A stretch of 64,000 nucleotides of DNA from Gemmatimonadota bacterium (lineage in GTDB: Bacteria; Gemmatimonadota; Gemmatimonadetes; Gemmatimonadales; GWC2-71-9): assembly GCA_039586365.1 (NCBI GenBank), contig JBDHKN010000029.1, forward strand, positions 1 to 64,000, given 5' to 3'. A program made the position numbers and the translations under genes. Below the pieces are notes generated by a model that made no database searches, was not told the DNA's origin, and worked only from the letters and a program-made list of their open reading frames with translations. Below, one piece after another: positions 1 through 64,000 of the stretch (its first letter is position 1; the number at the start of each line of letters is the position of its first letter).

Positions 1-440
1 TCGAACCTCACGAGAGTCACGAGGATCCGGGAACCGTCGGGGGTCCAATCGTTCACCATCACCGAACGCACGGCGGGATCCCGGAATAGCAGTTTCTGAT
101 CAGATCCATCCGTATGGATCAAGCGCAGGTCATCAAAGTCTTGCTCGTTGTGCCACGCGTACGCGATCTGCTCTCCGTTGGGGGAGAACCTCGCAGACAT
201 GACGAGTTCAGGGTACCCGACATCTGTGAGGTTGAGAGACTCCCCGCGTTCGAGATACCTGAGCGCCAGATTGCCGCGGCTTCCGTACTCAAGGAGCATT
301 CGACCGTCTGGTGATACGGCCATGGGGATCGGAACCTCCGCTACCATTGTCGCGGCAGGCCCGGTCTGCTGAGACCAGTCTGATGCTGTGGTGAGCTCTG
401 TGAGAAGCAGGGTCACAACCACAGCGACTGCTGGGATCAT
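1..440 (-). CDS. TolB-like/PD40 beta-propeller protein, 5' part (runs off window start)
   Basis: Hand translation from ATG at 440 is open to position 1: MIPAVAVVVTLLL...AVSPDGR...ARFSPNGEQIAYAW...VNDWTPDGSRILV. Hydrophobic N-terminus plus repeated (W/F)(S/T)PDG motifs. Confidence 0.75.
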   Translation of the reverse strand, partial: MIPAVAVVVTLLLTELTTASDWSQQTGPAATMVAEVPIPMAVSPDGRMLLEYGSRGNLALRYLERGESLNLTDVGYPELVMSARFSPNGEQIAYAWHNEQDFDDLRLIHTDGSDQKLLFRDPAVRSVMVNDWTPDGSRILVTLVRF

Positions 441-736
441 CGCGTGGCGGTGAGAAGGGGCTCGCCTAATACGATGCCGTGCTGCGATCATAGGAAGGGA
501 CTCCCAAGAGGCAGACTGACCTACGATACCGCGATCGACTAAGCGTGGCTAGGTGAGAGCGGGGCCCTCAGTGGCGTCGAGTATGGTAGCGCCGGATCCT
601 GCAAACCATTTGCAAACCAACAGGAAGGGACAGGACGGGATTAGACGGGACAGGACGGGACGAAGGGGTCGCTAACTCGGTACAGGAAGGGACCATACGG
701 CACCAGAAGGGACCGGACGGGACGAAGACCACCGAA

Positions 737-778
737 CTCCAAAACCGGGGGTTGCAGGTTCGAGTCCTGCCGGGCCTG
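737..778 (+). pseudogene. tRNA-Trp(CCA) 3'-half fragment (att core), not a complete tRNA
   Basis: CTCCAAA anticodon loop, ACCGG, GGGTT, GCAGG-TTCGAGT-CCTGC T-arm, CGGGCCTG acceptor 3' strand; no D-arm or acceptor 5' strand upstream. Confidence 0.85.
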
Positions 779-779
779 T

Positions 780-808
780 AAACGCCGCAGCAATCGCTGC
801 GGCGTTTT
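780..808 (+). terminator. Intrinsic terminator-like hairpin after the tRNA fragment
   Basis: AAACGCCGCAGC-AATC-GCTGCGGCGTTT(T): perfect 12-bp stem ending in T4. Confidence 0.7.
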
Positions 809-933
809 CATGCCCGGCCGTCTCTTGGACCTCGTCGCTCGCTAGGGCTCGCGACATCGGTTCCGAGTCCTGCCGGGCCTGTACGACTGAGCTGCAGGTC
901 TACTGCATTCGTCGGTGACCGCCGCTTCTTCCG

Positions 934-1299
934 CTAGGCCGTACAAGGCCCGTGGATCACCTCGGCTCCGGCAGGAAAGATGTACCACATGTCATATCCT
1001 TCCGACCGCCCGTCAGCAAGCGCTCGGCGAAGTCCAGACGCTCCTCCGGAAGCCAATCTTCCGTAGACGATCCCGCTCCCGTCCGGCGTCCACCCGAGGA
1101 CTGGGTTATATGCCACATCAGCATGGGTCACGAGTTCTCGGATCGAACCGCCCTCATGGGCTCGACGACCGGTAACGTCCGAAGCAAGGATCTCGCTAGT
1201 GGCTGCATCGACCGTAAGGCGCGGTTTCCGCCAGATCCCGTTTCTCGGTGGCTCAGGGCCGAGCCACCGTGCCCTGCCGTAGCTGCCGCCTCGTGTCAC
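934..1299 (-). pseudogene. Chimeric remnant: IS5-family (IS903-like) transposase fragment joined to a TolB-like fragment
   Basis: IWRKPRLTVDAATSEILASDVT resembles the IS903-group WRKLHLAVD...GEILA motif and is followed by PVLGWTPDGSGIVY (PD40-like). Confidence 0.5.
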
Positions 1300-1375
1300 G
1301 CCGCGCGGTCTTCAGTTGACAATGCCCATCGACCAGATGGTCATGCGTCGGAGTGCCAAGGTAGCGAGACGGTTG

Positions 1376-3103
1376 CTAGTACCCCTCTATGTGTCCGTGG
1401 GCCGTTGCTCCGAGCAGGCGGACTGCGGCGTTGTCGTGTTGTATTCTGATCCCTGCCCAGACCTGGCCGGGGTCATCGACAATCTCCAACGGCTGGCCCT
1501 GCGCTCGGATCCACGATACAACGGCTTCGCTGAAGGAGCCTCTCAGGATCAACTGCGGAATCGAACCCCACCATCGAGCATACAGGAACTTGGGTTGATT
1601 CATCGACTCGCTCGGTGTGAAACCGTGCACCAAGATGTTGTATGTGTTCTGGATGTTGACTGAATGGAGTCCGTACCCTGCTGAACCCGCTGCAAGTACA
1701 GGCCGGCCGTCTCTCAGGACGATGCTGGGGCAGATATCGTCGTAGTGGTAGTTCCCCGGACCCTCGATGGCCATCGCTGCCTGTGCCATGCCGGCGATGT
1801 CGGGAATTGAGACGCCATCCACGAAGATGCCGGTATTCCCCCAGGCGCCGGTGTTGATCGTGTGCACCACAGCGGCCGCGTTGCCGGCTTCGTCCACGAC
1901 GAGCTCGGCGGCCGTCTGATTGCTAATCCCTCCGGTGGCAGCGACGGCGCGCTCCAGGTCATACCACTCCCCACTCATGATCTTTTCCCAGGTAAACTGG
2001 GCGGCTGCTTTGGTCAATCTCGTCGTCTGCGAGAAATCACCTTCCGGGAAAAAGCTCTCCGCCACGTTGGCGGCGTTGAGAAAGTTCCGGTACATGGGGC
2101 CGACGCGTACGATCCTGATGAACTGCAAGAGGTCCTCTGCCGAGTGGATGTAGTGACGGGAAGAATCCAGGTCGGACAGCTCGATGAGATTGAATGCCTC
2201 GACAATGCCCACGCCTCCGGGTGCAGGGAGTCCGATGGAGTAGATGTCGTATCCGTTGAAGGTTGTGTGAGTGGCGGGAGCGAGGTTTGCCCGGTATCCC
2301 TCCATATCATCCATGTGAATTCTCCCGCCCTCCCGCTGGATGATGCTCACGAAGTTCTGTGCCCAGGTTCCTTTGTAGACGTAGTCGGCTCCCTCCGCCG
2401 CTACGCGCCTCAGCGTCTCGGCCAATAAGGGTTGCGTGAACTGCTCGTTGGCGCGGAACCGGGTGCCATCAGGTTTCGTGAAAACGGCGACCGCTTCAGG
2501 TTGGCGCGACAGTATCGTCCAATTATCCTGGATGACATTTGCCATCCAGCCCGGCATAGGAAATCCACTCTCCGCCAATTCGATCGCGGGCTGAAACACA
2601 TCGGCAAACGGGAGTTGTCCGAAGTTGTCGTGTGCCGCCTGAACGCCAGCAAAGAAGCCAGGTACCATCGCCGTCCGGCCACTGGCCGATCTCGGAATCG
2701 TGAGAGGATTCGTCTCGCGCAGAGGTACTCTGAACCCGGCGTTCATCGAGCGCACTTGTCCTGTCTGGGCGTCGTAATACACCATGGAAATGACACCCCC
2801 GAAGCTGACGGCCAAACCTGCGAGATGGACGATGTGGGTCATGCCAGCCGCCAACACCGCGTCCGCCGCGTTGCCACCCTGCCTCAGCATGGCCATGCCC
2901 GCCGCGGTTGCACGATGTCCGCCCATGCTCACCACCATGGCGTTGTCGCTGCTGGCGGCAACATGGTACCGGTTCCACACTCCGGACCATGGGCCTTCGG
3001 GCGGCGGCCCGCCCTGACCGTTGCCGTCGTTGCCAACGAGATTGGCGTCGCCGCAACCAACCCACAGCAACGCGAAACACATTACCGCCTTGTTGAACGA
3101 CAT
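1376..3103 (-). CDS. Gamma-glutamyltransferase-family (Ntn hydrolase) lipoprotein
   Basis: AGMAMLRQGGNAADA, VPGFFAG, PAIELAESGF, QTAAELVVDEAGNA (candidate Thr nucleophile), lipobox-like LWVGC. Confidence 0.85.
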   Translation of the reverse strand: MSFNKAVMCFALLWVGCGDANLVGNDGNGQGGPPPEGPWSGVWNRYHVAASSDNAMVVSMGGHRATAAGMAMLRQGGNAADAVLAAGMTHIVHLAGLAVSFGGVISMVYYDAQTGQVRSMNAGFRVPLRETNPLTIPRSASGRTAMVPGFFAGVQAAHDNFGQLPFADVFQPAIELAESGFPMPGWMANVIQDNWTILSRQPEAVAVFTKPDGTRFRANEQFTQPLLAETLRRVAAEGADYVYKGTWAQNFVSIIQREGGRIHMDDMEGYRANLAPATHTTFNGYDIYSIGLPAPGGVGIVEAFNLIELSDLDSSRHYIHSAEDLLQFIRIVRVGPMYRNFLNAANVAESFFPEGDFSQTTRLTKAAAQFTWEKIMSGEWYDLERAVAATGGISNQTAAELVVDEAGNAAAVVHTINTGAWGNTGIFVDGVSIPDIAGMAQAAMAIEGPGNYHYDDICPSIVLRDGRPVLAAGSAGYGLHSVNIQNTYNILVHGFTPSESMNQPKFLYARWWGSIPQLILRGSFSEAVVSWIRAQGQPLEIVDDPGQVWAGIRIQHDNAAVRLLGATAHGHIEGY

Positions 3104-3200
3104 TTCTACCGCCTTGACCGGTTGCCGGCCACGACCCGCTAGGCCTCGTTAATGACATTTGTGCATCAGATTCATTCGCCAGCGCGCTCCCTGCCAATAG

Positions 3201-5024
3201 CTAGTCAGGCAAAGCCTGCAGCACGTCACTGCTGATCCAATAGAAATCCGTGTTCTCGCTTGGGTACTGGTCTCCGATTGCTCTTACGAAAAAGACGTAG
3301 TTCATGTCTCTCGACATCGATGGGAATCTCTCGAAGTGCTCCGAGTTGACCTGTTCTCCCAGGTTCACTGGCTCACCCCAACTCCCGTCCCCCATTCTGC
3401 GACTAATGTAGAGATCGATAATCCCGTAGCTGTTGCCTATCTCCGATGAAGCGAACAGAATGAAGCGTTCTTCTGGATCGACGTAGGGATCCATGGCGTC
3501 TGCCCTGTTGACCGGACCCACGAGCTGCTCGGATGCTACGTATTCGCCGTTAACGAGTTCCGACCAGTAGAGCTTCGGCTCTGTCTCACCCAGCGACCGT
3601 CCAGCGAAGTAGAGGTTACCGCTGCTTGCGACCGAGACCTGTCCCACCGACCTGACTGTATCGAGGGTGGCGGTCACCGCCTGCGGCATACTCCAGCTCT
3701 GACCGACACGTTCGACGTACCAGACGCCGAAGACTGAGTCGCTATCCTCATTAGGGAACGGCTTAAAAGAACCAAAGAAGATCTTGTCACCATCGTGGGA
3801 GACGGCTGGCCCATGGTCGTTCAAGCCTGTCAGGGAAAGCATGCGTTCAGGCCAACCTAGCGTCACTCCATCGAAGGCCGAGAAGAGCAGCGTCTCCTCC
3901 GGCCCTCCATCCAGCAACGCCGACCAGTACAGTTCATCTGACTGTGGTGAGAAGTTGAGGCTGCTGTGCACGAGATACTCAGTCGAAAGGACCTCGGGGG
4001 CAAATGGGATCGCAGTCTGTTGCGGACGCTCCTGACCTAGGAACCGGGGCCGCCATACGGGGTTGATCGCGGTTGCTGGGGCGGGCGTGTTGGTGACACG
4101 TATCAAGTTCGTCCCGTCAGCATTCATCACGTACACTTCCCAGTGGTTGTCACCTGGAAGGCCCGAATCGAACGCGATCAATGAGCCGTCGGGTGACCAT
4201 TTTGGAACATAGTCACCAACGTTGTTGTCGGTGAGTTGGAGTGGGTCAGTGCCATCGGCATTCATTACGTAGACCTCGTAATCCCCACCGGCATTCGCGG
4301 TGAACGCTATCCGTGATCCATCTGGGGACCAGGCCGGCTTTGTCTCATCGAAGGGTGTCGATGTCAGTTCTTGTTCATCCGTCCCATCGATGTTGCTGCT
4401 GTAGATGTCGAAGTTGCCGCTCCTGTTTGAACTGTAGACGAAGCGACTACCGTCAGGCGACCATTTCGCACCGTCACCTTCCACGCCATTCCAACGTCTG
4501 TTGCTGCCGTCCGCGTTCATGATCCAGATCTCGTTGCGATCGCCTTGGGTTCGGTAGATTCTCGTGAAGACAATCTTTGTTCCGTCGGGAGACCAGCAGG
4601 GATCGCTATCCCAAACGCCGGTGGTACTAGTGAGTCTTGTCAAGTTGCTTCCATCAGCATCGAACACATAGATCGACCAAGTCGTCTGATCTGGGTATCC
4701 GACCGCCGCAATGTGCTTTGCGTCGGGTGACCAATCGTGATGATTGAGTCCGATCTGTGCACCGATGATCCTGGTGTTCCCCGTTCCATCTGCATTGATC
4801 GCATAGATCTCATGAACACCAGATACTGGTCCGGGCTGATGGGCATATGCAATCACGCCACCGCCTCTACCATCGAGGGGAATGACAGGATGTCCTGTGG
4901 TATCAGTTGGTGTTGTTGACGCGTCGGCCTCAGTACCCGTCTCACAGCTGGGACCGAGTACCAGGCTGAGTGAGACTATGACAAACAACTTGAGTCGCGC
5001 CATTCTCATAGGGAAGCTCTTCAA
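3201..5024 (-). CDS. TolB-like PD40-repeat lipoprotein with two propeller regions
   Basis: Several WSPDG/MNADG repeats in the N-half and a second PD40-type region (FLGQERP...GWGEPVNLG-like) in the C-half; signal peptide ending in Cys. Confidence 0.85.
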   Translation of the reverse strand: MKSFPMRMARLKLFVIVSLSLVLGPSCETGTEADASTTPTDTTGHPVIPLDGRGGGVIAYAHQPGPVSGVHEIYAINADGTGNTRIIGAQIGLNHHDWSPDAKHIAAVGYPDQTTWSIYVFDADGSNLTRLTSTTGVWDSDPCWSPDGTKIVFTRIYRTQGDRNEIWIMNADGSNRRWNGVEGDGAKWSPDGSRFVYSSNRSGNFDIYSSNIDGTDEQELTSTPFDETKPAWSPDGSRIAFTANAGGDYEVYVMNADGTDPLQLTDNNVGDYVPKWSPDGSLIAFDSGLPGDNHWEVYVMNADGTNLIRVTNTPAPATAINPVWRPRFLGQERPQQTAIPFAPEVLSTEYLVHSSLNFSPQSDELYWSALLDGGPEETLLFSAFDGVTLGWPERMLSLTGLNDHGPAVSHDGDKIFFGSFKPFPNEDSDSVFGVWYVERVGQSWSMPQAVTATLDTVRSVGQVSVASSGNLYFAGRSLGETEPKLYWSELVNGEYVASEQLVGPVNRADAMDPYVDPEERFILFASSEIGNSYGIIDLYISRRMGDGSWGEPVNLGEQVNSEHFERFPSMSRDMNYVFFVRAIGDQYPSENTDFYWISSDVLQALPD

Positions 5025-5620
5025 CTATTCTGGTTGATACGCGATTGCAGGCGAGCCTGAGGATTCGTATTGGGCGAGAATCGCCGGCCGCATCGCTTCC
5101 GGTACGTGTCGTCCGTGCCCCGCGAGAAGCAGTGCCGTACTGCACCGAGATGAATAGGGGTCGGCGCCAATCTCACTGACGCTGCCCTGGCGGTTATTGT
5201 CCCAAGCACAAGTGTTGACGACGACTCCGATTGCCGGCTGTACTGAACTCCGCTTCACAGCTAGATCCTCCGAGGATTCACTGCAATGGTTGCCTCAGAC
5301 GTCGCAGTAGTGATCGACGCATGTGCACCAGTGCAGGTCGATGGCAACACCACAACAGCACTTGGCGGTCATGACCTGATGACCGCCCGAATAGTCTTAC
5401 AGGCGAGCTCAACACGCCACGATTATGCGGCCAGCGGAGGGATCGCGCCGGTAGACGGTTGTATCGCGCGACGAACGGGCCTCACAAGGAGAGGCGAGTT
5501 CGTGAAGGGAGATTCCAGTGGGCTGCTCTGCCTTCGTCCGAGAGTGATTCCTCGATCAACAGGCGAGGCAGGTATATAATTAGGGTGACGCACGGACTAC
5601 TTGGTCCGTCAGTCACACCA

Positions 5621-6796
5621 ATGGATGACATCTTTCCTGAGTCACCGGGCACGGCCGTTGGGTGGCCGATGAGAACCGGTTTGCGCGCGCGCGGTCGTGG
5701 CAGACTGCTGCGACGGCCAGCAGGATCCAGACGCGCCGCGCTTGTTGTGATCGGGGCTGCCACACTACTGAGTGGCACGGGATACGCTACTTGGCGCATG
5801 AGTGACCCGGCGATCACGGCAAGCACAGCACTGCTGCTTAGTCTACCCTACTGGTATCTCTGGGCGGCTCTGGTACCCGCAATCGTCTGGCTATCGCGAC
5901 GGTACCGAATCCGGATCGACAGCTGGATCTCCGGGACGGTGGTACACTTGATCGCAGCTACGCTTATCGCGTTGACCGTGCTTGCCTCCGATACCTTTTT
6001 CAACAGGCTTGCCGGGTTCTGGGATACGACAACCTTCGGGGAAGCCTACGCCCAAGGGTTCATCCTTTGGTTCCACCTTACGATCCTTGTGTACTGGATG
6101 ATAGTCGCGGCAGTGCACGCGGCGGACTACCACCAAGAGTCCTTGGAGAGAGAAGTGGCTGCCGCTCGGCTTGAGACTCAGGTGGCCGAGGCTCGGCTCA
6201 GGCAGCTGCAGATGCAGCTGCATCCTCACTTTCTCTTCAATGCACTACACACCGCTTCCAGCTATGTACGCGATCACCGGCCAAGGGAAGCGACTGACAT
6301 TATCGCAGAACTTGCAGACCTGCTGCGCCGATCGATGGACCATGGCAGCTCTCACGAGGCAACATTGGACGAGGAACTGGCGTTCGTCATGCAGTACCTT
6401 CGAATCGAACAGGCGCGCTTGGGCGAGCGCCTCAATGTCAAGTCCGAAGTCCCAGACGAAGTGAGAAAAGCAAGAGTCCCAGCCATGCTACTCCACATTC
6501 TGGTCGAGAACGCCATTCGGCATGGTATCGCACCGCATGATCGCAGCGGATCTATAGAGATCACCGCCCGCCGCCAAGCGGATTCTCTGCAACTGCGGAT
6601 CCGGGACGACGGCCCCGGATTCCCGACTGGAGACTTCGTACCTGAAGCCACGCAGGTTGGACTCAGGAATACGCGCGAGCGTCTTGACCGCATGTACGGC
6701 GAGCAACAGACTCTTCATCTGTCAAATGACATACGAGGAGGGGCTGTGGTCACCGTCACGATCCCCTGGCACACGGAGTCACGCCTGGATGAATGA
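5621..6796 (+). CDS. LytS/YehU-type membrane sensor histidine kinase
   Basis: QLHPHFLFNAL, LDEEL...YLRIEQAR, LVENAIRHG, DDGPG, GLRNTRERL; N-terminal TM helices. Start uncertain. Confidence 0.9.
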   Translation: MDDIFPESPGTAVGWPMRTGLRARGRGRLLRRPAGSRRAALVVIGAATLLSGTGYATWRMSDPAITASTALLLSLPYWYLWAALVPAIVWLSRRYRIRIDSWISGTVVHLIAATLIALTVLASDTFFNRLAGFWDTTTFGEAYAQGFILWFHLTILVYWMIVAAVHAADYHQESLEREVAAARLETQVAEARLRQLQMQLHPHFLFNALHTASSYVRDHRPREATDIIAELADLLRRSMDHGSSHEATLDEELAFVMQYLRIEQARLGERLNVKSEVPDEVRKARVPAMLLHILVENAIRHGIAPHDRSGSIEITARRQADSLQLRIRDDGPGFPTGDFVPEATQVGLRNTRERLDRMYGEQQTLHLSNDIRGGAVVTVTIPWHTESRLDE

Positions 6797-7601
6797 CACC
6801 GTAGGCATGGCAAATCGGATTAGGACCCTCATCGTGGACGACGAAGCCGCGGCTAGACGCAGCATTTGGCTGCTACTTCAGAACGACCCGGAGATCCAGG
6901 TTGTCGGGCAGTCGGCCAACGGAGCTGATGCCATTGCCGACATAGAGCAACTGGCGCCTGATCTTGTGTTCTTGGACGTGCAGATGCCCGGAGGGAATGG
7001 GTTTGAGGTTCTTGCACAGGCGCAGATCGCCCGGCTTCCGGTGATCGTGTTCGTCACGGCCTACGATGAGTACGCCGTGCGCGCCTTCGAAATCCACGCA
7101 GCTGACTACCTCCTGAAGCCATACTCGGATGCGAGGTTTGCTGAGGCCCTGCAGCGAGCCAAGCGGCGTGTCGGGAACCGGGAAGTTGAACTGCTGAGTC
7201 GGCGACTGTTGCAGCTATTGGCCGATCGAAACGCCCGGGCCACCGGCGCGGGGACCGAAGCTGACTACGTCCAAGAAATCGTGGTTAGGTCAGAGGGTCG
7301 CGTGACATTCCTTGACGCGGCGACAATCGACTGGGTCGAGGCCCAAGACGATTACCTCGTGCTTCACGCGGGGTCACAGCGATACACGGTTCGCAGCACA
7401 ATGAAGGCAATGGAGAGGAGGCTGAATCCCCGACAGTTCTTCCGGACCCACAGGTCGACAATAGTCAACCTGAGGAGCATAAAGGAACTCCAGCAGTACT
7501 TTCACGGCGATCTCTTAGTCATCATGCGAGACGGTACACAGCTCAAGCTGAGTCGTCGTCGCCGCGGGAAACTCGCTGAACTGATGGGCCAGGCCATCTG
7601 A
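6789..7601 (+). CDS. LytTR-family response regulator
   Basis: IVDDE, FLDVQMP, FVTAY, DYLLKP; C-terminal FFRTHRSTIVN and LSRR. Overlaps the kinase stop codon. Confidence 0.93.
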   Translation: MNDTVGMANRIRTLIVDDEAAARRSIWLLLQNDPEIQVVGQSANGADAIADIEQLAPDLVFLDVQMPGGNGFEVLAQAQIARLPVIVFVTAYDEYAVRAFEIHAADYLLKPYSDARFAEALQRAKRRVGNREVELLSRRLLQLLADRNARATGAGTEADYVQEIVVRSEGRVTFLDAATIDWVEAQDDYLVLHAGSQRYTVRSTMKAMERRLNPRQFFRTHRSTIVNLRSIKELQQYFHGDLLVIMRDGTQLKLSRRRRGKLAELMGQAI

Positions 7602-7717
7602 CCGGGGTGCCCGGCAACCTGATCTTAGAGATCGTAAACGATAACCTCCCGCGCCCAGCGCCATGGCAACTTGTTCCCACCAGTTCGGCACACCCCGTGT
7701 CGGCGCTGCAGTAACTC

Positions 7718-7793
7718 CGATCGCCTGACCGGTCAACATCTCATACAGCACATAGCGATCGCCTGACCGGTCAACATCTCATACAGCACATAG
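7718..7793. repeat. Perfect 38-bp tandem duplication
   Basis: CGATCGCCTGACCGGTCAACATCTCATACAGCACATAG at 7718-7755 and 7756-7793, at the 3' break of the kinase remnant. Confidence 0.95.
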
Positions 7794-8135
7794 CCCAACG
7801 AGTAGCTATCGGACTTACTCGTCAGTTCCTTCTCCGCCGTCGCCTGCTCCGAGGACTTGTAGTGCCCTGTGCCCAGCGAGAGACCGGACTCGGTGAGCCG
7901 ACCACCCGCTGCCGCGCTCACCGCCAGTGCGATGCCGAAGTCCATTACCATTGGCCGGCCATCCTGCAACAGGTGTTTTCCGGCTTGATGTCCCAATGGA
8001 TCACGTTGTGCCGCTGCGCGTCGAAGGCATTGCGGGTATTGGAAGCTGGCGGTGGTCTTTGTCTCCTGGACGAAGCGTTCCGCGCCGAGCGCTGTGGCCA
8101 TGCCATCTTCACCCAGGCGGCATTCGATCCCGTAC
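7756..8135 (-). pseudogene. Hanks-type Ser/Thr kinase remnant (deletions, frameshifts)
   Basis: YGIECRLGEDGMAT | ALGAERFVQE | VIHWDIKPEN (other frame) | VMDFGIALAV...LGTGHYKSSEQ...YSLGYVLYEMLTG. Confidence 0.85.
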
Positions 8136-8216
8136 AGGATGGTACAGAACGGGACTAGATGGTACAGGATGGGACGACGGGCACCGAACTCCAAAACCGG
8201 GGGTTGCAGGTACGAG
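8131..8216 (+). repeat. att-like repeat copy B (left-truncated) with tRNA-Trp fragment at 8189-8216
   Basis: GTACAGGATGGTACAGAACGGGAC...GGGCACCGAACTCCAAAACCGGGGGTTGCAGGTACGAG. Confidence 0.85.
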
Positions 8217-8611
8217 AAATCAACGGATGCCATGTAGGTGTTCCCGCTAGTTACCACGACGTGAGCGTCTTCCCCTTCCGCGAAGCCAAGGCATCACGGT
8301 GTGGCCGTTCAGCTCTCGGTCGACTCTTCCGGCATCCCTCCATCTATGCTCCAGCGGACGACGTACTCCACGTCCAACTCGTCTTTCCAGATCGATAACA
8401 TGCGCCATGTCCCGGCATCTGCCCGGTGTCGCGAGCCTCGCCTTCGGGCGCGGTGAGTTCGGTCACCAGGCCATATATGCCACAGCTACGGCAACGCCAA
8501 ATGTGTGGGTAGTTCCGGTGGGGCCAGCCTCGTCACCCCACGAACCGTTCGGTAGCTCGGCACATGCACCGTTCGGGAATTCGGATCTTGGCCCTCTCCC
8601 TCTTAGAGGTG

Positions 8612-9310
8612 TCAATAATCAGTTCGTTCGAACCGTCTGAGCGTGAGCCATGCGGTTGCGCCGGCCAACAAGAGCCCCGCAATCAGAGATCGCCACGGGA
8701 CCGATCCATGCCACTCACGGAAGTCTGCGATGCGCTCCAGGCTCCACGCTTCGAGTCCTAGCGCACCACCTACGGCTCTGAGCACCAGCATAACAGAAAC
8801 GACGAGGAGACCTGCTCGCACCGCTTCTTTTGTGAATGATGTACTCAACATGCTGGGCCAAATCCACAAGGCGGCCGCGGACGCGTTCAGTATCGCTGCA
8901 ACCAGTAGAACACCCGGCCTTACATCCCGCCCCGCAAGCATCCCTGCCAACCACACGGTCACGGAAACTGCCAACCCGAGGCAAAGCACCAGGAGCGTCA
9001 CCACAGTACATTGGGAAATCAGCCATCTCCCCCTCGGCACCGGCAAACTGAGAGTCACCAGGTTCGAGCGAACATTACTCTCGGTCATCGTCCCACCTAC
9101 GGCAAGGACCGCGGCAAGTACTGCAAAGATGAAGTGCTCCATCCCGTTCATCCAACCACCTACCCATCGAGTGAAGCGATCCGGATTCGCCGAATCGAAT
9201 GCACTACCCACCAGGCCTGGGCCGACTAACAACGCGACCAATATCGCGCAGAGCAAGAATCTGTACCGGATGTCGAACCACGCTTTCCACAGCATCATCT
9301 CGTACCTCAC
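8612..9310 (-). CDS. ABC-2 type transporter permease
   Basis: About six TM segments, LSLPVPRGR motif, ends FERTDY; overlaps the ATPase stop. Confidence 0.8.
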   Translation of the reverse strand: MRYEMMLWKAWFDIRYRFLLCAILVALLVGPGLVGSAFDSANPDRFTRWVGGWMNGMEHFIFAVLAAVLAVGGTMTESNVRSNLVTLSLPVPRGRWLISQCTVVTLLVLCLGLAVSVTVWLAGMLAGRDVRPGVLLVAAILNASAAALWIWPSMLSTSFTKEAVRAGLLVVSVMLVLRAVGGALGLEAWSLERIADFREWHGSVPWRSLIAGLLLAGATAWLTLRRFERTDY

Positions 9311-10230
9311 ATCTCGTCTGTGACCGCGAGGAAGATCTCCCGGAGATTCATGTCATGGATCTCCACCGCTCGGGCGCCGTGACCGTCGAGCATGTTGGCG
9401 ACGACCTCGGCATTGGAGTCCACTACCACCCGAGTGACTTCACCCGAGGTCGATACTTTCCGCACTCCAGACCAGGCTCGAATGTCGCTCACTGGAGCCG
9501 TGCCGAACGCCGCAAGCATCTTCCAGTCATTCTTGATGTCATCCACATCACCTGAAAGCACTTGCCGTCCCGATCGCAAGATCGACACGGAATCGCAAAT
9601 GCGCTCGGCCTCCTCCAGGCGGTGGGTGGCCACGACCACCGTTCGATCACCCTCTGCGACCCACGATGTTATCAAGGCCAACACTTCATTCACGCTCGCG
9701 GCATCGAGATCCATGGTCGGCTCGTCCAACAAGAGAACTCGGGGTTTCCGGCAGATGGCAGCGGTGAGCACGAGTTTCGCACGCATCCCTTTCGATAGGG
9801 TCTTGATCTTCTCGTTCAGAGGGATGCTCCACCCCGCAAGGAGTCGATGAGCTTCGGCGGCGTCCCACTCGCCGAAGAAACTCGCAACGAAGCGGGTGAA
9901 CGAACTCACTCTCATCTCGTCATAGACCAGCTTGTCCTCTGGGACGAAGCCGGTGTGCCTACGGATAACGGCTGATTCCCGCGAGATGTCGTGGTCCAGT
10001 ACGAAGCCGGTTCCCGACGTAGGCCGCGTCATTCCCAGGAGCATCTTGAGGAGGGTTGACTTGCCGGCACCGTTGGGTCCTACTACGCCCGCAATCGAGC
10101 CAGCCTTCACTTTCCAGTCGAAAGCGTCGACCGCAAACACTTTGCCGAACGACTTCGAGAGTCCAACGGTTTCGATCATGGTCTCTTGCATGCTCTTTCC
10201 TCGCAGCTCGGCATCCTGGCTTGTGCTCAA
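9307..10230 (-). CDS. ABC transporter ATP-binding protein
   Basis: GPNGAGKST, LSKGM, LLLDEP, H-loop ATH. Confidence 0.95.
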   Translation of the reverse strand: MSTSQDAELRGKSMQETMIETVGLSKSFGKVFAVDAFDWKVKAGSIAGVVGPNGAGKSTLLKMLLGMTRPTSGTGFVLDHDISRESAVIRRHTGFVPEDKLVYDEMRVSSFTRFVASFFGEWDAAEAHRLLAGWSIPLNEKIKTLSKGMRAKLVLTAAICRKPRVLLLDEPTMDLDAASVNEVLALITSWVAEGDRTVVVATHRLEEAERICDSVSILRSGRQVLSGDVDDIKNDWKMLAAFGTAPVSDIRAWSGVRKVSTSGEVTRVVVDSNAEVVANMLDGHGARAVEIHDMNLREIFLAVTDEM

Positions 10231-10534
10231 CGATCGTCGCGGTCGAGGGTCTGATCCAACAGCGCTTTGAGTTCCTCGTCGGAAAACCCGAGTATTCTAG
10301 ATTCTGCTACGAGCACGTCGACATACGGTTGCAACCGTCTCTTGCGCTCCTTCAAGAGCAAAGGAGAGGGGGTGAAGGTCACAAACGTCCCTCTCCCCGG
10401 ACCGCCCTCCGCCAGCCCCGCCTGCTCCAGTTCTCGATAAGCCCGCGCCACAGTGTTCGGATTCACCACCAGTTCGGACGCGAGGCTCCGGACCGTGGGT
10501 AACTGATCGCCCATTCAGGTCGGATGTGGAACAT
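10227..10534 (-). pseudogene. GntR (YtrA-like) regulator with internal deletion/frameshift near the N-terminus
   Basis: GDQLPTVRSLASELVVNPNTVARAYRELE...GRGTFV. ATG at 10534 gives MFHIRPE out of frame, and the usual PIY.QI first helix is missing. Confidence 0.75.
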
Positions 10535-10652
10535 CGATCAACGGCGCCGGGAGGGGACGCAGCAACACGAGTGGATTTTCATACGGAGAACTCTACCGCC
10601 ACCGCATGAAAGGCACCAGGCAACGGCATCCGGAAAACGTGAGGGCTTGCAT

Positions 10653-10672
10653 TGTATTAATGTAGTAATACA
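10653..10672. promoter_or_regulatory. Palindromic operator, probably GntR/YtrA-type, in the divergent promoter region
   Basis: TGTATTA-N6-TAATACA in an AT-rich patch; overlaps a possible minus-strand TTGCAT-N18-TACATT promoter. Confidence 0.7.
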
Positions 10673-10781
10673 TTTCATTCATATGCAAGGGGCGTAGACC
10701 GCGTCGAATTGGCGCCTGCACAATGGAGGCCAAGCTCCTCGAAACAGGGTTGTGGGAAGGCGAGTCTGAGCCGCCTGATAC

Positions 10782-11804
10782 TTGAAACTTGAGGAGGGCA
10801 AGTTGAACCAGCAGAACCTCAGTCGCCGCGTAGCCTGGCTTGTGGTTGCGGCCGTGGCCTTAACGGTGTGGGGAATAATCGGAATCGTACAGCGTCGGGA
10901 CCTGGGCCGCGGCGGATACTTCTACGGTCCAGACTACATAGTGAGCAGCGTAAGCCCGGAAGGGGCGGGGGCCAAAGCCGGGATTCAGGTCGGAGACCGC
11001 GTTCTGAGCGTGGGAGGGATTCCCGTCCAGGAATTGCCGATGCAATCCCGTTGGACGCAGCCGCGAGTCGGGGAGTCGCTCCTGATCGAGGTGGAGCGGA
11101 ACGGAGAGTCGGTCGCGATCGAGGTCGTTTACGGACGATCGCGGCTAGATCCGGTGGTGTCAGGTCTGAGGACTCTCATGGTGGGCCTGTCGTTCTTGGG
11201 CTTGGGACTGTGGGCGTATGTCAGGGCTCCGACTCGGCACGCATGGACAGTCGCACTGATGGGGCTGGCCATGGCTCTATCGGTGGTACGCGGGCCCCAC
11301 CTCGGCGCCTGGGACGGAGTGGCATCCCACATCAATATCGCATCCGCGGTCCTATTTGTGGCTCTACTGCTGCATTTCCTCCTCACGTTCCCGCAGGCCG
11401 GCCGTTTCGGCGGCAGCAGACAAACGGCACGGCTGATCTACGGAGTGTGGCTGCTATACGTTGCATTCCTGGTCGTGGAGTTGATCGTCCACCCGGCGCT
11501 CTACGCTGCCTACGGCTTCCTGGGCTTCATGCTTTTGCTGGCCTACGGTGTTCTCGTACTGGCGACCGCTATCCACGCCTTCGTGAAGACTCGACGGATC
11601 GAGCTTCGGGAATCGGGGTTGGGTGTGGTCCTGCTCGGCTTATTGGTCGCTATCGTGCCGAACCTGGCATATGTGGCAGTTCGGATATTTCTACCGGGGA
11701 TCACGCTGCCAGCCCCGAGCTACGTCACGGTGCTGCTGATTGCGATTCCGTTGACCCTGGTTATCGGAGTGAGGAAACAGGCATTCCAGGAAACTCAGGG
11801 ATGA
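10782..11804 (+). CDS. PDZ-domain multi-pass membrane protein
   Basis: VSPEGAGAKAGIQVGDRVLSVGG (PDZ) between an N-terminal TM and about seven further TM helices. Start uncertain. Confidence 0.8.
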   Translation: MKLEEGKLNQQNLSRRVAWLVVAAVALTVWGIIGIVQRRDLGRGGYFYGPDYIVSSVSPEGAGAKAGIQVGDRVLSVGGIPVQELPMQSRWTQPRVGESLLIEVERNGESVAIEVVYGRSRLDPVVSGLRTLMVGLSFLGLGLWAYVRAPTRHAWTVALMGLAMALSVVRGPHLGAWDGVASHINIASAVLFVALLLHFLLTFPQAGRFGGSRQTARLIYGVWLLYVAFLVVELIVHPALYAAYGFLGFMLLLAYGVLVLATAIHAFVKTRRIELRESGLGVVLLGLLVAIVPNLAYVAVRIFLPGITLPAPSYVTVLLIAIPLTLVIGVRKQAFQETQG

Positions 11805-11882
11805 AGCGGAGCGAGAGCTCCAAACAACATTCGCTACGGCAGGCGCTGCCAACGACTTCGAGATATTCATGCGGAGGACAAG

Positions 11883-12503
11883 ATGAAACGGCCTGATACT
11901 CTATCGATGGAGAGGCGGGATTTCATCGCTGGCGTTGTTCCGGCATGTGTCGGGTGTTTGGGGATTTGCGCCCCAATCACACTATCAGCTTTGAGCGAAC
12001 AGCCTGCTTTCTGCCAACAGCAGCACAAGTTCGATGAAGAGATGCCCCCGCTTACCATACGACAGTACTTCTCGAGAGTCCTGGGCTCCGGCAGTAGGGT
12101 GTTGAACGCGATACGAGCTGAGATCGGGGAAGAAGAGCTGATACGGATACTCAGGGATCACAGCTTCAACAGAGGTGTGGGTCAGGGGCAAAGCGTCGCT
12201 GAGCAGTATCCGGAGAGGGATTTCTTCTCGTACAACGAGAGATTCAGAACCGGCCAAATGTTGGGGCTGACCACCTACGAGATTCTCGAGGACTCGGAAG
12301 CCGCGTTCGAGATCAGCGTAACTGAATGCGCTCTTGTAGAGCCGCTCCTCGAGGCCGACTTGGGGAAGGTCGGGAACGCGTGGCTTTGTAATGCCGACTA
12401 CGGTCATGCCCACGGATACAATCCCAAAATCGAGCTGGTACGCGACCAGACCCTGATGCTGGGAGATTCCTGCTGCAACCACAGGTACGTGTGGACGGAT
12501 TGA
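11883..12503 (+). CDS. L-2-amino-thiazoline-4-carboxylic acid hydrolase-like (ATC_hydrolase) family protein with Tat-like signal
   Basis: VTEC...CNADY...NPKIELVRDQTLMLGDSCCNHRY; N-terminal ERRDFI; RBS GGAGG. Confidence 0.75.
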   Translation: MKRPDTLSMERRDFIAGVVPACVGCLGICAPITLSALSEQPAFCQQQHKFDEEMPPLTIRQYFSRVLGSGSRVLNAIRAEIGEEELIRILRDHSFNRGVGQGQSVAEQYPERDFFSYNERFRTGQMLGLTTYEILEDSEAAFEISVTECALVEPLLEADLGKVGNAWLCNADYGHAHGYNPKIELVRDQTLMLGDSCCNHRYVWTD

Positions 12504-12521
12504 AGGTTCAAGGAGCACACA

Positions 12522-14930
12522 GTGGACGCCTTTCTGAGGGAGTTGCGATACTCGGTCCGTAGTCTCTCGAGGATCCCGGTACTCACGGCCACGATCGTGA
12601 TCACGGTTGGACTCGGGATTGGAGCCACAACGGCAATCTTTTGCGTGATCTACTCCGTGCTGCTCCGGGATCTGCCGTATCCGAATGCGCACGAGCTGTA
12701 CCGCGTGTACACTGACTCCCGGCCCAATCAACGACCGCTGTCGGTCGCAGACTACGTCGCGCTCGACGAGCAGAAGACACAGTTCCAGAGCGTTGCCGGA
12801 TACGTCAATACCGCGCGGACGTTCAGCCAAGACGGCGAGGCAGTGATTGTGCGCGGCAGGTTTGTAACATGGACCTACTTCTCGTTGCTTGGCATCACGC
12901 CTGCTCGTGGCAGAGTCTTTTACCAGTCGGACGGCGGAGACGCATCATTGGGACAGGTAGTGATAAGCCACGATTTCTGGGTACGGCACCTGGGTAGCAG
13001 AGATGAAGCAGTGGGCCAGACGATCAAGCTGGATGGGATGGACTACGTAGTTGTGGGTGTACTGTCGCCGCATGTTGGCCCCCTCGAAGTGGGCCGCGAC
13101 TTCTTCGGTGCCCTGCCAATCATGGAACCCACGAGCAAGGGCCCTTTCATTGTCACCACGATTGCCCGTCTTTCTCCGGATTCTGATCCCTCGGTTGCCG
13201 CAGAAGAACTCAAGACCATATGCCGGCGCATTTTCCCGATCTGGCAGGCGTCGTGGCAAGAAGAGAGTGTGCTGTGGGGAATGACGGAACTCAAAGATTC
13301 CGTGGTCGGAGACATTGGACCCACCTTGCTTCTGGTTTTTGGTGCCGTCGGATTCGTACTCCTGATCGCATCCGCCAATTCGTCAAACCTCCTCCTTGCG
13401 CGCGCGACAGAGCGGAGTCGCGAACTCGCTGTCCGTGCCGCTCTGGGTGCGTCACGCCGGCGGTTGATGCTGCACACCCTGTCGGAAAGCGCTTTCCTCG
13501 CCCTTTGTGGTGCTCTTGTCGGTTTGATTCTCACCGATGTTGGAATACGACTGCTCGTGGTTTTTGGCGCAGATTACCTGCCACGCACGCAGGAAGTTCG
13601 GATCGACGGGAATGTACTCCTCTTCCTTGTCACACTGACGGCGGGGAGCAGTCTCCTGTTCGGTTTGATACCGTCGCTGTTTGCCGCCAAAGCGCGCGTC
13701 GAGGAAGCCTTCCGTTCCGGTGGGCGGTCGGTAGCAGGCTCGGTGCGATCTCGGCGCTTCCAGCGGGTTCTTGTAGTGGCACAGTTCGCGATAGCTTTGC
13801 CTCTGCTGATCGGCGCGGGCCTGTTGCTGGCAAGCCTGGTACGACTGCATGCGGTGAGTCCCGGGATCGACACCGATCGTATCCTCTCTCTGTCGATGTC
13901 GTTGCCGTTTGGCGACTATCCGGACAGGAGTAGGGTGCAGACCTTTTGGAATGAGGCGCTCACACGTGTACGGGCTTTGCCCGGCGTGCAAGCAGCCTCA
14001 CTCGCCACTGCCCGTCCGCCGAACAGCATGCCTGGCAGTATCAACTACGACCTCGAAGATGAAACAGCTTCGCCGGGGCAGGGCCTGCCAAGCACCCCTT
14101 GGATTGCGGTGATGCCGGACTACTTCGACGACCTCGACATCCCGTTGATTCATGGTCGGCTGCTAAACGAGCACGATATGAATCCGACGCCGTTAGCAGC
14201 TGTAGTCGATCAGTCTTGGGCGAAACGGTTCTTCCCGGGTGAGACCGCGGTTGGCAGAAGGTTCAAGCGTGATGGGTGTACCGACTGTCCCTGGACGACG
14301 GTGGTTGGCGTTGTAGGTGATGTGAAGTACTCCGGCCTCGATGCTCCGGCAGAGGGAGTCGTGTACCGATCGATCCTGGCCGGTACGTTCCGGTACCGGT
14401 TTCTCCTGGTCCGAACCGCCGGGGACCCGATGACGGTCTTGCCGTCGGTCAGAAACATCCTACGCGGGCTCGATCCGGCCGTTCCAATCACTCAAGTCGC
14501 AACGCTGGACGAACTCATGTGGACATCATTGGACGAGCCACGGTACCTGGCGTTGCTGGTCGGAGCCTTCGCCGTCGTATCAATGGCGCTGTCTATCGTT
14601 GGTATCTATGGGGTGATGTCGCATTTTGTGCAGCGTCACAAAAAGGAAATTGGAATTCGGATGGCGTTGGGTGGAGGACCCACCAGAGTACTGCGTGCCG
14701 TTGTCGGCCAGGGCATGCGATTGGTTTGCGCCGGTGTCGTGTTGGGAGTGATTGGCGCGTTGTTCCTTACGAGGGCTTTGTCCAGCCTGCTCTTCGAAGT
14801 GGGCACTGCCGATCTACGCACCTTTGTGACTGTGACCTCCGTTCTGCTGCTGGTGGCTCTGGTGGCATGCGTGCTGCCGGCGCGGCGAGCCGCAGCCGTC
14901 GATCCGGTCAGGACGCTGCGGGTGGAGTAG
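12522..14930 (+). CDS. ADOP-family duplicated MacB/FtsX ABC permease
   Basis: ELRYSVRSL, LGIGATTAIF, LLLARATERSRELAVRAALGA, EIGIRMALG, PARRAAAVDP. Confidence 0.92.
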   Translation: MDAFLRELRYSVRSLSRIPVLTATIVITVGLGIGATTAIFCVIYSVLLRDLPYPNAHELYRVYTDSRPNQRPLSVADYVALDEQKTQFQSVAGYVNTARTFSQDGEAVIVRGRFVTWTYFSLLGITPARGRVFYQSDGGDASLGQVVISHDFWVRHLGSRDEAVGQTIKLDGMDYVVVGVLSPHVGPLEVGRDFFGALPIMEPTSKGPFIVTTIARLSPDSDPSVAAEELKTICRRIFPIWQASWQEESVLWGMTELKDSVVGDIGPTLLLVFGAVGFVLLIASANSSNLLLARATERSRELAVRAALGASRRRLMLHTLSESAFLALCGALVGLILTDVGIRLLVVFGADYLPRTQEVRIDGNVLLFLVTLTAGSSLLFGLIPSLFAAKARVEEAFRSGGRSVAGSVRSRRFQRVLVVAQFAIALPLLIGAGLLLASLVRLHAVSPGIDTDRILSLSMSLPFGDYPDRSRVQTFWNEALTRVRALPGVQAASLATARPPNSMPGSINYDLEDETASPGQGLPSTPWIAVMPDYFDDLDIPLIHGRLLNEHDMNPTPLAAVVDQSWAKRFFPGETAVGRRFKRDGCTDCPWTTVVGVVGDVKYSGLDAPAEGVVYRSILAGTFRYRFLLVRTAGDPMTVLPSVRNILRGLDPAVPITQVATLDELMWTSLDEPRYLALLVGAFAVVSMALSIVGIYGVMSHFVQRHKKEIGIRMALGGGPTRVLRAVVGQGMRLVCAGVVLGVIGALFLTRALSSLLFEVGTADLRTFVTVTSVLLLVALVACVLPARRAAAVDPVRTLRVE

Positions 14931-14959
14931 GCAACGACACTGCCAGCCGACTGCTTTGA

Positions 14960-15165
14960 GGTATTGTCGAGTTGAGCTGCGAGCTGCCAGACTTTGGTGA
15001 TGAACAGCAACGTGAGTCGTTACCACAGGCACACGTTTCCACCCCAGATCTCAGTCACGCGGTTTGGCTGTATCACAGATTCTCACTGAGCTTTCGAGAC
15101 ATCGAGGGCCTTCTTGCGGAACGCGGAGTTATCGCCTTCCACGAGACGGTTCGGCAGTGCGGCCC
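14960..15165 (+). mobile_element. IS6-family left-end and transposase 5' fragment (frameshifted, truncated)
   Basis: ATG 15000: MNSNVSRYHRHTFPPQI / SHAVWLYHRFSLSFRDIEGLLAERG..HETVR; candidate IR GGTATTGTCGAGTT at 14960. Confidence 0.8.
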
Positions 15166-15268
15166 GGCCTTTCAAATGGCAAGAGCGAATGGCAAGGTCC
15201 ACGTAGGCAAATGACGACGGGTCGTGCGGATATCTCTGACGTCTCGCTATCTTGTCGCCATTTCCTGC

Positions 15269-15418
15269 TCACCCGACTAGCTTGCCAGGCGCGACCTCGC
15301 GGCCGAGTTTCTGGTCGGCGGCAAGGAAGACCACCGCCATCCCACCGCTACCGATCTCCCGCTCAAGAGTGTAGAGGTCGGCAAGTGCCTTCTTCAGACG
15401 CTCTAGGAGGTCAGTCAC
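15269..15418 (-). pseudogene. Ser/Thr kinase 5' fragment (about 43 codons of homology)
   Basis: VTDLLERLKKALADLYTLEREIGSGGMAVVFLAADQKLGREVA, then homology is lost. Confidence 0.85.
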
Positions 15419-15490
15419 GCGCCGAGTCTCCCAGCCAGAGGTGCCGCTAAGGTACGAGTCACGCAGCGGGCCGGCCAGGGTGCGTCGTTC

Positions 15491-15636
15491 TGCAAACCAT
15501 CTGCAAACCAACAGGACGGGGCAGAACGGGACGGGATGGGACGAAGGAGGCGCTAAGTCGGTACAGCACGGGACAGAAAGGTGCAGGAAGGGACAGAAGG
15601 GGATGACGGGCACCAAACTCCAGAACCGAGGGTTGC
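15491..15636 (+). repeat. att-like repeat copy C with degenerate tRNA-Trp fragment
   Basis: TGCAAACCATCTGCAAACCAACAGGACGGG...GCTAAGTCGGTACAG...GGGCACCAAACTCCAGAACCGAGGGTTGC. Confidence 0.85.
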
Positions 15637-15815
15637 GGAGCTGGCGACACTCGATCCGCTCCCCTCCTGGCTCGAGGTGCATGGGTCCGTATGAAGGAGG
15701 GAGATGCGAGGCACCAGTAGGAGCCGGCCGTGGCGTCGGCAACGATCGCGACCGTGTGGCAATGGCTCGAACGGTACCGTATCACGGTGACCAGTCTTGG
15801 CTTAAGGTCGCTGTG

Positions 15816-18485
15816 TCAATCTCCTCTCAGAGCTACCATCGGATCCACCTGCGTCGCCCTTCGCGCCGGCATGTAGCTCGCAAGCAAAGCGACCGCGATG
15901 AGAGTAGCCGGGACACCGAGGAACACGGTCGTATCGGTGGTTGAGACGCCGAAGAGATAGCTCGACAGGACGCGCGTCGCCGCCCAAGCGCCGCCTAGCC
16001 CGAGCAGCACGCCTACGGAGACCAAGAACAGCCCGCGCCCCACGATCGCCCGCGATACCACCAAAACCGGCGCACCCAGCGCGATCTTGATTCCGATCTC
16101 GTGAGTGCTGCGCGCCACAGTGTACGCCATTACACCGTAGAGACCCACGGCTCCCAGCACCAATGCCAGCAGCGCAAACCCGGTCAGCAGCTGTGTGAAG
16201 GAGCGTGACTCGGCCATCGTTCTGTTCACCACCTCGTCCATTGTGCGCACACGCGATATCGGAACGTCTCCGTCCACCGACCAGACGGCACGCTTGACCG
16301 CGTCGATCATGTCTGTACTGGGACCGGCGGTGCGCACCAACAAGTACATCCGCGAGGAACTCCACTGCTGGTATGGGAAGAACATCTCAGGTCTGGCATC
16401 GACGTCGAGCTGATACTGTCGTATGTCACCAACGACACCGACGACCGTGAAATAGGTATCGCCCGTAAATCCGCCCACTCGCTTGCCTAGCGGATTGCCA
16501 TCCGGCGCTACCTGACGTGCCATCGATTCGTTGATGATCATCACCGGTTCACCATCCGCCCTATCCGCGGCGTCGAACTCGCGGCCCTGCAACAATGGGA
16601 TGCGCATGGTGCGGAAGTAGCCCGGTGTGGCCGAGCTCGCGTTGGCCCGGGGCATCGGAGTGCCCTCAGGCCGCTGCTCGTCCTGGATATCCCAGAGCAT
16701 GCCGGAGGTAGAACCCGTCATCGGTAGATAGTTCACCATCCCCAGCCCCACCACACCCGGCACCGCGTCGACCGATTCACCAACTTGCGCATAGTAGGCG
16801 CGTAGATCCGACGACACGCGATATCTGAGGGACGGTGGGGAGACGCGCAGCGTCAGCAGCTGTTCGTGATCGAAGCCGGGATCGACCCGCTGCAACAGCA
16901 ACGCGCTCTTCATCATCAACCCCGCCCCGATGACCAGAACGACAGCAAGCGCGGTTTCAGCCACGACGAGTGTCATGCGCAGGCGCTGCGATCCAGCGGC
17001 GGTCATGTGTCTGGTTCCCTCTTTCAGTGAGTTCCCCACTTCGTTGGTGGTTGTGCGGACCGCAGGCAGGAGCCCGAACAGCAGACTGGCCAGGAGCGTG
17101 ATACCCAACGTGAAAAGGAGTACACGAACGTCGATCCCTACAGCATCAGCTAGGGGCAGCTCGACGGGCATGTTGCCCGTGACAAGCGAGACCGTCCAGG
17201 CCGCTCCCACGAATCCAACCGCCCCACCCAACAACCCTAGCAAGGTGGTTTCCGTAAGCAGTTGTCGCATGACTCGCCAGCGACTCGCCCCCAGCGCCAC
17301 GCGAACGGCGAGTTCTCGCTGCCGCCCAGCGCCCCTTGCAAGCAACAGGTTGGCCACATTGGTACACGCCACGAGAAGCACCAGTCCGACTGCAGCAAAG
17401 AGCAACAGCAAGCGTGGCCTGACGCCACCCACCAACGCGTCATGGACCGATACGACCCCGGAGGCCTGGACCAGGTATTCCGGGATCCACGTATTGTCCG
17501 AATGAAACTCTAGTGCGAGCGAGTGCACCTCTGTGTTTGCGGCTTCCAACGTCACTCCCGGCGCCAGCCTTCCGATGACACGGCAGCTGGCCCTGCCTGC
17601 ATAGTCCGGGAAGTCCGCGGGATCCACCTCCATAGGCACCCACACACTCCAGGTCGACTCCAAAGGATGGTAGTCGGCTGGCATCACCCCTATGACGATG
17701 CGGGATTCCTTGCCCCCGCCACCCAAGGTGATCGACTTGCCGACTATCCCCGGATCGGATCCGAAACGGCGCGTCCACAAGCGGTGGCTCAACAGTACCA
17801 CGTTCCCGCCACCCGGCATCTCCTCTTCAGCAGTGAACGGTCTCCCCAGGACGGGTTGTGATCCCATGACCGTGAAGTGATTGACGGAGACCACTGCGCC
17901 AATCAGCTCTTCGGGCTCGCCTTCGCCGGTGAGAGAGAACGTTTCCGTCGCGGTCGCCGAAAGACCCGAGAATGAGCGTGTCCGTTCTTCGAACCGGTCC
18001 ACCAGACTCTTGTTGAAGGTCAACTGCGGCCACACGCGTACGATCCTGTCGGGCTCGTGATAAGACAGCGGTTTCAGCAGCACTCCATCGATCACACTGA
18101 AGATCGCCGAGTTTGCGCCCACACCGAGCGCAATGGTGATTACGGCCACCGCGGTGTATCCGCGGGCCCGAGCTAACACACGTGTCGCGTAGCGGAAGTC
18201 GCCCAGGAACGAGTGCAGACTCCTGATCCTCTTTGACGTCGTGGTTGGACTGTCATTACGCAGCCCACGCGTTTCCCATCTCAGCCGGAATGACTGCAGC
18301 GAAAGAGCCTCACGCCACAATTGACTTCGTGCGAACGCGGTCCCGCGGTCGCGTACATCGCGGTCATAGGCCTCGCGAACGTCTCCCAGGACCTGATCAC
18401 GATACTCACGCGGCAGCATCAGCCTGAGCAGTAGCGTTGGGATCAGGGGCAAGGAGCGAGTCTCTTCTCCCGGTACGTCGCTCAT
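15816..18485 (-). CDS. ADOP-family duplicated ABC permease with N-terminal prefix domain
   Basis: DQVLGDVRE prefix, DFRYATRVL, LGVGANSAIFS, NVANLLLAR, PARRATQVDPMVALR. Confidence 0.92.
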   Translation of the reverse strand: MSDVPGEETRSLPLIPTLLLRLMLPREYRDQVLGDVREAYDRDVRDRGTAFARSQLWREALSLQSFRLRWETRGLRNDSPTTTSKRIRSLHSFLGDFRYATRVLARARGYTAVAVITIALGVGANSAIFSVIDGVLLKPLSYHEPDRIVRVWPQLTFNKSLVDRFEERTRSFSGLSATATETFSLTGEGEPEELIGAVVSVNHFTVMGSQPVLGRPFTAEEEMPGGGNVVLLSHRLWTRRFGSDPGIVGKSITLGGGGKESRIVIGVMPADYHPLESTWSVWVPMEVDPADFPDYAGRASCRVIGRLAPGVTLEAANTEVHSLALEFHSDNTWIPEYLVQASGVVSVHDALVGGVRPRLLLLFAAVGLVLLVACTNVANLLLARGAGRQRELAVRVALGASRWRVMRQLLTETTLLGLLGGAVGFVGAAWTVSLVTGNMPVELPLADAVGIDVRVLLFTLGITLLASLLFGLLPAVRTTTNEVGNSLKEGTRHMTAAGSQRLRMTLVVAETALAVVLVIGAGLMMKSALLLQRVDPGFDHEQLLTLRVSPPSLRYRVSSDLRAYYAQVGESVDAVPGVVGLGMVNYLPMTGSTSGMLWDIQDEQRPEGTPMPRANASSATPGYFRTMRIPLLQGREFDAADRADGEPVMIINESMARQVAPDGNPLGKRVGGFTGDTYFTVVGVVGDIRQYQLDVDARPEMFFPYQQWSSSRMYLLVRTAGPSTDMIDAVKRAVWSVDGDVPISRVRTMDEVVNRTMAESRSFTQLLTGFALLALVLGAVGLYGVMAYTVARSTHEIGIKIALGAPVLVVSRAIVGRGLFLVSVGVLLGLGGAWAATRVLSSYLFGVSTTDTTVFLGVPATLIAVALLASYMPARRATQVDPMVALRGD

Positions 18486-18820
18486 GACGCCACCTCCGTT
18501 TCAGACGCCGCGCCAAACCCTTCCCACATCCTCTCCATCCGGCGCCGAGATTCCTCCAGCTCCGTGATCCCCTTTTTCTTCACGGTGAAGTACCGCTTCG
18601 CCTTGCCTCCCCTGACAGGCGTGGGGTCCGCGAGGAAAGACGACACGTAGCCCTTCTTCTCGAGCCGAACCAGCGTAACGTAGATGGCGCTCACCGACAG
18701 GCGACGGCCAGTTCGCTCGAGTATTTCCTGTCTGATGGTGGTGCCGTGAGCGTTCTTCCCCAACCGCCAAACAGCCAACAGCATCAGACGCTCGGCTTCA
18801 CCTAGGTGGGTGCCTTTCAT
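18482..18820 (-). CDS. PadR-family transcriptional regulator
   Basis: LGEAERLMLLAV...AIYVTLVRLEKKGYV...RGGKAKRYF; ATGA overlap with the ADOP gene. Confidence 0.92.
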   Translation of the reverse strand: MKGTHLGEAERLMLLAVWRLGKNAHGTTIRQEILERTGRRLSVSAIYVTLVRLEKKGYVSSFLADPTPVRGGKAKRYFTVKKKGITELEESRRRMERMWEGFGAASETEVAS

Positions 18821-18847
18821 GGAGGAGTTCCTGTAGATTTAAACAAC

Positions 18848-18876
18848 AAAATAAATATAATAACTGGTGTGTGCAA
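18848..18876 (-). promoter_or_regulatory. Putative sigma70-type promoter of the padR-ADOP operon
   Basis: TTGCAC-N17-TATTTT in an AT-rich patch upstream of padR. Confidence 0.45.
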
Positions 18877-19014
18877 GGACGAAGACCAGAGGCGCGCTGC
18901 AGCGACTAGCCAACGACGAATGATGGAGAGGCCATGGTCCATTCAGGCGTCTCCTCAGGAGCACCCCGGGTGCCGAGCCGGAGGCGATAGTGCCCGGCGT
19001 CCAGGAGCCAGGTA

Positions 19015-19200
19015 GATGCTGACGAGTTGCCGGAGTTCTTGCGTCGTGGTGGCTTGCGTGCGGTGTATCACGGACGTTCCCATCGAGCCACTCTGAAGGA
19101 ACTCACCCGAGCGTACCAGAACCTGGTGGAGGATTCGACGCGGGTGATGCAGCGGCTGAAGGCGTTGTTCCGTGCCCGTGGCACCAAGGCGCCCGGTCGT
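19015..19200 (+). mobile_element. IS110-family transposase internal fragment
   Basis: DADELPEFLRRGGLRAVYHG...LKELTRAYQNLVEDSTRVMQRLKALFRARG. Confidence 0.7.
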
Positions 19201-19261
19201 CTTCGCTATCGCTCAGAGATCGCCACCGATCCTGCCCTACAGGTGACGCCGGTCTTCGCTC

Positions 19262-20974
19262 CTATCGGCGCCCCGTCTGACTCGGGCCTAGCTCAACCTC
19301 GCAGGTGAGCGAGAGTCCGTCCTGTCGGCACCACGCCTGTCCCTCGCTGGTGAACAATTCCTTGCCCGCCCACTCATATGTTTCGTCTGCCGGCATAGCC
19401 GGCTGGGCGGAATAGTAACTTCCTGCCATCGCCGGATCTCCCACGCCGTCCCACTTCGAAATGAGCGGATAGTTGAAAACCGGCCGGCTGGCGACCACTG
19501 CCCCATCGATTGTCCTTGACGTCAACAGGCTGTCGGGCGCGACGCCTTTCTCCACCCAGTGCATCATCGCGCTGACCACGTCCATTTCGCTAGGACCCGA
19601 GCCGCCTTGGCAATGATACATGCCGGGAATCATGAACGTGCGGGTGAAGGTGTCGGCAAGTTCCTCGCCGACCGTTTCGCGAAGCGCGGCGCGATAGGCG
19701 AGCGTGTTAGTTGGTGCGATGTGCTGGTCCGCCGAACCGTGCCAGAGGATCAGCTTGCCGCCCGCCTCGGCGAAAGGCCGAAGGTCTGGGTTCATCGCGG
19801 CCAGCACCTGGCCGGTCGGCTTCAGGCTTTCGAAGGTCGCCGCGTCGAAGGCCAGATCGGCCAGGTCGTAATCGGGTGCGGGGTCGTCCCACCAAGCCAG
19901 GTGGCGTAGAAAGCCCAATGCGATCGCCACGGCGAAGGGCGGCCGGTCAGGGTCGTCGGCGGTATTGACGCCGGGCCAGGCGGCCTCGGAGCCCGGCATG
20001 GCGCCGGAGATCGTCAGCCGGCGGCCGGTTTCGTCGCGCGGACCCTCATAGATGCGCCGCGCCACCTCGGCTTCCGCCGGTGCGAAGCAGGTAGCTGGGT
20101 CAGCGCCCTCTGCACAGGTGGCCGAAGCGACGTCGAAGGTGCAGAGGCGAGGGTCGTCGATGACGCGATCGTTCAGCCCGTCGATGCCGTCGCAGGCGGC
20201 GAGGACCGCCTCATGCAACAGCGGCACCCGACCGCTCTCCAGTACTGCCTTCCCGTTCGGCCCCCGGTTCGCCATTGCGTTCCAGGAGTGATAGAAAGTG
20301 TTCTGAATGACGAAGTTGAAGGCCGGCGCTCCGGCCGTGATGCCGTCGAAGTCTTCGGGATAGCGCTGCGCAGACATCATCCCCTCCCTGCCGCCGTCCG
20401 AACAGCCGACGAAGTAGGAATGTCGCGGCTCCTGTCCGTAAAACGCTGCGATGATTGCCTTGCTTGCCACCGCAACCACATGCACGCCGCGATAGGCGAA
20501 GTCAATCCGGGCCTGAGGGTCACCGGCCGCCCAGATCCCGTCGTCGAGACCCGCGCCCTGATGGCCAAGGTTTGACGCCACCGTGGCGGCCGTCCCTTCA
20601 TCTATCGGAGCGCAACCGTTAGCCTGACTGACACCCATGCGGATCGAGCCGCAAAGGCCGCCGCAGCCGGCGAACACTAGTCGTTGGGTCCAGTTCATGG
20701 TCGGCAGGTGCAGCTCGAAACCCACTTGTGGGGCTACGTAGCCCGTTACCCTACAATAGGGTGCGGGGGCGGTCTCGGTCACCAAATCGGCGGACAGGAT
20801 GCGGGTCGGCGCCTCAGGCAGCGTGGAAAAGTCGGCGAACGTCAGCCGCTCGCATTCCATGCCCGGCCTCACGACTGGTGGATCGATCAGATTGGACTCC
20901 TGTGCCCATGCGAAAGGCGCCGAAGTTATCATGAGGGCCAACAGTCCAGAAGAGACGTTGCCACGGATGGTCAT
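19262..20974 (-). CDS. Tannase/feruloyl esterase-family alpha/beta hydrolase, secreted
   Basis: GCSDGGREG, AQRYPEDFDGI, WHGSAD, PGMYHCQGG (CS-D-HC arrangement); signal peptide. Confidence 0.93.
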   Translation of the reverse strand: MTIRGNVSSGLLALMITSAPFAWAQESNLIDPPVVRPGMECERLTFADFSTLPEAPTRILSADLVTETAPAPYCRVTGYVAPQVGFELHLPTMNWTQRLVFAGCGGLCGSIRMGVSQANGCAPIDEGTAATVASNLGHQGAGLDDGIWAAGDPQARIDFAYRGVHVVAVASKAIIAAFYGQEPRHSYFVGCSDGGREGMMSAQRYPEDFDGITAGAPAFNFVIQNTFYHSWNAMANRGPNGKAVLESGRVPLLHEAVLAACDGIDGLNDRVIDDPRLCTFDVASATCAEGADPATCFAPAEAEVARRIYEGPRDETGRRLTISGAMPGSEAAWPGVNTADDPDRPPFAVAIALGFLRHLAWWDDPAPDYDLADLAFDAATFESLKPTGQVLAAMNPDLRPFAEAGGKLILWHGSADQHIAPTNTLAYRAALRETVGEELADTFTRTFMIPGMYHCQGGSGPSEMDVVSAMMHWVEKGVAPDSLLTSRTIDGAVVASRPVFNYPLISKWDGVGDPAMAGSYYSAQPAMPADETYEWAGKELFTSEGQAWCRQDGLSLTCEVELGPSQTGRR

Positions 20975-21315
20975 CTAGACCTCCCTTCTTCCTTGAGCTT
21001 GCTCTCCTTGGGGAGCTTCCTGCGGGCATCTTCCCCAAGGTATCGTCGACCGGGACTGCACTCCTACCGGGATAATGTCCGGAATACACGCCTGTCCATC
21101 CGATTTCGATCCGTGCGCACGGTGTCGGTGGTCGTGAGGCTGGCATCATCGGCGATTTCGATCGGCACCTCCTGCGCGCCTGTGGGATGTTCGGTAGAAC
21201 AGCGCTTTCTCCTTGGGCACGCTCACCGCCGCTCAAGGGACCCATCTAGCCAAGAACGCAACGCGGGCGCCCATCGCCGCACACCAATCGAACGAAGCTA
21301 CGATCTTCCGCTCTC

Positions 21316-21394
21316 TGCAAACCATTTGCTAACCCACTGCACGGGACTGGATGGTACAGGACGGGACAGGATGGGATGAAGGATACGCTAAGTC
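21316..21394 (+). repeat. att-like repeat copy D (arm only, no tRNA part)
   Basis: TGCAAACCATTTGCTAACC...ACGGGACTGGATGGTACAGGACGGGACAGGATGGGATGAAGGATACGCTAAGTC. Confidence 0.8.
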
Positions 21395-21459
21395 CGCAGA
21401 CCGCCCTCGATCGTCGGCCCGGTCATCTGAAGGACGATCCCGTAAAGGGCCCGTTTCCT

Positions 21460-21680
21460 AAGGCTGTTTGCACGCTAACAATCGTTGTCTGCACCGGTGC
21501 ACACGGCATTCGAAACGGTGCATGCGCCGCGTGCAGGGTTCCAGCAAGCGTGTGCAACGGTACAGACAGCATGGATGGTGTTTCATATTGCGTGTGCAAT
21601 GTTACACAGGCTTGGGACGCTTTGCATACGGGCATTGCGGTCCTGCAAACAGCGTTCGTGGCCCTGCAAACATCGTCCGA
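21460..21680. repeat. Degenerate 21-bp (3x7) periodic TGCA repeat tract
   Basis: TGCA at 21469, 21490, 21532, 21553, 21595, then 21623, 21644, 21665. Confidence 0.65.
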
Positions 21681-22066
21681 GCCCTCAAATTCGACAGGGG
21701 TGAAGGGATGGCTGTAGCCCTCGCTCAGAACGCCTCAACGTAGACGAGCGCAGTCCCTCTGGGTGCTGCGACACTCAGCTCGCGTTCCCAGACAGCTAGT
21801 TCGCCAGCCCCGTCAGTGAGAACGCGTTCCCGGTCACGTGGAACGGGTTGCCGATCAGCCAGGACGCGAGAGAGGTGGTGGGAGACGCGTTCTAGGGTTG
21901 CTGCAACCCGAGCTGGGTCGTCCAGGTGGCGAGCTGGATTAGGGAGAAGCCGGCCATAGGGGTGGAGGAACCCCGGCTTCTGCCACGTCACTGTATGTAG
22001 CACAAGGAGATAGCCGATACCGGCCGGGTGAGTCGGTGTAGTTGCCCGACAGCCCTGGTTCCGCGG

Positions 22067-23431
22067 TCATTGCCCTGGCCTCCCGTGCGCAATCTTCGGC
22101 CACCATTCAGCAAGATTGAAACTGTCAGGATTCCGGTGACAGCCCTGACACGTCTGTTCGTTCGGGATTCTGCCACCGGCCGCTACAAACGCCTCGTGGT
22201 CGCTCATGACATTGACCGCCATGTACTCTGACCCAGGCCCGTGGCAACTCTCGCAGCCGACTCCCTCCGTCTGGTCGAACGTGCTGGCGAACAGCGCGTC
22301 GGGGTCGCCGAAGCCGGTTGAGTGGCAGATGAGGCAGCGATCGTCCTCGCGCGGGTCCTCAATGTCCCGGAAATGGGGGCGGGACCGTGCGAGCACCAGC
22401 GACCACTCAGTCGCGAGTCGCCAGTACGCGGATCCGTGTCGACTGCTCACCCACGGCACGTACTGGTTGCCATGCTCCTGGCGAATGTGGCAGTCGCGGC
22501 ATGCCTGTGAACCAACGTACATCGGATGATCACGTTTCTTCCCCGTTACCGCCCGCCGCAGGAAATGCACCTCGATCCCACTCACGGTACCACCTTCGTC
22601 GCGTGAGAATTCGACACTCCAGGGTTCCGACCGGCAGTAGAATGAATCCGGGCCGGTTGCGTACAGCTCATCGAGACCGAAATCCTGTATCATCAACCTG
22701 CCGTCTTCCACCCAGACCTTGAAGTGGAAATACTGGTCCACGTCGAACAGGCCCTGAAACTCGTACAGCGCCTCCTCTGCGACAGAAACCTCGGCCGGGC
22801 GCTCGAACAAATGATCTGCCGGCAGCAGGCCGTCTCCGTCGCGCAAATCGGGATCAGCGCCGGCAGCGAGAAGTAGCTCGACCACATCCGGCTGGCCCGC
22901 CCGGTACGCGACGTGCAACGGAGTCCAACCTTCGTTCGTGGTTGCACGAAGGTCCGCGCCCAGTTCGATGAGCAGCCGCGCTACTTCGCGGCAGCCACGC
23001 CGGGCCGCGACATGCAGAGGTGTTCGGCCCCACTGGTTCTGTGTAGTGATATCCCCGCCAGCGTCGATGAGAAGCTGCAGCATGTCGGGTCGGTCGTAAT
23101 GCGCCACCCGGTGCATAACAGTGCCTCCATCGGCCCCGACGCGAGTAACCGGTGCACCGTTGGCCAAGAGCCGCCGGAACGTGCGCCAGTGTTTGCGTGT
23201 GGCCGCCCAGTCGAGGGCCGTCATTCCCTGAGCATCTACAGCATTTGCGAGGGTGGAATCCTCCTCCAACCCCCTCCGTACCGCGTTGTCATCCCCGCGC
23301 CTCGCTGCAGCGACAAACTCGCGTGCCCTACTGTCGTCCTGAATTTCCTGCGGGACATCGTGGTCGGTGAGCGAATAGCCTGCAACGTACAAGAACACGG
23401 CGATAGCTACCCCTCCGATGGCGTTTGTCAT
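22067..23431 (-). CDS. Exported ankyrin-repeat protein fused to a C-terminal tetraheme cytochrome c (c554-like) domain
   Basis: GMTALDWAA, GRTPLHVAA, GWTPLHVA ankyrin repeats; CRDCH, CLICH, GVGCESCHGPG, CQGCH; N-terminal hydrophobic helix; RBS before ATG 23431. Confidence 0.88.
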   Translation of the reverse strand: MTNAIGGVAIAVFLYVAGYSLTDHDVPQEIQDDSRAREFVAAARRGDDNAVRRGLEEDSTLANAVDAQGMTALDWAATRKHWRTFRRLLANGAPVTRVGADGGTVMHRVAHYDRPDMLQLLIDAGGDITTQNQWGRTPLHVAARRGCREVARLLIELGADLRATTNEGWTPLHVAYRAGQPDVVELLLAAGADPDLRDGDGLLPADHLFERPAEVSVAEEALYEFQGLFDVDQYFHFKVWVEDGRLMIQDFGLDELYATGPDSFYCRSEPWSVEFSRDEGGTVSGIEVHFLRRAVTGKKRDHPMYVGSQACRDCHIRQEHGNQYVPWVSSRHGSAYWRLATEWSLVLARSRPHFRDIEDPREDDRCLICHSTGFGDPDALFASTFDQTEGVGCESCHGPGSEYMAVNVMSDHEAFVAAGGRIPNEQTCQGCHRNPDSFNLAEWWPKIAHGRPGQ

Positions 23432-23622
23432 GTCGTCTCCCCTCCAGTGAAGGCCCGGGCGACACTGGCACAAGCTTACCTACAGTGATGCTTGCGGAGC
23501 GCCTCGCCGCTAGTGACGCCTTGTCACGACGCTCCAAGCACTCAAGTACGTCGTGGGCGAGTTCACTCAAGCCGCCAGACGTAGCTGTGCGATCGAGAAT
23601 CACAGGTACGCGAACAGCATTG

Positions 23623-25841
23623 CTAGGGATGGCAGAAGGATTCCGAAACTGCTTGCGCGTCGAAGGCCGTTTGCTTCTGCCGAGCCTTGTCGATGAGCGG
23701 CGTGAAACGCGGGTTGCTGTGCAGAGGCTTCAGGAACGGATTGTACTCTTCGAGATAGCGATAGTTGCAGAACCCCCAGTTAATCGCTCTGTCCAGCCAC
23801 TCGAGGGCGTCGTCGTCGGCGCCAACCATAGCGAGACAACCGGCGATGAAGATCGGGAACGTCTCATCGGTCTTGGCCACTTCCACCATGACGTGCTTTT
23901 CGGACATCTGTGTCATGACCGCATTGCGGTCACCGTCCGCTGCCCGGCAGTACAGTTCACTGAGATCTGCAACAGGCACCGCGTCGGTAGCTGCAACGCC
24001 CGCAAAGCCCTCTCTCGCCTCGTCGAGCCGACCGGAGTGTGCTTTTGCCAGTGCCAGAAACCATGAGATATGCGTGTTATCTAAGCCCAGATCCTCGATT
24101 GTCTTCTGGAGCCGGGACGTGGCAGTATCAAACTGGCCATCCATCAGATCTACCCATGCCTGGGCGGCACTGGCGTACATCTCGAGCGGGTCCAGAACAA
24201 CGGCCTCAGCCGCGACTTCCCGTGCCTCGTCGAGTCTACCTACCATGGCGAGGATCCCTCCAAGAAAGCTGAGGACGTCTGTATTCCTATCTATCTCTCT
24301 CGCACGCCTCAGCAGTCTCACGACTTCCTCGAAGTCGCCCTCTTTGGACCGGACATGTGCTTTCGCAAACAGCGCCAACCCAAGGTCCGGCGCCAATACG
24401 AGTGCTCTCGATGCATGTTTGTCGGCTTGCTGCAGGGTCTCACGGTCGTGGCTGATCCCGAATTCGAACGAGAGACTGTAGCACCGAGCGAGCGTCGCAT
24501 GTATCAGCGCATTCTCTCCCGCGATCTCCTTGGCCCGGCGGACGAGTTGCGTCGCTCGTTCGATGCCTTCCTTTGACAGTTTCATCATCTCCTGGCGTGC
24601 ACGGAGCAAGGCATCATAGGCGCGGAAGTCTTCCAAGCGGCGATACGCAATGCGGCGGCCCTCGTCCGGAGTCAATGTTACTCGTAGAGCCTCAGCAATT
24701 CGACGCGACAGCTGTTCCTGAAGATCGAAGATGTCATTGAGGCTGCCGGTGTACCTGTCCGCCCAGAGGTGTCCTTGAACTGCATCGCAGAGGTACGGGA
24801 AATGACGCGAAGCTGCCGCAACTCGGAAAGCTCGGCGATCAGCTCCTCGGTCAATCCGTCAGCAAAGAACGCGTTGTCCGGATCGGGGCTCAGATTCTCG
24901 AACGGCAGCACCACGATCGACTTGATTTCCGGCTCCGCCTCCTTCGCAGCCGCAAACAGCGCCTCGGCGAACGCCTTGGCCGACTCGAACCGGTCCGCTG
25001 GCGCTTTGCCAAGCGCCCTGCTAATGGCTGCAGCCACCGGCTGCGGAACGCCCGAGCGGACCGCGTCAATCGCGGGTGCCGGTTCGGACACGTGCTTCAG
25101 CAACACGGCGCGGAGAGTTGATGCAGTGAAGGGCGGATCTCCGGCGAGCATCTCGTACAGCACGCACGCCAGCGAGTAGACGTCGCTCCTGCTATCGATC
25201 TCTCTTTCACCCGCCACCTGCTCGGGACTCATGTAGTTCGGTGTACCCAGGGGCAGGCCCGTACCGGTGAGGCGCTCGCCGCCCGCCGCCGTGACCGCCA
25301 ACGCAATGCCGAAGTCGGCGACCACCGCATGGCCTTCACGCATGAGGACGTTCTCAGGCTTGATGTCCCTGTGCACCACACCCTGCCGATGTGCCGACTC
25401 GAGTGCCTCGGCGATCTGGGCCGTGATCCTCAGGGCATCCTCGATGGGAAGCTGCTTCTCGCGGTTGAGTCTCTGTCTGAGTGACTCTCCCTCGACATAC
25501 GGCATAACGTAGTAGAGTAACGAGTCTGCCTCTCCTGAGTCATGCAGTGGAAGGATGTGCGGGTGCTGCAGGTTGGCGGTGACGGTGATCTCGTTCAGAA
25601 ACCGGTTGGCACCAAGGACCGCCGAAAGGTCCGGACGCAAGACCTTGATCGCCACCTGGCGGTGGTGCTTACAGTCCTCGGCGAGGAAGACGGTCGCCAT
25701 CCCACCGCTACCGATCTCTCGCTCGATGGTGTAGCGGTCGGCGAGGGCCGTCTTGAGGCGCTCCAAAGGGTCAGACGTGCGCTGAACTCCAGGGCGGAGC
25801 CTTCGCAGGGCCGTCTTGAAGCGCTCCAGGGGGTCAGACAT
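23623..25841 (-). pseudogene. Ser/Thr kinase-TolB_N-TPR gene split by an internal deletion with frameshift at about 24770
   Basis: Kinase ORF 24678-25841 (HRDIKPEN, DFG, SIVVLPFENLS...RVISRTSAMQFKD) continues in another frame as HLWADRYTGSLNDIFDLQEQL into the TPR ORF 23623-24675; the usual VLEGSVRR segment is absent. Confidence 0.85.
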
Positions 25842-25869
25842 TCACTGAACTTCCAGGTGGAGTCCCCGC
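25744..25869. repeat. Imperfect 63-bp tandem duplication spanning the kinase start and leader
   Basis: Units 25744-25806 and 25807-25869, about 50/63 identical by hand count; gives SDPLERFKTAL...SDPLERLKTAL. Confidence 0.85.
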
Positions 25870-25912
25870 TAAGCTACGGGCCGTCTGGTGTTGCGGCCAG
25901 GGTGGACTGCCC

Positions 25913-26264
25913 TGTAAACCACTGGCAAACCAACAGGAAGGGACAGGACGGGACGGAGGGTTGCTAAGTCGGTACAGGACGGGCCAAACGGGACCAGGTG
26001 GCGGGCAGGCGTTAGGCAGGTGTTATGGAGTCGGGATCAGCGTTTCTTCCGGCGGTTACGGCCCCGAAGGCCTCGGTTTCGGCGGCTTTCCGACACTTTC
26101 GGGTCCCTGCGTTGCTCGGGGGTTGCAGGTTCGAGTCCTGCCGGGCCTGTGAAGCGCCGCACATCGTGCGGCGTTTTCAGCCCGGCATACTCGCTCTAAC
26201 CGTCGACTCGTCCGCTGGCGCGCACTCGCCGCGGCTTGACGAGTCCGAGTCCTGCCGGGCCTGT
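25913..26264 (+). repeat. att-like repeat copy E with tRNA-Trp fragments at 26117-26149 and 26244-26264
   Basis: TGTAAACCACTGGCAAACCAACAGGAAGGGACAGGACGGGAC..GCTAAGTCGGTACAG, about 120 bp unrelated insert, CGGGGGTTGCAGGTTCGAGTCCTGCCGGGCCTG, hairpin GCGCCGCAC-ATC-GTGCGGCGTTTT, second TCCGAGTCCTGCCGGGCCTGT. Confidence 0.85.
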
Positions 26265-26290
26265 TTCAGAATCAGTTGCAGTACAAGCGC

Positions 26291-26884
26291 TTAGGGGGTC
26301 CAATTTCGGACCCCTTTCGTTTGACAACGGTTGGGAGATCCAGCACACCGCTCATGAAACGCGCAGCATCGGCCTGAGCAGCCTGAGAAGGCTTCACTTA
26401 GGTCCTCCATGATCACCTCAGGCTTATCCCCGATCCACAGGGACGCCTGAGCCGTCCCGAGCTGTTCTGCGAGCAGTGTGGCTACCGCAGGTCGGACGGC
26501 ATGAAACGCTCGACCTTTGACGTGGGCTAATCCGGCCTTTCGCTCAAGCTTCTTCAGCAAGTCGTTCATCGAGTCGTAAGGCGAGTGATGAGCGGAGTTG
26601 CGCCAACAGCTGAGGACCCAAGGAGATTCTGCGCGGCGCTGTTTGAACACCTCCCACAAAAGCTCTCTGACTGACGGCACCATCGGCACTTGACGGTCTG
26701 GTTGGCCCTTTGACCCTTTGCCTGCGACCTGAAGGTGAGAAGGCCTGCAAGGTCCACCTCGGTTCGGTCCGGCGGCCTGAAGTAGTAGGGAGTACCGAAG
26801 TCCACGTCGGCCCACCTCAGCTCCAGGATCTGTGAGATTCCAGAGCCGTACACCCGATTGAGGCCGATAACGAGTCGAAATCAC
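26291..26884 (-). pseudogene. Tyrosine recombinase/integrase catalytic-domain remnant
   Basis: YGSGISQILELRWADVDF (box I, catalytic Arg position reads Gly) in one frame; VPM...AGL...AFHAVR (HxxR)...WIGD in another; points toward the tRNA fragment. Confidence 0.8.
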
Positions 26885-27074
26885 CCCGTGTGGCAGGAGT
26901 TCGTAGGACCGAAGGGGTGGGGCGAAAGAGGGTGGGGTAGAAGCGGGGTAAGAACATGCTACATCCTGTCGTATTACCCCACCTGAGATAGGACAGAGGA
27001 CACCCGAAACACCGACTGAATACTACGTTTTGTAGTGCCTGACCCATTCTCAAGAGCGAATGGAGGTTCGGAGC

Positions 27075-27256
27075 ATGGCAGGAGTCGAGGGCCGGATCGC
27101 GCTCGCCACGGGCGCAGGCCGAGGCATCGGGCGCGTCCACCGGGCCGCGTCGCCACGCCTCAGGAGGTGGCCGAGATGATCGCTTTCTTCGCGTCGGAAG
27201 AGTCGAGCGGCGTCAGCGGCGAAGCCATTCGCGTCGCGCTCGGGAGCGTTTGGTAG
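27075..27256 (+). pseudogene. SDR oxidoreductase remnant, N-terminus joined to C-terminus
   Basis: MAGVEGRIALATGAGRGIGR directly followed, in another frame, by PGRVATPQEVAEMIAFFASEESSGVSGEAIRV. Confidence 0.8.
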
Positions 27257-27274
27257 GCGCGCCGATCGCTGAGT

Positions 27275-27454
27275 TTCATCCTGGATTGGCTCATCTACTG
27301 CAGAATCACCCCAAGATTCATTGTCATACCGGGAACGGAAGGATTCGCAGGCTACAAAGACTTCGGCCACCAGTTTCGGGCCCACATTCGAGGCACAATC
27401 CTGATGGTCGCTCTCTCCCTCCTACTGGCTGGAATTGTGGTGCTCTGCAGATGA
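27275..27454 (+). pseudogene. 3' fragment of an uncharacterised membrane-protein gene
   Basis: Hand translation FILDWLIYCRITPRFIVIPGTEGFAGYKDF...LSLLLAGIVVLCR*; no start codon; followed by an attC-like half site. Confidence 0.5.
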
Positions 27455-28600
27455 ATCCGCCGCCTAACCAATCGCTCCAGCTGCCAGGCCGCCCGTCGCG
27501 CGGTGGGGTCTGTGGATGGCCGACCATAGGAAGCGTCGTGTTAACCGTCAATACTCCGGCCTGGCGGCTCAGGGATCGAACGCCAACAGCTTTGCCACAG
27601 ACCATAGCAGAACTGCTATAAGTAGATTAGGTCTTACGCCATGTCAGGGTCGATGATCGCACGACCCGGTGAACCGGCCGACCCCCCTGGGGGTGTCATA
27701 TGGGCCCCATCAGGTACGGCTACGTTCTTCTGCGCGATACAGAATCGAGAATTGGCAGCGACGGCGTTTCCATTCAGTAGACAGTGCGATGCAGTGGCAC
27801 GACGCAAGAACCCCGAGCGAGGGACTCGATTCGCGAGGAGTGTATCCTGTGAGTCGCGAAGAGATCCCATGCCGCTCGGGGCTGGAGGCGTTGGACGGCC
27901 TCCACAAGAAATATAGCGGCTTGTGCTATGTGTTGCGGGCGAAGACGACATAAAGCCGGCGCACCGGCCCCTCGGATTAGACCAACGACGTCGGCACTAC
28001 CCCTTTGGCCCCATGAATTCCTGGGAGTCGGGGCAGTGACGTAAGGGCCCAAGCTCCAAGCGCACTCCGTTATGCCATCCGAAATCCCACCATGTGTCGG
28101 CATCGGCAAGTAGTTCTGTAATTCGCTCGTTGTCGCCAAGAGCCCCAACAATCACAAAATGCCAGTTGGATGTCAGATCCCCGAACGTGCCCTGCCATTC
28201 GTAACGCTCAAGCCACCATTCAGCAGCACCCTTGGCTCGCCAGGAGCTGCTGCGCCTGTTGGCGGAGGGCTCCGCAAACGCGAATCAGCGCGACCCCCGG
28301 AGAATGATGCCATACCCGCCTACCACATAGATGTTGCCCGATGAGGTGCCCCATACGCCGCTGAGAAATGTGCTCGCGCTCGTCATGCCGCCCCATACCG
28401 GTAACGGTGGCCTAGTTCGTCTACGAGCCAAGTGGCCCGTACAAGTGCAGTTGTGGACACTCATGAAAACTGGTCTTAGCGCCGTTCACCTTCGGTAACT
28501 GCATGGTCCGTATCTGGGACAAAGGGATTCCGCGCTCCGAACCTCTTGTGGCCCGAATGGGGTGTCGTTTGCGAGATGTGGATCAAAGAGACGAATCCAA

Positions 28601-30265
28601 TCAACGGCGAGTGGATGCTGTTGGCGGAAGTGCTCGATCGCGGATTTCCGACGCGATGCGCGCGCCGACTTCGTTCTCCTCGTCAACCACTATGTGTGCA
28701 CCAGCGACATCGAGCTGCCAGCGATGCACGTGGTAGCGCGACCTGACAACGATGATCGTGTCGGGTGCGAGCGACCGGACTTGTTGCACCACCTGCCTAG
28801 CCGCGCGCGGATCCGGCAGCGTAACGGCCACCGCCCTTGCAGTTCGAACGTGTGCGTGCTCCAGCACTTCTTCTCGCGTGGCGTCACCTAGCTGCACCGG
28901 CAAACCGTACGCATCGGCATGCGCCGCCGTGCTCCGATTCTGTTCCACCACGAGAATGGGGAGTTCAGGGTCGCCCATCAGCAACTCCGCGATCCGTTGG
29001 CCCGCCGGCCCGAAGCCGACTATCACGAGGTGGCCCCGCTGCGCTTCTCTTCGTCCCGCTCCTTCTCCTTCGAGACCCACGCCGCCCGCGGCACCCAATC
29101 CACCCACGAAACTGGCCAGGCGCGGCGCGAGCGCAGCCAGGTACGGCGTCAGAAACAGAGTGAGCATCAGAGCCGCAACAATCAGCTCGAATTGCGCCCC
29201 CGCCAGCACTTCGGCCTCGATCGCCACTCCTGCAAGGACCAGAGAGAATTCCCCCAACTGTGCCAGCACGAGCCCTGTCGCGAGCGCCTGACCGAGCGGA
29301 CTACCTAACAGGTAAACCGCTCCGGTAGTCACCGCCGTCTTGCCGATCACTACCGCTGCCACCACCGCCAGCAGCAACATCCAGTTCTGAGCGACCCACG
29401 CGGGATTACTCAGCATTCCGATGGAACTGAAGAACAGCGTCATGAATAGCGTCTGCAGCGGAACGATGTCGGCCCTGATCTGCGTCGCAAAACGAGATTC
29501 GCCCAGCAAGACACCGGCGAGGAACGCGCCGAGCACGGGCGAGAAGCCCAGCCAGTGGGACACCCACGCAGCGCCGACCGCCGTCACTATCGCGAGCAGG
29601 ATCGGCATGTCCCGGTTTCGTGCAGCGACGCCCGTACCGAGCACCAACGGCACCACCCGGTTCAACACGACGTGGAATGCAGCAAATAGCAGTGTGGCCA
29701 ATCCCAATGAACGGATCAGCGACCACCCAATCGCCACCGCCGAACCCTCCCCACCCAGCATCGCAACCAGGAGAACGAGCGGCACGACAGCGACATCCTG
29801 CAGCAGCAGCACGCCGATCGCGTTCCGCCCGTGTACTGCGTCGACCTCAGCACGTGCGGCCAGCAGGCGCACGACCGCGGCAGTACTGCTGAGCGGCACA
29901 ATCGCCCCAATCGCCACGGACCCTCGCACATCGAGTCCTGCCAGCAGACACACCAACGTCGTCAGCGCCCCGCTTCCCAATACCTGCAGCGTCCCCCCCA
30001 ATCCTCCTACCTTCCCGACCGCCAGCAGTCGCCGCCATGAGAACTCCAAACCGATGCTGAACAGGAGCAGAGCCACACCCAGCTCCGCGATCGCCGTAAC
30101 CGCGCTGTGACTCGGCAGTAGATCGAGCGAGTTGGGGCCCAGCAGCGTGCCGGCTAGCAGGTATCCCAGAATCGGGCTCTGACGAAACCGCTCGCACAGA
30201 CCTCCCAGAACCACCGCTGCAGCAAGCAGTATCAGTATGTCGAGTAGGGCAGTCCAGAGTTGCAT
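28601..30265 (-). CDS. CPA2 cation:proton antiporter with TrkA-N domain (Kef-like)
   Basis: ILGYLLAG, AELGVALLLFSIGLE, LSST, LLLQD, LAQLGEFS, IVGFGPAG. Confidence 0.92.
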   Translation of the reverse strand: MQLWTALLDILILLAAAVVLGGLCERFRQSPILGYLLAGTLLGPNSLDLLPSHSAVTAIAELGVALLLFSIGLEFSWRRLLAVGKVGGLGGTLQVLGSGALTTLVCLLAGLDVRGSVAIGAIVPLSSTAAVVRLLAARAEVDAVHGRNAIGVLLLQDVAVVPLVLLVAMLGGEGSAVAIGWSLIRSLGLATLLFAAFHVVLNRVVPLVLGTGVAARNRDMPILLAIVTAVGAAWVSHWLGFSPVLGAFLAGVLLGESRFATQIRADIVPLQTLFMTLFFSSIGMLSNPAWVAQNWMLLLAVVAAVVIGKTAVTTGAVYLLGSPLGQALATGLVLAQLGEFSLVLAGVAIEAEVLAGAQFELIVAALMLTLFLTPYLAALAPRLASFVGGLGAAGGVGLEGEGAGRREAQRGHLVIVGFGPAGQRIAELLMGDPELPILVVEQNRSTAAHADAYGLPVQLGDATREEVLEHAHVRTARAVAVTLPDPRAARQVVQQVRSLAPDTIIVVRSRYHVHRWQLDVAGAHIVVDEENEVGARIASEIRDRALPPTASTRR

Positions 30266-30495
30266 GGGTGATCGTAGATCCTGTCGCACCGATGGGAGGA
30301 CAGGAAGATGTGCGGGCGGCGCTGGCTTTGCTATAGGCCGGTCATCCGGCCTTTGCAGTCGGTATTTCGCGGCTGGCGTTGCTGCTGCGTCAGCCATCGG
30401 TTCTGGATGTCGCTGCTGATATCCGCCACTCGGCTAGTCGGTCTCTGAGCGCGACCTTATGTGGCTCCCGGGGTCAAACCCGTCCTCTACCGCCC

Positions 30496-30543
30496 TCACT
30501 CGTCAATCGTCACTCGTCAATCGCCACTCGTCACTCGTCACTC
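30496..30543. repeat. Heptamer tandem repeat (TCACTCG)x7
   Basis: tcactcg tcaatcg tcactcg tcaatcg ccactcg tcactcg tcactc, directly after a stop codon. Confidence 0.85.
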
Positions 30544-30999
30544 CTAGCCTGGCAGTCCGCCTGGACCCGTGAGGTGCTGTTCGATCAGGTCGATCGGGGC
30601 GAAAAGTATGCCCATGAGATGGGTCGGTCTTCTGAGCAGGATCGTCGGAATCGACATGACTTCGCAGGTGCGCTCGGCCCGAATCGTCTGGAGCATGAAC
30701 GATACCCCTAGGAACGTGGCAACTCCCAGTTGTCCGAGAGGACCCCCGAAGGCAAACACGAGCACTGCCGGGGCTAGCGCCATGAGAGCCCCGAGCCAGC
30801 GGCGCTGGCCTGAACCAAACTTGATGACCAAGAAGTGCAAGACCGTGTAAGAGAGCGCCAATGAGGCAAATACCGCTGCAACTCTGAGATTGAAGGACGT
30901 GTCCTGGAACCGCATGGCGGTGAAGGCCATCCAACCGAGCAGCATGGCCAGCATCAGGCGCAAGGTGCGCCCGATGATGCCCGCATTCTGTGCAGCCAT
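30544..30999 (-). CDS. Small membrane protein (DUF6410-like)
   Basis: Three to four TM helices; CEVMSIP..LLRRPTHL..LFAPID C-terminal motif. Confidence 0.65.
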   Translation of the reverse strand: MAAQNAGIIGRTLRLMLAMLLGWMAFTAMRFQDTSFNLRVAAVFASLALSYTVLHFLVIKFGSGQRRWLGALMALAPAVLVFAFGGPLGQLGVATFLGVSFMLQTIRAERTCEVMSIPTILLRRPTHLMGILFAPIDLIEQHLTGPGGLPG

Positions 31000-31286
31000 G
31001 GTGAGTGTACGATACGGTCCCCGCCAGTCATCGGCTAGATGCGCGGCACGTGACTCGTCCTTGATTGTGCCTCGGTAGCTTCTCCGACGTACGAACGGCC
31101 CCAACGTATCGCTCCACGTCGTCGATCGAGTATGACATATCCGTGCCAGGAGAGAAGAGCTGCGAGGGTTGGGAACCCGCGATCAACAGGACCAGGAACC
31201 TGCCTCTGGCGAGATCACAGCACGCACTCGTCTGCCCGGCCACCCTCGGAGGGCGGGACTGATACGAAGAAAGCCCTCGGGCCACT

Positions 31287-31655
31287 CTAGAATTTCCAGA
31301 CCTTCAACGGAGAATGGCGGGCTACTCGTGCGACATCACGGTCGGTAGTTAGCATGACCTGTATGTGATGAATGCAGAGCTGCGAGAGCAACGCATCGAT
31401 TGTCCGTATTTGCACCCCTTTCCGCCGGCACGTGTTCCGAAGCGCGGCGGCCTTGACGTAGTCACCGCGATCCGGCACGAGGAACGGGAGTGCGGCAAAT
31501 CGCTGGAGGATTAGGTTGCGAGCATTCGGTCCGGCAAACCCCTGCAGCGACTCCTGCAGCACCAGCCTAGTCGTGAACACGGAGCCGCCGGCTTCGAGTT
31601 GCTCTGCGAGAAGCTCTACCTCGGCAGAACGGCGCGGCGCGTCCCGCCTGATGGT
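31287..31655 (-). pseudogene. VapC/PIN-domain toxin remnant lacking its N-terminus; no antitoxin visible
   Basis: RRDAP...VFTTRLVLQESLQG...AAALRNTCRRKGVQIRTIDALL...LTTDRD; the N-terminal xDTSVW acidic motif is absent. Confidence 0.7.
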
Positions 31656-31825
31656 GATTCGGCCCAGGATCGGCTCAGCCCAATCCCGTTGCAGCTTCTT
31701 CCTGCTTCTCAGTCTCCAAGCGACTCGCCTTTGCGACGGTCCAAACGGGCGATAGTTTCCTCGGTTAAGTATCCGGCCCGGCATCCCCCCATGCGCAGGG
31801 CCCTGACTACTCAAAGGAGAGGGGT

Positions 31826-33361
31826 ATGGACATTAGAGGCTACTTCGTCAGGGACATACCGCGCAGGGCGTTCCTGGAAAGAGGTATCAAAGGTGGCATA
31901 GCGATCACTGCTGGACCGACCCTGATGAGCTTGCTCGAGGGGTGCGCCGGTGCGGAGACGGCCAGTGCCAAAGTTGAAGTCGATCCGGATATCCTGAACT
32001 CGACCATCGCGAGGGCGCTTTCTCAGGGAGGTGAGTTCGCCGACGTATACGTCGAAAACCGTATCTCACGGAACATTCTCATGGAGGAGTCCCGGTTCAA
32101 GAGTGCCGAGTTCGGAGTGAGCCAGGGCGCCGGCGTGAGGGTCATTTCCGGCGACAAGACCGGCTATGCCTATACCGAGGAGATCACCGAAGAGGCCCTG
32201 CAACGCGCTGCGGACGTGGCATCGTATATCGCACGAGGAACGCAATCAACTGAACCGGTGGCTGTCAGCGGTCGCTCCAGCCGTGAGTCCTTCGTTACTG
32301 TGCAACTCCCACTGGAGAGGATTGCAGATAGTAGGCGACTGGAGATCATGGAGCGCGCCAACCAGGCTGCGCTCGACTACGACAGCCGCATAACCATGGC
32401 CAGCATCAACTACAGCGATGAGGTCCGCGGCCGAGTGCTGGCGAACAGTGAAGGCACTTACTTGAGCGATGAACTTCCGCTGTTCTTCTTCGTTGTGCAG
32501 ACCCTCGGTGTTGAGAATGACACTCGCCATATGGGACGCGAGCGCCTGAGCCGCCACAGCGGATTCGAGATGTTCGACGAGCTCCCGCCCGAGGAAGTCG
32601 CTCGCACAGCGGCACGCGAGTCCATTGCTATGCTGGAAGCTCAGGACGCGCCGGCGGGACGGATGGATGTGGTGATGCAGAACGGTTGGGGCGGTGTGCT
32701 GGTCCACGAAGCGGTGGGACACCCACTGGAAGGGGACAATATCGCGCGGGAGATCGGTGCCTTCACCGGTAAGATGGGGCAGCAGGTAGCCAGCGACGTG
32801 TTCACCATGGTCGACGATGGCTCACTGCCCAACATGCGTGGCACGACTAACTTCGATGATGAGGGCACCCAGATGAAACGCAACGTTCTCATCGAGAACG
32901 GCGTGCTTCACAAGTACATGACCGACGTCCTGTCAGCCAAGCAACTAGGCCTGGACCGGACCGGTAACGGGCGGCGGGAGAGCTTCCGTTACTTCCCCAT
33001 CCCACGCATGACCAACACGTTCATCGCGAGAGGGAGCGACGACCCCGAGGACATCGTCAGTTCCACTTCCAGCGGCTTGTACGTACAGAGCCTGAGCGGG
33101 GGCAGCGTCAACCCGATCACGGGCCAGTTCAACTTCACTTGCCGCGAGGCCTATCTCATCGAAAACGGACAGAAGACCGCCCCGGTCAAGGGCGCTACCC
33201 TGGTCGGCAGCTGCATCGACGTCATCTCCAGTATCGACGCAGTCGGCAACGATCTGGCTTTCGGCCCTGGCATCTGTGGCAAAGGGCAGGCTGCGGAGGT
33301 CTCCGTCGGGCAGCCCACAGTGAGGATCCGCGGGATCAACGTGGGCGGGAGGCGAGCATAG
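31826..33361 (+). CDS. tldD: TldD-family metalloprotease with twin-arginine/lipoprotein-like signal
   Basis: GGEFADVYVE, GVLVHEAVGHPLEGD, FDDEG, GNGRRES, PRMTNT, GICGKGQ; N-terminal PRRAFL...LEGC. Confidence 0.92.
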   Translation: MDIRGYFVRDIPRRAFLERGIKGGIAITAGPTLMSLLEGCAGAETASAKVEVDPDILNSTIARALSQGGEFADVYVENRISRNILMEESRFKSAEFGVSQGAGVRVISGDKTGYAYTEEITEEALQRAADVASYIARGTQSTEPVAVSGRSSRESFVTVQLPLERIADSRRLEIMERANQAALDYDSRITMASINYSDEVRGRVLANSEGTYLSDELPLFFFVVQTLGVENDTRHMGRERLSRHSGFEMFDELPPEEVARTAARESIAMLEAQDAPAGRMDVVMQNGWGGVLVHEAVGHPLEGDNIAREIGAFTGKMGQQVASDVFTMVDDGSLPNMRGTTNFDDEGTQMKRNVLIENGVLHKYMTDVLSAKQLGLDRTGNGRRESFRYFPIPRMTNTFIARGSDDPEDIVSSTSSGLYVQSLSGGSVNPITGQFNFTCREAYLIENGQKTAPVKGATLVGSCIDVISSIDAVGNDLAFGPGICGKGQAAEVSVGQPTVRIRGINVGGRRA

Positions 33362-33362
33362 A

Positions 33363-34730
33363 ATGGAAACGCGCACCAGTCAGGGAGAACCTGTCATGCA
33401 GCACGAGAATCTACCGCGAGATCTGGTTGACAGATGCCTCAGCAAAGGCGCCGATGCCGCCGAGGTTTACCTCGAGACGGGGCGGCAACTCAGAATCGAA
33501 GTTCGGGGCGGAGAGCTGGAGACGGTCCAGGAATCGTCCTCGCACGGCGTAGGTTTGCGTGTGTTCCGGGAAGGCAAGATGGCGTTCGCTCACTGCAACG
33601 ACCTGAGCGACACCTCACTCGATGCTGCCATTGCGAGCGCCGTCGATTTCGCCCGGCACATGACGGCTGACGAGCACAATGTTCTGCCAACGGACAGCGG
33701 CGCCACGGAGGTCGGAGGTCTGGTCGATCCGTCGCTCGGTGGCATGTCGCTGGACTCCAAGATCGAGTTGATAACGGAAACCGAACAGCTGGCGATGCAG
33801 GAAAGCCGGATCACGAAGAGTGACGGTTCCCGGTACAGTGAAGCCGAAAGCGCCGTCCTGCTGGCGAATTCGCATGGCGTCTCGAAGAACTATCGGTCAA
33901 CCCTCTGCTCCTTCGGCGTCTCCGTCGTGGCGGAAAAGGGTGATCAGAAGTCGTCTGGTGGCGAATCGTGCTCACGACGATTCTTCGCCGATCTCGTGAC
34001 GCCGGCGGAGGTGGCAGAGGAAGCGGCCAGAAGCGCGTACGAGATGCTCGATCCGCGCATGGTGAGAACGCAGCGGGCGACAGTGGTGTTCCATCCCGAT
34101 GTAGCTCGCTCATTGCTTGGAGGCATCCTCGGCGCGATAAACGGAGAGCGCGTACTACAGGGTGCGAGCTTCCTCGCAGGCAAGGTCGGCGAGAGGATCG
34201 GAGCCGATCTGCTCACGGTCATTGACGATGGTACGAGGCCCAAAGGCCTGGCCAGCAGCCCGTTTGACGGCGAGGGTGTTCCCACTCAGCGACGGACTAT
34301 CATCGACGGTGGCGTGCTGCACGGCTTCATGTACAACACGATGGTCGCTTCACGAGCGGGTGTGGAGAGTACCGGCAACGCTTCCCGGGGCGGTTTCACG
34401 CGCCTGCCCGGTATCGGTCCCCACAACTTCTACATGGAGGCTGGTGGGGCTGACCCACAGGACATAATTGATACTACGTCGAACGGCCTCTACCTCAGGG
34501 GTGTCACTGGCTACGGCATCAACCCGGTGAGTGGCAACTTCAGCGGTGGCGCTCAGGGATTCTGGATCCGGAACGGGAGAATCACGTTCCCGGTCAGGGG
34601 ACTGACAATCGCAGCCACGGCTGAGGAGATGCTGCACGGCATCGACATGGTAGGGAACGATCTCGATCTGAACCGATCGATGACTGCTCCGACTTTCCGT
34701 ATCAGCTCAATGCAGATCGGAGGTGAGTGA
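33363..34730 (+). CDS. pmbA: TldE/PmbA-family protein
   Basis: GADAAEVY, PFDGEG, STGNASR, SGNFS; no HExxH; directly follows tldD. Confidence 0.9.
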   Translation: METRTSQGEPVMQHENLPRDLVDRCLSKGADAAEVYLETGRQLRIEVRGGELETVQESSSHGVGLRVFREGKMAFAHCNDLSDTSLDAAIASAVDFARHMTADEHNVLPTDSGATEVGGLVDPSLGGMSLDSKIELITETEQLAMQESRITKSDGSRYSEAESAVLLANSHGVSKNYRSTLCSFGVSVVAEKGDQKSSGGESCSRRFFADLVTPAEVAEEAARSAYEMLDPRMVRTQRATVVFHPDVARSLLGGILGAINGERVLQGASFLAGKVGERIGADLLTVIDDGTRPKGLASSPFDGEGVPTQRRTIIDGGVLHGFMYNTMVASRAGVESTGNASRGGFTRLPGIGPHNFYMEAGGADPQDIIDTTSNGLYLRGVTGYGINPVSGNFSGGAQGFWIRNGRITFPVRGLTIAATAEEMLHGIDMVGNDLDLNRSMTAPTFRISSMQIGGE

Positions 34731-34765
34731 ACACTGGTCTTGACCCCGTGGTAAGCAAGGGCTGC

Positions 34766-35959
34766 CTAGAACATACGCGCCCACTCAGACCATTCAGACC
34801 ATCCGGCTTGCGTCGCTTGACGGGCTCGGAACACGTAGGCTGTACCCGGATCGATGCAGGGAATCATGCCGGCTGCGAAAGTGCCGCTCGATTGCGAGAT
34901 GTCTACTGACGTCCCATCGCCCGGAATGGTCTCCGAATCCCAAACGGGCGTGCGATTCGAGTCGTCGAGGGCTAGGACGAGTTGCCAGGATGTCTGGCCG
35001 GCTAGAGCTGATTTCTCGACGGTGAAAGTCGCGCAGCCAACCGGCTCCGTCGCCACCACGACGTTGTCATACCAGCGCTTGAGACCGCCCACTGGAGCGC
35101 CGCCGTTCCAGTATGTGTCAATCATTGCCACGTTCACCGAAGTACCGGTGTATGCGCCCCTCAGATTCATACCGGACCGATCGAGAACTACACGCCCGTT
35201 GGCCCAGAACGTTATCCGTCCATCGTCTTGTCCCGGACTGTTGAGCTGGATGCGCATCTCCAAGGCCACCCAGCGTCCATCCAGACTGTCAAAAGACAGC
35301 GACGACGCAAGGGATCCAAGCCACCTCTCTGCATCGGAGTACTGCGTGCCGTTGGGAGCAGCGACATTGCTCACGGGATCTGAGATAGCAGTCCCACCGC
35401 TCCGGATCCAGAAGTGCTCCATCCAGGCGAAGCACCACGCACAGTCGATGTAGTGGCTGCGCATCCTGGCCATCTTGGGAGGGTATTCGGTGGGCCACGC
35501 CGCCTGGAATCTGTGATACCAGCGGAAGTAGACCTCGGCGAAGGACTCACTCGGCCGCACCCCGCCCAACGGGTGATCGCCGAAGAACCAGGCTAGCCAG
35601 CCGGCCGATTCTTGTCCCAGGGTATATTCCTGCTGCATCGACCGCTGACCGCCCAGCGCTTCGCCCGAAACGACGGCGAACCCGTCGTCGTCGTAGTCGC
35701 TCCAGTCGCTGCGGTCGTCGGTCTCAAAATCCTCGCAGATAATTGTGCTGGAATGTGAGCACGTGGGTTCAGGAGAACGGACAATCGGCTGCGACAGTGT
35801 CGGTGCGCTCAGCGAGTCGGGTGCGACAGGCGGTGCCCCGTCTGCACCACAACTAAACAGTGCGGCCAAGACGGGTACGCCCACCAGCGCACTGGCTGCA
35901 GCCGCCTTGAGGCCGTCTCTGAGTGTCGTGGGGAGGCGAGAGATCATCGAATCCTCCAA
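34766..35959 (-). CDS. Secreted/lipoprotein with concanavalin/polysaccharide-lyase-like beta-sandwich
   Basis: Signal ending LFSC; CEDFE, VYFRWY, WVALEMRIQLNSPGQDDG..FW.NG, WYDNVVVA. Confidence 0.6.
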   Translation of the reverse strand: MEDSMISRLPTTLRDGLKAAAASALVGVPVLAALFSCGADGAPPVAPDSLSAPTLSQPIVRSPEPTCSHSSTIICEDFETDDRSDWSDYDDDGFAVVSGEALGGQRSMQQEYTLGQESAGWLAWFFGDHPLGGVRPSESFAEVYFRWYHRFQAAWPTEYPPKMARMRSHYIDCAWCFAWMEHFWIRSGGTAISDPVSNVAAPNGTQYSDAERWLGSLASSLSFDSLDGRWVALEMRIQLNSPGQDDGRITFWANGRVVLDRSGMNLRGAYTGTSVNVAMIDTYWNGGAPVGGLKRWYDNVVVATEPVGCATFTVEKSALAGQTSWQLVLALDDSNRTPVWDSETIPGDGTSVDISQSSGTFAAGMIPCIDPGTAYVFRARQATQAGWSEWSEWARMF

Positions 35960-36059
35960 CTCATTGTCACCACCGAGGAAGACCGCAGGCCATATCGCCT
36001 TTCGCGGCGCCCGAGTCTGCCAAAGTTGAAGCCGCTGGTCTGCCTACACGCCCTCCGGA

Positions 36060-36473
36060 TCAACGCGCGCGACGTGACCGGGACAGGATCTTGCGAACGT
36101 TCAGTAGCAGTCTCTTCTGGTCAATGGGCTTGTCCACGTATCCGTCAGGTGGCGGCACCGTGCGCTGATAGATCAGTCGGCGGAGCTCAGGTCGTCCCGA
36201 GACTATGCATACTGGAATACTCCTGAGTGCCGGGTCACTTCTCATTTCCTCGAATACCTCTCCCCCGTCTTTGCCGGGCATCGAGATATCCAGTGTCACC
36301 ATATCGGGCCGCTCACTGCGGGCCAATTCCAGGGCCTCCTCACCATCACGGGCCTCCACCACTGTCGCGCCGCTATCGCTCAGTACGGTGCCAATGAACG
36401 TGAGGCTGTCTGGCTCATCGTCAACCACGAGTATCGTGTAATTGGAGAGATCCATCACCACATCAAACTCCAT
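36060..36473 (-). CDS. Single-domain response regulator (REC)
   Basis: ILVVDDE, TLDISMPGKDG, YVDKP. Confidence 0.9.
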   Translation of the reverse strand: MEFDVVMDLSNYTILVVDDEPDSLTFIGTVLSDSGATVVEARDGEEALELARSERPDMVTLDISMPGKDGGEVFEEMRSDPALRSIPVCIVSGRPELRRLIYQRTVPPPDGYVDKPIDQKRLLLNVRKILSRSRRAR

Positions 36474-36549
36474 CCCTAGTCGAATGCCGCTGGGCTGGGG
36501 CCTCGGCGACCATTGTAGTCATCACTGCTGCAGTGTAGGTGTTGGTCAC

Positions 36550-36933
36550 CTACTCGACGATCAGTGTGCCTCTCTCGTACATGTGGTAGTCACTGCACCA
36601 GATCGTGCACAGGAAGAGATATTCACCCGCGACCTCGGGAGTGAATGTGACCTCTGTCACGTCGCCGGGTCTGATCGCTCCTGTGCTGAGATTGAGCGCG
36701 GGCAGATAAAAGCTGTGTGTCACAGTATCCGGATTCTTCACCACTATGGTCACCTGGTGCCCGCGCTGGACTCGGATAGTGCGCGGCGACCAGTTGCCCC
36801 GCTCGGGGGCACGCGTCAGCAGCGTCAGCCTGGCCGGCTCCGCTTGGACCGGTCTGCAACCGGAGACCGTCAGTGCGGGACCCGCCAGGCACAACAGCGT
36901 CACAACTGCGGCTGCGCCGTTCCGCATGAACAT
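36550..36933 (-). CDS. Cupredoxin-domain protein (CuA-like motif)
   Basis: THSFY...CTIWCSDYHMYE; signal peptide. Confidence 0.85.
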   Translation of the reverse strand: MFMRNGAAAVVTLLCLAGPALTVSGCRPVQAEPARLTLLTRAPERGNWSPRTIRVQRGHQVTIVVKNPDTVTHSFYLPALNLSTGAIRPGDVTEVTFTPEVAGEYLFLCTIWCSDYHMYERGTLIVE

Positions 36934-36937
36934 CGGA

Positions 36938-38836
36938 CTATCCTTCGAACAGCCAGAGAAAGAGTATGCTGAGCCCCATCAGGAACAACAGCATCGGTAT
37001 CCACCCCCTCTTCGCCTCGTTGCCCGTGGCGAATATCTGTCCGGCGAACCTGTAGCCGTACTCCAAGGAAAACGCCAGCCCTCCTAATAGCATCACCGTT
37101 TGTAGATAGGGAAGCGCCCCGGTCCAAAATGGCGCGAATCCCCAGCCTGCAGTTCCCAACAAGTTCCAACCCACGGATAGCGGGTCTGAGAGGACTCGCG
37201 GTATGTAGCTCCCGTTGACGAGAATGATGCCCAGACTGAACGCAGCCCAGCGAGCAATGCCCAGTGGGACGAGACAGTAGGAGAATCCTACGAACACCTT
37301 CTTGAGGGATACCTGCTTGTCTCCACTTGCCAGCTTCGAGAGGTACGACACCAAGAGAAACAGACCCGGCACCAAGACGAAGCTCAGCACCGTGTAGGCC
37401 GCCACGAAGAGCGCATAGCCGCCGAGGGTTTTCACACTCACCAAATCCCGGAGCCAACCGTGGGGTCCCTGCATCGTGAGAAAGAAGACGACGAGAACAC
37501 CGATCATTGTCAGGCTCTTGAATGCCTCATCGAGACCCCGGCGGTTGTAGCGATCGTCCGTGCGCTTCCGCGCCGTGAGTAGGTCGGTCCCGAACGGCCT
37601 AAGGTTGAGAGCCATGTTGTCGTGAGGGCAGGTCTTGAAGCACTCCATGCACAAGCCACAGTAGGTGTTGCGATTCAAGTCAAACGGCTGCTCCATCCAG
37701 GGGCAGCCGTAACCTTTCTCGTTTCCCACGTAGCAACTCTTGGGCTTGTGGGTCTGGCAGATCGCCGGGTCTTTTACCCTGACCTCGCATGCAGCGAAGT
37801 TCGCGTACAGTCCCTGGAAGCCGCTGACTGGGCAAACGTACAGGCAGAAAGTCCGCTTCTCGAATATCACGGAGACGATGATCGCTCCGAGCACCACGAC
37901 TGCCAGCAGGCCGAACGTAGCTATTGGGATGACCGTGAAGAAGCCGAACAGAAACGTCGCTACAAAGAACACCATCGTGACGGGCCAGAGATTGCGGAAC
38001 CTCTTGGGCCACCGCTTGCCCAGCCCCCAGGACTTGTGTTGGCCGACACCGATGAGCTTACCCCTCTGTAACCAATCTCCCAGCAGAGGGAACGGACACA
38101 CCATACACCAGAACCGGCCCAACACGGGCACGAAGATCGTCATCAGGAGCACCCACCAGAGTACCCAGACGATCATGACACCGAAATTGAGGTTCCCCGC
38201 TGAAACTCCGCCCCTGAGACCGGATACCAGGATGACCACGAGGATGAGCGAGTTCAGCACGACGAACAGAGTGGGGAACCAACGATTCTTAAACAGGTTC
38301 CGCACCGGTTTGTACTTGGTGAGTTCAAAGCGCCAGTCTAGAGGAACGATGCCGAACAGGGCGTCCCGACTGCGCTTGCTTCTCTTGAACGCCAATGCCA
38401 ACGAGCCAAGGGTCAGCAGCACTATGAGGATCACACCCGCGTGGTACCTCCGGTTGGGCAAGACTCGCAGATAACCGTACTCGTAGGGGTGCATCCAGCC
38501 ACAAGTAACCGAACAGCGGAAGGAGAATCTCCCGGCCTTGTCAGCCACGAATCCGATGAGTCTGATCTCACCGGGGTCGACGGTGGCTTGTATGCCGTAG
38601 TCGTATAGATAGAACCCGTGTGTGACATCTCGGGAGATGAGCTTGATCGCTACTGTCTCGCCTTCTTTCACCGTGATGATGCTGGGGTCATAGCTGAATC
38701 TTCCGACGCTCACTTCGACCGTGCGTTGACCCCCGACGAGTTCTCCGGAATAGCGATCCGAATCACTACACGAAGAGATCGTGCAAGCCAGCGCCACGAC
38801 CGCAAACGCCCCAAGCGCGTTACTGTTTGCTCTCAA
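36938..38836 (-). CDS. Cupredoxin fused to a NapH/NosR-like membrane polyferredoxin
   Basis: THGFY...CSVTCGWMHPYE; GRFWCMVCP, FCLYVCP, CGLCMECFKTCP; likely TTG start overlapping the upstream stop (TTGA). Confidence 0.85.
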   Translation of the reverse strand: MRANSNALGAFAVVALACTISSCSDSDRYSGELVGGQRTVEVSVGRFSYDPSIITVKEGETVAIKLISRDVTHGFYLYDYGIQATVDPGEIRLIGFVADKAGRFSFRCSVTCGWMHPYEYGYLRVLPNRRYHAGVILIVLLTLGSLALAFKRSKRSRDALFGIVPLDWRFELTKYKPVRNLFKNRWFPTLFVVLNSLILVVILVSGLRGGVSAGNLNFGVMIVWVLWWVLLMTIFVPVLGRFWCMVCPFPLLGDWLQRGKLIGVGQHKSWGLGKRWPKRFRNLWPVTMVFFVATFLFGFFTVIPIATFGLLAVVVLGAIIVSVIFEKRTFCLYVCPVSGFQGLYANFAACEVRVKDPAICQTHKPKSCYVGNEKGYGCPWMEQPFDLNRNTYCGLCMECFKTCPHDNMALNLRPFGTDLLTARKRTDDRYNRRGLDEAFKSLTMIGVLVVFFLTMQGPHGWLRDLVSVKTLGGYALFVAAYTVLSFVLVPGLFLLVSYLSKLASGDKQVSLKKVFVGFSYCLVPLGIARWAAFSLGIILVNGSYIPRVLSDPLSVGWNLLGTAGWGFAPFWTGALPYLQTVMLLGGLAFSLEYGYRFAGQIFATGNEAKRGWIPMLLFLMGLSILFLWLFEG

Positions 38837-39615
38837 TCCCGCTCCAGGATCAGTGGTCTCACAATCGCTATGGACTTTGCCGCAAACGACTCCGTCTTCG
38901 CTCCGTCCCACACAGCAAAGGAAATCAGCGGATCACTTCCCGGTGCCAGCTCGATTGCGCCATCTTGTTGGCTACTCAATGATCGCTTGAACACCACGTA
39001 CCACTTGCCATCCCTGTGCTCCCCCTTGGCCGTGACATTCTGGCTCTCCAACGGTGTCTGCGTTCCGGGACCCGATGTTATCAACTCGGCGACCGCCTTG
39101 ACCGAGTCACTTGCGTTCTGATGTTGTGCGGTATCCCAGTCGGCGCGCCAGTGCCAGATGTTGCCACTGCCGCCTTGAGCCATCATCTGTCCCATTGCCG
39201 GCGAGTCCGCCGGCTCGATGAAAACAGCGCACGCATCGGGCTTTGGTGCGACGTCACGGTTCTCCGTGTCATCTGCGAACTCGACTTGGAATGCGATCTC
39301 GCCACCGTTGTAGGCCCCCCTGACCCAAATGTCCCTTTCCTCGGTGCCGTACGGCACTCTGGCATTCTGAGGCCACAGGTGAATCCTCATAGCTGCCATG
39401 CCGGCCCAGTATTCAGCGAGGGGGTCTAACGGGAGGTCAGAAGTTGTGTACCCGATCCTCAATGGTTCTTCTTCTGTCACGCCCACGAGACGGTCTCGGG
39501 TCAGACTGTACATCACGCCGAAGAACGCCGCTCCCAGGAGCAACAACGGCACGAAAAACCTGAGCATCGTTGCTGTGGTGTGTTTACGCGCGCCGGTGTC
39601 GATGGTGTACCTCAT
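38833..39615 (-). CDS. Ethylbenzene-dehydrogenase-gamma-like (DOMON-like, heme b) membrane-anchored protein
   Basis: DACAV...MMAQ...NIWHWRA...WYVVFKRSL...SFAVWDGA..E....KS; N-terminal TM. Confidence 0.75.
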   Translation of the reverse strand: MRYTIDTGARKHTTATMLRFFVPLLLLGAAFFGVMYSLTRDRLVGVTEEEPLRIGYTTSDLPLDPLAEYWAGMAAMRIHLWPQNARVPYGTEERDIWVRGAYNGGEIAFQVEFADDTENRDVAPKPDACAVFIEPADSPAMGQMMAQGGSGNIWHWRADWDTAQHQNASDSVKAVAELITSGPGTQTPLESQNVTAKGEHRDGKWYVVFKRSLSSQQDGAIELAPGSDPLISFAVWDGAKTESFAAKSIAIVRPLILERD

Positions 39616-39933
39616 TGTTGTGTGCGTGGAATCTTCTCATTGTGCATCGCGGCATGGTAGAGGAATGTAGCGAGTACAATCGCCGACTGCCTTAGATCTG
39701 CCTCGTTGAACCGTTCGCAGAGATCCGTGTTCGTGTGGTGGGACGGACATCCCCAAGCAGTACTTTTGGCTAAATGGAATAGACGCCTGTACCAACAATG
39801 TTGTCAGTCCCGGGAGTGAGTAAGATATGAGTTGAAGTACGATCCGCGAGCCGCGCCGGCCTTGCGACGTAGCGGTAGCTCCGGTCCCAATCGCGCGGTA
39901 CCTTAGGGCGACTCGACACCCGTAGACTATTCC

Positions 39934-42900
39934 ATGCAAACTGACTCTGCTGTAAAAGGTGGCACCGCCAAGAGCGCAATTCTGGCATTGCTGACCGTGA
40001 CGATCGCGGTACTGCCGCTCCAGAGGCAGCAAGCCGCCCCGGAACCGCTGTTCGGCCTCGAGACGATCTTCGAGGACGGCCTCTTGCTCCAGGACCGGAA
40101 CGGCGACGGTCACATAGACCACGTTGCCGCGCATTTGTCACTTGGCAGCGCTCCGAGCGATCGCGACGTGGCCGCTGCTGCCAATGTCGCAGCTCGCTTG
40201 GGGTTCGAGACTGCTGCGATGAATCTGCCCCTTACTACAGCGACTGAGGGCGTCACCATCGCCGTCGGGCGGTCTGCTACGGCGCAATTGGCTATCCCGC
40301 CCGATCGCCTCGGCGCAGATCTGGAACCTGGTGTGGGCGTCGCTGCTGTGTTGGACCGTGAAGCGGGACCTGCCCTTGTCGTCACAGGGGGCGACGACGT
40401 GGGAACAGCCGCGGCCGCACTAGCTCTCGCCGCCCGGGCACCACACCTGTGGGACCCTGACGGGCCGACCTTCCAAGATGTGACCGCGGCAACGGGCGGG
40501 GTTCTCGGGGCGGCCCAGATCGAGGACGCAAGTGTGCGAGTGACTCGGTTCCTGGTCGACCACGACACACCCGGGCTGCACCGGCTTGATGTTGAGGTCC
40601 GCGTGCCCCGCGAGATGCTGAGCCGAGCCGAAAGCGCACTGCTTCAGGCGGCTGCGCCCGATACCGCACCGTCCGAGCCAGAGGCTGCGACCGAGGTGGC
40701 ACAGGCCGCCGAGACCGCACAGCAACCAACCTCCCTGCGGTTCGACGGATTGCGCTTGCTGCGGATCTATCTGTCGGCCGTCGCAACCGAGCCGATCATC
40801 CTCCACATTGCCGGAACAGAGGATCCGCCGGAATCAGGGTCGGGCCGTCGTCCCGGCGGAGGCGACAAGACCGATCTGGATCTCTCTAACCTCTACACGA
40901 CCGACGGATTCCTCGGCGATTCGGACCGTGACCTCATCCCCGATCGGGTGGACGTATTGCTGAGCGCCGCCGGCGAGACATCCGGGGCAACCGCTGACCT
41001 CGCCGCGCGTATCGCGCTGGAGGCCACTGGCGTCGTAATCCCAATCGCTGTGCCGCCGGAGGAGATCGATGATCCGGAAGAACGACCCCCGCTTGTTCTC
41101 ATTGGAGGCACGCATCCGTTGATCGGGCAGCTCGTTGACGAGGAGAAGCTATCCATCCCCGAGTTGCAGCCAGGTCAGGGTCTGATCCGGGTGGTCCCCA
41201 AGGCGTTCGACGAGAAACCTGCGCTCATCGTTGTCGGTGCCGATGCAGCCGGTCTGGAGCGCGCGGTGCGGCAAGTCGCGGAGCGATTTCCGAATCTGTG
41301 GGAACGCGGCAAAGACCGCACTACGATCGAGGACGTGCGGCATGATCTCTGGCTAGCTCTGTCTAGTCGTTCTCCCATCGGACAGGCGGCCAGCGCCATC
41401 TACAAACTCGACCAGATCGCCGAGCAACTGGCCGGTACCGATCTCGAGAACGCGTCTGTCTCCGTCCATGTGGAGCAGGCCGATGTCGGATTCGGTGAGT
41501 TCGTACGTGACCGCTTAGCAGAGAGACTGCATGCAGATCGGCTCGACGTCACCATCGACAACCTTGATGTGCAGCACGCCAAGCTACTGATCGACGAAAC
41601 CTTCGACGTCACCTCTGAAGTCGACGAGTTTTGGAGAATCTTTCATTCAGACGTTCTGCCGCGCGTGAGCAGTGGACAGGCCGTAGTCGTCGACGCGCTG
41701 TTGAGTGAGCCGCCTGAGATCCGATCGCAGATCGAGCGGCGGGTGGAGCGAGAGCTCATGGATGCCGGGGCTGATCCCGCCACGACGTCGGTGACCGTGC
41801 TATCGGCGTATAAGCAGGGCTACAGCTGGCTGTACGACGTGGTGCGACCGGCGTTGCAGGGCCAATCGCTCGACACGCTGCTCATCCGTTTCGCCGAGAT
41901 CGGTGCCCCGGAGGATTGGCCGCAACAGGCGATGTACACGCCCACCCGCTGGCTGTTGGAGATCTATCCCATAGACGAGGTGCTGGCACGAGAACTCGGC
42001 GTGGACCTGGGACGGATCAGGTTTGAGAAGATGCCGCTTGGTGCTCCCACGTATGAGGTCGTCGCAACCGCGCCGGGTGGCGAAGAGATCCTCCACCAGA
42101 GGTTCGAGCCCAAGTACGTGCTGCGTCCCTACTTCGACCGCTTCCCCGACTACGAGAAATCGCGGGTGACTACCGGATGGATCACGGCTAGTGTCGGTCA
42201 GGATACGGTGGCGGATCGACGCATCATCACAGACATAGAGAGATTCTGGAACCAGTTCCAATCGCGCACACTGATGCAGATATACGACTATGTCATGCGC
42301 AATGGACGAGGGAAGCCACAGGCGTCGGACGCCCCCCATTTCGGTGAGCTGATTGTCGACGTGTCCCTCAGTGAGCCCGACTACCAGGTTGGCGTGGACC
42401 AAGAACAGATAGCGTCGCTGGAAGCGCTGCACGAGGAGATCTATTTCGGCGTGCTGCATTTCTTCGATGTTATGGGTCGGCTGGCGCGGGGCCAAGCGCT
42501 GAACTACCCGGGTCGCGTGATCCCGATCGTTCGCCCGAGGAGCGACGGCGCGGCGGGGCATGCCAAAGTCACATTCACAGGATTTGGGGCGGCCGGGCCA
42601 ATGGTGACCGTGACCTCGCAACAAAGGGGGAAACACGCGGTGACAGAGCGGCGGCCGATCCCACCAGTCACGCTGGACAAACCCACTGCTCTCGCTGCGC
42701 TGGTGAGCGCCGGCCAACCCGGAGTGGACGAACTGGAGTTCCGCGTGAAGGTCGATTTCGCGGACGACCACCGTGACGAGTTCGTGCTACGCACCAGTGC
42801 CCGAAACGTCGACAGCCGGATCACCTCGGCACAACAGGTTACCAGCTTGACGGATATCGCCAAGGCTCTGCGCGACGCCGGCCTGTACCGCGGCGAACTG

Positions 42901-44190
42901 GCGTCGCCTGGCCGAGGTACAATCAGGTTGTCGGCGTACTGGGGTCAAGAATTCGCGGCGGACTCCCAACGGACTGCCAGCTTGCCCGCCAACGGCGTGC
43001 CACCGACGTTTCCCGACATCGCTGCGCTGAGGCCGGAAGGATATGAGTGGACGGGTGAGACGATGGTACAGTGGCACACCCCGATCCCGCCGTCCGAGGC
43101 AGCCGAAATCCTGTCCAAGATGGCGACCTTCTCTCAAGCCACCGCGTACCAAGTGGGCAAGAGCTATCTCGGCGAGCGCATCTGGGCCATGGACATGATG
43201 GCCCCCGTAGCCGCGTCGCACTGGTCGCAGGCCAAGGCGTCCACACTCAAGCCGACAGTGGTGTACTCCGCCCGGGAGCACGCGAATGAGGTCTCCTCCA
43301 CCAGTCATGTTCTGAAGTTGGCCGAACTGATACTGACCGACCCTGAGTACGCAGGTGTGCTCGACAAGGTGAACGTCGTCATCCATCCGATCACCAACCC
43401 CGATGGAGCACAACTGCAGCATGAGCTCTCTCAGATCACGCCCGACCACATGTTGCACGCCGCATACCTTGGGTCGCTCGGGGTGAACGCCACCGCCGGA
43501 CAAACCGACGATGATCCCATCTATCCCGAAGCCAAGGTTCGTCCCAGACTCTGGAGCACCTGGTTACCGGACATCTTCCTCAACCCACACGGCTACCCGT
43601 CACATGAGTGGGTGCAACTGTTCTCTGAGTACGCCGCGTGGGTGCGTACGAGGGCCACCGAACAGCGCGGTTGGTGGGGCATGAGAGGTTGGTTCATGCC
43701 GAGTTTCAACTACGTCGACAGCCCTGATTTCCCCGATCACAAAGCGGCAGCCTTCGAGATCCGCGATCGAATTACTGAGAAGATCAACGCCATTCCAGAG
43801 ATCTACGCACTCAATCGCCGAGCGTATGATCGGTATCGGCGTTACGCATTCCAGTGGGATTCCGAGAGCTTCAAGATGGACTTTGCCGACTCGGTCCTGA
43901 TATACACCTCGATCACGGGTTCCAGCGGTGAGGGTGGTGGTACTATGTCCAATCCAAGGGTGACCATCTGGTCAGGAGTGACCGAAGCGCCCGATGAGCC
44001 GGCTCATGGCGACTGGATGGGACTGGTCGCTACTGCCGGATTGGAGTGGGACAAGGCAGTGCTGGAATATCTCATCGAAGGTGAGCATGAAGTCGAGCGA
44101 ACTGAGAAGCAGTTCGCCGGTGGCGTGAGCTTCAGGCTGCACCGGCCCCGACCACCGAAACGCAAGGGTGCCGAGGAAGAGACGGGATGA
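39934..44190 (+). CDS. Large secreted M14-family zinc carboxypeptidase-domain protein
   Basis: AREHANE, HPITNPDG, FLNPHG in the C-terminal third; signal peptide. Confidence 0.85.
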   Translation: MQTDSAVKGGTAKSAILALLTVTIAVLPLQRQQAAPEPLFGLETIFEDGLLLQDRNGDGHIDHVAAHLSLGSAPSDRDVAAAANVAARLGFETAAMNLPLTTATEGVTIAVGRSATAQLAIPPDRLGADLEPGVGVAAVLDREAGPALVVTGGDDVGTAAAALALAARAPHLWDPDGPTFQDVTAATGGVLGAAQIEDASVRVTRFLVDHDTPGLHRLDVEVRVPREMLSRAESALLQAAAPDTAPSEPEAATEVAQAAETAQQPTSLRFDGLRLLRIYLSAVATEPIILHIAGTEDPPESGSGRRPGGGDKTDLDLSNLYTTDGFLGDSDRDLIPDRVDVLLSAAGETSGATADLAARIALEATGVVIPIAVPPEEIDDPEERPPLVLIGGTHPLIGQLVDEEKLSIPELQPGQGLIRVVPKAFDEKPALIVVGADAAGLERAVRQVAERFPNLWERGKDRTTIEDVRHDLWLALSSRSPIGQAASAIYKLDQIAEQLAGTDLENASVSVHVEQADVGFGEFVRDRLAERLHADRLDVTIDNLDVQHAKLLIDETFDVTSEVDEFWRIFHSDVLPRVSSGQAVVVDALLSEPPEIRSQIERRVERELMDAGADPATTSVTVLSAYKQGYSWLYDVVRPALQGQSLDTLLIRFAEIGAPEDWPQQAMYTPTRWLLEIYPIDEVLARELGVDLGRIRFEKMPLGAPTYEVVATAPGGEEILHQRFEPKYVLRPYFDRFPDYEKSRVTTGWITASVGQDTVADRRIITDIERFWNQFQSRTLMQIYDYVMRNGRGKPQASDAPHFGELIVDVSLSEPDYQVGVDQEQIASLEALHEEIYFGVLHFFDVMGRLARGQALNYPGRVIPIVRPRSDGAAGHAKVTFTGFGAAGPMVTVTSQQRGKHAVTERRPIPPVTLDKPTALAALVSAGQPGVDELEFRVKVDFADDHRDEFVLRTSARNVDSRITSAQQVTSLTDIAKALRDAGLYRGELASPGRGTIRLSAYWGQEFAADSQRTASLPANGVPPTFPDIAALRPEGYEWTGETMVQWHTPIPPSEAAEILSKMATFSQATAYQVGKSYLGERIWAMDMMAPVAASHWSQAKASTLKPTVVYSAREHANEVSSTSHVLKLAELILTDPEYAGVLDKVNVVIHPITNPDGAQLQHELSQITPDHMLHAAYLGSLGVNATAGQTDDDPIYPEAKVRPRLWSTWLPDIFLNPHGYPSHEWVQLFSEYAAWVRTRATEQRGWWGMRGWFMPSFNYVDSPDFPDHKAAAFEIRDRITEKINAIPEIYALNRRAYDRYRRYAFQWDSESFKMDFADSVLIYTSITGSSGEGGGTMSNPRVTIWSGVTEAPDEPAHGDWMGLVATAGLEWDKAVLEYLIEGEHEVERTEKQFAGGVSFRLHRPRPPKRKGAEEETG

Positions 44191-44307
44191 CGCAGCTGGT
44201 CGTCGCAGCAGACCTGGTGGCGAGTACCACAGCAGCCCGGCTCCAACAACCCAGCGATGGTGGCAGGCGGCACTCCGGGCTCCACCACCGTCTATAGCCA
44301 GGCGTCG

Positions 44308-44847
44308 TTACTTGACGAGCCCGAGAACGGCTTTGAACATCGGACCTTCAGCTGCCTTCAACAGCTCGTACAGCGCGGTTTCGGTCGAAGTGATCACCGC
44401 GCCTGCTCCCTGCATCTTGGCGAGACCGATCCTCTTGTTGTCCAGCGTTCGGGATGACACAGCATCGGCAACGACCTGCACCTCATAGCCCGCGTCAATC
44501 AGTTGTAACGCTGTTTGATGAACACAGATGTGAGTCTCGATCCCCGTCAACAGAATCTGTCGCCGATTCAGTCCTTGAAGGGCTGCAGTGAATGTCTTCT
44601 CTCCACAGCAGCTGAAACTGGTCTTGCTAATCACCTCTACGTCAGTGAGGAGGTCGGCGATTTCCGCTACGGTCGGCCCGATTCCCTGGGGATATTGTTC
44701 CGTTACCAGAATTGGGACCCCCAGAATCCTTGCTCCCTGTATCATCCGTCGCAGGTTTTCAAACAGCTCGGACTTGTGGTGCATGAGCTGGGCTAGTTTG
44801 CCCTGGACATCGACCACGACCAGGATAGTGTCTTCTCGCTGCAACAT
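44308..44847 (-). CDS. Isochorismatase-family cysteine hydrolase
   Basis: VVDVQGKL, TEQYPQGIG, KTSFSC, GIETHICVHQT, DAVSSR. Confidence 0.92.
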   Translation of the reverse strand: MLQREDTILVVVDVQGKLAQLMHHKSELFENLRRMIQGARILGVPILVTEQYPQGIGPTVAEIADLLTDVEVISKTSFSCCGEKTFTAALQGLNRRQILLTGIETHICVHQTALQLIDAGYEVQVVADAVSSRTLDNKRIGLAKMQGAGAVITSTETALYELLKAAEGPMFKAVLGLVK

Positions 44848-45109
44848 CAGTGCATTTGCCTTTCAGTGAGCTCCTGGTGTTGAGGCAAAGCCGCCCAGCC
44901 CGCCGTCCGCACACACAGACGGTGTACCACCGTTTCCAGCCGTGGCTCGAAACAGCCTCTCCACCGCTCGCAACAGGCGTGGCTGCGGCGGGTATGACAA
45001 TGAGGTCATGCCGAGCGTCGCCGGAATTTGCTTGTCCTGCTCACTTGACGCTAATCTATATGGCACGGCTCGAAACGGTGCCTGTCGTAGGGACGCAGGA
45101 GGTCTGATA

Positions 45110-45910
45110 ATGGCAATCATAACCATATCCCGGGGGATATACACCGGTGGCGAAGCTTTGGCGGAATGCCTCAGCAATGAACTGGGCTACCGCTTGGTAT
45201 CCCGAGAGGACTTGCTGACCGACGTTGCTGCGGAGTACGGCGCATCTAAGGAACAGTTGGAGTCAGCTCTCATGCACAAGCCAGGGTTTTTGGAGGGCCG
45301 TGGCCTCAGGCGATTGCACTACATCTACTGTGTGCAGGCTGGGATCGCCAGTGTAATCCAGAGTGACAACGTGGTGTATCACGGACAGGCGGGACATGTG
45401 CTGCTCAAAGGTATCGCCCACCACCTGAGAGTCAGGGTAGTGGCGGCTATGGAGCATCGCATCAACGCTGCCATGGAGCGGTGCGACCTGACGCGGGAGA
45501 AGGCGCGAGAATACCTAAAGGAGTTGGATGGCCAGCGGGACAACTGGATGAGATGGGTCCATGGTATCGACACCAGTGATCCGGCGCTGTTTGACCTTGT
45601 GATCAATCTGGAACGCATCACGATCGCGGGTGCCTGCGCGCTTGTCGCTCGAACCGCCACCGATCATTTCCAGAGAACCGCGGAGGCTCAGAAAGCTGTG
45701 GACGATCTGGTTCTCACCAGTGCGATTAGGGCCAGGATCGGTCAAGACCCGAGTATCTCGGACGACAGAGTTGACATCGATGCCAAAGACGGAGTGGTCA
45801 CGATCACGGCTAAGGCGCGCGCTTTGGCCGAAGTCGATAGAGTCCGGGACGTCGTGCAAGCGATTCCCGGTGTGAAGGAAGTTCACTCGAAGATAGGGCC
45901 TGGCTCCTAG
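45110..45910 (+). CDS. Cytidylate kinase-like family protein with C-terminal BON domain
   Basis: AIITISRG..GG, NVVYHG, LRVRVVA, FDLVIN; C-terminal IDAKDGVVTI...IPGVKEV. Confidence 0.85.
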   Translation: MAIITISRGIYTGGEALAECLSNELGYRLVSREDLLTDVAAEYGASKEQLESALMHKPGFLEGRGLRRLHYIYCVQAGIASVIQSDNVVYHGQAGHVLLKGIAHHLRVRVVAAMEHRINAAMERCDLTREKAREYLKELDGQRDNWMRWVHGIDTSDPALFDLVINLERITIAGACALVARTATDHFQRTAEAQKAVDDLVLTSAIRARIGQDPSISDDRVDIDAKDGVVTITAKARALAEVDRVRDVVQAIPGVKEVHSKIGPGS

Positions 45911-45950
45911 ATCATTCTGCAGGCACACGCAGGGAGTGTGGAGAATCTCT

Positions 45951-45983
45951 CCCGACGTCGCTCGGCGTCGGGGTTTCGGTTTT
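45951..45983 (+). terminator. Putative intrinsic terminator
   Basis: CCCGACGTCG-CT-CGGCGTCGGG followed by a T-rich tail. Confidence 0.45.
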
Positions 45984-46106
45984 CACTGGGCGTCCCATCA
46001 ACTAGTTTTGCTGACAACCTTAGATATCAATAATGAGGGTGATTGCGGGCCCACGGTCCCGCTGAGCTCATCACACCTGGATCCTCTCAGCTAGGAAAGG
46101 ATCACC

Positions 46107-49100
46107 ATGTTCCCCACGGCTGTCATTACGAGATGCTATTCCTGCTGCGCCGCATTGCTGATGCTCGGGTTCATGACGCAGGCTGCAGCAGCCGATCCCA
46201 TCAGATTCATGCGTGACCCCCACGTCGCGAACGGCATGATCACGTTTTCCTACTATGGTGACATCTGGATTGCCAATGTCGACGGTACCGGTGCCCGTCG
46301 CCTCACCAGCAATATCGCGCGTGACATAGCGCCACGGTTTTCCCCTGATGGGGAGTGGGTTGCGTTTTCCAGCAACCGGTTCGGCAACAACGACGTGTTC
46401 TTGATTCCCGTGTCAGGTGGTGAGCCCAGCCAGCTGACCTTCCATAGCGGCAACGACGTGGTCGCTGGTTGGACGCCGGATGGTCAGCACGTGATGTTCA
46501 CCACCACCCGAGGAACGCATCCTTTCTATTCACCCATGTATACCGTCGCTCGATCGGGGGGCATTCCTGTGCCGATGGAGATGGACCAGGCACAGAACGC
46601 CATGATCAAGCAGGACGGAACGATGGTGGCGTTCAACCGAAAACCCCTCAGCACGACTAGAAAGGAGTACAAGGGGAATCGTACCACGAACGTTTTCGTT
46701 CAGGATCTCCGAACCAAAGCGATTACGCAGCTCACCGACACCGACATCACCGAGTTCCGCAACCACACCAACGACGCGATCCCGATGTGGGGTGTCGATG
46801 GGATGGTCTACTTCGTCTCGGAACGGGACGGAATCTTCAATATCTGGAAGATCAACTCAGACGGCGGTGCACCGGTTCAGGTCACCCGTCACCGTGAAGG
46901 TGGGGTGAAATACCCGTCCATCAGTCCGGACGGACGGACGATCATCTACACCAACGATCACGAGCTCTGGACGCTCGAGGTGCCCGACGGTCAGCCCCGG
47001 AGCGTTGCCGTGGATCTCAGTTTCGATCCCACCACCAATCTCATCGAGTGGGTTGAGGCTGAAGGCCGCGCGGAAGGTATGCGTCCGTCTCCCACAGGTG
47101 ACTTCCTGGCGGTGGACTACAGAGGGGAAATCTTCATCGTGCCCACGGATGGCGAAGTGGGTGAGAAGACTCAGGTGACGAGGTCGCCGTGGAGGGACCG
47201 CTACCAGAGCTACTCCCCGGACGGCAGTCGGTTGGCGTACGTCTCGGACGAGTCCGGCCAGGAAGAACTGTGGCTGTACAGTCTGGCAGATGGCTCGCGG
47301 AGGAAGCTCTCGACCCACGAATCCCAGAAGACTGAGAACTACGTGTGGTCGCCGGATGGGAGCCGCATCGCTTTCGTGGCCGCCAATCGGCTGTTCGAGG
47401 TGGACGTCGAAAGTGGGCGCACGACGGAGCTGGGCTACAATCAGGAGCGTGGCTACAACTTGTCGCAATACTCGCCCGACGGCGGTTGGCTCTTGTACGA
47501 CCGCCGTGACGAGGACCTCGGCTGGCAGGTCTACCTCTTGGAAGTCTCCAGTCGCCAGGAACACGACCTCACGCAGCACCCATTCCGCAACTACAGTGGC
47601 AGGCTCACGCCCGACGGCAAGACACTTGTCTTCCTCTCCAGCCGTGACAACGGCACCAATCACCTCTTCACTGTTTCTCTTACGCGGCACTCAGAGGATC
47701 CGGACGATCCCCTGGTGAAAGCTCGCAGACGGCAGACCGAGGACGAGGACGAAGAGCAGCGCCAGGAGATGGCGGTCGATGTGGCGGGCATTGACAAGCG
47801 TGCGGTTCAGCTCACGCGGGGCGACACCGCCGTTGGCAGCTACTTCTTGTCTGCCGACGGAGAGACCGTCTACTTCACGAGTCGGGACGAGGACGGCCCC
47901 GCGCTCTTCTCCATCGGAATCGACGGCAAGGATCGCAAGAAGGTGAGCGACGGTGAGTTCAACCGTATCGTCCCTGCTAAGGACGGCAAGACCGCGTTCT
48001 TCTTCCAAAGACCCGAAGGCACGTCATTCGAGGTGCACAAGGTCGAGCTTCCCTCCGGCAAGAAGGAGCGAGTCTCGTTCTCGTTCAGCGTGCAGGTGGA
48101 CCACCGGGCTGAATGGGAGCAGATCTTCGAGGAGAGCTGGCGAGTCATGAAGTTCCGGTTCTACGACGAGAACATGCACGGCAAGGACTGGGACGCGATC
48201 AAGGCGGGGTACAAGTCCCTGCTGACGCATATCGGTACATATGAAGACGTCTACGATCTCTCCAATCAGATGATCGGGGAACTGAACGCCTCGCACGTTG
48301 GCGTGCGCGGGCCACCGAGCAACCCCATGGAGAGTGGGTATGAGACGCGTTTCCTCGGTGTGGAGTTGGAACCCGCCGACGGGCGCTACCGGGTGACGCA
48401 CGTCTATCGCGATGGACCGGCCGACAAGGAGTGGCTCGACATAGCAGTGGGCGACTACGTACTGGGCATCGACGGGCAAGAGATTCGGGCGGGCGACAAC
48501 TACTGGGGAATCCTCAATCACGCGCTCAACGAGTACGTGGCCGTTCGAGTCGCTGACTCGCCGGACGGGGGAGCAAGCCGCGAACTGCGGATCAAGACTG
48601 TGACCTCGTTGCGCGATACCCAGTACGAGGAGTGGGTGGCGCAGAACCGCGAATACGTTGAGCAAGTGTCCGGCGGCAAGATTGCTTACGTGCACATCAG
48701 GTCGATGAACCAGCCGTCACTCAGGCGGTTCGAGAACGAGATCGACGAGTACTGGAACGCGCAAGGAATCGTGGTCGACATCCGGTACAATGGGGGAGGG
48801 AACATAGATCAGCAGATCCTCGATATCCTGGAGCGGCGCCCTTACGAGTATTGGAACAACCGCTGGGCTTCGAGGCCCTCAGGTCGACGGCCGCGCCAGG
48901 CTATCGCTGGGCCGAAAGTGATGCTGATCAACTGGCGGTCCGCGTCAGACAGTGAAGTGACACCGTTGGGTTTTCGCGACTTGGGTCTCGGTCGAATCGT
49001 GGGCAATCCCACGGCCGCGGCGGTCATCGCCACGGGTAGCTACCGCCTGATCAATGGTGGGACGATCCGCACACCCGGGTCACTCGTGGTGTCGTACGAC

Positions 49101-49292
49101 CCCACCAAACCCAACAACTATGGGATCAATCTGGAGAACTATGGTGTGGCCCCGGATGTCTGGGCCGTCAACACTCCGGAGGACGAGCTGAACGGTTTCG
49201 ATCGAGAACTCAAGGCCGCTGTTGACGAAGCGCTCCGCATGCTCAGTGAGGGGAGGTGGCAGTTCACGCCAAACGGCAACGAAGGTAGATGA
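46107..49292 (+). CDS. Tricorn-like S41 protease
   Basis: Propeller repeats, MIGELNASH, PDZ, YVHIRSM, DIRYNGGG, SASDSE, ENYGVAPD. Confidence 0.93.
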   Translation: MFPTAVITRCYSCCAALLMLGFMTQAAAADPIRFMRDPHVANGMITFSYYGDIWIANVDGTGARRLTSNIARDIAPRFSPDGEWVAFSSNRFGNNDVFLIPVSGGEPSQLTFHSGNDVVAGWTPDGQHVMFTTTRGTHPFYSPMYTVARSGGIPVPMEMDQAQNAMIKQDGTMVAFNRKPLSTTRKEYKGNRTTNVFVQDLRTKAITQLTDTDITEFRNHTNDAIPMWGVDGMVYFVSERDGIFNIWKINSDGGAPVQVTRHREGGVKYPSISPDGRTIIYTNDHELWTLEVPDGQPRSVAVDLSFDPTTNLIEWVEAEGRAEGMRPSPTGDFLAVDYRGEIFIVPTDGEVGEKTQVTRSPWRDRYQSYSPDGSRLAYVSDESGQEELWLYSLADGSRRKLSTHESQKTENYVWSPDGSRIAFVAANRLFEVDVESGRTTELGYNQERGYNLSQYSPDGGWLLYDRRDEDLGWQVYLLEVSSRQEHDLTQHPFRNYSGRLTPDGKTLVFLSSRDNGTNHLFTVSLTRHSEDPDDPLVKARRRQTEDEDEEQRQEMAVDVAGIDKRAVQLTRGDTAVGSYFLSADGETVYFTSRDEDGPALFSIGIDGKDRKKVSDGEFNRIVPAKDGKTAFFFQRPEGTSFEVHKVELPSGKKERVSFSFSVQVDHRAEWEQIFEESWRVMKFRFYDENMHGKDWDAIKAGYKSLLTHIGTYEDVYDLSNQMIGELNASHVGVRGPPSNPMESGYETRFLGVELEPADGRYRVTHVYRDGPADKEWLDIAVGDYVLGIDGQEIRAGDNYWGILNHALNEYVAVRVADSPDGGASRELRIKTVTSLRDTQYEEWVAQNREYVEQVSGGKIAYVHIRSMNQPSLRRFENEIDEYWNAQGIVVDIRYNGGGNIDQQILDILERRPYEYWNNRWASRPSGRRPRQAIAGPKVMLINWRSASDSEVTPLGFRDLGLGRIVGNPTAAAVIATGSYRLINGGTIRTPGSLVVSYDPTKPNNYGINLENYGVAPDVWAVNTPEDELNGFDRELKAAVDEALRMLSEGRWQFTPNGNEGR

Positions 49293-49326
49293 TAGCTGAT
49301 CGCTGGTAGCTGTCAGCTGCCCTCCC

Positions 49327-50637
49327 TCACTCCTGATCCAGCTGGAGAACGGTCTGGAGCAGCACGTTGGCGCCGTTCACAACGTCCTCCGGCTTGGTAT
49401 GCTCCAGCGGTGAGTGGCTGATTCCGTTCACGGACGGCACGAAGATCATGCCCATAGGTCCGATCTGAGCCAATACCTGGGCGTCATGCCCGGCACCACT
49501 CGGCATCGAGCGAGTCGACAGATCGAGGCTCGCCGCCGCCCGGGCGATTTCCCGTCGGATCCTGGGATCGCTGAGGGCCGGGTGCCCTTCAGCCACCAGT
49601 TCGTGACTCAACTTGGTGTCGTGTCGTCCCGCGATCTGCTCGGCCTCGGCAGCGATCCGGTCCCATAGGAGGTCGGGCTTCTCGTTCGACAAGTCGCGCA
49701 ACTCCACGGTGAGTGTCACTCGGCCGGGTACCACGTTTGGTGCGTTGGGCTCGACATTGATCCGGCCCACCGTCCCTACGTGCCGCCCCGGTTCGGACCG
49801 CACGAGGCGATTCACCGCCAGCACGATCTCAGAGGCCGTGAGCATGGCATCCTGCCGTTGATCCATTGGTGTCGTGCCGGCGTGGTTGGGGAATCCCTCG
49901 ATTGCGACGTCGTAATGCCAGATACCCACGATCCCCTCGACTATGCCGATCGGAGTACCGGCCTGGTCCAGCACGCCACCCTGCTCTACATGAAGCTCGA
50001 GGTACGCAGCGATGTCTCCCGGTTCATGCGCGGTCTCCTCCAGGCGGCCGGGGTCTCCTCCGATTCGCTCGATGCCCGCGGCCACTGTCATGCCGTTCGA
50101 TCGTTGCCTCGCGAGGTCTCGAGGTGTCAGGGCTCCCGCGAAGCCAAGACTCCCGGTTAGTCCGCTCTCCTCGTCACACCAGATCACAGCCTCCAGCGGA
50201 TGGCGGTTTCGATATCCATTCTGCTCCAGAGTCTGCACGGCCTCGATCGCAGCCAACGAGCCCAGACAACCGTCATACTTGCCGCCGTTGGGAACGGTAT
50301 CGATATGGGAGCCAAACATTATCGGGGGAGCATCCGGGATGTGGCCAGCACGCCGACCAATGATGTTCCCCACCGTGTCTATCCGCACGTCCAACCCTGC
50401 GTCCCGCATTAGTCCCGTGCAGAACCGCCGGGCCTCCACGTCGGCCTCAGAAAACGCCAGCCGCCTCACGCCGCCTTCCGGGGTGCGCCCGAACTGAGCG
50501 AGGTCTTGGAGCCGTTGCTGCAGCCTATCCCCGTTCACACGCCAGCGCTGCCACGTAGGTGCACCCTGGATGCGGAGCGCCAGCGTCCCGATTGTTGCGG
50601 TTGTGGCGGAGAGAAAGGTACGTCTGTTCATGGTCAT
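49327..50637 (-). CDS. M20 Zn-dependent amidohydrolase (N-carbamoyl-L-amino acid/allantoate type) with Tat signal
   Basis: GSHIDTVPNGGKYDG, DEES, ELHVEQG, HAGTTPM, SGAGHDA, GISHSP; N-terminal NRRTFL. Confidence 0.92.
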   Translation of the reverse strand: MTMNRRTFLSATTATIGTLALRIQGAPTWQRWRVNGDRLQQRLQDLAQFGRTPEGGVRRLAFSEADVEARRFCTGLMRDAGLDVRIDTVGNIIGRRAGHIPDAPPIMFGSHIDTVPNGGKYDGCLGSLAAIEAVQTLEQNGYRNRHPLEAVIWCDEESGLTGSLGFAGALTPRDLARQRSNGMTVAAGIERIGGDPGRLEETAHEPGDIAAYLELHVEQGGVLDQAGTPIGIVEGIVGIWHYDVAIEGFPNHAGTTPMDQRQDAMLTASEIVLAVNRLVRSEPGRHVGTVGRINVEPNAPNVVPGRVTLTVELRDLSNEKPDLLWDRIAAEAEQIAGRHDTKLSHELVAEGHPALSDPRIRREIARAAASLDLSTRSMPSGAGHDAQVLAQIGPMGMIFVPSVNGISHSPLEHTKPEDVVNGANVLLQTVLQLDQE

Positions 50638-50961
50638 GCTGACCTCGATCTGACTGGGTGTTGCACCCGCTCGCGTTGTGCTCGGTTCGGACGCTCGTCA
50701 AGCTGTCCAGCGCCCGGTCTCTCGAAGGCTCCGTCCATGCTTGAGGTCTAAGCTATGGACGGCCATGAGGTGCTGCCAGGGCTCCTCAGGCGCAGACAAC
50801 TGTATGTCGACTCTTTGAACGTGGCTGGGTGCAACAGTCGGGGCCGAGTTCGGTTGACGTGTTATTGACGCGACCTGTTGATCTTCGTTCAGCCACGAGT
50901 AGTATGGAAGCGACGCGGGCGGCCCTGCCGTGCTGCGGCGCATTGGAGGGGATCTTTGGGC

Positions 50962-51738
50962 ATGTTCCAGCTGGCGAAGTGGTACCTCGACTGCGTTACC
51001 GATGCGGGAGATGCTGCGGTTCTCTATTGGGCATGTCTTCGCTGGGGGATGGTCCGTCTCCACTATGGGGCCGCGCTAATCCGGCCCCGAGACGGTGATC
51101 CGGTTGATCGCTACACGCTGCGACCGGGTTCGCAGCCGGAAGTGGGAGAAGCTGGCGAGCTTCAATGGGAATGCGAGCGACTGGATGTGGCTGGAATCTG
51201 GCTGCGGCAAGCGAGCGGAGTTGAGCGGACCTTGATAGACGGGTCGCAGGGGTCCGTCCAGTGGCACTGTGTGACTCCTCGGGCTGACGCAACCGTCCGC
51301 AGTGGTGGCCGCACGCTGCGCGGGACTGGGTACGTCGAACACCTAACGATGACGCTGAAACCCTGGCGCCTTCCTTTCAACGAGCTGCGGTGGGGTCGGT
51401 TCATCTCCCCGTCGCACGTGTTGGTGTGGATAGATTGGCGTGGCTCCGTACCCGGTACCTGGGTGTTTGCCAACGACGTTGAGCGACGGCGCGCCACGAT
51501 AGCTCAGAACTCGGTGGAGCTGCCTGACGACGGACTGGCGCTCGCGTTCGATGACGGGCGGGTGCTGCGTTCGGGCCCGCTGGCAGACACAGCGCTCCAC
51601 TCGCTACGTGCCGTGGTCGCGCTGCTGCCGCGCTGGCGGGATGCGCGCGAGACCAAGTGGCTCAGTCGGGGAACACTCACCGATCCGAACGTCACCAGTG
51701 CTGGATGGGTCGTCCACGAGGTCGTACGATGGCGGTGA
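50962..51738 (+). CDS. Hypothetical beta-rich protein (AttH/tocopherol-cyclase-like fold suspected)
   Basis: KWYLDCV, G.GYVEHL, LRWGRF, WIDW; overlaps the next gene. Confidence 0.65.
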   Translation: MFQLAKWYLDCVTDAGDAAVLYWACLRWGMVRLHYGAALIRPRDGDPVDRYTLRPGSQPEVGEAGELQWECERLDVAGIWLRQASGVERTLIDGSQGSVQWHCVTPRADATVRSGGRTLRGTGYVEHLTMTLKPWRLPFNELRWGRFISPSHVLVWIDWRGSVPGTWVFANDVERRRATIAQNSVELPDDGLALAFDDGRVLRSGPLADTALHSLRAVVALLPRWRDARETKWLSRGTLTDPNVTSAGWVVHEVVRWR

Positions 51739-53678
51739 GCGCAACGGACGGTACGTGGGGAAAGTTGGCCTACGGGATTGTCTTCGTAATCGTGATCCCG
51801 GTGCTACTCGTTTTGTGGGTAGTGGCCAGCACCGCCGTCGTCCCGCTGCCCACGGTTCCCTATCCTTGGGCCGGCTACGTCTTGATTGGTGTCGGGCTGC
51901 TGCTCGTGGTTGTGGGAATGGGATCGTTGTGGGTGTACGGTCGCGGATTGCCAATGAGCCCTTACCCGCCGCCGGTGTATGTGGCTCGGGGCATCTACCG
52001 TCTCACCGCACATCCGATCTACTTGGGATTCGTACTGCTCTGCTTCGGTGTCTCCATGGCAACCGAGTCGCCCAGTGGACTGTGGCTCGTGTCCCCAGCC
52101 GTGGCACTGGCCTGCGTTGCGCTGGTCCTGGGCTTTGAACGTCACGAGATTCGCCGCCGTTTCGGAGCGGGCGTCGTTCAAAAGCCCCTGGTTACTCTGC
52201 CGGCACGATCGACAGAAGCACCGAGTAGATGGGATCGCTGGTCCGTATTCTTGCTCGTGCTGGTACCCTGGTCGGTCGCATTCGAAGCGGTATATCGGCT
52301 GGGGATACCGCAGGACGCGATTGAAGCGTACCTGCCGTTTGAGCGTGGCTGGCCGGTGATCGAAGTGACCGAATTGGTCTACGGCAGTGTGTACGTGCTG
52401 GTACCTACTGCACTGTTCGTCGTTCGCACCAAGGCAGCGCTGCGGCACCTGGCAGTGACGGGCTTGATTGCCACCGGTGTCGTCACGCTGGTCTACCTCA
52501 CAGTGCCGATCGTTGCTCCCCCGCGGCCTTTCGAGCCGCAGACGCTGCTTGGTCGCGTGTTGTTGTTCGAGCGTGCTATGTCCCACACCGTAGCCGCGTT
52601 TCCTGCGTTTCACGTGATCTGGAGCTTCATCGCAGCAGAGGCGTGGGGCAGCCGATCCAGACGCAGCGGGGTGGTTGCGTGGACCTGGGCAACTCTGATT
52701 GCGGTGAGTTGTCTCACTACCGGCATGCACGCTTTGGTAGATGTAGTCGCTGCCACGTTGGCCTTCGTGGTGTTGCGCCGCTATGGCACCATTTGGCAGC
52801 TGTTGCGCGGTTGTGCCGAGCGGGCTGCAAACTCATGGCACGAATGGCGTGTGGGTGGCTTGCGGCTAATCAATCACGGGGCGTATGCGGCGCTCGGTGG
52901 GTTTGTCGGGTTGTTTATCGCCGCGGCCGTTGCTGGGCCGGCTGCATTCTGGCAGCTGGTCTTCGCCCACTTTGCCGGTTTGATCGGAGCTGGGTTATGG
53001 GCACAGACATTGGAGGGATCGTCTAAGCTCTCGCGACCATTCGGCTACTACGGAAGTGTGTTGGGTGGGACGGTCGCTGCGATCGGGGTGGGAGCGGTGG
53101 GCGGCAACACAATGCTGCTGCTCGCCGCAATCGCTCTAGCAGCGCCGTGGATGCAGGCGGTCGGCAGGGCGAGATGCCTCGTACAGGGATGTTGCCACGG
53201 GAGTGAGGCGGAGGAGGACGTTGGTATCCGCTACCTGCACCCGCGGTCCAGAGTCTGTGAGCTTGCCGGCCTTCAGGACGTGCCGCTCCATCCAACGCCG
53301 CTGTACTCGATGCTGGCCAACGTAGTGACCGGTGTATTCCTGTTGCGTCTTTGGTCGCTCGGTGCCGATTTCAGCGTCGTTGCGGGTGCCTACCTGATGC
53401 TTGCCGGCGTCGCCCGCTTCGTGGAGGAATCGTACCGCGGTGAGCCGCAGACACCCGTGCTTGGGGGATTGAGGATCTACCAGTGGTTTGCGATTCTCTC
53501 CTTCGTGCTGGGTGCGACGGTAACGACAATACCGTCGGGTGCGGCGCCTGGGCTGGCGCTCTGGCTTGATATCAAGGTCATTTACGGTGCGACGCTATTT
53601 GGGATGGCTGCAGGAATTGCCATGGGTGTCGACTTCCCGCGATCTGCGCGGCGCTTCGCGAGGTTGGCGCAGCCGTAA
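51729..53678 (+). CDS. PEMT/ICMT-like methyltransferase + PAP2-like + Lgt-like triple-domain membrane protein
   Basis: GIYRLTAHPIYLG; AFPAFHV and TTGMHALVDV; GRARCLVQGCCHG, LHPTPLY, RFVEESYRGE. Confidence 0.85.
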   Translation: MAVSATDGTWGKLAYGIVFVIVIPVLLVLWVVASTAVVPLPTVPYPWAGYVLIGVGLLLVVVGMGSLWVYGRGLPMSPYPPPVYVARGIYRLTAHPIYLGFVLLCFGVSMATESPSGLWLVSPAVALACVALVLGFERHEIRRRFGAGVVQKPLVTLPARSTEAPSRWDRWSVFLLVLVPWSVAFEAVYRLGIPQDAIEAYLPFERGWPVIEVTELVYGSVYVLVPTALFVVRTKAALRHLAVTGLIATGVVTLVYLTVPIVAPPRPFEPQTLLGRVLLFERAMSHTVAAFPAFHVIWSFIAAEAWGSRSRRSGVVAWTWATLIAVSCLTTGMHALVDVVAATLAFVVLRRYGTIWQLLRGCAERAANSWHEWRVGGLRLINHGAYAALGGFVGLFIAAAVAGPAAFWQLVFAHFAGLIGAGLWAQTLEGSSKLSRPFGYYGSVLGGTVAAIGVGAVGGNTMLLLAAIALAAPWMQAVGRARCLVQGCCHGSEAEEDVGIRYLHPRSRVCELAGLQDVPLHPTPLYSMLANVVTGVFLLRLWSLGADFSVVAGAYLMLAGVARFVEESYRGEPQTPVLGGLRIYQWFAILSFVLGATVTTIPSGAAPGLALWLDIKVIYGATLFGMAAGIAMGVDFPRSARRFARLAQP

Positions 53679-53858
53679 CAAGACGTCGCGAGTAGCATGT
53701 TCGGATCCCGGGGCGAGCTTGCAGTGGATCTGACCCGGTCCAAACGCCCGCCGGCCACTGCGGAACGCTCACTGCTGCCTGCAGGTGGCTGACAGCCACC
53801 TGGCTCAAGTGTGCCGCGTGACCAATATTGTCTGTGCACTCTGGCTCTGGGGTACCCA

Positions 53859-54074
53859 ATGAACGACGCACAAGCCATAGCCCTCATGGCGATCGAGCTC
53901 ATCTCGGATGAGTCGACCGAAGGCGAGGTCAAAGAGGCGCTGAAAAAGGCGGCCAACATATTGGAATTGGCGGCTGAAGAAGTCTGGGAACGGCAAGAGA
54001 CAAGCCGCGAAGACCCCCACGTCGTGTCACCCAGCGGTCGGAAGAGGCCTTCCTATTGGAACACCCCTGGCTAG
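53859..54074 (+). CDS. Small acidic hypothetical protein
   Basis: ORF with helical composition only; no recognised motif. Confidence 0.35.
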   Translation: MNDAQAIALMAIELISDESTEGEVKEALKKAANILELAAEEVWERQETSREDPHVVSPSGRKRPSYWNTPG

Positions 54075-54160
54075 AGACCACTATGGGCATGTCGCGCAAG
54101 AGTGTGCATTCGATCGGACGACATCATAGATTACATATGCGAATGCGCCAGGGGGTTCAT

Positions 54161-54409
54161 ATGCGTAGGCTGCGGTTGCCGCTCGTGGCACTTGCCTGCA
54201 TCGTCCTCAGCGGGTGCGCCTTACAAGGGGTCGGATGGGGTCCGCCTCCCTATGCCGCGTATGAAGAGGGAGCAATCGGGCACACGATGGTCTGCAATGG
54301 TATGGGCAGCCACAGTCGGTGGGCGCTCGGCTGGTGCACCAACGGCTTGCCGACCACGTGGCGACGGACAGACGTACCAGCCAAGCTGAGAGTGTGGGTT
54401 CGGCGGTAA
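54161..54409 (+). CDS. Small putative lipoprotein
   Basis: MRRLRLPLVALACIVLSGC lipobox-like signal. Confidence 0.4.
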   Translation: MRRLRLPLVALACIVLSGCALQGVGWGPPPYAAYEEGAIGHTMVCNGMGSHSRWALGWCTNGLPTTWRRTDVPAKLRVWVRR

Positions 54410-54506
54410 GTAGTAACAAGTGAGCAGGGTGCCGTGAGCGTGGAGCGGCGAGCTGGCAGCTGACGGCTTGCAGCTGCCGACTCGCTGCCAAGCACGCAAC
54501 GCGCTC

Positions 54507-54977
54507 TTACTGTCCGGGTAGCGGCAGGTCAGAATTGAAGATGTCAACTGCGATCTTCCAGGAGCCGTCAGCTTGGCGGCGTCGCACCTCGACATACTTT
54601 CCTTGGTCGGTCATGGCATCGGCACCTTCCGGCTGTACAGTCATGGAGTAGATGCCGCGCACCACGGCCATGTCACCGTAGCCCTCGATCCACTCGAGGT
54701 TCGCACTGAACTGCACTATCGGCGGGAATGTTTCCCCCCAAGCCAAGTAAGCGGCCCGCCCTTGGATCGTGGGTTCGTTGGCCGGCATAACCACACAATC
54801 CTCTGTGTAGAGGTCAGCCAGGGCCGCCCAATCGTTCTGTTGGGCGTGTTGCACAAATTGCTGGGTCAGGGCTCGGTTGGCAGCGACGTCTTCCTCAGAC
54901 AGTGGACCGACGCCTCCCTGGCAGGCAACCGCCGTGACGAGTGCAAAGAGAATAGGGAACACAAGGTGTGACCGCAT
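54507..54977 (-). CDS. SnoaL/NTF2-like (DUF4440) lipoprotein
   Basis: LADLYTEDCVVMP, GDMAVVRG, GKYVEVRRRQADGSWKIAVDIFNSD; AVAC lipobox. Confidence 0.88.
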   Translation of the reverse strand: MRSHLVFPILFALVTAVACQGGVGPLSEEDVAANRALTQQFVQHAQQNDWAALADLYTEDCVVMPANEPTIQGRAAYLAWGETFPPIVQFSANLEWIEGYGDMAVVRGIYSMTVQPEGADAMTDQGKYVEVRRRQADGSWKIAVDIFNSDLPLPGQ

Positions 54978-55213
54978 TGCAGATTCCTCCCTGGTTTGTG
55001 AGGTGCCGAGTTCGGTGGCCGAGAAAATACCGCCGGGAGGGAGGGCGTCAATGGCACGCCGCTTTCGTCACGGTATCACGTAGAGCAGCGTTGCAAAGAA
55101 GTGAGAGACTGAGCCGGCTAGAACGGAGACCAGGGAGGAGCGTGGCGTCACGGCCGGAAAGCTAACCCCCAACCTTGACGGCCGCGGTACGGACCTGCAT
55201 TTTGAGGCCGTAC

Positions 55214-55247
55214 GATCATATAGGATCAAAAACGATATTATATGATC
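55214..55247. promoter_or_regulatory. AT-rich inverted repeat (operator-like)
   Basis: GATCATATA-N16-TATATGATC, 35 bp upstream of the 86-aa ORF. Confidence 0.55.
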
Positions 55248-55281
55248 TTGAATCCGTCGATCGGTTAGACGGAGGTGCCCC

Positions 55282-55542
55282 GTGGTCGAAGATGCAGACA
55301 TCCGCTACATCCCACCGGCCGATGTAGAGGAGGCGTCGCAAAGCTGGAAGGTGCAACCAGTGGTGGATGCGTACACCCACTGGGTGCTGGGGCGTCTCGT
55401 GGGCATCATGGGCCGTAGCGTACCCGACGTGGCCTATTTCATACTGCGTGATTGGATACAATCCCACCAAGAAGAACTCGAACACCTTGGCATCGGTGTG
55501 CAGGTCAGGCAGGGACGCTTGATCGTACAGCGGCACGACTAG
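55282..55542 (+). CDS. Small hypothetical protein, possibly ribbon-helix-helix DNA-binding
   Basis: RBS GGAGGT with GTG start; KVQPVVD strand then helix-G.S..DV-helix pattern. Confidence 0.6.
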   Translation: MVEDADIRYIPPADVEEASQSWKVQPVVDAYTHWVLGRLVGIMGRSVPDVAYFILRDWIQSHQEELEHLGIGVQVRQGRLIVQRHD

Positions 55543-55697
55543 TCGCAGCCACAGGCCGAGAGCGGGGAGCCGAGAGCTGAGAGCCGAGAGTAGAGAGCTG
55601 CGCGCTGGTCGCTGACATAACAACGACCTCCCCGCCCCTGGTCCCCGGGTTCATATTCCCCACTTATATGCGACGTCGATACCCCAAAGGAGGGGAC

Positions 55698-57413
55698 ATG
55701 CATCTGCGAGTCTATGTGGTTTGTCTGCTGGCCCTGACAGCGGGCTGCGCCCGAGCACCCGGTGTGGGACCGGCTCCGCTCACAGGCTCGTTCGACGTAA
55801 TCATCGAGAACGGGAGAGTCGTCGACGGAACCGGCGCTGCGTGGTTCTACGGTGATATCGGAATCCGAGGTGACCGCGTCGCGGCTATCGTTCCGCGCGG
55901 CGTGTTACGCCAGGCCCGTGCCAGCGAGCGGATCGACGCAACCGGCTTGGTGGTCGCCCCTGGTTTCATCGATATCCAGAGCCACTCGCGCGGTGCGTTC
56001 CTGTCCGGCGACGGGCGCGTGGTCAGCAAGATCACTCAAGGCATCACCACCGAGATCATGGGGGAAGGGAACACCAATGCCCCGGCAAACCGCTGGACCC
56101 TGAGCCCAACGGGTGAACCAGAGCCCGAGGAACTCGAGCGCAGCGCGCGCTTCATGGGACCGCGGGGATTCAGCAATTGGCTGGAAGCCATGGAGCGAAG
56201 GGGTGTGACGCCGAACATCGGATCGTTCGTGGGCGCTGCCACGATCCGTATGTATGCCAAGGGCATGTCCCAGGGTTCGGCGAGCCCTGCCGAGTTGGAT
56301 GCCATGCGCACTGCTGTGAGATGGGCGATGGAGGGTGGTGCTTTCGGCGTCGCGTCGGCGCTCATCTATCCGCCCGGGAGCTTCGCATCCAAGGAGGAGC
56401 TGATCGAGATCAACAAGGCGGCGGCTCCCTATGGCGGCGTCTACATCACACACATTCGCTCGGAAGCCGATCGATTTCTCGAGGGGATTCGTGAGGCGAT
56501 CGAGATCGGCCAGGGAGCCAACGTGCCAGTGGAGATCTATCACCTGAAAGCCGGGGGCAAGCGCAATTGGCACAAGGCAGCACTCGCGATCGCGCTGATC
56601 GATTCCGCGCGGTCGGCCGGCAGCGACGTCCAGGCGGACATGTATCCCTATGTCGCCGGTGGCACCGGTCTCACTGCATGCCTACCTCCCTGGGCGGAGG
56701 CGGACGGGAAGCTGCTCGACAACCTCAAGGATCCGGAGATACGGGCCCGCATTCGCGAGGAGGTCGTCAATCAGACCACCGACTGGGAGAACCTGTGCGG
56801 TTTGGCCACACCGGAGAACGTGCTGATCCTGGGTCTGGAGCAGCCGGAGAACCAACAATACGTCGGCAAACGTCTAGCCGAGATCGCCCAGCACCACGGC
56901 AAGGATTGGATCGAGACAGCAATGGACTTGCTGGTTTCCGAAGAGCAGCGCATCGGCACGATCTATTTCCTGATGGACGAAGCGAACGTGAAGCTGCAGT
57001 TGCAGCAGCAGTGGATGAAGTTCGGCACCGATGCGGGGGGCGTGGATCCCGACAGCGCCGAAGGCCTGACACATCCGCGGGCATACGGTACCTACCCACG
57101 CATACTTGGGAAGTATGTACGGGACGAGCAGGTCATGTCGTTGGAAGAGGCTGTGCGGAAAATGTCAGCGGCGGTGGCTACACGGTTGTCCCTGCACGAT
57201 CGCGGCGTGCTGCGTGAGGGATTGTGCGCCGACATAGTGGTGTTTGACCCGGCAACAATCATCGATCGTGCGACATTCGAGGAGCCGCATCAGTTGTCGG
57301 TCGGGATGAATTACGTGCTCGTCAATGGAGTCACCGTCGTTCGGGACGGGAACCATACCGGTGCCAAGCCCGGCAGGGTTGTGTGGGGGCCGGGGTATCG
57401 GGGGAGACAGTAA
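55698..57413 (+). CDS. N-acyl-D-amino-acid deacylase family amidohydrolase (lipoprotein)
   Basis: VVDGTG, APGFIDIQSHS, YITHIRSE, HPRAYGTYPR, ADIVVFDP; LTAGC lipobox. Confidence 0.92.
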   Translation: MHLRVYVVCLLALTAGCARAPGVGPAPLTGSFDVIIENGRVVDGTGAAWFYGDIGIRGDRVAAIVPRGVLRQARASERIDATGLVVAPGFIDIQSHSRGAFLSGDGRVVSKITQGITTEIMGEGNTNAPANRWTLSPTGEPEPEELERSARFMGPRGFSNWLEAMERRGVTPNIGSFVGAATIRMYAKGMSQGSASPAELDAMRTAVRWAMEGGAFGVASALIYPPGSFASKEELIEINKAAAPYGGVYITHIRSEADRFLEGIREAIEIGQGANVPVEIYHLKAGGKRNWHKAALAIALIDSARSAGSDVQADMYPYVAGGTGLTACLPPWAEADGKLLDNLKDPEIRARIREEVVNQTTDWENLCGLATPENVLILGLEQPENQQYVGKRLAEIAQHHGKDWIETAMDLLVSEEQRIGTIYFLMDEANVKLQLQQQWMKFGTDAGGVDPDSAEGLTHPRAYGTYPRILGKYVRDEQVMSLEEAVRKMSAAVATRLSLHDRGVLREGLCADIVVFDPATIIDRATFEEPHQLSVGMNYVLVNGVTVVRDGNHTGAKPGRVVWGPGYRGRQ

Positions 57414-57416
57414 AAG

Positions 57417-57483
57417 GACGGTAGGAGGCGGTCAAAGGCGGTAGGTGGCGGTAAGAGGCGTAGCAGGCGGACGCTGGCGGTGA
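57417..57483. repeat. Degenerate 9/10-mer tandem repeat (GGCGGTAnnn) between convergent genes
   Basis: acggtaggag gcggtcaaag gcggtaggtg gcggtaagag gcgtagcagg... Confidence 0.7.
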
Positions 57484-57518
57484 GAACGTTGCCTACAGCG
57501 TCGCTCCAGTTGCACTCC

Positions 57519-60323
57519 TCACCGTGTGCCTGACAACTCGGCCACTCTGCGTCGGGCGTCAACTAGGGCCACGAGGTCGTCGTCGCCATCCTGCCAAATC
57601 TCCAAGAATCGGTGATAGTACTCGAGAGCCTGGGCCACATTGCCTTGTTGTTGGTGAATGCTGCCGAGCTGGTAGTGCGCCAGAATCCAGGGTTCCTGAG
57701 CCTCCCAGCCCAGGTCAGGATCGGTTACCATGGTCTGATATTGGGCCTTGGCCGTTTCTAAGTTACCGCCAACGAAATTGGCGTAAGCCAAGGACTCCAG
57801 GTAATAGTTGTCGTCTCGCAGTGCGTGAGCTGTCTGGAATTTGTCGATGGCCTCCGCGGTATTCCCTCGTGTGAGCGCCACCTCGCCGCTGAGCAGTGCG
57901 ACTGCAGCTCGGTCGGTTGGGTTCTCCTCGTCCAGCCTCGCGACAGCGTCTGCGAGGAGTTGTTCGGTCTCCTCTACCAGACCGCTTCGCGCGTGTGTCT
58001 TTCCCGCGTAAGCCAGCCAGCTCGGCGCGATAGAGACCGGTCGGGCGAGTGCGCGCACCCTAGCCAGCTCTTCCTGAAATGGGACGGTCTTACCGCTTGC
58101 CCTGTAAGCGACCGCGAGATACAGCCGGGTGCGTAGCTCACTCAATGCGGCGCCCACGGTCTGTTGCAGCACGGCAGCCTGCTTAAGGTCTTCTCGTGCT
58201 TCGCCGTATCTACCAACGTACATCTTGAGTAGACCCAACGACCGCAGTCCCAGCGCGCGTTGCTCATCGTTTCCTGAGAGCATGCGGACGAACGTCTCCT
58301 CAGCACTCTCGAGGTCTCCCATCTCGGCATAGTTGAAGCCGAACTCGTGATTCAGATTACTACTGGTGAGCCATTCCGGAACCAGCTCAAAGGCCTTGAG
58401 GTAGTACTGCACGGCCTCAGCGCGACGGTCCAGCTGATGGTAGCTGGTAGCCAAGTTTATGTATGCCGCAGCGTTGCTGGAATCGATCTCGGCCACTCGC
58501 TCGAACGCATCGATCGCAGCGAGGCTCTGGCCAAGGCGTAATTGGGCGTATCCCAGGCGAAACCAAGCGCTCCTATCATCTGGATATCGGGTCAGGAAAA
58601 TGTTGTAAGCGTCGATGGCCGCTTGTCTGTTCTCCTTCCAGTTGTGGATCTCGGCCTGAATCCAGAGCCGCTCTCGCTCCGTAACACGGTCGGACAGAGA
58701 CAGCGCTCGGTTGAAGTGGTGCTCCCCGTTGGAACGATCGCCGGCATTGTAGTAGGCAGCGCCCAGATCACTGTGAGCCATGGCGAAGTTTGAGTCCAAT
58801 TCGATGGCGCGCTGGTAGAGGGCTATTGCCTCGGCACCACGTCGCAGACCCCAATGCCACTCGGCTTCACTCCACGCCTGCAGCGCCTCCAGGGAGGGTG
58901 TTGTGGCTTGACCCAGCTCAACGCCACGCCGGGTGATGGCAAGCAATGATTCACCGAGATCGTGACGGAGACGACGCGCCAGCTTGTCCAATGCCGGCAG
59001 TACTTCGCCGGTGCCTGTCGCCCGTGAAGACCGAGCCTTCAGGTCCGTCCCTGTCGTCGGATCGACGATGCGAATCGCCAGCACGTACACCGAGTCGAAG
59101 CGATCGATGCTCGGCACCACCAGGACTCGGACATTTTCGCGCAATGCGATCTCCCGCCCCAGCGCCTCGTCGATAGTCCCTACGTCCTCCCGCTGCATCC
59201 GCTGCAACGTTTCGGCGATACGGGTCCGCGGAAACACGTTCACGTACTGTGATTGCTGTAGGCCGACAGTCAACGCCGTGTTGAGCGAGCGATTGAACAC
59301 CGAGTCACCAGTGGTGTTCTGGACGTCGGTTATCAGGATCCAGTCACGTTTGCCGAACCCGATCTCGTTGGCTGAATAGAGAGCGACCACTGCCCCGGCG
59401 CTGACTAACAGGGCAGCGGCGGTGACCGAGATCACCAGCCTGGGAATACGGCGACGCCTGGTGGGAATGGCCTGGAGACTGATGGCGGAATCCGCAGTCG
59501 CGAGTGCTTCGACGAACTGAGCGGCGGTGGAGAATCGATCTGCCGGTGCCCGCGCCAACGTCTTCATGACCACGGTCTCGAGGCCGTCCGGTACCGTATC
59601 CCGTACCACCCTGAGGCTCGGCGCTGCCTCGGCCGTCTTCCGGGCGAGAATTGCCTGCGGCGTTGAGCCGGTGAACGGCGGATCACCGCCCAGCATCTCG
59701 TACAGGACGCACCCAAGAGAGTAAAGGTCACTCCTCCCGTCGAGCTCTCGGGCACCCGAAGCCTGCTCCGGACTCATATAAGCTGGCGTGCCTACGGCAA
59801 GGCCCACATCCGTCAGGCGTCCCTCCCCGGCTTCCGCTATGGCCCGCGCGATGCCGAAGTCCGCGATCACCGCGTGTCCGGCTTCGAACAACACATTCTC
59901 GGGCTTGATGTCCCGATGGATGACACCCAGGCTGTGCGCATAGCTCAACGCGTCCGCGATCTCACGGCCTATTCTCAGGGCGTCTTCCAACGGCAACTGT
60001 ATCTCGCGAGTCAGGCGATCCCGCAAGGTCTCTTCCGCTACATATGGCATCACGTAGTACAGCAGTCCGGCGGCTTCGCCGGAATCGTACAGCGGCATGA
60101 TGTGGGGATGGGTGAGCTTCGCTGCGATCTCGATCTCCCGCAGGAACCGATCCGCTCCCAAGGTAGCCGCAAGGTCAGGATGGAGTACCTTGACCGCCAC
60201 CTTGCGGTTGTGCTTCAGGTCGAGCGCGAGGTACACGATGGCCATACCCCCACGACCGATCTCCCGCTCGATCTGGTAGCGATCAGCAACAGCTGCCTTG
60301 ACGCGGTCCAGCAGTTCGGCCAT
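57519..60323 (-). CDS. Hanks-type Ser/Thr kinase with TM helix and TPR region (intact)
   Basis: IGRGGMA, VAVK, HRDIKPEN, DFG, GTPAYMSPEQ; TM helix; TPR repeats. Confidence 0.95.
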   Translation of the reverse strand: MAELLDRVKAAVADRYQIEREIGRGGMAIVYLALDLKHNRKVAVKVLHPDLAATLGADRFLREIEIAAKLTHPHIMPLYDSGEAAGLLYYVMPYVAEETLRDRLTREIQLPLEDALRIGREIADALSYAHSLGVIHRDIKPENVLFEAGHAVIADFGIARAIAEAGEGRLTDVGLAVGTPAYMSPEQASGARELDGRSDLYSLGCVLYEMLGGDPPFTGSTPQAILARKTAEAAPSLRVVRDTVPDGLETVVMKTLARAPADRFSTAAQFVEALATADSAISLQAIPTRRRRIPRLVISVTAAALLVSAGAVVALYSANEIGFGKRDWILITDVQNTTGDSVFNRSLNTALTVGLQQSQYVNVFPRTRIAETLQRMQREDVGTIDEALGREIALRENVRVLVVPSIDRFDSVYVLAIRIVDPTTGTDLKARSSRATGTGEVLPALDKLARRLRHDLGESLLAITRRGVELGQATTPSLEALQAWSEAEWHWGLRRGAEAIALYQRAIELDSNFAMAHSDLGAAYYNAGDRSNGEHHFNRALSLSDRVTERERLWIQAEIHNWKENRQAAIDAYNIFLTRYPDDRSAWFRLGYAQLRLGQSLAAIDAFERVAEIDSSNAAAYINLATSYHQLDRRAEAVQYYLKAFELVPEWLTSSNLNHEFGFNYAEMGDLESAEETFVRMLSGNDEQRALGLRSLGLLKMYVGRYGEAREDLKQAAVLQQTVGAALSELRTRLYLAVAYRASGKTVPFQEELARVRALARPVSIAPSWLAYAGKTHARSGLVEETEQLLADAVARLDEENPTDRAAVALLSGEVALTRGNTAEAIDKFQTAHALRDDNYYLESLAYANFVGGNLETAKAQYQTMVTDPDLGWEAQEPWILAHYQLGSIHQQQGNVAQALEYYHRFLEIWQDGDDDLVALVDARRRVAELSGTR

Positions 60324-60572
60324 AGGGGAATCTCGTCGGTGGTACTGAGACTAAGCTAGAGAGCGTACGTGGGCTGGGCTAGTGAGCACCAGCCGTGGTA
60401 CGCAATCTGTCCGCGCGAGGGGACAGAGTCACGGTCCCTGGCCTCCTTTGCATCTCGTAAGTCTATTCCATTAAGACATATAGAGTGGGGAACGCCATAC
60501 GCATATACCTTGCTAATATGGTTATTCATCATAGATATCCGTGTTGCGCTTGGGCATGGAGTTGGAGGCTCT

Positions 60573-61481
60573 ATGAATCCTTATGCCATGCGTTGGACCG
60601 CTAAGCCGATGGCAGTGAGGTTCCACTTCTGCAACAGCCTGCCGTTGCTGGTCCTCGTCGTCCTCGGCTGCGGGGAACTGACCGAACCGGTCGAAGCACT
60701 GCGACTCGAAAGTGAACACTTCGTGTTCTCCTCGACCACAGAGTGGGCAACGATGGCCGAGCTGGGGTTGGGCGTCGAGATCGCCGAAGGCCACTTCGGG
60801 AGCATTGAGAACATCGTCGGAGCCGCGAATGCTCCCACCGAGAAGATCACGGTGCGGCTCGAGGGAGACCTCCAGGATCGTGGTCCCTATTTCGATTTCT
60901 CCGGTGTTCACATGTACCGCTATCCGGACAGCGAAGGTGGCTACTGGGCCCTGCTGGCTCACGAGCTGGTGCACGCCTTTCGCGAAGACTACGTCGTGAG
61001 GGTGGAGGCGTGGAACTGGCTATCCTTCGGCTTCTTCGAGGAGGGGTTCGCGGAGTTTGTCGCACAGCTAATCGAGCCCGACAAGCGCGGCTTTCCGTTC
61101 TACGGTTTTCCGGAAGACGTGGTCGCCGGCCAGTGGCTGGTGCGCGGCGAGTACATACCACCTGCGACACTACGTGAGCGGCATGCAGAACTGAATCAAC
61201 CTTGTGAGATCCAAGCGTATCCGGAGCGCGCCTCTTGGTTCCGGTTCATGGACGAGGTCTACGGACGTCAGGCGGTGCTTGACTTGGCCTATCCGGACTC
61301 CGAGCCCAATACCGAAGTAGTGCAAGCCCTGTTGGGTGTGGGGCTCGAGCAACTGGACCAGCAGTGGGATGAGTGGCTCACGGCTCGGTATCAGGCCTAT
61401 CCGAACGCTGACCAAGTTGCGCAGCAGTTCCGGCAGCGAACCAGCGGCCACCGGGTGTGCCGCTCCGGAGTGGACTTCTAG
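60573..61481 (+). CDS. Putative zincin (gluzincin/peptidase MA-like) lipoprotein
   Basis: LAHELVH...FEEGFAEF; VLGC lipobox. Confidence 0.7.
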   Translation: MNPYAMRWTAKPMAVRFHFCNSLPLLVLVVLGCGELTEPVEALRLESEHFVFSSTTEWATMAELGLGVEIAEGHFGSIENIVGAANAPTEKITVRLEGDLQDRGPYFDFSGVHMYRYPDSEGGYWALLAHELVHAFREDYVVRVEAWNWLSFGFFEEGFAEFVAQLIEPDKRGFPFYGFPEDVVAGQWLVRGEYIPPATLRERHAELNQPCEIQAYPERASWFRFMDEVYGRQAVLDLAYPDSEPNTEVVQALLGVGLEQLDQQWDEWLTARYQAYPNADQVAQQFRQRTSGHRVCRSGVDF

Positions 61482-61518
61482 CAGCTATCTGCTCTCCGCT
61501 CCCTGCTCCCGGCTCCCT

Positions 61519-63237
61519 CTACCCCGCGAACAACGGTACGAAGTCGAACTGCTCCACGTCCACCAACCCCTTGTCGGTAAGCTTGAGACTGGGGATCACC
61601 TCGAGTGCAAGGAAACTCATCGCCATGAACGGATCGTGGAGCGTCGAGCCCAGTTGCTGCGCTGCGGCGATGAGTTGTGTCATCCGCTCGCGCACTTGCT
61701 CGATCGGCAGGTCGGACATCAGTCCCGCGATGGGAAGCGGCAGCAGCGCGAGAACTTCCTGACCGTCGGCAACAGCTTGCCCCCCGCGTGCCTCGGCCAC
61801 TGCCCGTGCCGCCGTGAGCATAGAGCCGTCATCGGCCCCGATCACGACCAAGTTGTGATGGTCGTGCGCCACTGTGCTGGCGATTGCTCCCCGCTGCAAT
61901 CCGATTCCAGTGACGAAACCGAGTCCGACGGTCCCCGACCGGCCGTGGCGCTCGATCACCGCCATCTTGAGCAGGTCGCGCGAGGGATCGGCCACCGCCA
62001 TCCCGTCGTCAACCAGCACCTGCATCAGCTTGTGTTCAGTCACAATCTGATCTGGAATGGCGCCGATGACACGAGCCCGGTGTCCTGTAGCACGGATCCT
62101 GAGATCGACCTTGCTCCAATCCACGCGCATCGTGTTGGTAGGAGATGTGGCATCGGCGGCGGGGCGGCCATCGAGCATACGGCCATCGCGGGCGACCAGC
62201 CTACCGCCTACGTAAACCTGGCTGGGACGCGGCTCGCTGAGATCGGAGAACACCAGGATGTCTGCCCGCCGGCCCGGAGTGATAGCGCCGCGGTCGTGCA
62301 GCCTGAAGTGCTCCGCCGTGTTCAGCGTGGCCATCCGGATCGCGGTCATGGGCGGCACGCCCTCAGCAATAGCCATACGGACCAGATGATCTATCGAGCC
62401 CTGCTCGAGCAGGTCCGGCGGCTCACGGTCATCGGTGCAGAGGCAAAGTCGCCGCTCGTTGGCCGGGGTCACGAGCGGCAGTAGCGCCTTGAGATTGTGC
62501 GCGTTAGTAGCTTCGCGGATGTAGATCGTCATACCGAGCCGCAACTTCTCCCGCGCCTCGGAGAGTGACGTACACTCGTGGTCGGAGGTGATGCCCGCAG
62601 CGACGTAGGCGTTGAGTTGTTTGCCAGTTAGGCCCGGGCAGTGTCCGTCGATGACACGACCTTCGAACGCCCTGATCTTGGCGAGCACTGCCTCGTCTCC
62701 GAATACCACACCGGGGAAGTTCATGACTTCGGCGAGGCCCAGGACTGCCATGTGGTCCCGCAAAGCGACGAGATCTTCAGCCGACAGTTCCGCGCCTGAG
62801 GTCTCCATGTGTGTGGCTGGTACGCACGAGGAGACGTTCACGAACATCGTAAACGGAGTGCCTATGGCATCCTCCAGCATGAAGCGGATGCCGTCCAGTC
62901 CCAGCACATTGGCAATCTCGTGCGGGTCCGAGACGACCGTGGTCACACCGTGGGGCACGACTGCCCGGGCGAATTCCCGCGGTGGGACCATTGCACTCTC
63001 GACGTGCACGTGGGCGTCGATGAAGCCGGGGCAGACGTATTGTCCGGCGAGGTCCACCGTGGTCCGGGCCTCATAGCCCGACCCGAGTCCTATGACCCGT
63101 GAGCCAGCAACCGCAATGTCCGTCGGATGGACCTCACCCGAAAGCACATTTACCAACTGTGCGTTAGCGAGCAGCAGATCTACCGGTGCATCGCCACGCG
63201 CGAGTGCGATGGTGTCAGCGAGGTTAGGTGTAAGCAT
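61519..63237 (-). CDS. ade: Adenine deaminase
   Basis: PGFIDAHVHVES, DPHEIANV, LAEVMNFPGV, DGHCP, SDHEC, CTDD, STVAHDHHN, SFLALEVIP.LKLTD.GL. Confidence 0.95.
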   Translation of the reverse strand: MLTPNLADTIALARGDAPVDLLLANAQLVNVLSGEVHPTDIAVAGSRVIGLGSGYEARTTVDLAGQYVCPGFIDAHVHVESAMVPPREFARAVVPHGVTTVVSDPHEIANVLGLDGIRFMLEDAIGTPFTMFVNVSSCVPATHMETSGAELSAEDLVALRDHMAVLGLAEVMNFPGVVFGDEAVLAKIRAFEGRVIDGHCPGLTGKQLNAYVAAGITSDHECTSLSEAREKLRLGMTIYIREATNAHNLKALLPLVTPANERRLCLCTDDREPPDLLEQGSIDHLVRMAIAEGVPPMTAIRMATLNTAEHFRLHDRGAITPGRRADILVFSDLSEPRPSQVYVGGRLVARDGRMLDGRPAADATSPTNTMRVDWSKVDLRIRATGHRARVIGAIPDQIVTEHKLMQVLVDDGMAVADPSRDLLKMAVIERHGRSGTVGLGFVTGIGLQRGAIASTVAHDHHNLVVIGADDGSMLTAARAVAEARGGQAVADGQEVLALLPLPIAGLMSDLPIEQVRERMTQLIAAAQQLGSTLHDPFMAMSFLALEVIPSLKLTDKGLVDVEQFDFVPLFAG

Positions 63238-63295
63238 GACCGTTGGTTCTGGTGGATAGGTGGGTACAATGATGTCCGCATGGCTGCGGGAGGGC

Positions 63296-63404
63296 TAGGG
63301 GGGGAGCGGGGAGCAGAGAGCGGAGAGCGGAGAGAACAGCTATCAGCTATCAACTAGTAGCTCCCCGCTCCCCGCTCCCCGCTCTCTACTTTCTCTCCTC
63401 TCCC
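63296..63404. repeat. Inverted arrays of heptamers (GGAGAGC/GGGGAGC versus GCTCCCC)
   Basis: ggggagc ggggagc agagagc ggagagc ... ctccccg ctccccg ctccccg; related tracts at 49291-49318, 54420-54506, 55555-55600 and 61482-61520. Confidence 0.8.
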
Positions 63405-63481
63405 TTGAACATACGTATCCGCGAAAGTTACTTTCCAGCCGCAGTCCGACTTGAGCTATCCCCGCAACCAGTGATCGAACC

Positions 63482-64000
63482 ATGAAGAGAACGCACCAGG
63501 ATCAGCTTACCGCACTCATCGGAGTCGTAGCCTTCATCATCTGTGGCGCGCAACCCCTCGAAGGGCAGGCCACAGAGACCGGATTTGTGAAGGAATTCGG
63601 CACGATGTGGACCTTCGACGCACCGCCGCTCGACTATTGGCAACAAACCTACGGGTTCCAGCCTGACCAGGCCTGGCTGAACCACGTACGTCTTGCGTCG
63701 GTCCGATTGCCTGGGTGCTCTTCGTCCTTCGTGTCTGAGAACGGTCTCGTGTTGACCAATCACCACTGCGCGCGCGGCTGCATATCGAACACGTCACCTC
63801 CCGATTCCAACTACCAAGAGACTGGTTTCGTGGCTCGGAACATGGCCGACGAAAAGCAGTGTCAGGGCGTGTGGGTAGATCAACTGCAGTCGATTGAGGA
63901 TGTGACCGCGCGGATCCGCGGTGCGGTAACGGCTGCTGCTGCGGTACAACAGGTTGAGCAACGCGACTCGGTGATCGATGCTGTCACCGCCGAGTGCGCG
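63482..64000 (+). CDS. S46-family peptidase (DPP7/DPP11-like), 5' part
   Basis: Hand translation: FGTMWTFDAPP...VRLASVRLPGCSSSFVSENGLVLTNHHCARGC; open to the window end. Confidence 0.9.
   Translation, partial: MKRTHQDQLTALIGVVAFIICGAQPLEGQATETGFVKEFGTMWTFDAPPLDYWQQTYGFQPDQAWLNHVRLASVRLPGCSSSFVSENGLVLTNHHCARGCISNTSPPDSNYQETGFVARNMADEKQCQGVWVDQLQSIEDVTARIRGAVTAAAAVQQVEQRDSVIDAVTAECA

Follow-up and report, generated by a model that had tools for sequence, protein, structure and literature searches.

Tandem integrase-free gene units bounded by tRNA-Trp attachment-type junctions in a Gemmatimonadota genome

Junctions and cargo of the array

The window, that is, the whole 64,000-nt stretch analysed, carries five copies of one structured repeat, all on the plus strand (600–736, 8128–8188, 15491–15616, 21316–21398, and 25913–25999). 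Junction 1 is a complete arm (600–736) composed of two copies of TGCAAACC, four 10-bp GGGAC units, GCTAACTC, four more units, and CACCGAA. It is joined to the displaced 3' half of tRNA-Trp (737–781, plus strand), assigned by tRNA match and crossover census, which starts at the anticodon loop CTCCAAA (737–743) and matches positions 22–75 of the intact tRNA-Trp of this genome; a terminator-like hairpin (780–808), a spacer, and a second tRNA T-arm with its 3' end (859–882) complete the segment 780–882 on the same strand. Junction 2 (8128–8216) retains only the right half of the arm, with CACCGAA joined to CTCCAAA and a tRNA piece ending near position 60, and is devoid of the arm pair and the GCTAA block. 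Junction 3 (15491–15637) has a near-complete arm, with one 10-bp unit fewer, and a degenerate tRNA piece, while the arm of junction 4 (21316–21398) is truncated after GCTAAGTC and has no tRNA piece. The truncated arm of junction 5 (25913–25999) is fused to the arm of a second integrase system (26000–26116, plus strand), which bears two copies of GGCAGG(C/T)GTT at 26004–26024, a pair that in G064 marks each end of a 2.9-kb island containing an integrase remnant. This arm is followed on the plus strand (26117–26264) by a tRNA-Trp piece from position 42, a terminator-like hairpin (26152–26177), a spacer, and a second T-arm copy (26243–26264). Truncated arms are common overall and account for three of the five in the window.

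When 24 arms from other genomes and contigs were combined into a profile, it matched the 5.44-Mb assembly exactly five times (E 3e-36 to 4e-8), on one contig and one strand, and had no match in a reversed-sequence control. The five same-strand copies described in an earlier note on this DNA are thus real and unique to this contig, unlike REP/BIME-type dispersed repeats, and the genome-wide scatter in both orientations that would have spoken against its reading was not seen. The TGCAAACC pair, GCTAA(G/C)TC, and the 10-bp phase (autocorrelation peak 0.52 at lag 10) listed in that note are all present in the repeat. The junction of CACCGAA with the anticodon loop, which it had placed in the consensus, occurs in three of the five copies (737, 8189, and, in degenerate form, 15618), but not in copies 4 and 5. 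No Rfam match was obtained over 1–30000, the GC profile is flat (57–64%) with no island signal, and a sigma-70 and terminator scan of 20000–28600 revealed no excess.

The 5' part of a PD40 beta-propeller gene (3–491, minus strand; Pfam PF07676), cut by the contig start, is the cargo of the unit ending at junction 1, which shares 93% identity over 472 nt, up to the arm, with a unit of G064. Unit 1 (883–8127, 7.2 kb) encodes a gamma-glutamyltranspeptidase, a PD40 protein, a histidine kinase, a LytTR regulator, and a broken kinase piece (7733–8019), as identified by Pfam and tblastn. Unit 2 (8217–15490, 7.3 kb) contains genes for an ABC-2 permease, an ABC ATPase, GntR, a PDZ protein, an ATC-hydrolase-like protein, a MacB permease, and a 43-codon kinase stub with its promoter motif (15290–15480). 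Unit 3 (15640–21315, 5.7 kb, minus strand) encodes a MacB permease, a PadR regulator, and a tannase/feruloyl esterase (Pfam). Unit 4 (21399–25912, 4.5 kb, minus strand) comprises an ankyrin protein gene and a kinase-TPR gene that a frameshift has split and whose promoter motif lies 10–20 bp from the arm; it matches the kinase-TPR unit of G003 with 90.6% and 79.9% identity, the 90.6% kinase match depending on a 4.6-kb contig. The intervals are therefore not filled with unrelated cargo throughout, as had been claimed, since three of them end in pieces of one Ser/Thr kinase family and two contain MacB-type permeases. Both families are expanded in this genome (G000), with 81 kinase and 69 MacB matches. 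PADLOC matches were rejected as defence systems, for they reflect generic kinase, ankyrin, and ABC domains.

The tRNA-Trp target and the arm family in relatives

The intact tRNA-Trp of this genome was located on another contig (C103:29477–29552), 521 bp from the contig end. In 11 relatives, an intact tRNA-Trp is followed on one contig by same-strand displaced 3' fragments, and the arm lies 0.7–5.3 kb behind the tRNA on the same strand; by analogy with these relatives, the array contig presumably lies behind the C103 tRNA-Trp. Across 33 junctions, identity to the tRNA is 97–100% over the 7-nt loop and 0–3% at the two preceding bases; it begins exactly at the anticodon loop. Together with the arrays behind tRNA-Trp in the 11 relatives, this supports the proposal of the earlier note that these are att-type junctions with a crossover at the tRNA-Trp anticodon loop. 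At another location in G171, a full arm closes with CACCGAA followed by GTCCAGC, as expected of a secondary-site insertion. Core genes make up the upstream flank of tRNA-Trp, and the array has no recombinase fixed at its side. tRNA-Trp is used by several unrelated arm types, some with ordinary island integrases, and the locus is a hotspot common to several unrelated arm systems; therefore the window array is a mosaic rather than the product of one system. At tRNA-Phe and tRNA-Arg, this genome has parallel arrays whose arms are of other types.

The same 136-bp arm was found in 18 other Gemmatimonadota genomes, and its distribution is patchy, with 7 of 401 order genomes carrying it, one of the seven being marginal. 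About 40 copies of the right-end arm were collected, of which 26 are full. The left-side (P') TGCAAACC pair was detected at only two junctions (G171, G062), and the inspected tRNA-proximal ends all lacked it; left unit ends consist of a tRNA half and a terminator, with arm repeats rare. The left boundary of the arm is sharp, the majority-base frequency rising from 0.39 outside to 0.94 inside in 25 non-kinase copies. Arm length changes mostly in steps of 10 bp, and the middle spacer is variable in sequence but nearly constant in length. Full arms, which are non-coding, share 85% identity between genomes and 81% within them. Both they and some of the cargo (80–93% identical between genomes) exceed the core genes in conservation (about 70%; a housekeeping Xer-type gene, 69–73%), the G000/G003 and G000/G064 pairs described above (90.6% and 93%) being common up to the arm. 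Such common cargo sits at different places in different arrays, and unit content and order vary between genomes, so that full synteny was not seen; G006 was left out of the order comparison because of its 100-N gaps.

None of 38 bounded units carries an integrase (two profiles, E<0.05), near-identical units of G003/G154 and of L020/L073 being counted once, and no integration or transfer gene was detected by Pfam among 45 window ORFs and 102 ORFs of relatives. This lack of integrases is in line with the non-autonomous units proposed in the earlier note. In the relatives, most units consist of a single gene that has its own promoter and is oriented towards the tRNA, the unit ending abruptly at the arm: 24 of the 38 are single-ORF, 21 of these lie on the minus strand, and single-gene units measure 0.7–3.7 kb. 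The four window units, multi-gene and 4.5–7.3 kb long, are unlike these. Bins G003 and G154, assigned to different genera, share near-identical unit sets (98.5–100%), which may be due to misbinning, all genomes being metagenome bins.

Search for a cognate integrase

The earlier note had seen no integrase in the array, which holds for 883–25912. Beyond junction 5, however, a tRNA-Trp-targeting tyrosine integrase survives as a broken C-terminal remnant in two frames (26291–26884, minus strand; PF00589 E 0.005; 45–50% identity to P0001; family profile E 4e-65). It was rejected as the cognate enzyme because its family accompanies GGCAG-type arms in G064 and G207, an association that argues against such a role and falls short of proof. 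Used as a query for related loci, it returned three weak, unrelated matches. Integrase remnants of a family other than the cognate one follow junctions in G000, G064, G171, and G207.

An intact integrase with the arms of the repeat was found neither in this genome, where none of the 11 PF00589 matches lies by the array or tRNA-Trp and comparison of its own integrases with the window gave no cognate enzyme, nor in the 14 arm-bearing relatives (15 entries scanned with PF00589, G195 duplicating G063) or any locus fetched. The same result was obtained in a P0001-family search of 301 order and 401 class genomes, a search for the arm pair with one mismatch in 10 genomes, and a search of genome contigs for a tRNA end followed by the arm pair (one match, G171). 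Proteins with a tail reading through the arm gave five matches, none in any Pfam family. No viral contig contained the long arm pattern or P0001. On viral contig L145, the same arm pair is located between an integrase and a tRNA, and in three more of 12 the pair lies beside an integrase or tRNA sequence. A sister system uses the same tRNA in G726, with an intact integrase behind tRNA-Trp and, on another contig, integrase-free units bearing the arm sequence of that sister system; by analogy, it illustrates the helper arrangement that would be expected here.

Origin of the array and comparison with known systems

The conserved 136-bp arm is probably the P arm of a lambda-type attachment site, left once per serial insertion at tRNA-Trp, with trimmed units moved by a helper. 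The junctions are likely of the attR/attP type, that is, scars of repeated insertion by a tyrosine integrase. Each insertion would rebuild tRNA-Trp and push older units outward, and a new junction would join the P arm of the new unit, the 7-bp overlap, and the left end of the older unit (tRNA half and terminator). The TGCAAACC pair may bind the integrase, and the 10-bp repeats a directionality factor or a bending protein; this lambda-type arm-site and Xis-type repeat reading draws partly on PMC11963761 and partly on general knowledge. The units may have been trimmed by deletion while selection kept the arm, and they may still move between genomes via a transient helper, in trans or as cis-mobilised tandems. 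A transient helper integrase probably moved the cargo units. Lambda-type excision needs both arms, and the rarity of the left arm counts against this explanation, as do the failure to find a cognate integrase in the genomes and loci searched, the many truncated copies, and the multi-gene make-up of the window units. Neither circular forms nor empty sites were seen; the public runs listed contained at most 0.22 of the words, with no RNA run among them, which speaks neither for nor against. The window array itself appears to be an older, eroded example mixed with a second arm system.

Alternatively, the units may be dead relics of once-autonomous islands that lost their integrase in place and are now immobile, the arm persisting because the insertions are recent or because it was co-opted upstream of the cargo promoter. 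The prevalence of truncated arms, the near absence of left arms, the integrase remnants of another family after junctions in four genomes, the broken kinase genes of three window units, and the kinase promoter motif 10–20 bp from the arm are consistent with decay. However, random decay would not predict 38 units without any integrase trace, a cut that coincides with the arm's first base in 25 copies preceded by dissimilar sequence, or the recurrence of the same trimmed unit at 80–93% identity in hosts about 70% alike, and this explanation is considered rather unlikely. It is unlikely, too, that the arrays are tRNA-anchored cassette libraries, in which single transcription units drawn from expanded families of the lineage are captured beside the 136-bp arm and traded between genera by a seldom assembled helper integrase for which one arm and the tRNA half suffice, with parallels at tRNA-Trp, -Phe, and -Arg; if true, phage-type att sites would here have given rise to an integron-like system. 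A helper recombinase, either kept by the host or in common use, that captures single transcription units and files them at tRNA-Trp, the units never having been full islands, would account for single-gene units of fixed polarity, cargo from the lineage's own expanded families, unit boundaries just past the cargo promoter, and the parallel arrays at tRNA-Phe and tRNA-Arg. Such capture is nonetheless improbable, given the core genes upstream of the tRNA with no recombinase fixed by the array, the several unrelated arm types at tRNA-Trp, some with ordinary island integrases, and the patchiness of the arm in the order. It may also be that integration made the junctions and that the units now move without an integrase, through homologous recombination of their flanking repeats (about 190 bp, 77–96% alike), in line with the failure to find a cognate enzyme in the genomes and loci searched; this is very improbable, since no homogenisation is apparent among the copies of one genome (81% within, 85% between) and conservation tracks the protein-site pattern instead of being even along the repeat. 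Lastly, although this assembly is a draft bin of 132 contigs and the array begins at a contig end, collapse or mis-joining of separate loci at the repeat is almost certainly not the cause, for the window copies are only 60–80% alike and the layout recurs in independent assemblies, including the single-contig chromosome of G171.

If units move with one arm only, the arrays bear on the minimal attP and on the making of gene cassettes; should they be relics, island decay can be read from this locus with unusual ease. With its 26 full copies, the arm provides a clean set of natural mutants for studying an uncharacterised integrase and its directionality factor.

In the best reading, the array is a miniaturised variant of known tandem accretion, as in CIMEs, Dehalococcoides ssrA islands, and additive islands, and not an integron. 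The term "undescribed system" used in the earlier note was therefore an overstatement, tandem integrase-less att-flanked units at tRNA or tmRNA genes having been described in all three settings. CIMEs have lost integration and transfer genes, by definition keep attL and attR, and become tandem at a tRNA end through later insertions, as outlined in PMC5704250. The arrays likewise lie in tandem at one target gene without integration or transfer genes, but they keep the attR-type arm with a recognisable left arm being rare, their units are far smaller and mostly consist of a single oriented gene, and neither a helper ICE nor a helper IME was detected here. Tandem islands at Dehalococcoides ssrA, according to PMC3146451, are bounded by repeats of the gene's end (20 bp, serine recombinase DsiB), 15 of 31 without and 16 of 31 with an integration module. 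They share with the arrays the position behind one stable-RNA gene and cargo from an expanded host gene family, and differ from the 136-bp arm, anticodon-loop crossover, and integrase-free units seen here. The additive flexible genomic islands of Alteromonas (PMC4898812) are tRNA-anchored hotspots with cassettes marked by partial tRNA repeats, and Prochlorococcus islands are built by tycheposons encoding their own integrase (10.1101/2020.12.28.424599). Both have in common with the arrays the newest cassette beside the tRNA, cassettes that resemble one another in distant hosts, and transient integrase-bearing vectors, which are presumed here; as described, they have partial tRNA repeats only, whereas a long conserved arm marks each junction here.

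The regenerated tRNA with a displaced 3' fragment and an anticodon-centred attP resemble the tDNA islands of Islander (PMC4383910), for which crossover at subsite A in 2083 of 3919 and an attP of about 250 bp are given; unlike such tyrosine-integrase islands, the elements here contain no integrase gene (0 of 38 units). Islander demands an integrase in every island and a minimum length of 2 kb, and its list contains only four tandems of three or more. It would miss these arrays, and island finders with such requirements would overlook a path by which single genes are exchanged in a phylum that is abundant and largely uncultured. Integrons and CALINs, as described in PMC11389934, likewise hold mostly single-gene, one-polarity cassettes dependent on an external recombinase. 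The arrays differ from them in having no IntI and no attC-type palindrome, a direct-repeat arm and tRNA half instead, and cargo that keeps its own promoter region. What is new is the arm family and the trimming of units to single oriented genes.

Repeat copies and junction structure

The att-like arm, which carries a pair of TGCAAACC repeats, starts at positions 600, 8128, 15491, 21316, and 25913 of the window, always on the plus strand. A profile trained on 24 arms, all from other genomes or contigs, recovered exactly these five copies in the whole draft assembly (5.44 Mb, 132 contigs) and none in the reversed control, confirming the five same-strand repeats described in the earlier note. The consensus proposed there fits copy 1; the claimed joining to tRNA-Trp at CTCCAAA holds for three of the five copies and fails for copies 4 and 5. 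Copy 2 comprises the right half of the arm alone, copy 4 has no tRNA piece, and copy 5 is shortened and fused to an arm with two GGCAGG(C/T)GTT repeats, followed by a tRNA piece from position 42. Past the truncated junction 4, two CCTGCAAACA words spaced 21 bp apart (21640–21680) are possibly an eroded arm. The intact tRNA-Trp gene that the note had suggested locating is the only one in the genome and lies on another contig than the array (C103:29477–29552), behind tRNA-His and 521 bp short of the contig end; no overlap joining C103 to the array contig C51, whose first 64 kb make up the window, was detected. Directly after this gene, an ORF broken off by the contig end (L228:2741–3073) looks, by eye, like a DUF559-type nuclease.

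Across 33 junctions, identity to the tRNA was 97–100% over the anticodon loop versus 0–3% in the two preceding bases (AA versus GT); because the collecting pattern demanded CACC and CTCC, the columns of these words are no test, but the two-base mismatch was left free. Anticodon-centred crossover is the commonest Islander class, with 2083 of 3919 cases in the accessible text of PMC4383910. The left arm edge is sharp, the majority-base frequency being 0.39 upstream versus 0.94 over the first 37 bases in the 25 of 40 copies without the kinase promoter. The 26 full arms vary in length mainly by 10-bp steps, and their middle spacer is variable in sequence and nearly constant in length. Directionality factors recognise direct repeats that recur with each DNA turn (available portion of PMC11963761), and we infer that the GGGAC units may be sites of this kind. 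Among 12 viral contigs with the TGCAAACC pair, the pair lies between integrase and tRNA in L145 and adjoins integrase or tRNA sequence in L144, L153, and L154, with neither alongside in the remaining eight.

A left-side arm pair was found only in two relatives (G171 and G062). The usual left end consists of a tRNA half and a terminator-like hairpin, often with an 85–121-nt spacer and a second tRNA-end copy. This arrangement, with a second copy of 19–24 nt, occurs at 780–882 and 26152–26264 of the window and in 13 further cases in relatives, was not found in the rest of the window's genome, and resembles the outcome of a tiny unit's insertion at the T-loop.

Integrase remnant and tRNA hotspots

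The earlier statement that no live integrase is in view stands insofar as the tyrosine integrase at 26291–26884 (PF00589, E 0.005) is broken, although integrase sequence does exist there. The remnant shares 45–50% identity with the integrase P0001, spread over two frames, and matches the P0001-family profile at E 4e-65. The P0001 reading frame extends into the tRNA-Trp 3' end in reverse complement, so that tRNA-Trp is the target of this family. Remnants of this family also lie behind junctions in G064, G171, and G207, and those in G064 and G207 accompany GGCAG-type arm pairs instead of TGCAAACC. The proposed search for an intact integrase with matching arms yielded none linkable to the TGCAAACC arm in the own genome, relatives, or fetched loci (PF00589, family profiles, and arm-pair searches).

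Among 251 family genomes, 156 gave a match to the tRNA-Trp 3' half, mostly in one copy; four unpublished genomes are part of this tally, and nothing else presented here depends on them. At least five further arm types accompany the additional copies. In one relative, G726, tRNA-Trp is immediately followed by an intact 429-aa integrase frame with CCAGTGACGTTT repeats, and another contig carries integrase-free units terminated by the same repeats. This layout is the one expected of a helper and its dependent units, but it belongs to a sister system. In the window's genome, two comparable junction sets, each with a conserved arm of its own, are found at tRNA-Phe (C125:179, C94:24146, C37:16022, and C37:19565) and tRNA-Arg TCT (C3:18689 and 17087, arms 91% alike). 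Its first tRNA-Phe unit is filled by a single kinase gene. Displaced halves of Trp, Phe, and Asp-like tRNAs contain a 44–48-nt T-loop insert with common ends such as CTCGCGTCTGCTTCGCAAC (C37:16022, C37:19565, C94:10511, C94:24146, and C104:25036 in this genome; L054, L056, L017, L061, L029, L063, L020, L072, L041, and L043 elsewhere). The insert motif has nine matches in the window's genome, five in displaced tRNA halves and none in an intact tRNA.

Occurrence and cargo of the units

Counting repeated handles once, the arm is present in 18 other Gemmatimonadota-type genomes and eight metagenome contigs, as well as on one 1.9-kb contig within a bin labelled Nitrospira. Its distribution is patchy, with 6 of the 61 nearest genomes and 7 of 401 at order level (one marginal), and the exact pair was found in 3 of 401 at phylum level, all within the window's family. 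Exceptions to the usual layout include an inverted partial copy in L068 and copies whose contig or site has no tRNA-Trp, for instance G171:422831 (L165). There, a tRNA-Met island contains a complete arm that runs from CACCGAA into GTCCAGC without a tRNA half, resembling a secondary-site insertion. At L070:2397–2483, ARAGORN reports an arm plus tRNA-Trp half as a false tRNA-Leu, so annotation can mistake such junctions for tRNA genes.

Window cargo includes a glutamyltranspeptidase, PD40 propellers, a two-component pair, an ABC/GntR set, two MacB permeases, PadR, tannase, and ankyrin and kinase-TPR genes. As the note had maintained, no phage, conjugation, or replication family was found among 45 scanned window ORFs (Pfam). 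Three window intervals end in members of one kinase family, of which one is a broken piece, one a stub of 43 codons, and one a gene with a frameshift; tandem duplications of 63 bp at a kinase start (25744–25869) and 38 bp within the broken piece (7718–7793) were observed. Intergenic GAGAGC(G/C) heptamer-type repeats form long imperfect hairpins (55553–55613, 61485–61517, and 63297–63386), and in L064, L065, L072, and L076 tRNA halves are followed by related nine-base hairpins. Immediately before kinase-linked arms, the conserved bases represent the kinase's own promoter-like motif, which non-array kinases also have, and the kinase unit thus ends 10–20 bp beyond it. Many kinase genes throughout the genome share this upstream motif, in which CTGGCC precedes TA(G/C)CTTAG by about 15 nt on the sense strand (e.g., 60323–60360); it is probably a lineage promoter.

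Block comparison across relatives, as recommended earlier, revealed recurring cargo in differing array places. Amidohydrolase-PD40 opens the array in G061 and takes third place in G062; kinase-TPR opens it in G063 and lies farther out elsewhere; tannase makes up a unit by itself in G061 and G154 and belongs to a larger unit in the window.

Probable serial insertion and known accretion systems

The units are probably serial tRNA-Trp insertions. The sharp trimming, protein-site conservation pattern, and cross-genus cargo sharing suggest that trimmed units kept moving, probably by means of a transient helper. A unit would enter as a circle whose attP comprises the TGCAAACC arm, anticodon loop, and tRNA half; a lambda-type integrase would insert it at tRNA-Trp, and each new insertion would displace older units outward. 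Neither a circle nor an empty site was seen. Bounded on the left by a tRNA or junction and on the right by a TGCAAACC arm, 38 units have a median of 2.6 kb (0.7–8.9) and no integrase traces with two profiles. That they are immobile relics is unlikely. One ORF fills at least 70% of 24 of the 38 units, tRNA-directed in 21 of these 24 (simple ORF calling), and, in a separate count, a long ORF on the tRNA-pointing strand adjoins 32 of 37 arms, which are non-independent, about one third being kinases. A dedicated capture system is a doubtful explanation. Exchange via homologous recombination is very improbable. Some cargo matches reaching the arm exceed core identity (90.6% over 1144 nt between G000, the window's genome, and G003; 93% over 472 nt between G000 and G064); binning error can give the same picture on short contigs. 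Core genes upstream of tRNA-His mostly share 65–80% identity (one pair 86%), and a housekeeping gene labelled Xer-type by inference shares 69–73% between G000 and five carriers. After removal of four identical pairs, full arms share 85% identity (71–96) over 313 between-genome pairs versus 81% over eight within-genome pairs. A tRNA-Trp gene is followed by the arm on one contig, 0.7–5.3 kb apart, in 11 genomes. Misassembly is hardly credible.

Searches of the openly accessible literature yielded nothing on the TGCAAACC arm or such Gemmatimonadota arrays. As far as the accessible parts of these sources describe them, the arrays work like CIME accretion (PMC5704250), Dehalococcoides ssrA islands (PMC3146451), in which the integration module is missing in 15 of 31, additive islands (PMC4898812), and tycheposon islands (10.1101/2020.12.28.424599, preprint); SXT tandems have also been described (PMC5812530). 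The likeness to CALINs is limited to the cassette form (PMC11389934, in part). In the available text of a 2026 preprint on six clinical species (10.64898/2026.01.13.699239), att-delimited integrative elements are almost always >4 kb and 6% are without integrase vestiges, so integrase-free units of 0.7–3 kb are atypical. The arrays are a real, well-defined variant of a known tandem accretion type.
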